In this document: positions 1-64,000 of the stretch, in pieces
Numbering within the stretch: the first letter of the stretch is position 1
Layout of the letters: every line of letters starts with the position of its first letter
DNA from: Yuukianura sp. NJ FZ-2021
Lineage: Eukaryota
DNA: 64,000 bases
Assembly (NCBI GenBank): GCA_046563655.1
Contig: CM102290.1
Span: forward strand, 10,044,001 to 10,108,000
Direction of reading: 5' to 3'
Translations under genes and position numbers: made by a program
The notes under the pieces: generated by a model
The model's input: only the letters and a program-made list of their open reading frames with translations
The model's database searches: none
What the model was told of the DNA's origin: nothing

Positions 1-642
1 GGATAAAAAATTGAATACATTTGACTGTATCAGGATGCAAAACTTTTAAAATTATACAAAGTGAACAATTGTGACGATTCCCAAATTAGGTCGGGAAATC
101 GTGAGAATTTGCTCAAATTTCGAAAATTTCCACCAACGTGCAAAATCTAGTTCAAAGCAAGAAAAACTTAACACGATCACAACACGCACTGTTTACTCTA
201 ATTTCACCATTACACGGAGTCACAAATCAATAGAAACATTTTCTCAGGCAGAAAATATACAAACTTTCTCCTCAAAGCCAAATGTTTTCTCGCTCTCAAG
301 ATCCCATTATTGGGCGGCTCTAAACCTAACAAAAACCAGTACTCAACCTAACTAATCAAAAAGTTAACCCGTCTAAAAATAAATAGCATTGTTTCTGAAA
401 TGCCTGGCCCAGTGCAGATAAAACATTTCAAATTACGATTGTGGTGTAATTTTCAAAAACATATTAAAATTAGGTTTTAGGTTTCCTATATTTCCAACTT
501 TCACAAACAAAAGTTTTCAGTCTTCTTTGCTTTTGAGTGAAATATATTTTTATCATTTGTACCGAGACTGTCTGAAAAGTCAATTTACCCCTCCCCTTAC
601 AACTTATCTAAATTTAAAAAAAAATCAAAATTTTGAACGTAC

Positions 643-2735
643 CTTCTGAAGTCTCTGCTCCAACAAGCATAAATGACAGGGTTCATTCCTAAAATGAAAT
701 ATTATATAAATTTTAAAACAGATATATAAAAATTGTGGTGGGATTTATTTTTTGTTGAGCCCCACCAACCAAAAATTCCTTAATTTGATTTGACATTTTT
801 GTCCCACCTGAGTTGATCCACCCCAGCCACGTAACGATGTCTGTCACAAGCTCCGCCTTATTGAGACACGTCGAACAAAAGCCCGACAGAAGATTGGTGA
901 CAAAGAAAGGCAACCCAGAAGGAAATGAAACAGTTAGGGAAACGTTCTCGTCCAGGACACGACTTTTCCAGAAACTTGGAAAATTTTCAAAAAAATAAAA
1001 ACCGAAAACCGAAAAAGAAAAAAAAAGCGAAAAGAAAGAAGGTCAGACACAAATATGTTATTAAAGTACGCTCCCCACTCGTATTTCTATCCACGCTCTT
1101 CAAAAGAAGTAGAGGTAAAGGTCATGGGGGCGGGATAAATTGAAAATTAGGAAACCGGTGTAGTATCCCATCATCATTCTGACAGCGTCACCACCACAGA
1201 ATTTGGCCAAGCAAAAAGAAGGAACCGGCGAGAGACGGCTCTTCTTCCGCTCTCATTTCGGTGGTGAATGAATTATGGTAATGCCCCACCACTGGACCCA
1301 CCACTCTGTCCGGTTCCAAAACCCAATCACATGGAAATTTCCGTCTTGCCCACTTTCCTGCGTGTCCATTTCACAATATAAACCAATCATAAAGCCTTTA
1401 AGTCTACGCGCGGGGAAAGTCATGCAACAAAAACCGGACTCTCCGACTGTTAGAATGTTTAGATTCTATGTTTCATTACTGAAAAGTTAAAATGTGTTGT
1501 TTAGATTTTTATGCGTTTAATTATTATAGCGTTTAAATGTTAACGTTTTTTCCAAGTCTCTCCCTGCTTTTCGTGTCCTCGACGTGAACATTTGCGTTCG
1601 TGACGCCGTGAGCCACAAATTCTGACCAACAAACAATGAAGACGCCCATGACGATCCCGAGTGTCTTGGCAGCTTTTTTCTCTTTTGCAAATTTAGCCAA
1701 CTTGCGACTAATAGAAAAGTTTTTAAGGTTTTTGGGAACGACACGGACGGAGTTGGTTCTTGGGGAAGCTCCGTTGTCTCCTGATGCCCCCTCCTGACTA
1801 CCCCCGAGCAGTGAGATCTGACCAATTTCCGACTCTTCTGCCGAATTCTGACGACCCCCTGAAGGAACCCTACTCTGATTCGACTGGGATCTCGGAATTT
1901 CTGCTTGTGGTGGAGCAGTAGCCCCGCCGCCACGATGAATTCTTAGCGTCAGTTCGACGTCTCCGTCAGTACAGAGTTTGGAACCTAGTTTGAGACTGCG
2001 CGTTTGTTCCACGGCGGCCTTGTAAATTCGGTAGTACGTGAAGGCCATGAGGAGCAGCGGGCCATAAAAAGAAATGATGGAAGAGAACACGAGGTAGCCA
2101 AGGTCATTGGTGAAGGGGCATGTGAGATCGCGGATTGGGTGGGGCCGAACTGCCCGCCACCATAGAATGGCCGGAAATGATATGAGAGAGGAACAGACCC
2201 AGATGAGGGCGATCAGAATACAAGCACGAGTATTTGTCATGCGCGAAGGGTATGAGAATGGGTCAGTGATGGCCCAGTATCGGTCCAGTGAGATCACGGA
2301 AAGGTGCAGGATGCTGGACGTGGACGCAAGAACGTCCAGTGAGTGCCAAAGGTCACACCAAAACTCACCAAAAATCCAAGTTTTGCCCAGAGTTTCAAAA
2401 ATTGCTTGGAACGGCATCACGACAAGCCCTACGAGACAGTCAGCGACGGCAAGTGACGTGATAAAGTAGTTGGTGACAGAGTGGAGGTAGCGCTCACGAG
2501 CAACAGCTAAAATCACGAGGGAGTTCCCGAACACCGTGGCCGCTGAGAAGCAGGCGAGAATTAGAGCTAATCCCACAGCGTTGAGTGACCCACCGCCGTC
2601 GGTAGCTTCTGTGTCATTTCCTGCTGTGGCGTTCCAGAAGGTCAAGTTGAGGTCAAATGAGTCAAAGGACTCAAAGGAGTTGGAGCCTTCCTGCTCACTG
2701 GACAAGAAGTCTCCTGGATCACTTTCACCGGCCAT
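643..2735 (-). CDS. Dop1R2: Invertebrate-type dopamine receptor (Dop1R2/DAMB/INDR-like class A GPCR), 3'-partial. Exons 2735-1627, 914-808, 688-643; last exon(s) lie left of the window
   Basis: The translation has TM1 GN, TM2 LAVAD, TM3 DVLASTSSILHLSVISLDRY (amine-binding Asp and DRY), TM5 SSIISFY, ICL3 KFAKEKKAAKTLGIVMGVFIVCW|LPFF and TM7 WLGWINSG|MNPVIYACWSRDFRR, all typical of the Dop1R2/INDR clade. First ATG at 2735 with an in-frame TGA upstream. Exon phases are consistent, but the acceptor at 916-915 reads GG (see findings). Confidence 0.88.
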
Positions 2736-2807
2736 TACATCTTCGTCCTCTACCACTCAAAACTTTTCCGAAATCCTTCATGGGTTAATGGGTCAACTTT
2801 TGAAGGA

Positions 2808-3060
2808 TAAAAACTATCACCAACGACGGGCTAGGGTGAAAACTGTTACAATGACGAGTCAACCAGCGTTAAAAAACAAGCACAATAGACAAGCTAATGG
2901 TCTAAAACTATCACAAACGACAAGTCCAGGTCAAAAACTAGTGTGAATCACGGCCAAAGGTGAAAAATATGACGAGTCACGGTCAGAACTATCACGAACG
3001 TAGAATCAAAATTCAAAACAATCATGAGTCACAAGAATAAGTCAAAAACTATCACGAGTT
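2808..3060. repeat. Degenerate ~30-nt tandem repeat upstream of the Dop1R2 start codon
   Basis: AACTATCAC recurs near 2812, 2907, 2987 and 3047, interleaved with GACGAGTCA-like and GGTCAAAAACT-like variants. Confidence 0.5.
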
Positions 3061-6000
3061 CTAGAGATCAACTCTGCAAACACGAATTCCAACAAGCAAC
3101 ACTGAACTTGTCCGTCACTTTTTTTTCCAGCGTCACACACTAGATCAGAGGTCAGTGACCTTACAGGTCACGGCAGGAGAGAATTGTCTTCTGGAAAATT
3201 CAGTCTCTCAAACCTGAAAGTTTTATGCAACTTTTATGTGGAATTGAACCGAAGACCACCTTCGTGTTATGTCAAAACTGTCGGTCCGAAGAGTGAACAC
3301 GGACACTTTTTTTTAATCAAACCGCAGCCGTTTCCCCGTGGGGGAACGAACACACGGAAGTAGGAGAAAATCGTAGAACTGTCAAGTAATTAGTTTTGAC
3401 AACACTGAATTTGAGATAAGTGACGCCAATAATACTCTAGACACGAGACGAGGCCACCAAAATGTCAACACTTTGCCATCTAAGTTGTATTAGAATTGGT
3501 CACTAATAGTCCACCCATGTATTGAGAGCTTCTTTTTTGGCTATTGCCGTAACGTGGACTTATCACTGTCGATAGTCACCTTCTGAACACTCTACGCTTT
3601 AATTGTTTTGGTACAATTAGAATGAATTGAAGAAGAGTGTTTGGGCAAGGATTATTAGGAGGGCAGATAGCGTCAAGACTCCAATTATCTTCACACCTCA
3701 AGGTGTCAAGTGGGATTAAGTGGTGGCAGGAACGTCAAAGGCCAAAACATGCTCTGATTCTGACAAACCCAGCACCTAGCTTTTGTCTTGAGTGGTGACT
3801 CTGGAAGTAGTCGTGTCCAAAAGTAGTACTAAAGAGATGCGTGTTGTCGGAGCGTCAGAGACCAACTGACGACGGACGGTGAAGAAGGTGAGGCTAAGTG
3901 TTCCTCTGAGAGTTTAGGTTTTGGGGAAAGTCGGAAGATGAAGATGGGCTTTCACTGTCGTCACCCCGTGGCAGTAGCAAAGGGAGGAAGAGCTCCTTCA
4001 CCTGTAATTAGTTGACACGAGTAACTGAGCCCAGAGTCATGCGGAGGTTTTTTAGGAGGTACACTTTGGTGCAGAATTGACAACTTGTTGTAATCAGGAG
4101 ATGAATCTCAATTTGTGACAACAAAAGGCCGAGTCCCTGCCTCCGAGAGTCTAATTTAAAATGGAGATGCGATGGCAGATGCTGTCGTGGGATCCTGCGA
4201 CTAGGACCACTGACTAGTACTCCAAACAGCAGCCACGGCAAATCCACTTCTTCCCCTGGAAGTTGACCCCATTTAACCCACACACTCTCCAACACTTGCC
4301 TTCCAACAATAAACCACAAACACCAATCCCGCCATTTTCAAAATCCCACAATTACACAACCACCTCCCCTGTCAACAACGTCCTAGTCATGCACGGGAAT
4401 TCCCCGGGTCAACTTACTAACCATTTTTAACTAGCATAAACATTACAAACTAACTTAAAGGACAAACCTACTAACTTGAAATTTAACAAAAACATGATCA
4501 CCCTAACTCTAACCCAATCGGAAGAAAACAAAAATTGAGAGCAGCACTTGAGATTAAACCTTTTCGACTGAAAAGTTGAAACAGAAAAGCAGAAAAATGA
4601 AAATGAGACACTGAAAATGAAAAGAAATCGGAAAACGAAAATGATAACTTGAAAACTAAAGCTGAACCCTGAAAATTTGAAAAATGTGGAGTTGAACCCA
4701 TTAATGTCAGTAGCGCAGATGAGTTGGTAGTGAACCAGAGTCGTTCCAACATATTTCGTTTATGTTTACACAACTTGTGCAACTCAAAAATTGCTTCGAG
4801 TGCAAGGATAGTGCAAAGTCTTAAAATATCCCTGTTATTGTTTGTTCTCAACAGTGTCTCGTCGTATAGATTCTCATCATCCTATCGAAAACATAAATCA
4901 ATTCACCAAACCCTCAATTTCATTCATGAATTTTGACTTTTGACAAGGCTACTTCCACTTCCACTGACACACGAATTCGAAAGAGAAAACGGCGTCTTTT
5001 CAATTTTCTCGTTTAAAAAAGTGGGCCCGGTAGTGCAATTTAGACAGAAGAAAAAAAAACTAAAGGTTAGAATTTTATATAGCTTCACACAAAATTCACT
5101 TTTGCAAGAAAAATCTCCCGCAACGCGAAAAATTCCTTTCCCTAAAATTTTTAAATTCTAAATTCCCGGAGAAAAAGATTGACGGTAAAAATGTTTTCTT
5201 CATTTAATTTCCGAGAAAATCGACTTAATTTTTTTCAGTTTCGAAAACAGTTTTTTTTAGATCATGTCTAAGCCAGGTTCGGGGAGAATTGTTAAGTTTT
5301 GAAAATGGATTTTGAAAAGGCGTTAAGGTGCCGGAATTGTCTGGCTGGTGAGAGACAAGGAATCTGTTTGAAAGGTTTTTTGGGTGGAAGAGCGATTGCC
5401 AAAGTTTTTTGAAAGTGTTGATTTATTCTTTTGGGTTGAAGTTGACTGGAGATTCGCACCTGGTTCCAGGGATGTTCGCTTTGTTTGCTCAACGGTATTG
5501 TAACATACCTCTTCCCCCTCCAAGGTTATACTTTTCAAACAGTACTGTCAGCATCAGCAGCATAAATCCCCCAATCTTCCACAGACTCCACAAGCCGCAC
5601 CATCAAATTATTTCCAGCGAAATGGAGCACCAACCACCTCACTCTTGGAATTCATTGACCACAATCTCCATTCAATCCCACTCTTCGCACCCATGAACCA
5701 CAAAAAAAAAACTATACGCTCCAATTTATTTCATCCCGATTAGTCACTCGTTCTGGAATTTTGAATTTTCCCCTCGAATTTAGGATTTTTTGAATTTGGA
5801 CTTTTTTTTGGTCTGAATTGCCTTAACCATAGGAAGGGAATTGACCTCTGACCTGGTCATAAACCTAAGCGTGTGTGACTCAAGTAATAACTTGAAACAA
5901 AGGAACTGTTGTTGGACATCACAGGAGGAGATCGTAACAGGGTGAAAGTTAGTGGCGTGGTTGTGCTAGAAATAAACAGGATGAATGTAGGCCCTGCCAT

Positions 6001-6376
6001 AGCACTTCAGTAGCAGACTCTGCCACCAAAAATAAACTAGTAATCGCAGAATTCAGACGGGCAGCTCACTTTCCCTCAGAAAATTACGACCGCAACGCTG
6101 CAACAGCTTCTCGCCTCTCGCTGCCTTCAAAAACCCACAAATAAGCATTGGTCAGAGACCTATGCCTTCGCCTCTCTACCAGAGACTGGTTGAAGTAAGG
6201 CCGTCGCAAAATAATGTACCCTGGCCTGACATGACACATTCCTTAAGATAAAGTCATCCGAACAAAATTCTCATTGCAATGGAGTTGAATTTTGATTCAT
6301 AACCGAGGGTGGGTACAAGGAAGCGGCGGCTTTACTTGAACCTGCGGAAGAAAATGGGTACGTACCTTATTAAGCT

Positions 6377-9300
6377 CTACTCCAGCCCAAATCCCTCGGC
6401 ATTGGAAATGGCAATGATGAGTTTCCGTTTCAGAACCTCTTTGGACGGGTATTCTGGCAAAATCAGTTGATTGAAGCAAGTGTGAGCCTCTGGTAAGTTT
6501 TCTTCACGGTCACGCATACGTGAAATCTGAAAACAAACCAACTTTTCTTGAATTTTTCTGTTTTGTCAAAAATGTTATTTTTCGTGCCACTCATTGTCAG
6601 AATAAGATTTATAAGTTACAAACTAACACACCTTGAAGTACATTTCTCCCATCCCACCAACCGGGATTCGATCGCTCCCTGTTGTGAACAGAAGAAACTT
6701 CTTCTGGAGTTCGAGCGGAAGGGACGTGAGAACGGACCAGAAATCTCTGTGGAAAGAACACCATTTTGAATTTCGTAGGATTTCGAACATTAGTCTTCGT
6801 GACTGACGGATTAAAATGGTGTTCTGCCGAAGAGTCACTTACTGAATCACCCTGTCATCAGGTCGATACTCATCGTACTCGGTCACTTTCCGAAGTTCAT
6901 GCAAATCCAGTGTGGGGGATCCACAGACAAGCATCTCCACCTCTTCTGGTCTCAGCATCTGTCAAGGAGGCCAGGATTAGTAGAGACACAAAGAAGCCGT
7001 GGGAGAAGAGGGGCTTAGGCGCCTAATGAAAACTTATTTGAATTTGTTCTTTACGATGAGAGCGTTGGAGGCTGTCACAGAGTGGAATCCAAGGTAGAAG
7101 GCACGGAACTGAGCGTAGATCGCCGTGTTGAGTACCCAGTCCAAGTACAGTCGAACGTACTCGTCACGATTGCTGTTGCTCACCAGAATCTGCTCTCCAT
7201 TTTCTTTCAAATTGTACGTCATGATCCGATCGTACTCTTGAAGAGATGCCTACAATCAGACAAAACACATTCGTCACTCATTTACTCTGCTTATTTTCTC
7301 AAAACAAGCAACTTTTCCAAAACTCCACATTCAAAAGTTCCAGTTTAGGTTAAGTCTTCAATTTTTTGGAAAAACAAAGTTTTTTGTTCTCAAACCTGAA
7401 AAGTTAGACTCATGTCATCCTCGACACATCCTTCGTATTTGAGTAATTCCTTCAGACCGTGAGCCACATCCTAAGAAACAAAAAACGAATTGCTCAAGTT
7501 GAAGTTGACACTTTTGTGCGTGGAAAGTGATCGCAAAAGTGAAAAGGTCGGAATGAAAAATCGCATGATAAAAAGATCACCCACATTAAATGGCCAGATT
7601 TTTTTTTTTCAAAATTTTTAAAATTGCAATTTTTCTGTAACCTTTTTCCCTGCGATTTTTTCAGTTTTAACCAAATTATTCCTATTACATGGAACCCTCT
7701 TGTGTGTTTTTTTTAATTTTACCGGCATGATTTCTGCCAAGTCTTCAATGGATGGATCTCTCGTCACTCCCACTGCAGCACTGTCCAAAGATGGCACCAC
7801 CGGCGGAGACAGCAACTTCCGATAACAAATTGACGGGAAATGCAAATCCAGAATAATCGAGTTGTATACAGCTAAACCCATTAGAACGCCTGGGAAAAAA
7901 TGTATTGTTATATAATTATTTTTAAAACCGTGGTAATCTTTCAAGCAATTACCAATTAGGTTGTACTCTCGCAAGCTGCCTTGCTGTGCCAAACTGAACC
8001 AGTAGCACCGAGAATTCGGATAGTAGACAAACATTCCATATTCAGGCTGCAAAAACACGAAAGAGAAAGTGACCCTGTGTTTTGATCAAAAATTAATTTT
8101 TTAGTGCTAACCTGAAAAATGTCTCGGATCAGAAGCAGAAACCACTCTTTCGTGAGGCCGCCCATATCAAGTCCTGGTTCTCCTACGAATGACACGCGCA
8201 GCTTCTTCTTCAAGTCCTTCTGCTTCGTAGCAATCTACCAAACACAACAAACCAAGATAACGTCACGTTACAGAGACTCAGAACTTGGTTAAAAAAATAC
8301 AAATACTGCGCATGTGTAAAGCTTCCTGGGAACTCACTTCTTTGAGAGAGTCGCCCACCAAGTGATTCCGTCTGACGTGGATGTTGAGGAAGAAAATGTC
8401 GATCTGCGGAGTTTGATGTCGAGCTACTTTAGCCACCAGGGAGCGTCTTGCCACTAGAATCATTTGGTGCTCAGCGTCCTTCGTCAGAATGATGCGTTTC
8501 GCAACAATACTAAGCATGAAGGGATACTGACAAAACTAAAAACAAACAAAAGCCATTTGATTAGTATGTTTTTGGAATTGAATTAAGAATTTGACCTTTG
8601 ACGAGGCAATCTTACCGAAAACTGACCAGCACGCTCGGGACTTGGAGCTTGCCAAGTCCAGTAAGACTGAAACGTAAAAAATTGTTCGGCTCTTAACTCA
8701 TTGGATACAAACTTACCTTCTCATCCAAATAAAAATGTAATGAAAATACTAAGTTGAATAGAATACCTGCATCAAATCAACATGGTCCAGTGCACTGTTG
8801 TAGAATTCGGTGTAGTGGAGAAGGGCCGGATGACCACCATTATTCGCAGCATCTGCAAAAATTGCACACACAGGGAATAACATTTTCAAAAAACGACAAC
8901 CAAGAATGTAAAAAATAGTTTTAAAAATGCTTCGTACTTAGGAGAGCCAGAACTCTGGCAGCAGCAGGAATCCACCATTTGGATTTTGAAAGTGGTGGCA
9001 GTGTTCGATCAGCTGGCGGAAATTGACGAATGGTTACAAACTGAGTCAGTTGACGCACAAGCATGCGAAGACGCCCAACTTCCAACCTACAAAAACCAAA
9101 CGGACATAACTTTGACATTTCTAAATATGAAAATGTAGGAACATTTGGAAGATGTTGACGTCCTTACAGTCTAAACCAGTGCACAAGCATTTGGTGATCA
9201 GTGTTAGGGAGAGAAGTGATGTGTCGCAGGACATGGGCCAACACAGTGTATGACGACTGTGCATTGAATATCGGATTTTGCAAAATCACAAAAAGAGCTC

Positions 9301-11142
9301 GTACTTTATCCTTGGCATACAACCTGAAATTCAAAAAGATGTAGTAAAGAATGCAAAAATTGTGATGCTTTTTTAGTTTTCCTCACTTTCTTTTTTCATC
9401 CAGAAGCGCATTGACAATGGACTTCAGAACAGTTTTCTGGACCACTGATGGCTGAAATTAAAAAGTTCGTTTTTCAAAATTTTTAAAACAAAGTTTAGTT
9501 GAAATCGTGAATTCATTACACTTAGTAACGTAGCTAAAACAATTACCGAGTTTCTAAGCGTATCATTCACAGAGTAAATAAATTCCATGTTCAAATGTGG
9601 ATCCTGTATGAGATAGGCCTGACGATCCATTCCTTCTTCCAGCTCTGTTGACTTGGCCTGTGATAAGGATTTTTTAGTCAAATGTTTATGTATACAAAAA
9701 TAACATAGTATTAAAATTGAAATGTTTTTCATCAGTGTTTGTTAAAACTTTTAAACACTTTCATGTGAGCGTCTTACTCTAAAAGTTGAGCAAATGTCAG
9801 CATAGGACTCGAAAGTTCTTCCGTAGAAGCGCAAAAGCTCTCCATAGTTCCCACTTTGAGTTGCGTGTCTAACAGCTTCCCTGAAACCAAAAGTCTTTTA
9901 CAACCCAGCAACGTTTCAATTAATTAATGAACTAAAATAATTTATTTGACTGTGACCTTACAGGAAATCTTCTCTGTTTGTTTCCTGGTCATTGGTCGTG
10001 TATCGCAAAAGAAGCTGTTCAGCCACTTCACCCAAACCACCATCACTTCCTACTCCCTCTTCACTCATTTGCATCTCGAACCGTGGGTCTCTGTCCTGCA
10101 AAAAAAAATCAGGCCAAGGTCAAAATATAAAAAAAAATGCTGAATGCTGGGTTCGAACCAGTGCTTTCTCCAATCCCTGCCTTACCCGTCACCACTTAGC
10201 AAGCACTTGAAACCTAATGAAATGAGGGAGGAGCTGTGACAATTATTGGTGGAATCCAAAATATTGGGAATTCTCCACGTGATTTAAAAGTGTCAAAAAA
10301 TGGAAAATTTTGAAAATGGAGGGGGAAAATAAATAATTGTATGAATTAGCGACAAAGTTCGCTTGCTCTGGTCCGATTGCACAACTGAACTGGAAGTGCG
10401 AATATGGACATAGGGATGTCATGGGATGGCCTGTTGTCAGTGCCGTTTCCCTGACAACGCCACCCACAACACAACCCAGAAAGTGACCAAAAGTGAAGAA
10501 GAAGTTGGTGAAGAGTCCATTTTTTGAATTGAATTTACAAATGATTGATGAGGAGGAATGACGACGAAAATAAATGTTTGGTGACGAGAAAGCGATCGAT
10601 AGACTCACCTTGGCCAGTCTTGGAAGGGAATTGCAGGACACTGAAGAATCCGGGCGAAACATAATACCGTCAGGAATTCCAACACGGACACCTCCAAGGC
10701 GACCCACGAACAAACCTCCGAGTCCACTGCTTCCACCTCCATTTTCCTAATTTACAACAAACATACATCGCGTGACCTCAAAACAAGCGGCATCAAACTT
10801 TTTCTTAAACTTTCAAATTCAAGAACCCATTTGAATTCTCAACAACTTTTATAAGTTGGAAAAAAAAGCAATGACCTTTGACGTTTTGCTTATGCTTACC
10901 TGAGGAAGTCTCATCTGCTGTATTTGGTCACGTCCATTCGGAGCAGCTCGGATTCGAGCATCATGCTGATTATAGGTGGCTCTGCAGTATGGACACACCA
11001 ACCGTCGTCGTGATTCCAAGCTCCGACCCATGGTCACCGTAACATGACACGACGGACAAGTGATGGATTCACTGCGAGCTGTGTTTGTCACCCCAGAAGC
11101 TCCGCCCCCTCTCACGTCGGAGCCCATCGGATCTTCGGCCAT
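6377..11142 (-). CDS. HECTD2: HECT-domain E3 ubiquitin ligase HECTD2, multi-exon
   Basis: Spliced exons give [90 protein letters not shown] and [11 protein letters not shown]...[10 protein letters not shown] (catalytic Cys codon 6478-6476; stop 6379-6377). The N-terminal exon 11142-10900 carries a CxxC...CxxC motif. The GT-AG junctions I checked are in phase. The start codon is less certain than the HECT part. Confidence 0.9.
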
Positions 11143-11881
11143 CACAAGTGCAGGACGCTGTTGGACAAAATTGTTTTTAAATTCATTTACAAAAAATAGA
11201 TGCTGTTTGCTCAATAAAATAAACTTACGAGGAGGATAAGTCTGGGAAGTGGTGGGAATAGTAATTCCCAATTCCAGGAAGAGGCATCCATGCCCTTTGA
11301 CCCTGATTGACGAAAGCCCTTTAGAATTCAGTGACTGAACATCAGAAGGACTGTCCCCAGTCACTTCTGGAACTCAAATGATGAAGAAGAGACAAGAAGG
11401 GCAGTGGACGTCCAATGTGTTGTCACATCGAGTGTCGCCAAGCCAACTGTAAACTCTCTCGTCTTCAGCTTGCTAAAAATCGATGTTAGGAACCTTGCAT
11501 AACAAATCTATTCTGGACACGAGAAGAGCTGAAAATAAAATATAAACAGGTTGATCGTTCTCCTTGCTTTAATTAATTTCTTGATTTTTTTTAAATAAAA
11601 ATTATTAACTTAACTAACCTATTTTTACCGCTTACTACAGAACCTTACCATTTACTACAACTTACTACAGAAAGTTAGGTATGAAATATTAGGTAGTTTG
11701 GTAGGAAACTAAAGAAACATAGGTTAGTTTGTCAAGCTAACTAACCATAATCAAAGAAAGTTGTTGGGCTAGCAGCTACCCCAACTTTTTATACATTATG
11801 ATTAGTTTAGTTAGTGATTCGGAGTAGCTGAATTAACCTAACCTTAACTGCTTACAACGTCGCTCTACAGTTTTCTTGAAA

Positions 11882-12546
11882 AGGTACGGCAGCAAAGCAT
11901 CAACGGCTTATTCGAATAACAGCTATGAGCTAGCCGCAATGCCAACTACGAGTGCCAGATCGTATCTGCCAATGTGGGACAGATTTTGAAATGGGTGGGG
12001 CCACAACACCGAGAGGCGCCATTTCCCGGCAGAAGAAGTCTATTCCAACACATTGAGTCCTACCAACCACTGTCGCCTAACGACGCAGACCAGCAGAAAA
12101 AAACATCCATTCTGGTACACTGTAGCATTCGATGTTCCGTGACGCAAACTATCCGCCGCAACTAACTCGCTAGGAATCATCGTAATGATTGACCACGAGA
12201 GAGAATCTCCACTCCCAATCGACAGTGGAGGTCCCACGTAGCGAGGCATGACGACGATTCCCATCGAATGAGCTGCGACGAAAGATCGCGACATGGCAAA
12301 TACTTCAATGTAGCATCAAGGATGCTGTCTTCAAGTTGGTTTGAGTTGTGAGCCGAAAGGAATTGGTGGGAAGTCAATGCATCGCAATAGAATGCCACTT
12401 CTTGAAATGACGCTGCCGACGTTGTCACCGCCACCCAAGTCAAAATCAATACCATATTGGTAGTTACGATCCTGCAATCATAGCCGCCATTACGGAGAGC
12501 CGTTAGTCGTTATTCGAACATGCCGCTGATGCTCAGCTCCGTACCT
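11882..12546 (-). ncRNA. Candidate long hairpin RNA: ~330-nt imperfect inverted arms around a 10-nt loop (12214-12223)
   Basis: 11882-12213 aligns with the reverse complement of 12224-12546 along its whole length (e.g. AGGTACGG, TTCGAATAAC, GATCGTA, GATTTTGA, TCTATT, CATTGA, GGAATC, CTCCACT). Mismatches mostly give G:U pairs on the minus strand. There is no transcript evidence. Confidence 0.55.
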
Positions 12547-15500
12547 ATCTCAAGGAAAAGGAAGTGGAATCACAATCGTTCCGCTCCTTCCGCCACCTCA
12601 GAGTAACTTTATGAAGCAACATTTCAAAATACGACGAATTATGTCCAGAGCTGAGCATCAACGCATCCAACAAAAATCATACTTGCTTTTTGTTCGTTTG
12701 GTTAAGCGATTTTGATAATGAAGTTTAAATGACTTCAGTGGCAATGACAACGTGCCGACAATGACCAAAATTCTAAAAGTTTAAACCATAGTCAGACCTA
12801 AGAATTAGCTACTCATAAACACAACAAAGGCTTTGGAATTTTTATGCTCCGTGACTTTAGAACTTGAGGGTTCTCGCGGTGGCTACGCCATGCGCACGCG
12901 TCCCCACAACCAAAACAAGTCCTTTCTCCGTTTTCCCAGTCGAAGTGAAAGTCCCAGCGAAAGTAGTTGTTCTCTTCCCTCCCAAACAGAGCGTGTGAGT
13001 ACTCCCAAAGTCTTGGTTTTTCCAAATAATCTTCCAACTTCTAAAAGTTCAAAGTTCACTGGACAACCCCCAAACTCTCCTCCGCGACCTTGACTCGGTC
13101 CTTCCGGAGTCTTTGACCAGGGCATGAGTGATTCTGGTGACTGGAAATTCTTACAAGGATCTGCAATGGAAAAGGTCAGACTTCCTCATTCCTTGTTTCT
13201 CCGTCACACCCAAAGTCAAGCGACTCTCACCTAAAAACAAATACATAAAAAAACAGAAATTCACATTTCGTTTCAATCCTCTAAAAATCCATAAGCTAAC
13301 AAATCAAAAATTAGGGTTTTGCTTCTCGCGCTGCAAATTAACTTTTCCTTTCAATTCCAGCATGCTTTGAACTGGTGCTAATGAACACAGTCCCTTTGAT
13401 TGTACAGAATTCTTAGAAAGGAGAAGTAGGATCAGGATCGATATCGCTCGCTATAGACCATCTCCTCCAGATCTCTTAATGCATTCCGCCCTTATCCGCC
13501 TCCAGGAAAAACAAAAATCTCAAGACAGTCGTCCCCAATCCCACAATTCCCACTTTCCCTCTCCATTTCGCAATTTTTCTCAATTTCTACTTTTTCCCGG
13601 GGTAACTTGAGACTTTAAACGAACAGGAATGAATGACCGAATAAAATCGACAAAAGAATCACAATGACACAATTAGGAATTCCAGACACTGGTTCTCGTC
13701 TCCATAAAAAGTAGGCAGACAAGAGAACCAGTCAATATTTTGGTAAACAATCACAAGTACATTAGTAAACAAACTCCAAAACTTGTTTTTTTTAACACTT
13801 ACATCCATTTTCAGGAATCAGAAGCGGAATTTAACTAACTTTCTAACTTCGTCCGTATCTAGTATAAACACTTGACGACTCTACAACTGCGAATTTGGAA
13901 TAGGACAACTTTGTAAACAAAACTGAAGATTCAGGCGTTCCAATTTGTTCTACTTTTACTAAAAAAATACATAAAATTTCAACTTTTTGTTCAAACAGAA
14001 ACATCATTTGACCTTGACCTTTTCCGCATCGCTTATTAATAGTTAACTTTCAGCATCAGTCCAACTCCAGAGAGAGTGAGTTAGGTAATCACTTTACGGG
14101 AAAAACAGAAAGAGAAAATATGCCAAAAAATTGCAAACAGTCGTTGTTGGCATTGGAAAGTGTTTGGATGACTTCCTACATTGCAGAACAGCCGCTTACG
14201 CTAATACAGATCACCTACCAACACCGCTACACGCAACATCTGGGTTGAACTTTGTCAAAATACCCTCGCATGACACCAAAGTCAGGCAGAGGAAATTCAA
14301 AACACCTAATTTAAAACTTGTTAAAAAAACTTAAGAATTTTTCTAAATTCACAAGAAACTTGAGCAAGTTTAAAAAATGCTTTTGATAAGCACAATTTAA
14401 ACAAAATTATACTCTGGTGTGTCAAGCGTGTGGTTGGAATGTTGCGTAAGCTGCTGCCAGGCGACGTCAACTACGTTTTACTTTTTCCAGAAGCATATTC
14501 CACACTTGAATTCTCCAGAGAGCGTGTCGAAAAAAAAAACCCGGCCCCGCCCAGTTGTCCACTTCCAGAAAAATTGGACTTTTTAAAATAAGTATTTTTT
14601 TAAACTGTACGCGCTGAAATTGCTATTATAATTTGACACTTGAAAGACTAGCGTCCATCCCTGAAAGATTGGATATTAAAAATAGACATTTGACGCTTTC
14701 TAACCTCTTGTCCACGATAGGTCAATCCCCCTTCTCCTCATTATTCATCCAGACGAAGACGAGCAGCATGAGGTTATGGACACGATTTCATTTTCATTTT
14801 TCTTTATTTCTTGCGGCTTTGATGGGTCCTCGGACGTGGTACTTGGGTTTCAGGAGTCAGATTCCATCCATCACAAAAAATATCGTTGTATGAAGAGCGT
14901 CATAAACTTCCAACTCTCCGGAGTAGTGTAATTATCCAAAGCTAAAGTCGCCTTCTTCCCTCGTCTTTCAAGTGGTAGATGGTTTGGTTCATCTCCTGGA
15001 AATAGTCACAAGCAAAGCAAATCAGAATGGTTCACAGTGAATTCTCGAGTGGTTTCAATTGGATCAAGGTTGCCTCATCTCTTTCTCACAAGGAATCATC
15101 TATCTTCTGCACATGAAAACAATCCGCAACAAAAAACCTTAGCTTCTCTTTCCCCATCGAAATTTTTATAACTTTACGAAATAGAAATGTTTAAGGTTGG
15201 ACAAAAATCTCAAGTACTACCCGCAAAAACATGCGCACAGCAGGGATTTGACATGCGTGAGGTCAACTCTTACCATGACCTCACGCAGGTCATCTGGTCC
15301 AGTCCATATGTCACTGTTCGGCGTCCGATGGCTGAAGACTATCCTATCCATATGCTTCGGGGAGATACGAACCCTACTTTTAGATCTCGTGCTCAAGAAG
15401 GCACAAGGAATCTGAATCTCATTCCTCCGAAAGAGCTCTTAAGCAGTACTGCTAGCTATACCCAATTGAGGACAACCGGGAGCCAGCGTCTTGGAAGCTA

Positions 15501-17699
15501 AAATGGTTTGGAACTATAAGTTAAGTGGGATTGAGCTAGTGATGCCCTGAGTACTTGCGATATGTTTTAAATCAAGAACCAACTCCCAAAACAAAACTCT
15601 CCTCCCGAGATCTCCCTTCCAAAAGCCAAGTCCAACAGGCTCTTTAGCCAGTTTGGACTCACAGTCAGTCTTTGGAGGTTAGTGAGACAGTCCATCCCTT
15701 CATTTACTTCTCAGTTAGTAAATCAAACAATTAACGATCTACACACTCACCAGTTGACCAACTTCTGCAACACTCTGGTGCACACCTCGGAAGACCAGGT
15801 AACTCGAGTAGACTTGATGTGACGCTTCAAAGGTTAGGTAAATTGTCAGATCCAACTCCAGGGGCTTCCGGACACTTTGAAAAACGCAAAAAAAAAAATT
15901 AAAAATTATTTTTTGAAATTCAAAACATTTTCGTACATTGTCAATTTCACACATTGTTACTAACTAGGTTCCGAGCTGTAGCAAGGTAAAGGTTTAGCAT
16001 TTTTGTTAGGCTAAGTTCTGTTACAAGGATGCGCTGTTGTTAGGTTAACCTAACCATCCACATAAGCACTCCATGGCGAGTAATAGTGCCGGTAGACAGT
16101 GATTTAGCAGTAATTGATAGATGAGGTTATTAAATCCAAGCATCAAAGTTGTTTGCTTAAAGCATTGTAAACTCACTTTGATTTGTACCAAAGAGGCATC
16201 GTTGCAGACTGCAAATTTATGAAGGAGAAGTTTTGCTCGTTTGCTCCGCCGCTAATTCACACGAAAGGCATTGACATGTCGAAAAGCCTGGAGGGGGGAG
16301 AAGCATTTTCTATTGTTTGAGTCCAGGAAGAATCCTGTCCAAGTACACGAACACGTCCATCCAAAGGTGTCGAAAGAATTATGCTCAATTCAATCTGGAA
16401 TTGCAAAAGAGAAAAAGTTATTGTTAGGTGGCTAGTAACAGAATTTGGCAAATCAAGGCTGATTATGCAGTGGCACTTGTCCTTTGTCCATAATTCTAAT
16501 CTATTCAAAAACATTACACTCCATCACCCGTCGCTTAACAACTTCTAATAACAAGCAACGCAAATACCCGCATCAACCGTCGCTCAGTCTCGGTTAAATT
16601 CATGGTCACTCTCAAATCAAATTACCACAACCACAAATGCATTCTCTAAAAAAGATTAAAATCACAAATCCGATGGTTCGTTTCTCACCAAAACCATATC
16701 GATATACTATTGGTCCCGCTACGAATTAACCTACCCTAGTAACTAGCATCACTACTGAAATGTAGTAAACAACTTAACTTTGTACAGCAGAACTAACCTA
16801 ATAAGAGTCGTGTTAGGCTAAATTAGGTTCATGCTGTGTTAGTGAGGTTAATAAAAGTCGGCATGATTGCTTAGGTTACAATTGAAGGGTCCTGAGCCTG
16901 ACGCTAGGATAGAATACAACCTAGTACACTATATTAGCGGACGAGGCCTTGCCTCAAGTGGAAAGTGTGAAGCAATAGGCGATGGTGTTAATCATGAGAA
17001 ATAATATTCACAGTAAGCATAATGTATAACTTCATAACTCTTCAAGTTAACAAGTGGTTGGGAGGGGGAAGACCTTGAGATGGGGGGAGGGTTATACTGG
17101 ATCCCAGTAATTTAGTTCCAGCAATTACAAGTGATAGGAACAAAGTGTATGAGTAAGGAACTGAGTAAAACAAAAGCTTCTTCAAATGACACAGCCCATT
17201 AATTTCAATTTTTCAAATGAGAGGATTAGAAGATGATAACAGTAAGATGTGTCTACCACACCAGACTTGACTGGAACATAGAGGGTAACTGGGTAACATG
17301 ACAGGGTCAGGGCATCAACCACTACTACTACAACGGTGGAGGCCACATGGAATCAGTCTTCCTTCATCCAGAGCCAGTTCTGGACTCCTATTTCTGGAGC
17401 ATGACATTGACAGCTTAGATTTTTTTAGAGGTTAAGATTGAGTTGATAGACTGGAAGTAGGAGTAGCTTACGAAGTGCTGGAGATTGGATTCTGACAATT
17501 ACTGACTCTTCTTGATTTTTGAAGTCTTAAGCTTCCTGGTAATTTTTTGGGTGACCATCACAGGCTTCAAGTTTATTCCATAATCCGTCCCTTGGTCTCC
17601 GTCGATTTCTGGAATCCTGGTGCTCAAGACGTACGTTTATCCTCCCCGCAAGTGCCTGCGTGTCAAAGTTCAAAAGAGAGCTATTAACAAGAGAAAATT

Positions 17700-20600
17700 A
17701 TGCGGCGCGTGAGTCAGGAACAGAGTAGGAGAATCAGCCATGATGCCTCCATACGCAAGAGGAGCACGGAACATCCATATGTCCGTCGTGGGAGTATGGA
17801 CGTTACAAACCTCGGATCGGTAACAAACCAACTTAAATCATTCGTCTTTAAAACTAAAAGGTTGGAGGTCATAGGAGAGCCAGTCCCATTTTCAAGTGGC
17901 GTAAAAACCAGGATAAGACTTTTAGCGGTCAATTTGTTGCGTAACGATGATAGTGAGCGATTAGTCTTACCTTTTTCACCAATTTCCCGTTGCTGGATGA
18001 CCCATATCAATCCATTAATTGGCTTCAGCACCGAATTACTAATTGTAAGGATGACCCGCTTGCGGCACACCACCTTACACGGACTGCGGCCGGGAAGTGG
18101 CGAAACACGAGCGGTGAGAGTTGAAGGACGAAACGGCGTGGCCTTTCCCCCAGTCGTCGGCACTTTGGATCTCCAAAACTCCACTAAAAACTTCCAGAAA
18201 CGCTCAACTGACGACCTCCTTTTTTTTTTATAAGAATGAAACGCACTATGTTTACTGCAAAACGTTTTCTCAGAGTTTAAAAACGATGTGTAGTTTTCAA
18301 AAAATTACTCCTTATGCTTCGTTCTCTAGTAGCTCAAAAAATTACAACTGCTCCACAAAAAACTTATTCCAGCGGCGGTAATTCTTTCGATTAATTTTAC
18401 GTTGCTTGCCTTGAAATCTCCAATTTAGTAATCCATCACAATCACAAGAGATTTTTCTCACTTTCTTTGGTAAATTCTTATCATTCTGACTAGAATATAA
18501 TTCAACCACTGGTCTGCAGTTTGGTAAATGTGTCAGGAATCCTTTTAAGTGAAGAATTTTTTTTCTTTTTTATAAACCGAAATTATGAAACGTGTGTAAT
18601 TGAAATGACGAAATGACCAAAAACCTGTTTTGTCAATTCAGAAAACAACTTTCTCAGATCATCTCTTTCGCTTTCTTCTCAATTTTGCAAAAAGTTTTCC
18701 CTTATAACATGAATGGCTGCAGAGTTAACTAATTCTCTGCCAACTGAATAGTTGAATAATATGCCACTGAATGGACTATTTCAGTTAGTAACTCCAGAAG
18801 TTAGTGCCGACATCTGACCCGTCTAAAAAACAAAGACAAGCGTCTTTTCCGTTTTGAAGTTTTTGGCGCCTTTTCGATCATGCTTTTGGATGGGGATTGT
18901 TGCATTTCGTGGGAAATTTAAATCCATTTGCTCATTGATGGGCAGCTTAAGTAAGATAAGGCGATAAGGGATGCTTTTTTTTATAACGTGACATGAACAC
19001 GTGAAGGTGAGTGTATTTTAACTTTGCTTGGAGTTCGTAACATTCTGATGTGGTTCTTTGACATTCTGTGATCTTTGACATAGTTTTTAAACATAGACTT
19101 CTGCGGGGGTAAGAATGAAATGGAGAGTCCTTGACTTTAGCAAAAATGAAATAATTGCGCAATGATCCGTTGATGAGATTAAACGTTAAAAATAGCTAAC
19201 TAAATGTTGTTTATGTTCTGTTTTTGTAGAAGCATTTGGTGCCTACGGAGCGATGTGGACCGTTGAGCATTTATATACAGGTGAGTCTGTCATATTTTTG
19301 ATGTAAAATCATTGGTAGCATGGCACATGACCTCGACATCCATATTAAACGATTTACAAATTGGACACCAATGCATATAACTGAACTATTATGTTGATTT
19401 ATAGGGAGATTTGGCTCAACAGGAGAAGAGAGCCGTCTTCCTAACCGTGCACGATTTGGGATGCAACCGTAAGTAACTTCAGCTATTTCATTTGTAAACC
19501 GTAATTGCTAAATGATTAATTGAATAGTGGTTTTCGTACTACAACTCGTGTAATAGACGAGTTGTAGGTGTTACGCTTCGTATAATCTAACATCAATTAT
19601 TGATGGTTTGTGTTTCGGAACAGATACGTCTTTCCATGACTTTGTGGAACATCCCTGTATGGCCGAAATCAAGGAAAGATCCGTTTTTATTCATGTTGAT
19701 ATCCCTGGACAAGAAGACAACGCGCCTGACCTTCCAGACGAGTAAGTCCAAATTATTGAGTTAACTTTGGAATTGAACCAAAGTCGTGTCCACTGAGGAG
19801 GCATTCAACTACTTTATTCAAGAACATTCCATAAATTAGCATCTGCGGAGACTTACTTTGTGAAGTGATGTTTTAGAAGTAGTTGGAATTGACTGCTTGG
19901 CGATAACGTCAACCTCAGTCAGTGTCGGCTTTCCATGATTAGAACCAGAGTAACCAACAAGGCATAGTGGGTTGGGAGCTTGGACCTTATTAGTGGAAGC
20001 TGACTTGACAGTTGGTGTTGTCCAGAAAGTGGGAACTGGGATGATATAAATTTTGAAATATGAATACTTGAATACTTTATGGGTCGAGTAGCTTCTTGCA
20101 TCAGAAGAAGAGTTCATGTTCACTTGGTATTCGGATGAAAGTGAAACTGGTTCTTGCTCTAACCAGTTCAATAATGAATGGCATGAGGAATCCGATTAAA
20201 TAATTGATTTGATCCGATTCTTCTTTTTGGTTTCCAGTTTCACGTTTCCAACGATGCAAATGCTGGGTGAGGACTTGGTTACGGTCCTTGACTTTTTGCA
20301 CATCAAGTACGTGATCGGACTGGGCGAAGGGGCTGGAGCCAACATTCTGCTCCGTTTCGGAATGGCCCATGCCGCAAGATGTTTGGGCCTCATTTTGGTT
20401 AACGTCACTGCTGGCAAGACGGGAGTGATGGAGTACTTCAAGGACAAGGTACGCAATGATATCCACATCGTGCGAATGTCTACGCCGCTGCTCTCAAACT
20501 TTTCCATCCGACATGTGAAGTTCACACTGTGAACTTCCCTATCAACAACCCCTAATTATTTTTGTCTTTTCTATTTTTAGTTTATTAACTGGAAGCTTGG

Positions 20601-22590
20601 ACAAGTTGGTCATAATCCAACGACGGAGCAATACCTCGTTTTCCATAAGTTTGGACACGTAAGCTAACTTACTGATGAGATGATGGTCCACTGAATGGAG
20701 ATAGAAGTTAGAGTAGTTTACTAATTGACAAAGGGGTCATGTGGGTTGAGCAAATGAGTCCATCTAGAACCAGAAGCACTCGAGGGGGGAAGTACCTACT
20801 CATAAACTGGATCGTAAAATTTAACTTGAGTAATTTCCCATCCAACGTTACTCTCTTTTGCAAGTCCAATGAGCCTCCTTTCGTGGGATCCGACTCAAAC
20901 TTGTACTCTCACCATCGTCATCAATCTATCGTCTTTCCTATGCATGCCAGCTTATGGGACACCTTTGGATTTTAATTTGAAACTAATACTATAGTATATA
21001 TATACTGCTGACCAATTGCGCACGCATCGACGATACACTGTGCATTGGCAGCAAGGTTTGGGCGGGAAGATTTGGAGCATGTCCTGATAACCAAAACGAT
21101 TTGACCTCTCATACTAGTCTTTCTTTCTGTTTTCCATGTTCTCATCAATGTCTCTTTTCTCTCGAACTTTACCATCAACCAAAAGAATCTGGAAGAGGTA
21201 ATGTACGGAAAAACTCGCGCCAAAGATGCCATCTTTAAAACATTTTCCAAGTTTCTCTTTTTGTACTTTTGCTACCTACGAACGTTTATACTTGATTCAC
21301 TCCAAGTGCGGGGTTCGGAAGGCGGAACTCATTTTTGTTGTGGGCGGAGTTATGAACTACGTCAGCGAACCGCCGCATTGCCAGTGAATGGAGCGTTTTC
21401 GTTCGTAGTCTTGCTTTTTCAATAGCGTTCATTGACAGCTAGTCCTTTTATTAGACTTTTAGTCTTTATAGTTAGTAGCCTTTTAGCCGTTAGTCCTTAC
21501 CTCTTAGCCGTTTAGGCGTTAGTCAATTGATACAAAAAGTCTTGATTTGGACAGTACGCTTTTTCCTTTATTAGTTCATAGGTAGTACAAACTTGGGATG
21601 TGCGCATAACCCGTTGATTTTGCATGGTGGCGGCATCCATTGCGCATGAGTCGCAACTCCGCTTCAGCTTACCTCGGTGGTGGAAAACTCGATGAACTCG
21701 AGCCCTCCTTCGTTGTTTCAAAATGATTTTGTAGTTTTTGGCTCGTAGTTGCGTCAGTGTTTTTAAATTTATTTTGTGACGTGTGTTTTGAACTTGGCGC
21801 CAGGTTGTTGTTTAGAATTTAAATGTTTCCTGAATACTTTGTTACAGCAACTGAAGGATGAGGACATCATCAAGGATCGGGAAAAGACGATCCAGGACTA
21901 CCAGGCGAAGTTGCGTTCGGCCATCAACGCCAAGAATTTGAAGCTCTACGTCACAGCCTTCATGCAGTAAGTGGCCATTGAAGATTCTTCGCATAACATG
22001 AATTTCAATTGAGACTTCGCACTCAACAGTTTTAGTGTAGTGACGAGGCATGAAGTCAATTAGGTCCATTAACTCATCTCATTGTTTCTTTTTTTAGTCG
22101 AAAAGACATTTCTGGTCTCTTGGAAAAGAACCTCAAGATTGATACGTTGCTGCTGGCTGGAGCTAAAGGCTCATTTGGATCCACTGTGCAAATCCTCCAT
22201 GCCCAAATGGACAAGCAGAAGACTCAGCTTCTCAAGGTCGATGACGTGGGGGACGTAATCAATGAAGCTGTATGTTGCCACCCAATGAAAACTCATGACT
22301 AGAACTCAACAACGGTAGACGTTTCTAATTTTTGGTTGTGATTTTAGCCGGAGAAAGTAGCCCAGAGCATTCTGCTCTTCTGCAAGGGTCAAGGTCTCTT
22401 GACCTCTGTGACTATGCCTGGTGTGGAGAGGCAGAGAACGTTTTCGGGCGGAGAGGACACGGCGCCAGCAATAGATAAGTTGCATCGCAAGAGCATGAGC
22501 ATGGAAGACTACGACCAGCCGAACATCAGACGCCTGTCCGTCACTGCCCTTCCATCGAAACTAGACAAGAAGCAGCCACTGACAGAGTGA
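17700..22590 (+). CDS. NDRG-family alpha/beta-hydrolase-fold protein (ZK1073.1/CG2082-like). Exons 17700-17819 (tentative first exon), 19230-19280, 19405-19468, 19624-19741, 20238-20448, 20581-20658, 21848-21966, 22098-22269, 22348-22590
   Basis: Motifs FLTVHDLGCNH, IHVDIPGQED, FPTMQMLGEDL, VIGLGEGAGANIL and PEKVAQSILLFCKGQG are diagnostic of the Ndr family. All junctions are GT-AG and in phase. The first exon is inferred from an ATG plus a phase-0 donor only. Confidence 0.88.
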
Positions 22591-24320
22591 GAAATATTAC
22601 AAATCAATAGTCGTTTATAAAAACGTTTTCATACAAAACAGTTTAGTAAACGATTCGTAGACGATTCATTTACTAAGCATAGTTTCCTAAACGTTTATAA
22701 CTGTTCATTGAATGCTTTGACAGCGATTGTTTAATGAACTTTTTAAACATGTACCAAACGGCTGTTTAGCAAACGTTTTTTGAACGTTTGTCAATGGGTT
22801 TGAAAATTATTAAACGTTTTGTTGTCGTTTCAGGTAAGACGTCTGCAGCACGTGTGACTGTCGGGGGACATTTTATGTGAGTTAGTATAAACTGCAAGAT
22901 GATGCAAGAGTGTAGTTTCCTACTTGAATAATCTTAGAATAAATAACATTAATCAAGATTCTCTAGAATCTTTAGGGATTCTAGGAAGGCTCTTAGGTTT
23001 AAGGCGAGAGGCATATTTCTAAAAAACTCAGAAAAATCAAAACAAACAGCTACTTAAGTGCTACAGTCAGCTAGCCCCGGTACCATTTGGAAGCCGTTTA
23101 GCCTTCGGGCCAAACAGCTAGCGACTTGCACCAGCTAAGACAATTAGTTCCTTCATGTTGCTAAAAGCTACAAAGAAATTGATAGCTGAAGAACAACGTT
23201 TACACTGAAAACCAACCAAATAATTGGAGTTACCAACAACCACTTTAACAGGGCTTTAATTAGGTAAATACTTGGAATCAATGTTAAATTAATCTTGCAT
23301 GGTTAATTAGTCATGATTAACTTTAATCGTAATTTGGGATTGAGTAGGAGATTTAATTGATAGTAAGTTATAGACCGTGTAATAGACCGCCAGTTGCCTC
23401 AATATTTTACAAAAACAAAAACAAAAATTCAAAAGTTATAATGCAAAAGTGATGCTCTTTCATTAGAAAAGATACAAAAAAAAAACAAATCTTTGTCCTG
23501 CCTAAATCCCGTTACAATTGAACATGTTCAAACGATTTGTGGGAATTAGTTGATTAGTTAATTGTAATTGACATTAACTTTAATTGGACATTTATGCTTT
23601 TGACGAAGGTCCCTCGACCACACACCCCACCATAATTGAAATTCAAATTTTCGTTCCCTCTCAATTAGTTGTAACCATGGAAATCGTAGTTTAATTGTCT
23701 TTACTTTATTCTCTCTTGAGTGCTTGAAAAATCCTTCGACACGAAGGTTTACCATTATTGTCATCATATGGTTCTTTGGCCAATCAATAAAAATATACAT
23801 AAAAACATGACATTTGGTTTGTTCATTAATTTATATTACTCAATATATCATACGTTTTAAACAAACAAAAACATGCGCGGAAGCGTTTTCCGAAAGGTGA
23901 AAGTGCTGGATGTGTCAAAAAATGAACGGACAGGAGTAAGTATTGCATTAGCGTATTGACTTTACAACTTACTTTAGGTGAAAATTTTGTTAATATTTTT
24001 GCAAATTTTTTCTCAAATTGATTTTCGTTTTAAGTATGTGTTTGTTTTTGTTTGCCAACATAAAAGTAGCACGTAACTTTCACCTTTTATGTCCTTCTGG
24101 ATTCGAACATTTTCGGATAATTCGGAGACACACCGAATCGTCCAAAAAGAAAAGAAGGAAACACTCACACAGATATCTAGATTTTTCTTATGTAATTTTT
24201 TTTTCAAAAATTGTTCCTCAGCTGACAAAATTCAAGATTTTTTGGTTTTTGAATTTGCGAAACTTTTAGTTCACCAAGTTGAAGAAAGTGGAAATGTGAA
24301 AGTGAAGATTTCTGTGATGG

Positions 24321-26188
24321 ATGGTCATGTTTCCTCTGGTGATTATAGCAGCTTCCGTCGTCCTCAGTGCGTTGTCCTTCCTGGTCATCGCAGTCTACTT
24401 CTCAATCAAGGTAAAGGATTCGGTTTGTGTGACCTTTGACCTTGACATTTGAAGTTGACCTTGTTAGGTAACGTTGCAGAAGTTGGAGAAAGTCAAGGCA
24501 GTGGAGAAGGGGGGCGATGATCGATTTTCTGTTGGGATTCTGCATCCGTTTGCCGCTTATGGAAATCCCGAAGAACGAGTTCTCTGGGCCATTGTCACTG
24601 CAATTCAAAACAGGTGAGACAGGTCAAAGGTTAATTACTTAATTGATTAATTTTGAAAATGTTTAGGTACCCTCAGGTTCGAATTGTCGTTTACACGGGA
24701 GACATTGACACACCGCCAGAAAAAATCCTGTCACTTGCCCGCCTTCGACTACACCAAGCTCCACTGGCCGTAGAATTTATTTATCTGACACGCAGACGCT
24801 GGATTGAGGCTGGAAGCTACCCCAGATTTCCACGACTGGGGATCAACCTGGGAGCAATTCCAGTGGCCATTGAAGCTCTCTCCAAGTTTGTTCCAGGTAT
24901 AGTTAATATTCTAATACAATTCTACATTATAGAAAATACATCAAAATGTATATGAGCAACATAAATCACGTGTTGTTTGACCTCTTGACCTACAGACCTA
25001 TACTTGGATACCGTCGGACTACCTTTGACCTTTCCAATTTTTAAGTACTTTGGAGGATGTTCAGTTGCGGCATACTTGACTTCAGCGCCGGATGTCCTCT
25101 ACGCCTTTTCAAATCGACGCAACTACTCGCCTTTAGCACGCAACAAATACGTCTCCTTCATCCAGAAAATTACTTACTCCAAGGCTTATCGGTTCTGCTC
25201 TGGATGGGCGGCACAAGCGGCTGACATTGTAAGAACAACTAATTCAAGTTAACTTTAATTAATTACATTAATGTTAATTGAAGGTTATGGTCACATGACC
25301 TCATTGTCCCTCTAAGGTAATCGCCAACTCCACTTGGACTGAGAAGGTTGTGACGACACTGTGGGATGGGTCACAGGTAAATCTTTGTCATGTTTATCCA
25401 CCATGTCCAGTAGAAGCTCTCCGGGAACGTATTAAACGAGATGACGACGCTTCTGCGCAGAACGATTTTTCCATACTCCAAATATGTTCTCTCGCACAAT
25501 TCACGCCGCAAGCAGATCATCCACTTCAAATCCGGTCGTTGTTTCAGTTGCGCCAACTCCTTCGGGAAGACGAGTGGGACCGAGTGCAGTGAGTTGTAAC
25601 AAACTGCAAAAAATGAAATTGGAAAATGTAAAAACGTAAATGTACAATCTAGGCTCGTTTTTCTGGCGACTTGTAACACTTCACAAGAACTTGACAGGGT
25701 ACAAGACATGCAGGATCTGTCCAAACACCTCTCATTGGAACATAACGTTTCCTTCAAATTGAATCTCCCGTATGAGGATGTGATGGCAGAATTAGGGAAA
25801 AGTCTTATGGCTATCCACACGATGGCATTGGATCCATTCAGCATCGGTAACTAAGGGAATGAGTGATTAATTGACTAATGAGTGAAGCTTAATTAAGAAA
25901 TGGTGCTAATGTTTAGGAGTTGTGGAGTGTATGGCTGCTGGAGTTTTGACGGTGGCACACAACTCTGGCGGCACCTCGAAGGATATCACAGTGGACTTTT
26001 CTGGATGTCGCACTGCTTTCCTAGCGACGGATGAACTGGAATATGCTGAAGCTCTGAAGCACATCATCCAGATGCCGACTGAACGGAGAGCCATTATCAG
26101 AAGTCAAGCACAAAGAACGGTCGAGAGATTCTGTGAAGGACAATTTCGAAAACACTTCCTGGAGGCAGTGGAATTTCTTTTTAAATAA
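24321..26188 (+). CDS. ALG11: ALG11-like GT4 glycosyltransferase with divergent catalytic motifs. Exons 24321-24410, 24468-24613, 24667-24896, 24996-25228, 25317-25588, 25653-25846, 25917-26188
   Basis: N-terminal TM anchor (MVMFPLVIIAASVVLSALSFLVIAVYFSIK), then ERVLWAI, VVYTGD, RRRWIEAGSYPRF, DTVGLPLTFPIFKYFGGC, VIANSTWT, VYPPC and GVVECMAAG..VAHNSGG, matching ALG11. The frame is intact across 7 exons. Confidence 0.85.
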
Positions 26189-26334
26189 ATTAACTCAATC
26201 AATAATTAATAATAAATACAAGTATTATGACCTGGCGATATCGGTTTGAATCAATCTTTATTCTCATTCAATAAACTTGGTAAACCAGTAGGGTTTACCG
26301 GGTTCCGTTAAGTGTTCCTGTTTACTTGCTTTCC

Positions 26335-27090
<756 letters not shown>

Positions 27091-27211
27091 GCAGTACAGC
27101 AATTTTAACGTTCGATAATCGAACTTTGATTGTATCGGATCCGGTGAGTGAGACAACCGGTCAGATTAACCAAAGCCGCCGTCACCGAACCGATAGTTTC
27201 TCCAAGTTTTT

Positions 27212-28163
27212 GGTTGAGGTAAGCTTTAACGAGCGCCATTGTAGCCGCACAGTGTAGCCGCTAGCGGCCATCTTGAGTGGCTACAATGGGTGGCTCCGCT
27301 CGAGCGGCAACATTTGTAGCCTCCCGTGGAAAATTCTGTCTTGTAGCCACCGTATTGTAGCCGCACCTGCTAAATAATACTGGCAACACTGTTGAAGAAT
27401 TTAAGAAAACTTAACCTATAGACGCAATCAGTATTGCGAACTGTAAAAAACCTAACATACAGACGTAATCAGTATGGCGAACTTTAAAGAACCTAACTCC
27501 GCCGAAGGCGCGGAATTAGGTTCTTTAAAGGTCGCCAAAAGTTCTTTAAAGTTCTTTAAAGTTCGGGAAAAAATGACAAGATTTAGGATTTATTGAATTA
27601 AAAAGTAAAAGTTGCCAGTGTAATATTTTTTGCTGTTTCATTCAGAGAATTCACTTGTATTTTACCGCGCCAAAGGCGCGGCGTTAGGTTAGGTTAGTTC
27701 TGTACATTCGTGGTTTTCGTTTATGTTAATATACAGGAATCCACCAGTTTTAACAACTCGCTCTGATTGGCTTATTCCTCTATTCTCCTCCCACGGTTAC
27801 CGTAAAACTCCAAGGCGAAGAGTAAAAGTGAACTGTTAAGATTAAGTAAACAAGAGACAGATCAGCTGCTTACATTTTTCCCTCCACTCGTTGGAGTTTC
27901 GCGGTACAAGGGGAGGGAGAAAGAGCGGGAGCGTCGGTTGTTAAAACTGGTGGAGTCCTGTATCTCGATACCAAATTCTTCAACATTGTTGCCACCATTA
28001 TTTAGCATATGTGGCTACAATTTAGTGGCGACAAGGACAATTTTCTCACAAGCGGCTACAAATGTTGCCGCTCAAGCTTAGAAACCCATTGTAGCCACTC
28101 AAGATGGCTGCCGGCGGCTACACTGTGCGGCTACAATGGCGCTCGTTAAACCTTACCTTAACC
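27212..28163. mobile_element. Non-autonomous DNA transposon (MITE) with ~190-bp TIRs and an 8-bp target-site duplication
   Basis: 27212-27401 (GGTTGAGGTAAGCTTTAACGAGCGCCATTGTAGCCGCACAGTGTAGCCGC...) is an imperfect inverted copy of 27973-28163. AAGTTTTT flanks both ends (27204-27211 and 28164-28171). There is no transposase ORF. Confidence 0.85.
27734..27960. mobile_element. Nested 227-bp Tc1/mariner-type MITE with TA target-site duplication
   Basis: TA|CAGGAATCCACCAGTTTTAACAAC ... GTTGTTAAAACTGGTGGAGTCCTG|TA: 24-bp TIRs with one mismatch, and further weak internal symmetry. Confidence 0.8.
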
Positions 28164-29361
28164 AAGTTTTTGATTGGAGAAGTTTTTAACTATTTTGCAA
28201 TTTTGCCATTTTGTTATTTTGCAATTCATTTCATTCATTCAATTGCCATTAGGCCATTGTCTACAATTAAAAAGTTGAAATATTGCAGTTTTTCAATTTA
28301 CGGTTGGTTTTGTCTATCAAAAATTAATTAAAAAAATTAATTAATATGTTTATAATTGAGGATATAAGTAAAATATTTTGAGAAAAATATTAAATATTTT
28401 TTACTTTAGTATTTTGCAGATTTGAAATGCCATTACGCCAAAAAAGTACGGTTTTGCAGCCTGGTAATCTGGTAATTGCAAAATCCAATTTAAATGCACC
28501 AACAAAGAAAAGTTCAACACCAATCCACTGTATGTGATTGACTAATTAATTACAAGGTTAAAATTAGTACTGAATAGTAATTAAGAAAATTAACCAATTA
28601 ACTAGAGGTAATTATTTTTTCTAAAAAAGAAGGGCAAATTTGTGGGTTGAGCGACCCGAAACGATAACGCGCGGGTAATTTCAAATCGAAATTTTGTTTT
28701 TGTCTTTCATTTGTTGTTGTTTGTTTTCCTTTCAGTGTTTGCTATTGGTCCAACAAAAAAAAACCCTCTCGTCTGGAGAAAAAGCAAGTCGAAACTTCCA
28801 CTGAACGAATGGAGTGACTGGAAGGGAAGTGAGGCTCCTGGAATTGTGGTGTAAATTAGCAAGTGCCGGTTGATTAATCGATTAATTAGCAGTTGATAGT
28901 TGATAGAAGTAGAGTTACTTGAACTCTACAAGACGAGTACAAGTTGTAGTTAGTAGTTAGCATAATTGATCATCGTTCGTTCGCGTGAAGGAGGCGACGG
29001 TGAAATCGTTATTCACTACTAGTGATTGAATATCCATTTCAATTTCAACTAACTACATTCGATTCCGGTAAGTATGCAAATACATTACTATGCCATTTCT
29101 GGATCTTCAGGAGTCGATTACTTTTGCTAATACTTTATCACGCCGTTTGTGTGACGACGTTTTTATACGTCAATGTCACATTGAAAATGTGTCTGTGAAG
29201 TCCACAGTGTGAGCTGCAATGTGTGGAACATAGCGGGATACTGGATACTTGACGAATAGTAACAAGTTGTTAACAGCAAAAGCCTGGCATTCTAACTTTT
29301 GACTTTATGTTAGCTTTCATCTAGAGCTCATCATCATCGGTGGCAGGGTCCACGCTTCTCA

Positions 29362-32300
29362 ATGGACTGTGATGCGAATAACCATGACGGTATTGCCAGC
29401 GATTTCCATGGGTTGTTTCGGAGGTTCCATATCAAGAAGACTGAAAAGCGTAAAAAAGAGAAGTCATCGAAACGGAAGACGGGGAAGGCTGTGACTCGCT
29501 TAGCCGTAAGCTTGGTTGGAAATCTTACGGTTATAGACTTTGCTAATTGATTATTACATTCGTAAATTGTTAGACAAGGTTGTTGATGGACTAATTTATG
29601 CGTTTGCAGATTCAGGTGGAAGGAGCAGTGACTGAACCAAATGTACAAATATTGGGCAACGCGTCTCCCTTTGCGGTCTACGCAGCAATGAGATCTGTAA
29701 GTAGCAATGTGGCTTAGACTGACTGAAACCCTATTCAACTAAACTTTAAGCAACGATAACTATGCCATTCGTTTGTTACAGCATGTTCACGACTACAATT
29801 TTGTCGAGGCTTGCAAAAAGTTAATGCTAACTGAAGAGTGTGAGCCAACTAACGAAGAACCCACCGAAGACACCTCGCATATTCAACTTTCAAAGGTATG
29901 GGGTTATTATGATTATGATTATCGTATATTATGATTACATAACCAACTTTTGTTCTATACAATTAGGCAAATTCTTAATTCTTTATTTTTGATTTGCCAT
30001 TTTAGTTGGTGGGCTTCGGAATCGAAACTGTGTTCCAGCTGATCAGTGAAGGTCATCGAACGTATCCACATCTTTGTGTTAAAGCTCTCGAATCTCTTCT
30101 GAGCATGCTAGAAGGTCTGCATCCCCAAAGTCTCAAACACGAAAACCAAGCCGTTCTTGGTAAGTGGAGCCTATTCATTCATTGGTCATTGAATAACTGC
30201 ATCTCACTCATTCATTTTTAACGTCTAGATTCTCTTTTCAACGTCCTTCTGGAAATAGCTGATTGTACTAGTGCCTATGACGACGGTCCGAGTGTCAGTA
30301 ATGTTTCTCCAAAGTCTCGCGAATTATCAAAAGTAGCGACATCGTGCCTCATCAGGTTTGCTAATTATCTTTCACCTTCTGTTTGCATCAATTAACATTA
30401 CTCGTTGTACACTCATAGCCTTGCAATTGCTCGTGGAGACACCAAGCAGCTTCTCCAAACAGTCGTGGCTCTCATTCAATCAGATGAAACTTTTATCATT
30501 GACAAACTAAAGGTGAGTTTTAATTATTACGAGGTAATTAATTACATAAGTATAAATAATTACATTATTTGAAAAATTTCTTGATATTGGCAGAATCCAG
30601 ATATTCTGAAATCCCTCCAGCTGAGTATCCAGAGCCTACTCGTTGGTCGGCAAGTGCTTCCTGATTGGCTCAGTAACGGTATTCCACAAAATGCACACGT
30701 GGATTCGTTCAACGTCAAGCTACCTGATGGTAATTTCATTTGCACAAAACCAATACTTTTTTATATCTTCAAGTTAACTTGGAGCTGAATTATTTTTTCC
30801 AGAGCCAGCCTATACTCCAAGTGAAGAAAGGTGTCTCGCTTGTAACGGCGGATACCTCTACCTCCTTTCTGACAACAGTTTGTTCATGATCGGAACCGGC
30901 TCGTTTGGGACAACGCGTGGTGAAATGTACGACACAAAATTAAATTTTGGCTCTCAGGAAAAGCGGGCAAGAATTTGGGTTGGATGTGCCAATGTAAGTC
31001 ATTACTTTCGTTTTGCAATGATTGTGATTTTTCGAGGCTTTGGATTTGATAATTCCTTGTTTTGGAAACGCAGAGTAAGTTTTACTACCATGCTACCACC
31101 ACCTCCAAACTGGAAATGCGTGTTTACCTTGACGGTGGTCGATGGGAATTATTGGAAACTGTTACAATGGATACTCCGCATGAACTGGACGAAAGTGAAG
31201 ACAAAACACTGGATTTTTGTTACGATGGCTGGGACCGAGGAGCTGCTGTTCCTTACTTTTTCTTTACTGATGGAGATACGCTGGGCTATATCACTTGCAG
31301 GCCAAAGGTAATTTACTTGTTGACCTGTAAAGTGTAAATTAGGTACTGTAGTGTCACTACACTGTAGTGAATAATCCTTGTATTATGTTATGTTATTTTT
31401 TTTGATGGCTTAGGACGTCTATCTCGTTCGAACTCTACCGCCAGATTGTATTGACCCCACTGCCTTTACTCATGAACTGAAAATCCATCTAGTCAAACGA
31501 TCCATTCATGTCACTGGACCTGGAACAATGGACAATGGGACCACTGACCTGCGGCAAATCGAAACTGGATTTGACGACGGAGTAGTGGAAATTTCGGCTG
31601 GGAAGGATTTCTCTATTCTTCGAAATCAATCAGGCAGCGTAAGTCTTTCTTCTACACTTCTAAATTCCACACCAAATTAAAGTCGGGAAAGGTTTTACTC
31701 ACTGAATTTTTCTTAAATCTAAAAGTTTAGAAATTCTCAAACTTTAGATACATTGTTGTTTACAGTCTCTCTTGTCTTTTTTTTTGTTTAGTTACTTTAT
31801 TGTGGCAAAGGAGCAAGTTTGGGACAGAAGGGAAGTGGAGGGAAGAATGGAAAATGGCTGGAACTGAATTTGACAAAATCCACGAGATTCGTTCAAGCAG
31901 CGATTGGGCATGAAGGAATGCACTCGATACTGCTAGCGGAAGATGGAACTGCGTATTTTGTTGGAACACCGAAGAGAGGAGAGGATGGTGACATTGGTAA
32001 GAACTTACCCGAAAAGTTTCATTTTTTTAAAAGCGGTTTTGTTTTGTTTTGCTTATTTTTGAATTTTGATTTTGCTTTTTTTCTTTCTTTTTTCCTTGGG
32101 TGTCCCTCGTCACACCAGCGTCTTTTTTCTTAGGAAAAGCACGACGAGTGGCTAAAGCGTGTAAGCCGAAGAAAGTGAACCGAATGGACGGTCTTGAAAT
32201 TTCGTACGTAGCTTGCAACAATGGAACGTCTGCTTTTGTGACGAAGAGTGGTGAGCTGTACCTGTTCGGAAAAGATGCTTGTGCTCCGTACTGTGACTCC

Positions 32301-35300
32301 AGCGGATTGCTAACTGGATTACTGGGTCATTCAGTGTCACGAATTGCCCTGGGTAAAGCACATTCCGTCATCCTAACTACTGAAGGTGAAGTTTTCACAA
32401 TGGGTATGAACAACAAGGGACAATGTGGAAGGCCGAGACCATCGCAGAGAGAAGGTGAGTTTAGAGTCGACGATTTTGTAATTGGCGAAATTTTCGTGAA
32501 TTCGAGTTTTGAAAAGTTCTCTAAAATATATGTTTGTTTTCTGAAGATGATCCTGCAGATGATGACGATGAGTGGGAAGATGCAGCTCCCAGTGGTGGAG
32601 CACCTAGTGAAAACGAAGAGGGAGTGGCACAAGTTGACGATGGATTCTGTGTGGGCCAACACCGCTGGAAACATGACCAGTGCATGGTGTGTACCGTGTG
32701 TCGTGAATGTACTGGCTATGGAAGCGCGTGTATCTCTGCTCTTCGTCCGGACAGGAATCCAGGACAGTAAGCGAACCTTTTAATTCTTTTTTGTTCTTTT
32801 CGTTAAGAGTTTACACTTTTTGTTTTAATTTTAGAGAGTGCGGATGTGGAGTTGGAGATGCAGGATGTGAAGACTGTGGAATGTGTCGTCAGTGTGCGCG
32901 GGAAGGAGCTGAGGAACTGGAGTTGCTTGGCATGGAAGGTGCTCAGGGCGCGGGGGCTGATTTTCAAATGCCTGAAGCTTACGAGGGAAGGATGAATCGG
33001 GAAGATGGAGGCAAGTCCAAGGAGTATAAGTATTTTTACGTTAATTAATTGCTTTATATGTTATGTATATTGAGGATTTAATTACAATTGTAGAGGAAGG
33101 GAACAACGAAGAAGCAGTAGGAGGCGAAGTTCTTGTCAGGGAAGAAAAACTGTTGAGACGGAACGTAGCTGTTCGATTGAGCAGAGGTGAGACAGAATTT
33201 GACACTGATCGATGTACGTGACTTGATGTACCATATTTCTCTGCTCAATTTGGCATTGATTTTAAAACTGTTGATTTTAGCAGACAAGGAGAAAGTCCTA
33301 AGTGGCTCAACCGAAACAGATTCCAACATGGTCCCTTTTTCTACCCTTGTGAAGTTGGATACGGAATTTCTGGGCGGCCCAGTAGTTCAAATTGCAGCCG
33401 GATTATATCACACTGGTGATTTTTTTAAAACAATTACTGAATACTACGTTTTCGTAAGATTTTTAACAATTTATATTTTTTGTTGTTGTGGATTTAGTTT
33501 TGCTCACGTCTTCCGGAAGAGTGTTTGTGTTTGGAAGTAACAATATGGGTCAGTTAGGATTGGGAGATCGAGAGTCAAGATTTGAACCAGAGGAAGTGTA
33601 CTTTCGCACACAAATTGTTCAAATTGCTGCTGGGAGTAACCACACTGTTTGCCTCGATGTACTTGGAAATGTATATACGGCGGGATCAAATTCGGTAAAA
33701 CTCTTGGTTTTTTTTTGAAATTTTCAAACTGGACTTTGTCATTTTTTCACTTTTCGAAAATGAAGGTAAGGGGGGACCCTTCCCATCAAGAAAAAAAAAT
33801 TCACTTTTGTCCCAGACCCACTTAAAACTTATTTTCACACTATAAAACCATGTTTTAGCCAAAATTTTTTTTTTTTGAAATTTTCAAACTGGACCCAACA
33901 TTTTTGGGATCCAGAAAAAAAAATTTTTTTTGGACAACTTTTTCGAATTTTTTGCCCCCTGCATTTCACTTTTTTGGACATTTTAAGCCATTTCCAATTG
34001 TTTTCCGCAAAAACAAAATAATTTTGGTGGGAACGGTCCCCCCTTTGTATGTTTTTGGACTTTGTCATTTTTTCACTTTCAAAAAAACTCAGAAGAAAAA
34101 AGAATAGAAAATAGAAATATTTAATGTTTTTTTAAACAGCGACAACAGCTTGGCACGTCCAAACAAAACTATGAAACGGAGATGACGAAAATCAAAGGTT
34201 TTGGTGTCGTACGAGGTCGACGAGTGACTTGGATTGGTGCTTCGGGCGATTCTACTTTTCTAATTGTGGAAGCCAGTTTGATCAACAAAAATACACTTGC
34301 CAAGTGCTCCATTACTGCAACTAAAAAAGCCATTTGTAAGTTGTTGTTTTTTTTTCTTTTTTTGGTGAACATTTTTTTTTTTTGGTTGCTTTTTTCTTGA
34401 ATTGGAGTTTTGAAGTAGTCTTATGATAGTTATTAATGAATTTTTTTTTGTTTCTAGTGATCATTCCACCAGCCACGAAAAAAAGAAGCGCGAGTCCAAT
34501 TATAATCGACCGAAGAGATGGATGTTGTCATCAAATATTTTCAGTGAAGCAATGGAATATCACATCGAGCGTTGCAGTATTAGATCCAGTATTCCAGTTC
34601 TTGTGGACGTTCGAACCAGAATCTGGAAACTTGAAATGCTTGAACGTGGTTGCATCTGAAATAAGGGGCGGAGACAATCCCGCGAATGTAGCACTCCTCA
34701 AACCACCATATGCTCTGCCCATGTCAAAGGGCACGCCCATCAGTCGCTGGCATGTAAGAGAAGAAATGTTGCAATCGCTTACTTGTGCGGTTTCCTTTTT
34801 AGTCATTTTATGTCTTGAAAATTTTAGGCGGGAGCAAACTTGCTAACGTGTATCGATACCCTGATCTCGGCTCGTTGCCAAAATCTGTCAGTGAACATGA
34901 ACGAGCATGTGATACCACCAACGCGACTCAAGAATTTCACTAGAGATGACTATCTGTGTGTCACAAGATTCGACAGTAAGAGTTTCAAATTATATTCAAA
35001 TTTTTTTTAAAGATAATTTAGAATATATGCTTCCGCTTTCAGCCAATGGTGGTGGATGGGGCTACGCTAACAACTGCGCCGAAGCAATTCGTTTTTCTTG
35101 TGATGCTGATATTCTGTTGGGCGGTTATGGCTTGTATGGAGGGAGAGGGGAATACACTGCGAGTATAAAAGTAAGACAGGATTTCCAAAAACGTATTTTA
35201 AAACAACAACTTTTTTTTAAATTGTGTTTTATTGTTTTTGTAGCTGTTTGACATTGGGGTACTCGGTGGAGATTGGGAGACTGATGGAGAATTGTTGGCT

Positions 35301-38300
35301 CAATCAGATGACTTCGTTTATGATACACTGCCGCGTCATAAGTTTCGAGCAATGTTTGAGGACCCAATTCGACTTCAAGTACTAGATATTTTAAGTTTTT
35401 TTTAACGAAAAAGCCGCAATTTTTAATTTGATTTGGAATTTGAAATTAGGCTGGAAGATGGTATGTGGCTTGGGCCCTTATTTCTGGTCCTTCGAGTGAC
35501 TGCGGAGCCAATGGTCAAACGACCGTCAGAACGGATGACCAGTAAGTATTTCAAGATTAAATTTTAGAGTCTGTTTTTATTTTTATTTTCTTTACAAAGG
35601 TAAAAGTTGTAACATTTTTTTAACAGTGTCACATTCCTTTTCAAATCTTCCAAGAAGGCAACAAATGGAACTGATGTGAATGCGGGGCAGTTGCCACAAC
35701 TGCTGTATCGTACACTCCACACTGAACCAGGATCTCTGGACATAGAGATAGGAAACGCAGAACCCATTTCGGTGTTGACTCCTGATTTCGCCTCTGTCTT
35801 TACCCCGGTAAGTTTTTGAAATCTGTTTCTTTTGGTTTGTTGAATCTTTTTTTTATCATCACGGAAGGGAAATTTTATTTTCGCTAGAAATTCTTTAAAA
35901 AAAAAGTTTCTTTTCTATATCCGAAAAATTTTGGGTTCAGTTTGAAACTTTCAAAAAATTTTCTTCTTAACAAAGTAAAAAAAAAAGAATCAAACTAAAA
36001 AGTTTTGAACTGTTTTGTAAAGCATGAACTCTGTTTGTTTTACAAAATTGTAGGCATGCGTACAAATCCTAACTTCACTGTTCAATTGGTGCGAAACTGA
36101 GATTACCAAAGTTCTTCCCAAGAGGGCGGATCACAAGTTCGATATCCTTATTTACGTCTCCAGACTCTGTCTTCGTCTAGTCGACTTTAGTACAAAGCAA
36201 GCCTACCCCGTCAAAGGTAATTTTTTTTTTAAAAATAATTTGATGTTTTCAACAGTTTTTGCTATAACAAAATTAGGCGGGACGCGTTCTAGTCAGATGG
36301 ATAGTCTAGCGATGGCTGATGCTATTGGAGATGTCCGTGTCATGTTACAAAGAACCATCATGCTTGAGATTGGTAACGACGATATGAAAAGTTTACTTTA
36401 GATTATATTAACTTAACTAAATGTTACGCCATCTATTAACTGCCAATGCCATAGCCAATTTTTCACAACCTAACTACGTTGTTTGGTTTTTTCTTTCTAT
36501 TCTGAAGAACCATCGGATGTCGAGTTCTCTGACGTGTGCGACATCATGCAGCAGGCCTGCACTACTTACACAGACTGTTTTGGTATTTTTTATCCTACGT
36601 CAACTCTCAAATGGGAATGCGTAAAGAGTGTCATCAGTTTGGTCAAAACTAAGGTAATGTACAATTTATTACTTTTTTTCCCCAAAATTTTAGAATTGGC
36701 GTGCTTTTTTTTTACTCGAAAAATTATTCTTGTTCGTTTTAGGGATTAACGTACCTCAGACTCTTTATTTGCTGCATCTCTGCATTGTGCGGGTGTCGTG
36801 GGCAGCTACTTTCAATTTTTCCTATTCTCAGAAACCACTCTTCTCCGGAGCTTAGCCGTGATACAAACGTAAGTGTTTAAAGAAGAACTTCTGTTCAATT
36901 AATTTTTAACAAACATTTTTATTGTTGATGCAATGCTTTTAGTTTGCTTTTATAACGAACACGGATGGGGGTGGAAAAGTGAAACCGAACAATCGGATGC
37001 TAGTAAGTCAGATGACGAGCAGATTCGAGAGCGACGATTTGTTTGTGCGAGTGGAATCCGATTTTTGGGAAACCGTTCGATTCATACTGGAGACTGTGGA
37101 TTCGGCGCAGACCAGTTACTATGGACCACTCGTTGCTCGCCCAACGTCTGTACTGCTGGGAACGCTCATTGAAGAACTTGTAGCCCATGCCTGTGGAACT
37201 TATGTAAGCCAATGGTCCAAATCTTAGCCAACATAATGTTTACACTATTGTTTTGCAAGTTAAATACCCAAGTTTTATTTTTCAGAGCGACATTGAGAAT
37301 GTAGTCGGGAGCATGATTGTCATGTCTCCCTGTCGATTCGCAAGGACAAATCAGAGTCGGACTTGGAACACGGGCATGGGATCAGCTGATGCTGTTGGAT
37401 TCGTTGTGGACCAGGAAGGGGTGTCCATCTTTGGTGCTTGCATCTACATTGGTGTAGGAAGTTACAACTACATTCTGGAGCTTCTCCAAGAAGTAATTTT
37501 CCATTTTGATTAATTCTTCTGTTGGTTTGAATATTATTTCTTTTTTATATCTGTTTATTTGTGCATGTAACATTGTTTACTTTTCTGAAAATTTGCAGGT
37601 CGAAGACAAGGACCTTCCAGATCGCACTGGATACAAGTGGGTAACTCTGTCGTCGGTGTCTGGTTCTTTCGAATCAGAGGATTGCGTTGGTGATATCGCA
37701 GAACTGCGTCTGCCTAGACCAGTTCACATTCAAGCTGGAGTGAAGTATGCCTTTCGTTTGGCAAATCATGGTGGAAGAACGTGTAACGGCGACGGTGGGG
37801 TATCAGTTTTGCGTTGCACTGATGGCACTACCTTCACTTTCAGTGCTTGTCCTCTTAGTCTCAACGGAACCAACCAAATTCGAGGCCAATTACCATACAT
37901 TCTCTACTTCAGGTGAACTGAAAAAATTTTAAGACTGTTTTTGCGAATTTTTAAATTAAAAAAATTGATGATTTTTTTTAGAAACCCGAACAGTGGGGAC
38001 GGGCGATTGAAAACCAAAGTGATTGCTGAGATGGATGCGAGACACTGTTGTCTCAGACTCTGCGAAGACATTTTGAAGTGGTCCAATGAGCGATTGAAAT
38101 CCTATGCAAAGCAGATGAGGAATAACGGGTCTAGTCCGTCGCCAACAGAGGAACTTGTCCAGCATTTTGATCCGGAAAATCCTGGATTCATTTCTACCCT
38201 CCTCCCAGAAATCAGTTGTCACCTACAGAAATTGGCAGCATCGGACCCTAGAGTAAGTTTTTGCGGATGAGGTCAGGGGCGGATGTTTACAAGTTTATTG

Positions 38301-41300
38301 GACGTTTGAAGTTGTCGTTTTTGAAAAAAAAAATTGAATTTTGATTTTGTGATTTGCGATTTGAATAGAGTTGTGTCAAACTCCTGGAGCTGAGTCGTGA
38401 TACCCTAAAGCATCTGGCGGAATTGAATTTGCTCTACAGTAAGGCTGGAACGACTGGTCAAAGTGAAGCGATGGATTGGGGTGTTCACTACGCATGGGTG
38501 GAATCGACTCATCCGTACAAACCAGCGGCCTTGTCTCAGTACCAGTGCGTTGAACTATATCATTGCATACTATTTTATTTTTATTATTTTAATAATTACA
38601 TTATTCGCACAATATCTCAACTTTTTTTTTCATTCTAGAGTGACTTTTCCAAGTCGTGTCAAGGAAATGACCATTGAGTTCGATCCACGCTGTGTCACTG
38701 CTCAGGACGAAGACATTCTGAAGGTATGCATTCCGTTCGACCCGACAGTGGATCAGGAGCAAAACGACGACGGTGAGTATGCGCCGTACATAACTGCAGT
38801 CGACAAATGTTTTGGGGCGAAGAACTGGCCAGACAAAGCCATCGTCATTCCAGGTAAAAATTTCCAAAGCTCAGTTTCTGCTTTGGAATTTGAAAGTTAT
38901 CGGCAGAAGTTTTTACACTTTTTTTTTTTGCAGGAAATGATCTCTTGTTTTCGTTTGAAACTGCTTCTGATCATGTGCGAGGAGAGAGACGAGACTATTT
39001 TGGATTCAGATGTCTCGTGACGGGTTACGAATATCGAAATTCGGCGGGATTCCAAGAAGCGGAACTTGAGCTGAGCCACTTAGCTGGATTCTGCTCACAC
39101 GAATTGATGAAGCGGAGTCTAGTACTTCCTCCAGTATCAGGTTGGTAGCATTTTCAACGCCCTGTTTATGATTTTTTGTTTCAAATTTAAAAAAGAAAAA
39201 ATTGTAATGTTTTCTAAATGTTTTGAATTGTTAGCGGAGGAACTGAAAGTACCGGATGAAGAAAAGGCGTCGGATGAAGTAGCTCTTGCAACTTGTCTCA
39301 AGCACCACGCTTTGTTCTCCAAGGGTATTGGAATCCAGTACTTTCCGTCTGTCCAGGAAGCACTTGATGGACTTGTGCCTCTCAGGTACAAAACTTTTTC
39401 CTTTCTTATTCAAATTATATAAAGTTGTTCAAATAGAAATCAAATTTTGGTTCTTGTTTGAACAACTTTTTACAAAATAGTTTTCAAAAACTTGAGTTAG
39501 AAAGTCATCTTGTTGGCGAAGCGTGAGAATTGAAAGTTTTGTTTTGGTTCGAACCGAGGTGACAGACATGAGATGGTCCATCTGCTTTCGACGGAAGTAC
39601 AATCCTAACTTGTACTTCCTCTAATTCCCGCGTTCTTTAAGTTGTTTTTGCTTCAGAAAACTGTTTAAAAAAGGTTTTTAAAAAAGTGTTTCCGGACAAT
39701 TTGCTTGGGTTGTTGAGTGGAAAGAAAGTGTAACCTTGATGTGTATTATAATGATGATTGATGCAATGACAACGAGAAGCAACACAAGGAAATCGACTAA
39801 GGAAACAATTTTTACTTGTGCTTTTTAACAAATCTCACACGACTCAAAGGCATGTGAAGTTTGTTAAAAACTTGAAGCGTCCGCACATGCACTTTGTACG
39901 CAGAATCCTGATTGTTTATGTTCAAAATGAAATGAGGTGACAATTATGACATGGAGGGAACTGGAATTTTGAAAAGCAAATTGGCCTAAGCTGTGGTAGT
40001 TTACGACTTCCAATTTGTTTACTCGTTCTTGCTCCATCCATTGAAATTGTAATGGCAATTGTTCTTTCTATTCTGTTTTTGTGAGAATGAACGACCGAAG
40101 TGGTGGTTGTAAACAGAAGAAACGAGCAGAGTTTTAGAATGAATGGAAAAACGAACGAGCAGTTAGATCTGCGGGGTAATTAGTTTTCAGCGAGCAAAAA
40201 AGAAACGATTTTTTTATTTTCAAAACAAACGCAAACGTGTTCTGAACTCACTAAAGCTAGAAGTTAAGCGATGGAACTTTTTTGACTTTGACTTAGTTTC
40301 CAACAGCAAATTTGTGCTAAACCGATTTTATGCTGAGTTTTCATTTTTTTTTTTGTAATTTGAGTCATTTTTTGTTCTTCATTTACAACACCGAACGCAG
40401 AAAAAATCAAGGCTGGAATTGTTTTTTGACTGTAGATGCTCTAGAGCAGGATGTAAGTGAGCGGAAGAGAGTTTGAGATGCGGAACCGAACCTGATTTGA
40501 AATGAATTGACTCTTGACCTTTGACACAAACGGCGGTACGTTCAAATGGAAAGGCGGTACGCGGGTTCACTAATCTTGCTTCTTTTCGCATCTCGATCGC
40601 TCTATTTCCAAGATTCAGGGTTCTGGATTTTGAATTTTCCTTTTTCCACGGACGTGAAAGTAGGTTGTGTGTTTTAGGTTAACGACTTATGAACTAATCA
40701 ATTGTTCAAATTTGGTTATTCATCGAGGATTAGGTTAACGACTTAACCTAATCACTTGTTTAGTTCGAATTGGTTCATTTAGAAACCCTTAGCAACTAGA
40801 ATTTGTCCAACTGCCAACAGTTGAACCGATTAGACCAAAGCATTGAAACTTTGAATTTAGCGTGAACAAAGAATGTGAGTAAGAATTGGGAGAAGGGACA
40901 GGGAGAGGGCGGGAATTTGCAAATTTTTTGAAAATATTGGAAGACAGTTTTATCGTTACTTTTTCATGGGATTTCCAAATTTGGCAGAGGAAGTTGAGGA
41001 TTGTCTTGAAAACTGAGAGTTAGTTGTACGCATTAGTTTGGAGATAATGTTGAAAAGTGGAAGTTAATAAGTTATGGTGAGTCGTTTGTTTAGGGACGAT
41101 TAGGAAGAGGGATGATGCGTCATGGTCTTATGTTTTGTGGACACTTTTTCAAAGTTCTGGAAGTTTGTCTTTTGTTGAAATTGTGTTAAATGGACAAGAG
41201 AATCGCTGGGGAGATAAAGTTATGGTTCCAGGACACACTTGACGCTGTTCCTTGCGTCTCTGCTCTTCTCAGAACTATTTGTCAATTGAAATGACCTTAA

Positions 41301-44300
41301 GTTGAAGTTGAGAAGTATAACTTTTGAGACAGACAGCGGCAGTGACAACATACGCTTCGTTTTTGATAATTTTTGGCAAAAAGTGGTCAAAATAGAATTT
41401 GTAAAGGAAGTGACAGTTTAAACTTTTTTGAACTTGATTAAGCCTTCTTAACATTTGCGACTGTTTGCTCGAACGATGAAAAAAATGCAGAAGTTAAACT
41501 TTGCAAAGTATGAAAAGTTCAGTCTGATTTTAATATTTGGTCTTCTATTTGCTAATACACAAAAAAGCAATGCGAAGAGGACTAAACAGTAAGAATTTAC
41601 ATAACGTTTTCACACTTTGGTTCCATTTCTTACAATCTAGCGTAAATAAATAATTAGGTTTGAATTTTTGGAAACAAAATTTCGAATATTTTTCAAAACA
41701 CTTTATCTAAACTAAGTATTTGTCCTAGTTTTTTCAAGTGGTTTTTAAGATTATAGTTTTCAAATAGCAGCGTTTGAAGGTTTTTTTTTGACACGTTTAA
41801 AAATGACTGGTTTGGTCCCTAGGTTTGTTCTTGCTTGTTTGACTTTTTTGATTGTCATAAAATTTTGTTTTCTTTTCAATCGCTTTTTAAAAAATTTAAA
41901 AGTTGAAAAAGTAAAAGGAAGGAAATTGGTTTAAAATGTTAATCTACTTTAAAGTTAATAGTACTAAAAAGTAGGTAAAGTTAACCTAACGTAATAATTC
42001 TCCCTTAAAGAGTTTAGCGTTTGAATTTTTAAGTGGAAACCTTGTAAATCGCGTATCACAAATTCTCAATTCTGACTGTAATAAGTGCTGATCGTCGTCG
42101 TTTCAGAGTCAATCCAAAAGTTTGCTTTGACATTTTTTGTTCATTTGAGCGTCGAAGAAAATGGCGGTGGAATTGAGGGGAGAGGCCTCTGTTGACAGGA
42201 ATTTGAAGTTTCTGCGGTAGAAGGCACTGTGGGCGGAGTCGTGAGTCGACCAATAGGACGGGGTCGCTGGACACAAAACGTTTTGTTGCGATGTTGTGGG
42301 TTGAAGTTGGTCGGAGAGGGAAATGAATTGAGTTCGGCGTATACGTGGGCTTGGACGTCTTGTGGTTCAGTGTAGTCACACATTTGGGGTGACACGGAGA
42401 GGTGGGTGACCTCTGACCCCTTACCCTGCTGTGCAGCGTTGCTAAGTTCAGAGTAGATGTCGGAGGGGGATCCGTAGTCAGGGCAGAGGGCGGTAGATCG
42501 GGTGGGTTTGGATCGGATTTGAGCATAGCGAGGTGTTGGTATGGCCAGTAGTTGACTTTCTCCGGGGATCAGCGAAGATGACCTTGGGGGAGGGCAGTGG
42601 GTGGTAGTAGAAGTTGATCGTTGAGATTTGACCTTGGAATGCGGGGGATGAGCTTTCGGGAGGACGGTGACGTCGGGAGGAGATGCTGGTGACCTTGGAT
42701 CTTCACTGACGTGGATGAGGTCATAGAGATGGTCAATCGTTTCTTTGGCATCCCAAAACGCCTCTGGATCGCTAAGCTTGTCCCGAAGGCCCTCGATTAC
42801 TTCGTTAGACAGGTCACTTGGAAGAGTCTGTACTCCTTTGTCTTCCATTTCAACGTCTTCAAATAGTGACGACCTTGGGCGTACTAGATTTGCACGAGGT
42901 AGAGCAGGTATCGGCATTTTTCCGTTGGCGGCCATTGGCACTTTTGACCCAGCTGAAAAGAGGCCGCTGTAGCCGTTCTGTGGCGGTGGAGAGTCCCGTC
43001 CTGCGTGAGCATTAAGTCTCGGTCGACCGAGTTCGGTTTTTTCCTGACTGCTTCTGTCTCGACGACAAACGTACACGACGAGAACAATGACCAGGACAAT
43101 AATGATGGCCAGGGCAACCGTGCCGACGAAAATGGCAAGGAGGCGGAGCTTGCCGGTTAATTGCGGAGTTGACAAGACTTCTTCATCAGTATCGTTCACT
43201 GCTTCAAGTTCGTTCAAACAGAGAAAAGTTGCTTCGGAACACAGATCGGGCCATTCGGCAAACGAAACTAGTGTTTTGGAAGTGTCGGAACGACCAAGAC
43301 AACCTGCCCCCTTGGCTGTCGTCAAACATGCGCTGTTGTTCCACAGTTGTTCTTGGAACCAGTCGCTGGATCCGTTCAATGTCACGGACGGAATGAACAA
43401 AGGTGAGCAGTTGCAGGGTTGCAGAATTTCGTTGTCTAGAATTGCTGTAAATGGCGTGGTGGAACTGTGTCCTACTTTTATAAAATCCGTACCTAGGTTA
43501 GAACCCCACCGGTTGCCAATCAGAACTGTCAGATTGAACTGGGCTGAGTGTTGAGTTAGATCCAATCCACCGGATTCGACGGATTCAAAAGAATTATTGA
43601 CGAAAGACAGTTCTGTCCAATCGCGCAGCGTGAGTCCGTTCGTCCGGACGTCCTGGAAGACATTGTTTTCGAAGGTGGCGGAAGGTATGATACCGGACAA
43701 GGCGTGACCTTGAAGTGTACCAACTGTTGAGTCAGTCCAGGTCATGTTGGTTATGCTGGAAGCTATACCTTGTGGGTCAATGTTGTTGATTTGACAGGAT
43801 TCGACGATCCATGAGTCGTTGATGAGGATTTCTTCGTCGAAGGCTTTTGATTCGATGGACGTAACGCGGGAATTTTGAAATAGAATTTGTTGAAGGGTTT
43901 TGCCTTTGAATGCAAGTGAAGAGATGAGCCGGATTTCGGAGTTTAGGAACTGAACAATGTTGAGGCTGGAGGGAAAGGATTTCGTTGGCAAAGTGTCGAT
44001 GGAGACGTTATCGAAGTTCAAATTTCGCGAAATTATTTCTGAAAACAAAATTCAAAAAATTTTAAAGAAGTTTGAACCAGCATTAAATCTAATTTTTGAA
44101 ACTTGTTTATCAGTTTGAAAATAATTTCATTCTGATTTGACTGAAAATGTTTGACTTTTGTGGCGTTTCGGTGTATAATACGCGCGGTATTTATATAAAG
44201 ATCGCAGAAGTTGTAGAATGGAATTCTTTGAAAAACTGATGGGATATTTGTAAATCATAATACAATTTTTTTTCAATGATTTTTTTAAATTAAAAAATTT

Positions 44301-47300
44301 GGAAAACTTACGTGGATTAAGTTCGAATGCAGACTCCATGATAGTTAGGTTTCGGATATTGGACAGGTCAAGGTCAAAATGTGGTCCTGTCATGGGAGAG
44401 AATGCTTGCGGATGAATACGTAGATTTTGACAGTTGTGAATGCGCAGACTCACGCTCATGCTGGGATTGAAATTCTGTCCACTGTCAGTTCCTCGCTGCA
44501 GGTTAATCACCTAAGGAAAATGAAAAATCATTAGGTTAACTCATATGGTTAGGTTAACCTAATTTGGGTTTTAGTCTAAATGTTTCCTTTTCCGTTGGAA
44601 AACCTAATGACGAGCAGTTAATCAGGTTAACTATTTACCAAACGAATTTTAAAATGTAGTTTTCTTTTCAATTTTTGAAATCTGTTTTTTTTTTTTTGTA
44701 ATTTTGGACAGGAAATTTTTTCAATCTCAATTTTTTTTAAATTGAGTACACGCCATTCATGCTGTGGAGCAACACGATTCTAATTTTTTTGATGATCTTC
44801 TCCTCTTCTATGATGAAGATGATATGATGCGTAGAGTGATAAATTGAAAAAAAAATTGAGTTGGCGGCAAACTTTGAATTTCGTGGAGGAAGTGTCCTTT
44901 GTTATTTGAAAATTGTGAAGTGTATTTTGTTGATGGAAGGATAGTTTTGGTCGTGACATGCTCAAACGCACGACAACCGGAAACCACAATTCGGAGTAAT
45001 GAAAATAGAATTGGAGACTTTGTATCACAGTTTCAAACAAACCACATCTTCTGTGTTTTTAGTTTGCCTGCGCACGCGTTCTGCAGCGATGAGTCTTCAT
45101 TGAATCAAAAAGTTAATTTTAGTGCTTGATTTGGAAAAAATATGTTTTGAATTTAGTAATTTTGTTTTCTGTTTTTTTTTTCTTCCTTGGACGCTGTTTA
45201 TGGAATGACACTTCCGGTGTAGTTTGTAAATGAGGTTAAATGGAAGAGAGACGGCGATTGTGGTGGTGAGGAAATGGTTAGGTTTTGCCCTGCAATGTCA
45301 ATGCTCTCCTTCTGTCATTTTTTGATATTTTTCATAAATTGTGTCGGTAGTGAGGAATTGAAGCGTTGAAATTTTTGTTGCGAGAGGATGATTTTTGAAA
45401 TTATTTGAGCGAAAAACAGAGTCACCTTTGTGACTCAAATGAATGAGAAGATTTAGTTTGGCGGAAAATTTTTGCTAGGAAATGTTTTCGGCGGTGATTT
45501 TTTTGCAATTTTGATTTCCACTGGTCTGAAGCAGGAATCAACCGTGCAACATATCTTATTATGAAATGTTGCATGTTGCACATACTCATCTTATATGTTG
45601 CGTGTTCCACATTATCATTTTTTGTTGCTTCGTATGGTTCTACTGCGTGTTGTGATATTGTAGGCTTATGTTTATGATGAAATTGTACGTTGGGTCCGTG
45701 TGTTTTATGTTGGTGCTGTATTTTCCATGTTTATGTTTTATGTTGGTACATATTCTGTAATGTTGCGTATTGTGGTATATTGCTGTATTGGATGTTATAC
45801 GCTAATGTGATACGCTGGTATAGTAGTACATAGAGGTGATAATATCTTGCATATTAGTGTGGTATGTTGTATGCCTATGCTATAAGTTTGTGTTGTATGT
45901 TGTTTGCTTATAGTGTACTATGTTGGTATCGCATACGAGTATGTTATACGCTATCCAACGATATTCCGGCATTACCGTATGTTGTGCTTTTGTATATACC
46001 TATGTTGCATTTGGTTTTGCATGTTTGGTATCTTGTGTTTTATGGCAATGTTGTACATCGGTATTGCATGTTATACATTGTATCAGGTGTTCCAAATATA
46101 ACTATTATCTTTTTTCTCTCTGTGTAACTTCTCCATCTCATCTCTCATCTCACACTGTGGAGTTTTTGGAGCTTATGGGTTTTGTGCACAAAAAGATAAT
46201 AGTTATATTTGGAACACCTGATATAACTGTACAGTGTATGGTGCTTAGGTTCCTTTTGTCACTCGTTATCTACAGTTGAGAGACAGTTATAATGGATTTC
46301 TTACGGAAAATTTATTTAAGTTTAGTTACAAGGATTATTTGCGATTTTGATTGTGTAGGAAGAATTGAGCGGCGTGAAACAATTTGAATTTAGCCGCTCT
46401 AAAAATTCAAAGTGACAAAGATGGAAGTGTGGAAGATTGAAAAGTTGCGCACTGCGTCGTCGAAAGTTGGACATTGTACTTTGTAGGAAGATGATTGTGG
46501 CATTTTAGAATTGTTCTATGCAGTCATCGGAGTGTGGGAAAATTTATGTGCTTTTTCTTATTCTGTATTTTTTCTGTTCGAACAAGACAATTGAAAATTC
46601 TACAAGACAACCGCCTCAGGCATTCTTTTTAGAACAGGGCTTGAGTAAGTTCTTTTGTTCTAAATTTTGGAGAGTCATTTGAACACGGATTTAAGTGACT
46701 AAATAATTTCCATTTTGGAAAACAAGTACCCAGAGGACTTTGGGAGCCTTAAGGCCCATTTTTCGGATAATGAGAATGTAATGGAGTGAAGTGTGAGACT
46801 TAAGGGAGGGATGGGCCCTTCACGTTTGCCTCCAGATAATAAAGGCTTCTTCTTGGGATTAGTGTGCAGTCGCAGAAAAAACAATTTCTAACTGATAATC
46901 TTTGGAACTTATATTTAGGACATTTGTTTTTAAAATTTTAGAAATTAGTAGTGTTGGAGAGAACAGAGGTCAAACTGAACAAGAGAAAGGAGAATTCAGA
47001 GTTGAAAAAGAAAGTTGAAGTTGAAATGACAGTTTGAGCGGGAAATTTAATTTGGGCAAATGCGTGGAGGGTGGTTTATCGTGTGTCGATTGTTGTCTCT
47101 TTTTTGTGTCCTGTGTGTTCTGGTCCAATGGGGGAGGAAGTTAATTGTAGGAATTGTTAGATTAGAATTGGGGTTACAATGAGGAATGAAACCTTAAATT
47201 GTCCCTAGAGAGAGCATGGGTAGTATGGGGATGTTGATGTCAACTTACTTTGTCGCATTTTGTCGAAGTGGGATGTTGGTAAGAGGGAGTAACTACTGCT

Positions 47301-50300
47301 TTTTTTTGGTTTTGAGGGTAATTGAATAGTACGACATTCTGTTTGGTAAGTCTAGCAGGCGACATTGGGCGTTTTCTTGTCCAACATAAGTTGGACCATA
47401 TCCACTTACTCGTACTCCCCTCCTTGTTTCATAAATTTGTGGCTACCCGGCCCTGAACTAAACTAGATTCCACAACTAACCTAATTGGCGACGTTTTCAG
47501 GTTAGGTAGGAAGGTAGACTATCCTAACTAAGCATAAATTAACTTCGTCTAGCCCAACTACCTAACGGAATACGAAATTGATGTATGTTGGTTAGGTCAT
47601 GGAGTAAATTTGTAAACTTATTAGGTATATGGAGTAAATTTGTTAGGTTAGTTTTATGGGGTTGTGTACTTTAATTGTGTTTGTAGAGGAAATGTGTAAG
47701 TGCGAAGTTTGATTTGTTCGATGTGAGCTTGGTATTAGAAAATTTTGTTTTGATTTTGGTTGTTATTAGAGAGGTTGAGAAACTTTGTGAGTTTGGTGTG
47801 ATTCTCATGGCTTTTGATTGTATGTTTTAAGTGTAGAATTTGAAGATTGGGATCGGAGTGTGATATTTTGAGTGAATAATAAATCATTGCAAGTGTTTAT
47901 TGTAGCGGAGTGGAGGAGGATGTGGCTTTTCTGTTATCTGTGCTTCAAAATCCAACAAGAAACTCTGTTGTATGGCAGTTAAGTGATGCAAAGAGTAACA
48001 GAGTTTAGAGATCAATTCTGTAAACTCTGTTTCTTGTGAAAAAGAAAAAATTCATTTTTTTTTCTGAGACGTATTCGCTCTTCTCCACGCTTTCTGCTCA
48101 TTGCTAGGTTTTAGATTACAGTAGTTAGTTGAAGAGAAAAGAAGTTTTAGGGATGCTTAATTTTAATTGTAGTTTAATTAAAGTCTGATGACGTTAATTG
48201 GTGCTATTTTGCTCAAATTGAAAGTGGTTTTGTTTATATTGTGGAGATGAAATCGACAGGGAGAAAAATGGTGAATGGAGTTTTTTCTCTTTTTTCTTGA
48301 GTTGCGATGCACTTGGTTTCTGGTTTATTTCGCTGTCTAGCAAAGGAATCACCAATTTAACAATTCTAAACACTCAACTACATGCATCGAGAACGAGCAG
48401 AAGGGAAAAAAGCAAGGGAAAAGATCGTTTAAGAAAAACGAAAACAAAACAAAGATGCAACTTTTAAGCGGGGTTAGAAACTTTGGGAAGAAGAGCCAAG
48501 AGGCTTAAGAACGAGAGCGGAAAATACGATGCCAGGGTTCGAGTCTCAGCGGGTACACGGGTTTCTCCAGGAGAATTTCTTCTCTTTTCTCTCTTCTCAA
48601 CAAAGTCATGACAAAATAAAGAAATTTTAGGAAGTTTTGAAATCTCTGCGTTTTAAATTTTGATTCAAAAAGGGGACCCTCCCCATCGCTTGTGATGGTT
48701 TACTCTAGATTTTTGGAGTTTTGTGAAAATTATGTTTGTGAATTTTGAAATTTTTTCATTTTTTTTAAATGGGTGCCACCCTTTATCCACCCATTGGGTG
48801 GATGGCGTACTCTGCTGGATAAACCGTATACATGCAGCCTGAATGCATTTTTGAATCTACTCCGTGACAGGCGGAAGATTCATTTGTGAAACTCTATTTT
48901 GGGGTTCCTTTGCGGCTAAACGCTTCAACATTCCTCTCTTCTAACTTTCGTAATTCTATTGGTGTGAAAAGATTTTCAAAACAGTGGGAGGTCTGTTTTG
49001 AATTACAATTTTAGTTTTTTAGAAAATGCGAAAATTTAAAATTTTCGAACCTGATCTGCGGCGTCTTCCTGGCAAATACAGGTGATGAGCATGTGTGAAG
49101 TGTTCACGATAGAGCAGGAACATTCTGGCGTTGTTTCACAAATTTCTTGCGATACGATCCATGTTGTGGTGACACTGTCGTCGTCAAGGTCGCCACTCAC
49201 ATTGGCGACTGCCACTGGCCCGCTAAAAACCAGGGAATTGATGATTAACACAACGATGAACCTGCGTATACGCACCGACGCGCACATGATTCCAAGCACA
49301 TGCATTTCTTAAAAGCCGAATTTTAGTTAACTCTGGCAGAATGTCGAAACATTTTTGAAACTGAAAGCTGGCGCGGCGTTGAACAGTGTTTGCGACGGAA
49401 ACAAAAATTTGTTGATGTAGTTTGAGATTAGTTTGGGGGTTGAAAATCTTGACGCGGTGAGTTTGAATACTTTTGAAATGGCGGAGTTGAACAATTTTGA
49501 AAAATCCATAAAATTATGAAACTGTTTTTGTTGAGTCACGTTGGATTTGAAAAAAAGTGGTTTTTGACGAATGCCAAAATCTGGTTCTTCTCGTTTTTCC
49601 TTTGTTTTTTCCGTGAGTAGAGTCAGAGGACCTTGGATGAGGTTGCTTCTGGGAATGTCATGTTTAATGGAGGACTAAGGTAGCTAATTACCACTTGCAG
49701 CAGATACTCAACTTATTAGATTTTTAGATTTCTAGAACTGAAGTTTTTAAACATTTTTTTTTGGAGCTTATGAGTGTGACTTTAGACTTGAAGTCACAGG
49801 CACTGACTGTCTCCTTCTTGGTTACTGAATGCTGATTGCTGAAGTGAGTGCGTGAGTTTGGAGTGAAACTGACTCAGTTTGTGTTGTTTCCGAAGCTTAA
49901 GGGAGTTGTCTTGGTTGAAGATGGTTGTAAAAAGTGGATTTTGTTGATGGATGAAATAGGAAGGGATGCTGAGAAATGATGACGGAGAATAATCTGATGA
50001 GCTTGTTCTTCAATTTTGAAACACTTTTTTTTGAAATGTGCCAAACTTCCGCTCTCTTCAAGTTCAAAACTGCAGAGAGTGGAGCTGGAAATGTAATTTG
50101 GAAGTCCAAATGGAAGGATAATTAAAGGAGAGCAAAAGTAATTTGGAAGGGGACGTTTTACTTTTTTTTTTTGCTTTTTGAGAGACAGGGAAAAGGTAGG
50201 AATTAAGGGCTACGACCTCCACTTTACTGTGTTGTAAATGCACTTTTTTGAAAGTGCATCAAAACCTTTGTCTGGGAGCCTTTAAGGGAGTCGGCGACTG

Positions 50301-53300
50301 TGGACTGGGAGCCCTTCCATTTTCGGAGACATTGGATATTTCTGTCTGCCGTGGTAATGGAACGGTGTTTGTGTCTGGAACTTTTATGTTGCTACTTTTT
50401 CTAAAGTTTCTGTTGGAGTCACATCACTTTCACTTGGAATACTTGTTCCACGGTTTGAGGTTTGGCGGGAGTTTGAATTTTTTCGGACGTTTCTTTAATC
50501 TCAGAACGTTTGCTCGAATGTTTTGAAGTTTTAAGTTTTGTCTCAATTTCAAAACCTGTTGGATGTTTTTCGTAACAGAATTTTCTCGCGTTTTTTATTT
50601 GATACAGAGTCGTTTTTCAGCCGTGTTTCGGTTCTGAAACGGCTGTGCCTTTCCCTTCGGACGGTTTTCGGTTTTCGTTGTTCAAGTTGAAAAGGCGTTG
50701 TATGAGCAGGTGAATAAGTCCGGACTTTGCGAAATGTTGAAACAGAATTGAGAAATCGCGATGTGTGTTGCATGTGAATTCGATAGAGAGACCTTGTGGA
50801 CGCAGTTACTACTTTCAAAAAATTGTTTTAGTATGCGTTTGATGTTGCGAATAAAAGTTGACACAATGAACAATTAAAAGTGTAGGCAAAATTCTTTGTT
50901 CTTTAGGAAGAAAACAATGGGTTGCTGGAGTTCAGTTACTCCGATTTTTCTTTGGCACACAATTAGAACAAACACATTGGGATTGGAAAACAATGGAGCT
51001 TTTTAGTCTCTTAGAACGTATCGTCAGCTGAGTCACAATTAAGTGGAACTTAAAAGTTAAAGTAATTAACTTGAAGACAATTAAGTCAAGTGTGGTAGTG
51101 GTGGGGTGATGAGGACTTGAGAGGAGCCGACAGGGAGTCGGCGCAGTGGTACATGGACATTTAGTCTATGGTTAGGCTAAGAATTAAGGTTCTGGTTAGG
51201 TTTTGCGATTAGGTTAGGGTTTTAGGCTAACCTAATCTGCGACTATGGACTGGTACGTGTGAGTTGGTTGATGTCTGAGTAAATACTGGAAGTCGTTCTG
51301 AGTTAAGTTGCTGATTGTCGTTTTTGTTTGGGAGGGGGTAGATTTTTTGAAGGAAGTTGAAGCCAAGTGGCGTTGTTTGTTGGTTGGTCTTTTGGTATGT
51401 TGGAACAGGAGCAGTTAAGTTCCCCATAACCTACGTATGCTTTTACATCTCTGAAGAATAAGATATGTTCGACTATAGGTTGTGGAGATGCAGAAGATCT
51501 CTGAATGAACCCACCTCCGGCCCCACCAAACAAACCCACCAAAGTTACATCACTTTGGAACACAAAAGATTCCAAGATCATCTTCCTCCTTACTTCTCGC
51601 TTCTCTTTTCGTCATCCGCTAAAAGTGCTTTGGTTTGCTCAACTCTTGCTTTTCCGGCTTCCGAGATACAAATGCAAGGCAAGGATTTGAGATTTCATAG
51701 AAGTTGAACCAAATTTTTTGAAAGATGAGAACAATTTGGAGTTGCGCAAACAGATTTTTGGAATGTGTCGTTTTTCGGTGTGGTTTGAGGACTATTTTTT
51801 TAAGGCTAATATTTGCGGAGGTTTAATTTTTTTTTTGTCACGTTTTAGACGTTTGTTGGACGTTTTGGAATTTGTAGCGTTTTGGAATTTTTGATGGTTT
51901 CATTCAGTTTTGAACAAGTTTTTGTTGATGTTTTTTTTTTTGGAAATAATGGTTCATTTGTTGTGGCCCTTGGCACAGTACCCAGACCCTTAATATGTCG
52001 TCGTTCGTCGACATGGGAACGACACGGAAAATAGTTCCTAGGGATTAAGTACCCTCTCTCCCTCCCTGGGAAAACAAAGACCCGGAGTCCTGTTACATGG
52101 AATTCTGTAGAAGAGAAGGTACTGGGAACTCCAAGGGATCGGTTGAACTAAGGATCTGTTGCATCCGTTGTAGCCATTAACGTAACCGCCGTAATCACGC
52201 ATCGTCAGTGGCTAAAAGAGGTGGAATAATGTAGCCACCGCTTCCAAGTTTGATTACAAGCCTAACTACTTCAACCAAAATCTACTGTAACCATTATAAA
52301 CACTCCATGGTTACAAATACAACTGCAACGGTTACAATAGGTAGTTACTTCAGATGTAATTTTTACTTTAACCAAGAGTTCGGAAGCTTGGACTCTTCCG
52401 AAGGGTCTGATGAAGTGCCCTCCCACACCTAAGTACTCGCCTTGGCAGGGTCGTTTGAGGGTACTTTTGAATTTTGTGCTTCAAAAGTGAATGAAGTAAT
52501 CTAGGTAGAAAGAGAGCTCAAATTGCAAATTTTTTGTTGTTCCGGTTTTTACTGGAAAGGAACAAGGAAAAACTACAATGCATAGCAATTTTTTTTTTTT
52601 TCTAATTTTGTGAATGATTTTTATGGTTTCAGGTACAAGAGTTATGATCTAAAGAGAAAAATTGAAATTTAGTATTTTGACGTGAGCAGGTACCAAGGTT
52701 TTTGAAAAAAAAATAAGTTATGGTTAGTTAGGTTGGCTGATTTTTTTGATGATCGAATTTGTATTGGTATTTTTGTATGTTGAGCGTTTTGCTTTTCTTG
52801 AGCGTTTGTTGAGAAATGTGCTGAGTTGAGTAATAAGATGAAGATATGCCTTTATGCCTCTGAAGAAGGACGGGATTAAGGATGATTTTGATGATTGGAG
52901 ATGCATTGTTCCTTTGTCAGATGCAATTCCTTTGTTGAGGGTTGTGAGAAATGAACTTGTAGAAAAGCAGATGGTTGATATACCTGTCACCTCGATTTAG
53001 TTTAATTGATTAACATATGAAATGTATTTAAATATATTATCTAATCGATTACTTTTCTCTTTTTTGTGTTTGCCGTCCAACAGGGAGAACTCGAAGGAAC
53101 GTGAATTCATTGCAGATTTTATTGGAAGAACGCCGAATTCGAGTGGAGAGCGATTGGCGAATTGGATCCAACCGGAGTCATTTGTGGATCCGGAGAAGTG
53201 TCAGGTAATGGGCGTGGCAAAATTTCAAATTTCATGTGCAAAATTTCAAGTTTCATTGCAAGATTTCAAGCTTCATGTTAAAAATTTTGTGCTCGACGTG

Positions 53301-56300
53301 CAAAAATTTAAGCTTCGGCTCAAGGGGTAAAGGTTGTGACGAAAGACCTTGGAAGTTAGGCAGGGTTGACCTGTTGACCTTTTGAAATTTGTAGAGTGTG
53401 AGGCGTTTATTTCTTTTTTTGAAAGGGTGAATAAGTGTTGGAGGGTTTAGAATTTGGGAGTTATTAATGAAAAGCTTCCTGTGATTTACCCTTCTCCACT
53501 TTATGAGTCATGACAAATCGCTTCAATTTTCTTTTCAGTGTCTGCAAGGGTCATTGGAGGGATTCGGAAGTGCGTAGTGCGCGGGAGGCTAATTTAGTAT
53601 AATTTTATGATCATTTCCATTCACACTTTCTATTTTTAAGTATAGAAAAAATGGATGAAAACGGAAGTGGCATGAGAGTTTGACAATGGAAATGAAAAAG
53701 AAACATTTCTTGAAGGATTTTATTAGCGTTTTTAATCCTTTAAAAGAAAAGTAAATAATTTTTGATTTGTTCTATCAGACAGCGTAATTTTTTGTTGTCG
53801 TTTTTAAAGCTTGTGTACTAAAAAAAAATTAGCGATTTACCTCAGAAATTTTTGATGTTTGAAAAAAGTTGACTTTTCGCAAGCCGGGAGACGACTTTTT
53901 TTTTTCGAATATTTGAATTTGAGAGAAACAGATGTGATAGTTAAGCATCGTTTACCTAAAATAATATTTTTCACGTAGAAAATTTTGATTTCATGGAAAA
54001 TACGAGATTACATGAGCGCTTGAGAAAATGTTTTTGTATGTTTGTTTCCAGATAATTTTTCCAAAAGAAAAGATGAGGCGTGGGAGAGTGGGTACTTTGA
54101 CCTTTGTTACCCGAGATCAATATGGAGACGTGGTGACGTCCCCTGGCCTTTTGGTAAGCAAAATAACTTTAGTAGATTTAGCTGCAATCCATATATATTT
54201 TTATGCCAAGCTAATCCGAATGTAGAATGTTGACTTTTAAAATTAACCTAAAGTATTTGTTAGTTCAGTTTTTTTTTAAACAGTTAACGTAAACTGGAAA
54301 TATCACTTTGATGTTTGTGCTGGAAATTTAACTTTCGTTGAGATTTACGAAACCTGTTGAGAAAAATTTTCAGGATGTTTTTCATTTAATTAGGGATTTT
54401 TTAATTAAAGAAAAATGACTTTTTGACTCCATTTTTTAATAGACAAAGATGAAGTAAAAATTTTAATGAGGATTTTTGATGCTGAATGGAAATGTTGTAA
54501 ATTGGAATTTGAATTTCCCCATCACGGCTTAAGATGGTTACCGCCTCTGTTCACCTTGTGGACTTTTGAATAACTCGTTTTGGCTGGTATTTTGGTTTGG
54601 AATGGACATGAATTCCGTCTTGACTCAAAAACGAGTTTGGTTCCAGTTTTTATGAGAAAATTTCAAGGATTTCATGGATTAGTTCGGAGTGGCAATTCAA
54701 TTATTAATTGAGAAATTTTAATTCATTTGAAACTTTTGTTTTTATGTCACAGGTCGAAATGATGGCTAATCCCCTGCGGAGTTGTCATGCACAGAAACCA
54801 AGCACTTCTTTTGTCTCTGCTTCGGGTAGACGGAATTACAATTTGGCCAGTTTTCTTCCCTCCGGGGTAACTATACCGGAAACGCCGTTTGAAGCTACGG
54901 TCAAGGACAAAATGCGATACATGGCCATCACGATGATGAAAGTGAGTCCGGAGTGTTTCGAACAAGATTTTGTACCGGATGGTTCATTAATTTTTATTGT
55001 TAACTTGCAAAGTGTCGAGTATGAATTTGAATATTTTTTTGGACAAGTGTGAATAGTTGTGAGCCAGTCGGTGCATAATTGGTTTCGTAAATGTTGGATA
55101 TGTGATGAATCGTGTTTGTCATTTGACAGGAGTATGAAAACTTCTCGTTTGAAGAGCTGCGTCTTCTGTGTCCTGTAGCGAGAACAAACACAGAGCCGAT
55201 GTTGATACGCGACAACGGAGATGGGACATACGTAGCCACGTGGTGCCCCACCTTTGTGGGTTCATATCATTTGTCAGTGACGGTGGACGGATATGCAGTG
55301 CCACAGGTAAGGGTCACCAGAGGTCACGCCTCGTCATTTCACACAGACATTCCACACAGATCAAAATTCAAAAGCATGAAAAGCAAAAATGCAATTTTAG
55401 AATCCAATTTAGTTTGAATTATGTATTTTATAATGTTGTCAGGCTCTCTAAAGCCGACGTAGTAGCTTCGCGTAAGATTTTCCAAACTTTTAAGGTTTTG
55501 GAAAAACGTCGATAGGTTTGGCATAATCCAAAACTGCATTTTCTCCCATTTTTTCTCGAATTTTGATCTTCTGGCATGATGTGATCTTTTTAGAGGGAAT
55601 GACACGATGTAATAATGCGGGATAGTTGTAAGTGCTTGGTTGGATCTGATAAATTGATTTGAAAATAATGAGCACAAAGTGCTTCGCGGGTTTTTGTTAT
55701 AAGCAAAAAAAAAAAAAGAATCTCGATTTAAATTTTCTGTAAAAGAAAGATGAGCGAAAGGGCATTGTCAATGAATGAATCACAATTTCCATATAAATCT
55801 AGACTAATCAAATTTTCTGTTTTGGGGTGAAGCGGTACTTTTCTTATGAGTAGAAAAAGAAAAACTTGTGAGAAATGACAGTTTGGTGCTTTGATTATCT
55901 TGTGAACTCATTTTTCATTCCAAATATGAGCGCATCAAGACAAATTTGGATATGACGATGTGCAGATTATGATTTATGAAAGTTACAATTTTGTTAAAAA
56001 GTTGAGAAAAACGAGAAACTTTGAAACGAAGCGGAAGTACAGACACATGAAGGAAATTATGCAATAATAATTTTTAACTTAATTTTTTTTTTGTAGATTT
56101 CAGCAATTGAAGTTGAAGACACGCCGGACGGAGCGTTATTTTCGAAAAAGACTGAAGACAGCAAATCGCTTGTGAACCGAATAACGTTTTCGAACAAGCG
56201 GAAGTTTCAAGCGAGAGCTGCTGACTCTTCTGGTTTGCGTATCCGTGACCATCCGACGCTGCAAAGTGAGCAGTTAGGTCTAATTCCACTCAATGGTATC

Positions 56301-59300
56301 GTGACCTTTGTTCATGAAATTCACAACGACGATGGGATTTGGGTCAAGTTGGATGATCCGTCGTTTCGAGAGCATTGTCGCAATGCGAATATTTTCCAGC
56401 GAGAAGGATGGTGTCTCCAGTTCAACCAGCATCTGGGTAAAACGTTTTTGTTTCCACTGGAACCACCGAAGCCACTTCCAGGTCACCAAGCCGATCCAAG
56501 TTCCGTAACAGTTAGGAAGCCCATGCTTGAAGGCCAATCTTCAGGAAACAATGCGGAAAACAGGTATGCATGATGAATTTCGTTTTCAATTTGATTTTGA
56601 ATTCTACTACAAAAACGTTTTTCAGTTTCTTTTTTAAAATCAAAGTTGTTCAACCTTTTTGAGATTGTGCTGACTATACACTTTTAAATAATGCTTGTCA
56701 ATGTAAAGAATATATTAGAACTAAGACTATGTAAAATTATAGTTACGAGTGTTATGTTTTGTTTTGGTTCCAGTAATAGTGCAAAAGCGTTGCGACTCAA
56801 CCGTGGAAACGGAGTTTATGTTGTTGTTAAAGCTGGTGTGGGAGGTCACAACGTCAGGTCAAAACCAGCACTGGGAGCAGCAGCAATCGGAGTAATTTCT
56901 CTGGGTACAAAAGTTGAAGCTGTGGATGAGGTGAGTTTAAGCTATAAGTTTTAAAATGGTATAAAACAATTTTTTTTAAATAAAATTTTTATGAGAAAGT
57001 TGTATGTAGTGATGTATATTATTTTAATCAATCCCGATTTTGTTTTGCAAGCGCTACACAAGAGAAGGATTCTGGCTGAAGTTGGACAAGACGATGCATG
57101 AACAATTATGTTTCTTGGGACCAGGGGGTGTTGACATGTGGGTTTTGGCCGTTGATAACGACAATGTCATTTATTTGAAGAAATCCACCAAGAAAACTGG
57201 TATAAATTTATTATAAAATTTTCAAGTTCAGTCGTAATTATTTGTTGTTCTAAATTAGAAGAATCTCCGCGCGGATTTGATTTCTCTGAAGCCTCACGTG
57301 TCCCTCAAAATGTCTTCCAAACAACAAAACCTCCTATCACCTTTGGACTCGGAGAAGAATCCCCGGCTATGCTCAAATCTGACGAATCTCTTTCACGATC
57401 TGTTGAGGAAGAGAAGGGAAAAGATTATGGAGTGGAGGACAAGAAAAAACCGACAGAATTAGTGTCTGACAAATCGAAAACGACGGAATTAGGAGATGAA
57501 GGATCAAAGGCCAGCGGCCAAGGTCGTTCGAGATCATCGTCAACGTTTGGAGCGCTTCAGAAGTGGCTCCAAATGAGCACAGAAAGTCTTGGTGGAAGTC
57601 ACAGTCAAGCTACAACTTCTGGAACAGGAAAAAGCTCCACTTCCATGATTCAAGCGTCAAAATCATTTGTTAAAGATGGAATCCATGCGTTGAGTAGCGC
57701 AAAACAGACGACGCACACTGTGCCCCATGTACTCACAAACTCAGCAACACAAACATCTCCGGAAATCGAACCGCCAGCGGCAGCGACATTGGAATTTCCG
57801 AGAGGAATTCAGTTCCATATTGGCACAACACTAGACGTTCCAACACCTAAAGGAAGCAACGACAAGCGAAAGTCACGAAGTTTGTCGAGTGGGAACGCCA
57901 GAGATCGTAAATCGTCACAGTCACCACGAGGAGACTCTGATGAACAGCGATCGCTTCCAGTGACGATTACACCACCGTAATATTTTCTTTCGTAATTTTT
58001 CAAAAAAAAAAGTTTAAAAATTGATTTTTGTGTTTTTTTTTACAGCGTTACGTCGTCAGCTCCTGTCAAGGAAGCCATTGGTCCGGGTGACGCTCAAAGC
58101 GTTCGGGCTGTGTTTGGAGCCGTGATTTGGTACGCTGGAATCATCCATGACGTGATGGCTGTCGCTTCTTTCCTCAAGTTCATCCTGTCTCCGTCGACAC
58201 AAAAGTCGCCACCAGAAAGTGTCCAGTCGACGTCCATGTCGGATCCTGTTGCTACAACAGTTACTCCGTCCATGACAAAACGTGGAAGCGCAGACTCTAA
58301 ACCGTCCGAATCCGTTCGATATCGGCTCAATAAAAAAGGACGTGATCGACCTAAAAAACAGCGTCACTCTGTTGAAGCCAGCTCAAGCCCTTGGCTACTC
58401 AATGCCAATCCTACAATGGCTTCAGAGAAGTTGGAATTTCTGTCACAGTTGGATCCCAAGAGAAGTGACTCCGTGGGGTCAAAAGAGACCGATGAAGAGT
58501 TGGATGAGGTTGCTGCAGCGTACTTCGAAATGAGACGGCTAGAAAGGAAGCAACCCGGGGCTGTAGTTGCTCTACGCAAGATTTGGATGTACGTGAAGAA
58601 GAACTGCAATGAAGCGCTGCTCCAAGAACTATTTCGAGGACTCAGGTACAATAAGATGGATGGACCAATGAAATTGGGAGCGGTGAAGGTCAAAAGAGAT
58701 CGAAAAGCAAGGTGGGCCAACATACCAGAAGGGCCTCCAGTAGTGGGGCCACCTTCAGTTGGTGGTTCAGAAAAATCAAGAGTCGTAGGTGTGCCAGAAG
58801 TGGCTTCCAAGAGTGAGAGAGAAAAGCCAAAGGAAATGCAGGCAACAGGACGTAGTTTTTTGGTGGAAGAAGACGTAGATCCTGCAGTTGAACCTTATGA
58901 GTTTTCACAAGTTCTGCAGTGCGAAGTCTGTCGCATCCAACTCAGTCGTCCTGGAAAATCAAGGTATGAATTAATCAATCATTTAATTAATTACTAGTGA
59001 CAAACTGAAAGATTTGGGAGTGGGAACTTTTGATGATTTTAAATTGATCGCAGGAAATCGTACTTCGGATTCGCTAGACTTTGCGAAAACTGTGTGGATT
59101 CGCAGCTGAAAGTGAAGAGACTGCAGTCACAAGGATTAAATAAGCCAAGGTCACGCACGGTCAGTGACCTCATGGTACCTTACGCTCCGTCAACAAGCAT
59201 CCATGGAACTGTACTGAACAATGCTCTCTTTCTGCTGGAGATGATCAACACTTCCACTGCAGAGGCTGTGGATATGAGTGCCTTCAAAGAGCGAGAACGC

Positions 59301-62300
59301 AAGAAATTGAAGGCCCTTGGAAACTCATTCGTGTGTCTAGAAGCCCTTGGAGTGACTGAGGACAGAGCAGATGTCAAGGATGACATGGCTGGGTCAAAGA
59401 ATGACCTTGGGGCTATTGACCTTGATACTTCAACTTCCGAAAGCAAACCGAAGCTGGAAGGTTTACTGAGTCCATCCCCAAGTCGCAGTGATTCACCTGA
59501 GAAATTTGCCATCAGGACCAGGAGTCAGCCAAACCAACGACGACGGAAAACGAGTAACGGTGACCATGGAACGAACAAGAGTGAGATGCAAAATATATTT
59601 TTGTCAAATTCAGATTGTAGTTTTTGAAATTTTGATTTTTGTGAATAGTTGGGGGAATTGGATTGCATTTGCTGAATAAGCCATCTGCTGGGCTCCAAAA
59701 ATTTTTGGAAAATGTTGTGGACTATGGCGAGCAGGAGGCATTGTCGAAGTTGTGTGGAACTGTGATGGCCTTCATCTCAGAAAAACACGATTTAGCAGCT
59801 CTCAAGCTGTTCCTGTACCAAACCATACGCAAAGTAACATGTCGATCTTATGGAATGGAGGTACAGTGAATATTCTTGCAAAAAGACAACCATTTTAAAA
59901 CTTTTTTGAGAATTAAGTAAAATATTAAAGAAAAACAATTTTGTAAATATTGGTTTGAAACATGCCCGTTTTGAAAATGTTTGAATGTTTAGAGTTTCGC
60001 CTGGTTACTTCGACATGTGAGTCAACCGATGGCACTTCATGACTTGTTTTGGTGGTACGCCTCAACCGTGGATCCAAAGTCTGATCAACAGGAAGTGAAA
60101 CAGGTTCGAATCAGAAAAACATTTGAGTACACTTTTTGCTAACGTTAAATTCCAATATTTTTTTTAATGGATGTATTTTTGTTGAAACAGGAAGAAGTTG
60201 ACGATGACGGTTGGTGGCAGATTCGAACGCATCCATTGGGCGACTCTCCTCTGACTCTGTTTCCGTTTTTGTCGGATTCCTTTTACGTTCTCCTGCAAAC
60301 GATGTCTGACATCATGAAGTATCTGCCAATTGGTTCGCCACTTCTTGAAATGGCAGTCAAATGTTGGGGTGTTTCGTTTTCAAGAAAAGATCATCTTTTT
60401 CTCCACAAGTGAGTCTCTTGAGATATGGAATTTTGTTCAAAAATGTTTGCAACAAAATATTATTGCTAATTTGTTTTTTATTCAAGGTGCAAAATCTTCC
60501 GAAACTTGAGCAAAATTATGTCACAGTTTGATGGGGACACGGAAGGATCCAAATCTAGTGTTTCACTTGAGTATCACGATGGAGAAGTCGTTAGTGTCGG
60601 AGAGCTGACGACGGCGTTTGTAGATCTGATCCCACATGCAGACGTGAAAGTATCCAGTAGAAACGCACTTTGCTCAAGTCTAACAGACGAATCTACTGAA
60701 ACGTTTTGGGAATCTGGAGATGACGACAGGTATTTTTTTGTACTCCAAAATGTCATCATTTGAAATAACTCGAAGTGTGTTTGTTTTGTTTTAGTAGAAT
60801 GAAACACATTGTGATAACGAATCGCTCGACGGCTGCTATTCGCACGGTTGGAATTTACTTGGACAACGTCAAGGACAATGCGTATCGTGTAACGTCAATT
60901 TGTACAAAAGTTGGTTCAACGGCAGATGACTGTTTGGTGTACAGTCCACTTGATGTTGATGCCAAGTTCGTTGGTTGGATGTGGTTTACAATCAAGGGTA
61001 AGATTTTGACAAAAAAAAATTGAAAAAGACTCCATTTGAAAAGTAACAATAAATTTTGGTTGAATAGACCCGACAATCCAAGTTGTGCGATTCGATTTGA
61101 AAGGATCAGATTCGAATATTCGTGTTCGTCAAGTCAAAATGTTGGGAGTATTTAGAGATGAACAGGAATTGGAACGAAGCATGTCCAACTTGGCAATTGC
61201 AAGACAGAAATGTGAACGAGAAACTCTCCGGATTTTTAGAAGTTTGTCTTCTGAGGTGAATATAAAACTGAAAGCTTTGTATTACTGGATAAAGTTTAAA
61301 CTAAATTTTGTTGAGTGCAGGTATTTGGAAAGCTGTTGAGTGAGGGAAAACATGGGGAAGATGAAGGAGGAAACGACCTACAGGAACACGTTGTAGGAAT
61401 TCTCTTCAGTCGAAACAAGTTGACGGGATATCTAACAAATCTACAAAGACAGGTACGTAACATGATTAGTTTGATTAGAATCGTTGACTTAAGTAAGCGT
61501 TGTTTTTATTTTTAGGTATGTTCTCACATTGTGGCAGCGATTCATCGAGAGAGCGTGAAGATCAAAGAAGAATTTGATCTGAACCTGCCAAGTGGAACGA
61601 TTATGGAAGTAACAGATCAATTTCCGGTGCATTTTGTGACACCAGCGGGAGGTAAGTATTGATGTTTTTCTTAACTGTACAGTTGTTGTTTAGAAAAAAC
61701 GTTACAATATGTTACAATAATTTTGAGAAAATTGAAAACTAAACTCTGGTTTTGTAGAACGTCCTAAAGTGGGTGACAGGTACTGTTTCGAAATGTTGTC
61801 ACTTGTGTTGGCGTTGGCTGGAAGCAAAGTTGGACGGTCGTATTTGTCTAGACAAAACAACTTGATTCAAGATTTGGTCCAACTGCTACATATTGGAACA
61901 CCTAGGATTCAACGTCAAGTAAGGACGATGGATAACTTGCATTAACTTAATTTCAATTTCAACTTAACTGATATCTTCTTTCGTTCAGGTTTTGCAAGTC
62001 ATTCGAAAGATTTTACCGGAAATCGCCCCCGCAGACTTTTCAGCGATTATTGGAACTGAACCGTCTTCGGAGACCAAGAGAGAAGGTATTGTCCTTGATG
62101 TCTTTTTGGGAATCATTTGCAAAGCATTGCAAATGAAGGCTCGAGCAACTGGGTACAATGAGCGGTCGCGCATGGCTCGAACAATTAATCTCAGCGACAT
62201 GTTGGAACGGGAGGATTTTCCTACTTCATACTGGTTTCTCCACGGAGAAGTTGAAACTGCTCTGGCACTCTCAGTAGTTCGACTGATCAAGGACATGACA

Positions 62301-64000
62301 GAGGTGAGAAGTCAAACATGACGTCGATCAAGTCTAAAGTCAAAAATGACTTTGTTCGTTTCTGCAGGGAGTTTTTGCTCAGCAATGGCAATCAGCATCG
62401 CTGGAAGCGATCGGGCAGTCGATTCTGTACATCCCGAAGATTGACGTGGAGCGACGTGTTTTGGAAGCGTGTCTAAGTTGTCCCAATTTCTGGATGTCTG
62501 TAGCCACTCTTTGTGTCCTTCATGAGTCTCATGCTCTATTGCTGTCTTATCCTTATAAAAATGGGCACGTTGGAAGGGTAAGTTTTTTTTTAATTTAAAT
62601 TCTGCTACAAGTTGTTCAAAGTTTTACCGATTTTTTTTCAGCCCCTTTGTTCCAATCATGATGACAGCGAAACTGTGGCTGTTATTCAATGTGCGGAATG
62701 TGGGGATTTGTGTGCCGACTGCGACCGGATTTTACATTTGCCAAAGCGAGTTTGGAATCATGTGCGAAATATTTGCAAGGAGGAAGAGGAGACTATCAAT
62801 GTGGACTTGCACGAAGGATGTGGTCGTATCAAACTGTTTTGGCTCACAGCGATGGCAGACTCTTCGACACTAAAGGTAAATAATCTGAATTCTAAAATTA
62901 TTATTGAGCATTTCGTTTTTTGATGTTGATATTGTCGTTTCTTCGTTTTTAGGCTCTCGTTGAGTTTCGACAGGGAATTCCGAAGGTAAACGAAAGAGAC
63001 GCAAGTCCGATGCAAGCGATGGGGCTTTGTCGTTTCTGCGGTGTGAGTGCCACAACTGGACCTTTAGCGCTTGGAAGAGTTTGTGCTGATCCGGAATGTC
63101 AAGTAATTTTTTTAAAATGATATCCAAAGAAAACTTTTCTTTTAAATTTTTTCTTTACTTAGGAATATGCAAAAGTGGCTTGTGATAAGATTCTGCCTTG
63201 TTCACATCTTTGTGGGGGTGTCAAAGGAGAAGTCAACTGCCTTCCATGTTTGCAGCGTTGTGGAACTGAAGGAGAAGGATATGACAAATTGAGACAAGAT
63301 GGAGAGGACATGTGCATGATTTGTTTTACGGATTCACTGGCCAATGCGCCTGCGCTTCAGGTGAATTAGACAATTTTATATAAAACTAGAATGGTTTTGT
63401 TTTTTACTTGAAAATAATTGAAATATTCTATTTTGTAGTTGAATTGTGGTCATGTTTTTCACTATCACTGTTGCGTTGCCGTTCTACAGCGACGATGGGC
63501 TGGTCCAAGAATTACGTTTACATTTTCGACGTGTCCTGTGTGCAAGGTATTTTTAAATTTCAAAAATGTTCCGTTTTTTTAAGTGGTTTGGAAACTGAGT
63601 GAAGATGAATTTTATTTGCGATTTTGCTAGACTGAAATGAAACACGATCTTTTGAGCGAGCTTTTGGGGCCAATCTTCGAGTTGTCAGCTGATGTACGCA
63701 GAAAGGCGCTGATGCGTCTGGAGTACGAAGGAATGTCCGGCAATGCAGCCATTACGACAATGGGTGGTCAGTACTACCGTAACCCTGGGCTGTATGCCAT
63801 GGATCGATACGCTTATTACTTGTGCTTCAAATGTAAAAAGGTAAGCCGGTTATTGGAATATTGAACTTATTTGTTTGACATATTAATTATAAGTAACTAA
63901 TTAACGAATTAGTAATTAATTGATCTCAATTTTGTTTTAGCCATACTTTGGAGGCGATGCTCGATGTGACGTCGAGATTCAACCGGAGTTTGACCCAGAA
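29362..64000 (+). CDS. MYCBP2: MYCBP2/highwire/RPM-1 giant RING-Cys-relay E3 ubiquitin ligase, many exons, 3'-partial
   Basis: In order: RCC1-like repeats ([42 protein letters not shown]), two PHR domains ([39 protein letters not shown]), ESTHPYKPA, filamin-like [30 protein letters not shown] domain ([14 protein letters not shown]), B-box (CSNHDDSET...CADCDRILH), RING-H2 (CMICFT...CGHVFHYHC...CPVCK) and the tandem-cysteine start ([20 protein letters not shown]). The start codon is inferred; a probable 5'UTR exon ends near 29068. Confidence 0.95.
33708..34085. repeat. Intronic repeat remnant with internal direct repeats
   Basis: TTTTTTGAAATTTTCAAACTGGAC occurs near 33711 and 33871; GGACTTTGTCATTTTTTCACTTT occurs near 33731 and 34057. 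A GGGGACCCT..CCATC motif is shared with a site near 48672. Confidence 0.5.
42141..49305 (-). CDS. Uncharacterised single-pass membrane protein (~783 aa) with a degenerate LRR-like ectodomain, nested antisense in the MYCBP2 intron 39386-53083. Exons 49305-49051, 44510-44312, 44038-42141
   Basis: Hydrophobic leader and Cys-rich cap (C..PECSC...CIC), repeated IxxxAF / LxFxNNxF units, a CNC...C..C..C cap, TM segment [26 protein letters not shown] followed by RRDR, and a Pro/Ser-rich tail. Junctions CAG|GTTCG, TAG|GTG, C|GTAAGT and TTTTCAG|AA are in phase. Confidence 0.82.
45560..46095. repeat. Low-complexity degenerate TATGTTG array in an intron
   Basis: Many copies of ATGTTG/GTATGTT variants with a strong T/G skew. 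The ORFs called here are Cys/Tyr/Met-rich artefacts. Confidence 0.6.
48488..48558 (+). other. tRNA-like fragment (possible SINE head or tRNA pseudogene)
   Basis: An A-box-like AGCCAAGAGG (about 48495) is followed at tRNA-like spacing by a T-arm/B-box-like CAGGGTTCGAGTCTCAG (48533-48549). I could not build a clean cloverleaf. Confidence 0.3.

Follow-up and report, generated by a model that had tools for sequence, protein, structure and literature searches.

We found that the window, a 64,000-nt stretch of a Yuukianura sp. NJ FZ-2021 contig, carries one long hairpin whose outer arms, judging from homology, derive from a piece of an AGO2-like gene. With moderate confidence, we favour the reading that it is an hpRNA-like locus whose siRNA would target two Argonaute duplicates (C2 and C3, named after their contigs) and spare an intact third AGO2-like gene (C8). 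One stretch of the hairpin, as long as a small RNA, still matches an Argonaute copy elsewhere in the genome perfectly, so RNA silencing may have been turned on duplicates of its own machinery. The features are as follows.

6380-13231, minus strand: likely host transcription unit, a HECT-domain ligase gene that we take to be HECTD2-like (Pfam HECT in three exons, 6380-7249)
11871-12558, minus strand: RNA-type hairpin of about 690 bases, unbranched and single-copy (folding; DNA and pattern searches)
12224-12558, minus strand: 5′ arm of the hairpin, sense to Argonaute mRNA, the passenger side (homology searches)
11871-12213, minus strand: 3′ arm of the hairpin, antisense to Argonaute mRNA, the guide side (homology searches)
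11875-11995, plus strand: part of the left arm homologous to the AGO2-like N-domain exon (C2:2.81 Mb and C3:6.955 Mb; nhmmer E 0.003)
12436-12569, minus strand: part of the right arm homologous to the AGO2-like N-domain exon (nhmmer E 0.002)
11996-12435, no strand assigned: inner 200 nt of each arm and the loop, with weak and partly inconsistent matches to the Argonaute N-domain exon
11896-11918, minus strand: putative guide siRNA with its 5′ U at 11918 (complementarity; deduced register)
12511-12533, minus strand: partner strand of the 22-nt block, with three differences from the target (two G:U and one central A.A mismatch)

A long single-copy hairpin

Folding z-scores against shuffled sequences identified one true long hairpin (11882-12546, limits refined to 11871-12558) among eleven fold-backs proposed by a sequence-only reading. 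Its z-scores are −18.8 on the plus strand and −21.6 on the minus strand, and its inverted-repeat score of 320 was reached by none of 100 shuffles (mean 32). The arms, about 345 columns each, enclose a 4-nt loop (12217-12220) and form 274 nested pairs, 245 of them with a probability above 0.9; the longest unbroken helix has 13 pairs. The 331 aligned arm columns comprise 238 Watson-Crick pairs, 37 G:U, 13 A.C and 43 other mismatches. At 28% arm divergence, the stem stays in register, with mismatches mostly 1x1 and no three-base periodicity among them. The locus therefore has the extended inverted repeat, forming a long duplex, by which hpRNAs are recognized.

DNA searches, of limited sensitivity, did not reveal multiple dispersed copies, and three sequence patterns matched no further copy of the hairpin. 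A metagenome pattern scan returned no matches, and Rfam had none in the window at or above its gathering threshold. Like MITEs and foldback transposons, the locus is a long DNA inverted repeat; unlike them, it is single-copy and gene-derived, with diverged arms, a 4-nt spacer and strand-asymmetric mismatches. We rejected this class because it calls for near-identical terminal repeats and symmetric mismatches, and here 238 of 331 columns are Watson-Crick and the G:U-type mismatches split 37:13.

Argonaute origin of the outer arms

The outer 120-135 bases of each arm correspond to an AGO2-like N-domain exon present in two paralogues on other contigs, and on the right arm the homology runs about 10 nt past the stem. 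A two-arm profile, searched against 61 loci (582 kb), matched the C2 and C3 paralogues with E-values of 1.6e-6 and 8e-4, and the reverse search with an Argonaute protein query matched 12418-12567 at E 0.0035, so that the homology was recovered in both search directions. PIWI-clade loci and AGO1 did not match the arms. Homology to the target extends beyond the small-RNA site: in an anchored test of the 75 nt beside the 22-nt block, none of 5000 shuffles aligned as well for both arms and both targets, and once the block was removed, unanchored local alignment reached significance in one of four arm-target pairs. Gene-homologous arms with an siRNA-sized antisense match, a further mark of hpRNAs, are thus found in the outer third of the arms.

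The inner arm, when anchored to Argonaute, gave P-values of 0.03 for C2 and 0.25 for both C3 and C8, and its local Argonaute matches, equalled by 5 and 3 of 300 shuffles, fall on diagonals separated by about 60 nt. A Polinton-like polymerase gene (L102) matches the inner arm at 20/21 positions, and there are three further matches with 2 mismatches each; none shows extended homology, and we took them all as chance.

A small-RNA-sized match to two disabled paralogues

The antisense arm holds a 22-nt perfect match to the C2 paralogue and one of 18 nt to C3, with about 52% identity elsewhere. A guide starting at 11918 would pair perfectly at positions 2-23 with C2 and at positions 2-19 with C3; in the intact C8 paralogue and in AGO1, every guide site has at least 4.5 mismatches. 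The predicted guide duplex has a 5′ U, an unpaired position 1 and a central mismatch. On the strand favoured by G:U pairing, the arm with the perfect run is the antisense one. Within a 25-nt pattern the arms differ at three positions, and both genes agree with the antisense arm at all three; closeness to the gene is 13 versus 10 overall and 10 versus 10 outside the block, so neither arm is closer outside it. The run is set in 73/120 identity, and permutation within strata of codon position and paralogue conservation still gives a P of about 2e-4; this P-value is inflated by ascertainment, since the search that turned up the target used the very same block.

Both putative targets are disabled in assembly GCA_046563655.1. 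The C3 paralogue has at least three frameshifts and a stop, and C2 carries a 303-nt MITE-bearing insertion, for which we found no canonical splice giving clean removal; joins that keep the frame either sacrifice coding sequence or depend on poor sites. Since both are broken, the hairpin locus may be a relic, or it may be active or fading. The intact AGO2-like gene at C8 belongs to the AGO clade and is distinct from AGO1. The genome has two Dicers, the second assigned to Dicer-2 by exclusion alone.

Strand asymmetry, host gene and competing explanations

The hairpin has 37 G:U-type mismatches on the minus strand and 13 on the plus strand (P = 0.0009). This asymmetry exceeds local strand skew, as the sequence-only reading would require, with P-values of 0.002-0.047 across five flank definitions (0.047 with the most skewed flank) and a G:U to A.C ratio of 2.8, compared with the 1.1-1.6 expected from skew. 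The minus strand is the G+T-rich one as far as about 17 kb. A splice-motif scan placed inferred 5′ exons of the HECT gene at about 13155-13231 and 11229-11530; the hairpin probably lies in the resulting 5′ intron of about 1.6 kb, on the sense strand, and, judging by the asymmetry and local skew, its minus strand is probably transcribed as part of the host unit.

The most serious alternative, which we nevertheless consider unlikely, is that an Argonaute pseudogene fragment was duplicated in inverted orientation and is now decaying neutrally. On that view the surplus of G:U pairs reflects a mutation bias tied to transcription of the host intron, and the 22-nt match survived by luck in a coding motif that is conserved. 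The minus-strand G+T skew over 1-17 kb of the window and the U surplus that the hairpin's non-G:U mismatches also show are consistent with such a bias, as are two dead targets and the ascertainment of the block with a neutral origin. Sequence variation points the same way: in X5, a second organism or sample that covers the right arm but not the left, the pieces shown of the right arm have 7 differences in 447 nt and the flanks 28 in about 1810 nt, so that the arm is no less variable; four of the seven listed stem variants keep or improve pairing and three break it. However, skew alone does not account for the G:U to A.C ratio, the stratified permutation argues against a lucky remnant, and a neutral duplication would not be expected to stay in register, with mostly 1x1 mismatches, at such arm divergence.

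Bilaterian pre-miRNAs are about 60-80 nt long. We regard as improbable a target-derived miRNA precursor of the plant or cnidarian kind, from which one duplex near the stem base would be excised precisely, leaving a long stem: the hairpin exceeds the bilaterian size several-fold and has no Rfam match. The retention of just one small-RNA-sized site and the features of the guide duplex fit such a precursor. Inverted duplication of target sequence gave rise to Arabidopsis MIR161 and MIR163 (PMC1790633) and to Nematostella precursors (PMC7713132), and the hairpin shares their signature: target resemblance continues along the arms outside the small-RNA site, which is itself the best-preserved part. 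It differs in its bilaterian host, a lineage in which this birth route is described as lost (PMC7713132), and in its much longer stem.

Action in cis on the HECT ligase pre-mRNA, as an editing substrate or by shortening the intron by 690 nt with the Argonaute origin incidental, seems more improbable still. The probable intronic position on the sense strand, and the pairing of the whole stem, even where it has no clear Argonaute match, would suit such a role; it leaves unexplained why the antisense arm keeps a perfect block, and ten other intronic candidates lack such stems.

The other proposed fold-backs

The sequence-only reading had described nested fold-backs in at least ten stretches, biased to G:U on one strand and comparable to hpRNA loci. 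Its statement that the elements share no sequence was borne out. The structural claims and the hpRNA analogy fit 11882-12546 well, its Argonaute origin having been overlooked, and fail for the other ten, whose best-strand z-scores of −0.04 to −3.7 are background-like. The elements at 15208, 19752 and 51965 are mildly above shuffles (2 of 100 each, P about 0.02; z −2.3 to −3.2), and are branched: they nest to a depth of 38-57, whereas their own shuffles average 55-64. One-strand G:U bias stood for the hairpin; in the weak elements the surplus tracks the G+T-rich strand, and 52752-52996 has 17 G:U versus 1, yet a z-score of −1.5 on both strands. Among 49 tiles of 300 nt, the best-strand z was below −2 in eight and below −3 in four, one of which overlaps the hairpin; the tile mean of −0.5 indicates a slight general folding excess.

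We sampled inverted repeats in 664 kb of the 98.7-Mb genome (the window and 60 stretches of 10 kb, eight of them flanking it). Nineteen long repeats scored at least 200, and strong strand asymmetry was confined to 11871-12558; one MITE-like repeat was 20:7 (P = 0.019) and the remaining 17 were symmetric. Two candidates were rejected: a 143-bp repeat present three times accounts for a hairpin at 46.08-46.22 kb (z about −8), and a 16:0 G:U repeat in locus L027 is a short tandem array. Systematic genomic use of long G:U-biased intronic duplexes, as first proposed, could draw on the slight folding excess and the three mild elements but is very improbable, and is unsupported because 10 of 11 elements are background and only one of 19 long repeats is strongly asymmetric.

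Discussion

In the favoured hpRNA-like reading, a fragment of an AGO2-like gene would have been copied into the 5′ region of the HECT ligase gene and then folded back. Minus-strand transcription with the host would yield the hairpin, with G:U pairs maintaining the 345-column stem, and Dicer would cut the stem into RNAs of about 22 nt. Loaded with one such RNA from the antisense arm, the intact AGO2-like protein (C8) would cleave the C2 and C3 mRNAs; selection would have retained that one site while the rest drifted. The reading makes a sharp prediction of one 22-nt RNA and one cut site.

Drosophila hpRNA endo-siRNA loci, such as hpRNA1, Nmy/Tmy, Dsim-hp58 and hp88, are long inverted repeats that derive from protein-coding genes distant from them, have complementarity sometimes one siRNA long, may use an existing transcription unit and often target duplicated genes (PMC10317233, PMC12697358). 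They are recognized by abundant, Dicer-2-dependent 21-22-nt arm reads (PMC12697358). The present hairpin is likewise a long gene-derived inverted repeat with a putative target elsewhere and an siRNA-sized match. Unlike them, it has an siRNA-pathway Argonaute as source and putative target, and lies in a non-drosophilid arthropod, probably within a coding-gene intron. In the literature looked up, we found neither an Argonaute-derived hairpin nor an siRNA-pathway Argonaute among described hpRNA targets. Plant miR168 (AGO1) and miR403 (AGO2/AGO3) provide Argonaute feedback by near-full complementarity (PMC4300679, PMC1790633). The hairpin's putative small RNA is also aimed at Argonaute mRNA; unlike these conserved plant miRNAs, the hairpin is made of Argonaute sequence, apparently lineage-specific and paralogue-discriminating.

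Arthropod AGO2 duplicates are frequently gained and lost. The best-known role of hpRNAs is the suppression of selfish genes in fruit flies. If true, a hairpin made of Argonaute and directed against Argonaute paralogues would join AGO2 turnover with hpRNA suppression. More tentatively, an Argonaute-derived hairpin siRNA may let one AGO2 silence its own duplicates, a paralogue-selective self-policing of RNAi, perhaps directed at Argonaute copies that were selfish or harmful and are now degraded. The siRNA pathway would then regulate its own dosage or weed out duplicates of its own genes, comparable to plant miR168 and miR403, and hpRNA-type loci would reach well beyond Drosophila.

One real hairpin among the proposed fold-backs

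The sequence-only reading listed eleven G:U-biased fold-backs and suggested that this genome may use long intronic RNA duplexes systematically. We folded each stretch on both strands against dinucleotide shuffles; the one at 11882–12546 was exceptional (z = −18.8 and −21.6), while the other ten gave best-strand z-scores of only −0.04 to −3.7. As background, we tiled the first 58 kb with 49 windows of 300 nt, one every 1200 nt, and compared each with 12 shuffles; z fell below −2 in 8 of them and below −3 in 4, one of which overlaps the real hairpin. With an inverted-repeat aligner that scores G:U and A·C equally, 11882–12546 scored 320 (reached by 0 of 100 shuffles), three other elements scored 35–42 (equalled in 2 of 100 shuffles each), and the remaining seven were at chance (6–86 of 100). 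Among the six of ten non-confirmed elements that were refolded, these three weak elements formed branched folds shallower than their own shuffles. Their one-strand G:U excess tracks base skew. One of the eleven fold-backs is therefore real. The original finding is mostly chance folding, but contains one real, unusual object, and systematic use of long G:U-biased intronic duplexes by the genome is highly improbable.

The best weak fold, with several medium helices on the plus strand, lies in an NDRG intron (19752–20175; z = −3.2 to −3.7). Inside another listed element, 16 perfect base pairs enclose a 10-nt loop (15249–15292).

Setting, structure and strand bias of the hairpin

The window lies on contig C8 (10044001–10108000) of a compact animal genome (98.7 Mb, 22 contigs) and contains these genes, named from Pfam:

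GPCR
HECT ligase, minus strand
NDRG-family
ALG11
HIT
RCC1/filamin, plus strand

G+T richness marks sense strands in the window, with a skew toward the minus strand up to ~17 kb. Inside a large intron of the RCC1/filamin gene, which we take to be MYCBP2-like, there appears to be a minus-strand gene (42141–49400) for a membrane protein whose ectodomain is repeat-like. The motif TAACCT/AGGTTA occurs 46 times (29 ± 5 after shuffling); it lies in patches of non-coding DNA, with clusters near 11600–11850, 16000–16900, 44500, 47500 and 51200. On either side, the window is bordered by tandemly arrayed copies of a palindromic unit (loci L005:3169–5034, L007:4718–9254 and L002).

11871–12558, minus strand: hairpin, probably in a HECT ligase intron
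11871–12213: left arm, the 3′ arm on the minus strand
12224–12558: right arm

The minus strand of 11871–12558 folds into a single stem without branches, in which 274 pairs are capped by a 4-nt loop; pair probability exceeds 0.9 for 245 pairs, and the longest helix has at most 13. An unbiased alignment comprises 238 Watson–Crick pairs, 37 minus-strand G:U, 13 plus-strand G:U and 43 other mismatches, a G:U split that departs from symmetry (P = 0.0009) and from five estimates of local skew (P = 0.002–0.047). Our survey of 664 kb, made up of the window and 60 further 10-kb stretches, counted 19 inverted repeats scoring at least 200; 17 were strand-symmetric, one MITE-like repeat was split 20:7 (P = 0.019), and the hairpin was the only strong asymmetry. 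DNA searches found no second copy, and Rfam gave no match.

Elsewhere in the window, a MITE (27209–28166) has 193-bp arms, nested inner repeats, symmetric mismatches (8:9) and relatives in loci L015 and L020. A 143-bp foldback repeat (46081–46223), absent from the earlier list, has 37-bp arms, z of about −8 and two more copies at 94–99% identity; it adjoins a G/T-rich degenerate tract at ~45540–46060.

Outer arms derived from an Argonaute gene

We searched with a 25-nt pattern taken where the arms are well conserved; it matched two further sites, against 0 control hits. Each site falls within the N-domain exon of a gene that also encodes ArgoL1, PAZ, ArgoL2 and Piwi domains; the two genes are AGO2-like paralogues on contigs C2 and C3. 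In reverse, an Argonaute protein searched genome-wide recovered the right arm (E = 0.0035), and a profile of three exons over 464 kb recovered only the two arms (genome-scaled E = 0.002 and 0.003). A two-arm profile over 61 loci returned only the C2 and C3 paralogues (E = 1.6e-6 and 8e-4). For the 75 nt adjoining the matched block, alignment to both genes beats 5000 of 5000 shuffles; with the block deleted, free local alignment is significant in just one of four arm–target pairs. The outer arms of the hairpin derive from an Argonaute gene; the inner 200 nt of each arm resemble the same exon weakly and in part inconsistently. A 20/21 match of an inner arm to a Polinton-like DNA polymerase B frame (L102, contig C1 at 4.61 Mb), which carries one internal stop, is probably chance.

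We retrieved 17 Argonaute/Piwi loci (L083–L099) and sorted them by sequence. One is, judged by its motifs, a conserved AGO1; three are divergent AGO-clade genes (best named relative Argonaute-2, 27% identity), and 13 look PIWI-clade. Three near-identical loci of the PIWI-clade group lie on C8 at 11.6–11.8 Mb within this expanded family. The C8 AGO2-like gene appears intact in the exons examined. A second Dicer lies ~10 kb from this sole intact AGO2-like gene (C8, 14.652–14.667 Mb; L135, L085); the genome's other Dicer is Dicer-1-like.

A retained, guide-sized site

Read on the G:U (minus) strand, the 3′ arm runs antisense to Argonaute mRNA, matching C2 perfectly over 11896–11917 and C3 perfectly over 18 nt; against the intact C8 paralogue and AGO1, every 21-mer of this arm has at least 4.5 mismatches. 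A putative guide with its 5′ U at 11918 is computed to pair with C2 at positions 2–23 (−36.7 of a possible −37.1 kcal/mol), with C3 at positions 2–19, and poorly with C8 (−14.3 kcal/mol). Arm–gene identity across the homologous region is 73/120. A run of 22 arises in ~2 of 10,000 permutations, with or without stratification by codon position and paralogue conservation; since the target was itself located through this block, the P-value is too favourable. Within the block the partner arm has three differences (two G:U, one mismatch), and elsewhere the two arms resemble the gene about equally. Since C2–C3 synonymous divergence is ~0.45 and arm-to-arm distance ~0.35, the hairpin is not recent.

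The C3 paralogue has at least three frameshifts and one stop. Downstream exons of C2 are open and carry catalytic motifs, but its N/L1 exon holds a 303-nt insertion (L083:4258–4560, contig C2 at 2.812 Mb) bounded on each side by a 9-nt repeat and containing a ~220-bp MITE whose family has 215 pattern hits. A loose end resembling this MITE's terminus occurs at window 11602 in sequencing run X5.

Contigs of X5, another organism or sample, cover the right arm only. Among the 16 pieces listed (66 further pieces and 31 further differences exist), the right arm has 7 differences in 447 nt versus 28 in ~1810 nt of flanks. Seven stem variants are listed from X5 and X1: two replace G:C by G:U, two favour the fold and three disrupt a pair. 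This variation does not show current constraint on the hairpin. A neutral palindrome is rather unlikely, though the likeliest alternative reading.

An hpRNA-like reading

We lean, with modest confidence, toward an hpRNA-like locus for a hairpin whose structure, single copy, strand bias, Argonaute-derived outer arms and paralogue-selective perfect site are established. In the parts covered of PMC10317233, hpRNAs derive from their own targets, with matches from one siRNA to long regions; across six of its supplements 'AGO2' occurs in the review file only, a weak test because genes may be listed by number. The parts covered of PMC12697358 present hpRNA annotation criteria and AGO2 expansions, and include no Argonaute-targeting hpRNA. 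Argonaute2 duplication in wingless hexapods appears in the covered part of PMC5521735. An inverted-duplication origin is described for plants and cnidarians (parts of PMC1790633 and PMC7713132), and miR168 and miR403 in part of PMC4300679; a target-derived miRNA is an improbable reading of this Argonaute-derived stem. A duplex acting in cis is more doubtful still. The literature covered, with few subscription papers, yielded no animal hairpin that both originates from an Argonaute and targets one.

On paper, the hairpin would work like an hpRNA. It would be transcribed on the minus strand together with the HECT gene and its RNA would be diced; a resulting small RNA may be loaded into the C8 protein, which would then cut C2/C3 mRNA. 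The object itself is real and unusual: a G:U-biased hairpin of Argonaute origin that matches Argonaute paralogues perfectly over the length of a guide.

Follow-up and report, generated by a model that had tools for sequence, protein, structure and literature searches.

A long, diverged inverted repeat upstream of a HECT-domain E3 ligase gene, with an excess of G:U pairs on one strand

Hairpin RNA (hpRNA) loci of Drosophila are exemplified by hp-CG18854, hp-CG4068, Nmy/Tmy, and the de novo hpRNAs of D. simulans. Foldback and MITE-type transposons are comparable in structure: they have long inverted arms with little or no loop, and are non-coding. The hpRNAs, as described in PMC10317233, are recognised by their Dcr-2-dependent siRNAs, by a primary transcript whose level increases in dcr-2 mutants, and by arms that are homologous to a target. 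The same source presents them as young, fast-evolving, and lineage-specific loci born by inverted duplication, with siRNAs that are fully complementary to their targets and, in one cluster, with near-perfect arms (PMC10317233). Another class is that of the expressed, structurally stable inverted duplicates found in animal genomes, many of which are possibly functionless and some of which yield small RNAs, according to PMC5398296. Finally, giant microRNA precursors can reach comparable sizes: in the account given in PMC12553114, precursors of mir-375 are lengthened to as much as 330 nt in some crustaceans and to 180 nt in a mite, and those of mir-12 exceed 1 kb in Lepidoptera.

The locus considered here belongs to a 64-kb stretch of DNA (the window), whose main features are collected in Table 1. 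Positions 11870-12560 (691 nt) form a single long imperfect inverted repeat, as seen both in the sequence and by global alignment. The initial annotation had described near-continuous pairing at about 70% identity between 11882 and 12546; the repeat and its degree of pairing were borne out, although each end lies about 12 nt further out. Global alignment of the two arms gives 240 matches, 96 mismatches (among 336 aligned positions), and 19 gap columns, corresponding to 71.4% identity, and the left arm matches the reverse complement of the right arm with a BLASTN E-value of 2e-26. By repeat search, the outer 128 nt of the hairpin are 71% complementary. The apical stem CTCCACT/AGTGGAG, also noticed earlier, is perfect over 7 bp (12207-12213 with 12224-12230) around a loop of 10 nt. 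The hairpin is, thus, real and was correctly described, and it is unusual in its length and strand asymmetry.

Table 1. Positions of the hairpin and of the other features discussed in the text, in window coordinates.
Feature	Position	Strand	Basis or details
5' arm of the minus-strand hairpin (plus-strand right arm)	12224-12560	-	Global alignment, MFE structure, BLASTN
Apical loop, 10 nt	12214-12223	-	Sequence, alignment; apical stem-loop in the folds of both strands
3' arm of the minus-strand hairpin (plus-strand left arm)	11870-12213	-	Repeat search, fold, alignment, BLASTN
Candidate third, partial, very weak arm copy, inverted relative to the right arm	12640-12780		Two collinear 24-nt matches, 83%
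HECT gene, first coding segment	11229-11291	-	ATG at 11291-11289, then 21 codons; about 80% DNA identity to the relative L001
Intron, 71 nt	11228-11158	-	Next exon from 11157
Candidate 3' splice site (pyrimidine tract and AG), exon from 11529	11529-11549	-	Sequence only; stretch not conserved in L001
Foldback/MITE-like element	27205-28170		193-nt terminal inverted repeats, 84% identity (82.5% by gapped alignment); candidate 4-5-bp flanking duplication

Divergence is even along the stem, since segments of 22 alignment columns mostly retain 14-20 matches, with a sole outlier at 21 of 22. This even distribution of the 96 mismatches and 19 gaps points to uniform decay. Perfect runs are short, as previously estimated: the longest Watson-Crick run in the duplex is 10 bp, and the longest run counting G:U as paired is 13 bp on the minus strand and 12 bp on the plus strand. 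The mismatches are spaced somewhat more evenly than random (variance-to-mean P = 0.02-0.07), and this is seen under every definition of a 'disruptive' mismatch that was tried, not under the minus-strand definition alone. The GC content of the hairpin is 48.8%, versus 35-42% in its flanks, a contrast that suggests a foreign origin of the hairpin sequence.

Among the described systems, the locus is best classed with the structurally stable inverted duplicates of PMC5398296, with which it shares two copies, a short spacer, and a predicted stable hairpin if it is transcribed. The elements of that source are, however, intergenic, mammalian, and mostly short-armed (PMC5398296), whereas the present repeat has 345-nt arms, is old, and carries a G:U excess on one strand. 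Similarly to the Drosophila hpRNAs, its nearest counterparts of known function, the locus is an inverted duplication of several hundred nucleotides that folds into one extended hairpin, is lineage-specific, and lies near protein-coding genes. It differs from them by its 71% arms, its runs of at most 10 bp, and the lack of a target in the searches of the window and of proteins. The extended inverted-repeat fold of an hpRNA is, therefore, present, but complementarity of siRNA grade is not. The giant microRNA hairpins are also rod-like, highly paired, hundreds of nucleotides long, and from invertebrates, and a mir-375-like word occurs near the present hairpin. As described in PMC12553114, they have a conserved miRNA/star duplex at their base and are kept across related species; no basal mature/star duplex was found in this hairpin, and the locus is not conserved in the one relative that was compared.

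The fold was examined for each strand of 11870-12560 with RNAfold. The minus strand forms a single rod of -352.9 kcal/mol, compared with a mean of -214.6 +/- 7.6 kcal/mol for its shuffled versions (z = -18.3), none of the 20 being as good. The plus strand reaches -273.1 kcal/mol (z = -9.8, again with 0 of 20 shuffles as good). The minus-strand structure contains 274 pairs, 38 of which are G:U, and that of the plus strand contains 246, including 13 G:U. These values agree with the early description of a long rod-like hairpin with a minus-strand G:U bias.

The preference for the minus strand is also found in the mismatches between the arms. Transversions account for 48 of the 96; the transitions comprise 36 that read A.C on the plus strand, and hence G:U on the minus strand, and 12 that read G.T on the plus strand. 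The direction of this bias had been recognised from the start, but the hand count of 28:7 was too strong; the full alignment gives 36:12, which departs from 1:1 with a two-sided binomial P of 0.0007 (95% interval of the proportion, 0.60-0.86). The bias is present in every third of the stem, with ratios of 11:3, 11:6, and 14:3. Pairing of the minus strand is broken at 60 of the 96 mismatches, namely the 48 transversions and the 12 that are A.C on this strand.

The transversions provide an internal comparison. They include 15 A.A and C.C mismatches versus eight G.G and T.T, a lean that is distinguishable neither from the 36:12 of the transitions (Fisher P = 0.41) nor, on its own, from 1:1 (P = 0.21). 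Because transversions lean likewise though they are unable to form G:U, selection for G:U pairs does not explain the lean. A second comparison is offered by the control repeat 27210-27402/27973-28165, which lies in an unskewed stretch, has 82.5% identity, and shows the two G:U classes at 10:10. Relative to transversions, the minus-strand G:U class of the hairpin occurs at the control rate (36:48 versus 10:17, P = 0.66), and the plus-strand G:U class is the scarce one (12:48 versus 10:17, P = 0.11). Such a pattern is unexpected under selection for pairing, which would deplete plus-strand G:U and transversions alike.

The hairpin is located inside a 17-kb domain (1-17 kb of the window) in which the plus strand is A+C-rich and the minus strand G+T-rich, and in which both the HECT gene and a GPCR gene, whose matches were to generic clusters of aminergic receptors, are encoded on the minus strand. 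The cumulative excess of A+C over G+T climbs to about +1158 at 17 kb, remains flat to about 18.8 kb, and then descends across the plus-strand genes, which are an Ndr-family gene from about 20.2 kb and an RCC1/PHR-domain, MYCBP2-like gene at 30-64 kb (Pfam). Over the window, the skew tracks gene orientation, with a G+T-rich sense strand (to about 60% G+T in 44-54 kb), and its sign flips in the interval separating the HECT gene from the divergent Ndr-family gene (about 17-19 kb). Over the whole 64 kb, this skew is unusually strong for an animal genome. In transcribed DNA, strand-specific substitution enriches the sense strand in G+T, and the window shows this enrichment directly. That substitution in transcribed DNA can be strand-specific is well documented (PMC2927911; PMC1559705). 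Together with gene orientation, the base skew of the domain leads us to infer that its minus strand is transcribed. As the skew of the hairpin is like that of its surroundings (54.8% A+C, with 53-57% in the flanks), the transversions lean the same way, and the control repeat is at 10:10, much of the G:U bias need not signal function.

How much of it can be attributed to composition was assessed with a neutral model, in which random palindromes evolved under HKY (kappa = 2, equilibrium set to flank composition) to 71% arm identity, with 600 simulations per composition setting. The expected minus- to plus-strand G:U counts were 24:21 with the composition of the 4-16.5-kb flanks, 25:19.6 with that of the near flank, and 26.6:18.5 with the most skewed composition of the window. 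Simulations with at least 36 of the former and at most 12 of the latter made up 0, 0.33%, and 0.33% of the total in these three settings, respectively. A transitions-only model tied to flank composition has a hand-derived maximum of about 1.67:1, and the observed bias exceeds this bound with P = 0.048. According to our own arithmetic, with about 0.18 substitutions per site and per arm, a palindrome is expected to have covered roughly one quarter of the distance to the skew of the flanks, and the hairpin already has the full flank skew. An asymmetry above that of the neutral simulations counts against mutation as the sole cause. The composition-matched neutral model, thus, leaves some of the G:U excess unexplained, and this modest remainder could come from weak selection for minus-strand pairing or from a locally stronger mutation bias.

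The explanation that accounts best for these observations, and which we hold with moderate confidence, is that an inverted duplication, old and restricted to its lineage, is decaying and has no RNA function under selection; a mutation bias of the sense strand would be the main source of its G:U excess. A non-coding sequence of about 345 bp would have been duplicated in inverted orientation, by a foldback-type mobile element or a local template switch, about 580 nt upstream of the ATG of the HECT-domain E3 ligase and within the 17-kb domain of putative minus-strand transcription. The arms would then have drifted to 71% identity, free of selection for RNA function, and the minus-strand G:U excess would mainly be the product of domain-wide, strand-biased substitution, C-to-T and A-to-G on the sense strand. 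If the repeat is transcribed, as part of either the 5' leader or the first intron, it would form a long, mismatch-studded duplex, whose editing or dicing would be incidental. A merely decaying duplication would be ordinary in itself; it would show that a G:U excess on one strand can come from transcription-linked skew, and that it is no proof of function.

One way for the duplication to have arisen, compatible with this leading explanation and which we regard as possible rather than probable, is that the hairpin is the remnant of a non-autonomous transposon of the foldback or MITE type, belonging to a dispersed family. Like such transposons, it consists of long inverted arms around little or no loop and lacks coding capacity, and its GC content, unlike that of its surroundings, is in line with this origin. 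Several results illustrate the lack of coding capacity. The differences between the arms have no codon periodicity (34, 29, and 33 by phase). Three open reading frames overlap the arms; in Pfam, two of them have no match at E-values up to 1, and the third, which spans the loop, has only a chance-level match (E = 0.2, 12.1 bits against a cutoff of 25). The 110-aa frame at 12177-12509 (-), in the right arm, had no match in a word-indexed search among proteins of near length. Its two HMMER matches are to tandem-repeat proteins, with scores summed over 5-6 repeats and a single stretch of 30% identity over 61 aa, and were discarded as spurious.

The window also contains a second foldback-like element (Table 1), and MITE-like short inverted motifs adjoin the hairpin at 11612-11729, both of which favour a foldback origin. 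Nevertheless, this second element shows no similarity to the arms. Furthermore, no further copy of either arm was found in the 64-kb window (BLASTN with a word size of 7; TBLASTX), the arms contain no internal or tandem sub-repeats, and no target-site duplication fits the ends of the repeat over a grid of end positions, although a short one could have decayed, each arm having diverged by about 18%. A mobile element is, therefore, no more than a candidate source, given that neither a target-site duplication nor a second copy in the window was found.

The weak candidate copy listed in Table 1 has, against the outer arm, a local score of 40, well above its shuffled versions (23 +/- 3.1), but a window-wide scan of 1236 tile comparisons gave scores of up to 43 at unrelated sites, so that this match is marginal. 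The MYCBP2-like exon at 60294-60353 (+), which has exact runs of 12 nt with the left arm and 16 nt with the right arm, was also considered as a relative of the arms and rejected, as its local score of 37 is at chance level on the same scale.

As for minor observations on repeats, the foldback/MITE-like element has internal TTAGG-like and palindromic motifs, and is the only other long inverted repeat of the window. The stretch adjoining the hairpin, 11580-11870, is AT-rich, with words of the TAACC/GGTTA type and an inverted pair (11612-11626 with 11715-11729). TAACC/GGTTA-like words are also present at 16788-16827 and 47471-47510, and may belong to a small MITE family.

The gene downstream of the hairpin, on the minus strand, was named HECTD2 in the initial annotation; its place on the same strand and its HECT domain (Pfam HECT) are confirmed, the name having been examined to the level of this domain only. 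Its start codon appears to lie further upstream, by one short exon, than the ATG at 11142, which a plain reading of open reading frames would select. The sole relative found, which is distant, is the orthologous locus L001, 12.2 kb on a metagenome contig. Seven collinear HECT exon blocks align between L001 and the window, with 59-93% amino-acid identity, along with weaker matches in the neighbouring Ndr-family gene. Conservation in L001 (5660-5950) covers the first coding segment together with its donor, with differences of a synonymous type, which confirms the start codon given in Table 1. Upstream of this ATG, the two sequences do not align.

On the strand of the HECT gene, the hairpin precedes the candidate acceptor by about 340-350 nt and the conserved ATG by about 580 nt; the distance of about 350 nt to a putative minus-strand acceptor had been given correctly, the acceptor being recognised by its sequence. 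In L001, no inverted repeat of at least 30 nt occurs in the 12.2 kb, the 3.5 kb upstream contain only repeats of 20-24 nt, a size expected by chance, and no DNA similarity to the hairpin arms was detected. As judged from this contig, the hairpin is absent at the orthologous locus of one distant relative, and closer species could still have it.

The main functional alternative to a decaying duplication, which is unlikely in our view, is a minus-strand long hairpin RNA, hpRNA-like or another dsRNA element, kept folded by selection that tolerates G:U transitions. It would be transcribed with or beside the 5' region of the HECT gene, and either processed by Dicer into endo-siRNAs or bound by dsRNA-binding proteins such as ADAR. 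Such selection would agree with the 80 kcal/mol advantage of the minus strand and its larger number of G:U pairs (38 versus 13), with a 36:12 ratio that surpasses the composition-matched simulations (P of about 0.003-0.01) in all thirds of the stem, and with the mildly even spacing of the mismatches. In addition, within the local skew domain, it is the sense strand that folds better. Since hpRNAs are young and lineage-specific according to PMC10317233, the absence of the hairpin from a distant relative would not be fatal to this proposal.

Several observations are, however, difficult to reconcile with it. Selection on the fold would have let most mismatches (60 of 96) break minus-strand pairing, and runs of at most 10 bp, or 13 bp with G:U, would yield few siRNAs able to match a target perfectly. 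The directional lean is shared by the transversions, and the L001 ortholog has no such repeat. One check proposed with the initial annotation was to search the arms by BLASTN and BLASTX for a target gene or a repeat family; neither the 64 kb nor the protein searches gave a match, and no parent or target was found there. Of the hpRNA-like locus or ADAR substrate that had been proposed, what stands is the long, imperfect rod fold of the minus strand; the functional side found no support, in view of the 71% duplex with runs of at most 10 bp, the lack of a target in the window and among proteins, the absence from L001, and the part of the G:U bias that a G+T enrichment of the minus strand would produce. 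Slightly less credible still is the more specific version, that of a lineage-specific, selected minus-strand dsRNA element in the HECT 5' leader or first intron, serving as a source of siRNAs or as a platform for dsRNA-binding proteins in a non-drosophilid invertebrate. If the unexplained G:U excess reflected selection, the locus would count among the rare candidates for hpRNA-like loci that are old and lie outside Drosophila. A selected dsRNA would also imply that such hairpins can persist long after the identity of their arms has fallen to about 70%, as G:U-rich, mismatch-studded stems.

A cis-acting role of the structure in the HECT primary transcript seems very improbable. The hairpin would bridge splice sites, delay splicing, or block scanning in the leader. 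Its position is suitable, 340 nt from a plausible acceptor and on the same strand as the conserved ATG, and the minus strand is the one that folds better. By eye, the outer base of the 5' arm coincides exactly with a donor-like AG/GT (12546/12545). On the other hand, the splice sites around the hairpin are putative, and this AG/GT differs from the two conservation-confirmed donors. L001 has no such structure, and a role of this kind needs no long duplex. A hairpin of -350 kcal/mol in the mature leader is expected to abolish translation.

The least plausible proposal, which would make the repeat the elongated stem of a giant microRNA precursor on the plus strand, with the mir-375-like sequence at 12689 (+) as its mature arm, can practically be set aside, since the strand that folds better and carries the G:U bias is the opposite one, and the motif lies 128 nt outside the hairpin. 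Its appeal comes from a word of 13 bases (12689-12701, +) that coincides base for base with the beginning of the mature arm given for Mir-375 of D. melanogaster in the PMC12553114 supplement, and from the lengthened precursors with highly paired extensions that this source describes. This region also gave one of five weak Rfam matches in 12560-12860, the sole one to a microRNA family (14.1 bits, E = 0.56-1.9). All five are far under their gathering scores, which is 46.7 for mir-375, and the alignment (12657-12711) lacks the middle of the stem. No convincing star partner was found in 10.7-13.6 kb, where the best duplexes reach -17.5 kcal/mol at unrelated places, and the local region folds no better than its shuffled versions (z = +0.5). 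The motif is missing from the syntenic L001 sequence on both strands.

Within the hairpin itself, no Rfam family was found on either strand. At E-values of up to 10, the interval 11780-12640 gave only two chance matches to non-miRNA families, located past the hairpin end, and at E-values of up to 1, the interval 9000-20000 gave only a chance match to a snoRNA. The mir-375-like word is probably a chance occurrence or a relic.

Two other features of the window can be mentioned. A single-exon open reading frame of 636 codons occupies 42141-44051 (-), antisense in the long intron region of the MYCBP2-like gene, and has a weak, below-cutoff Pfam match to Beta_helix (E = 2e-4). On the other side of the hairpin from the HECT gene, 12850-12998 (+) contains CpG and is followed by a consensus donor, GTGAGT, at about 12993; this stretch could be a putative first exon, divergent from the HECT gene.
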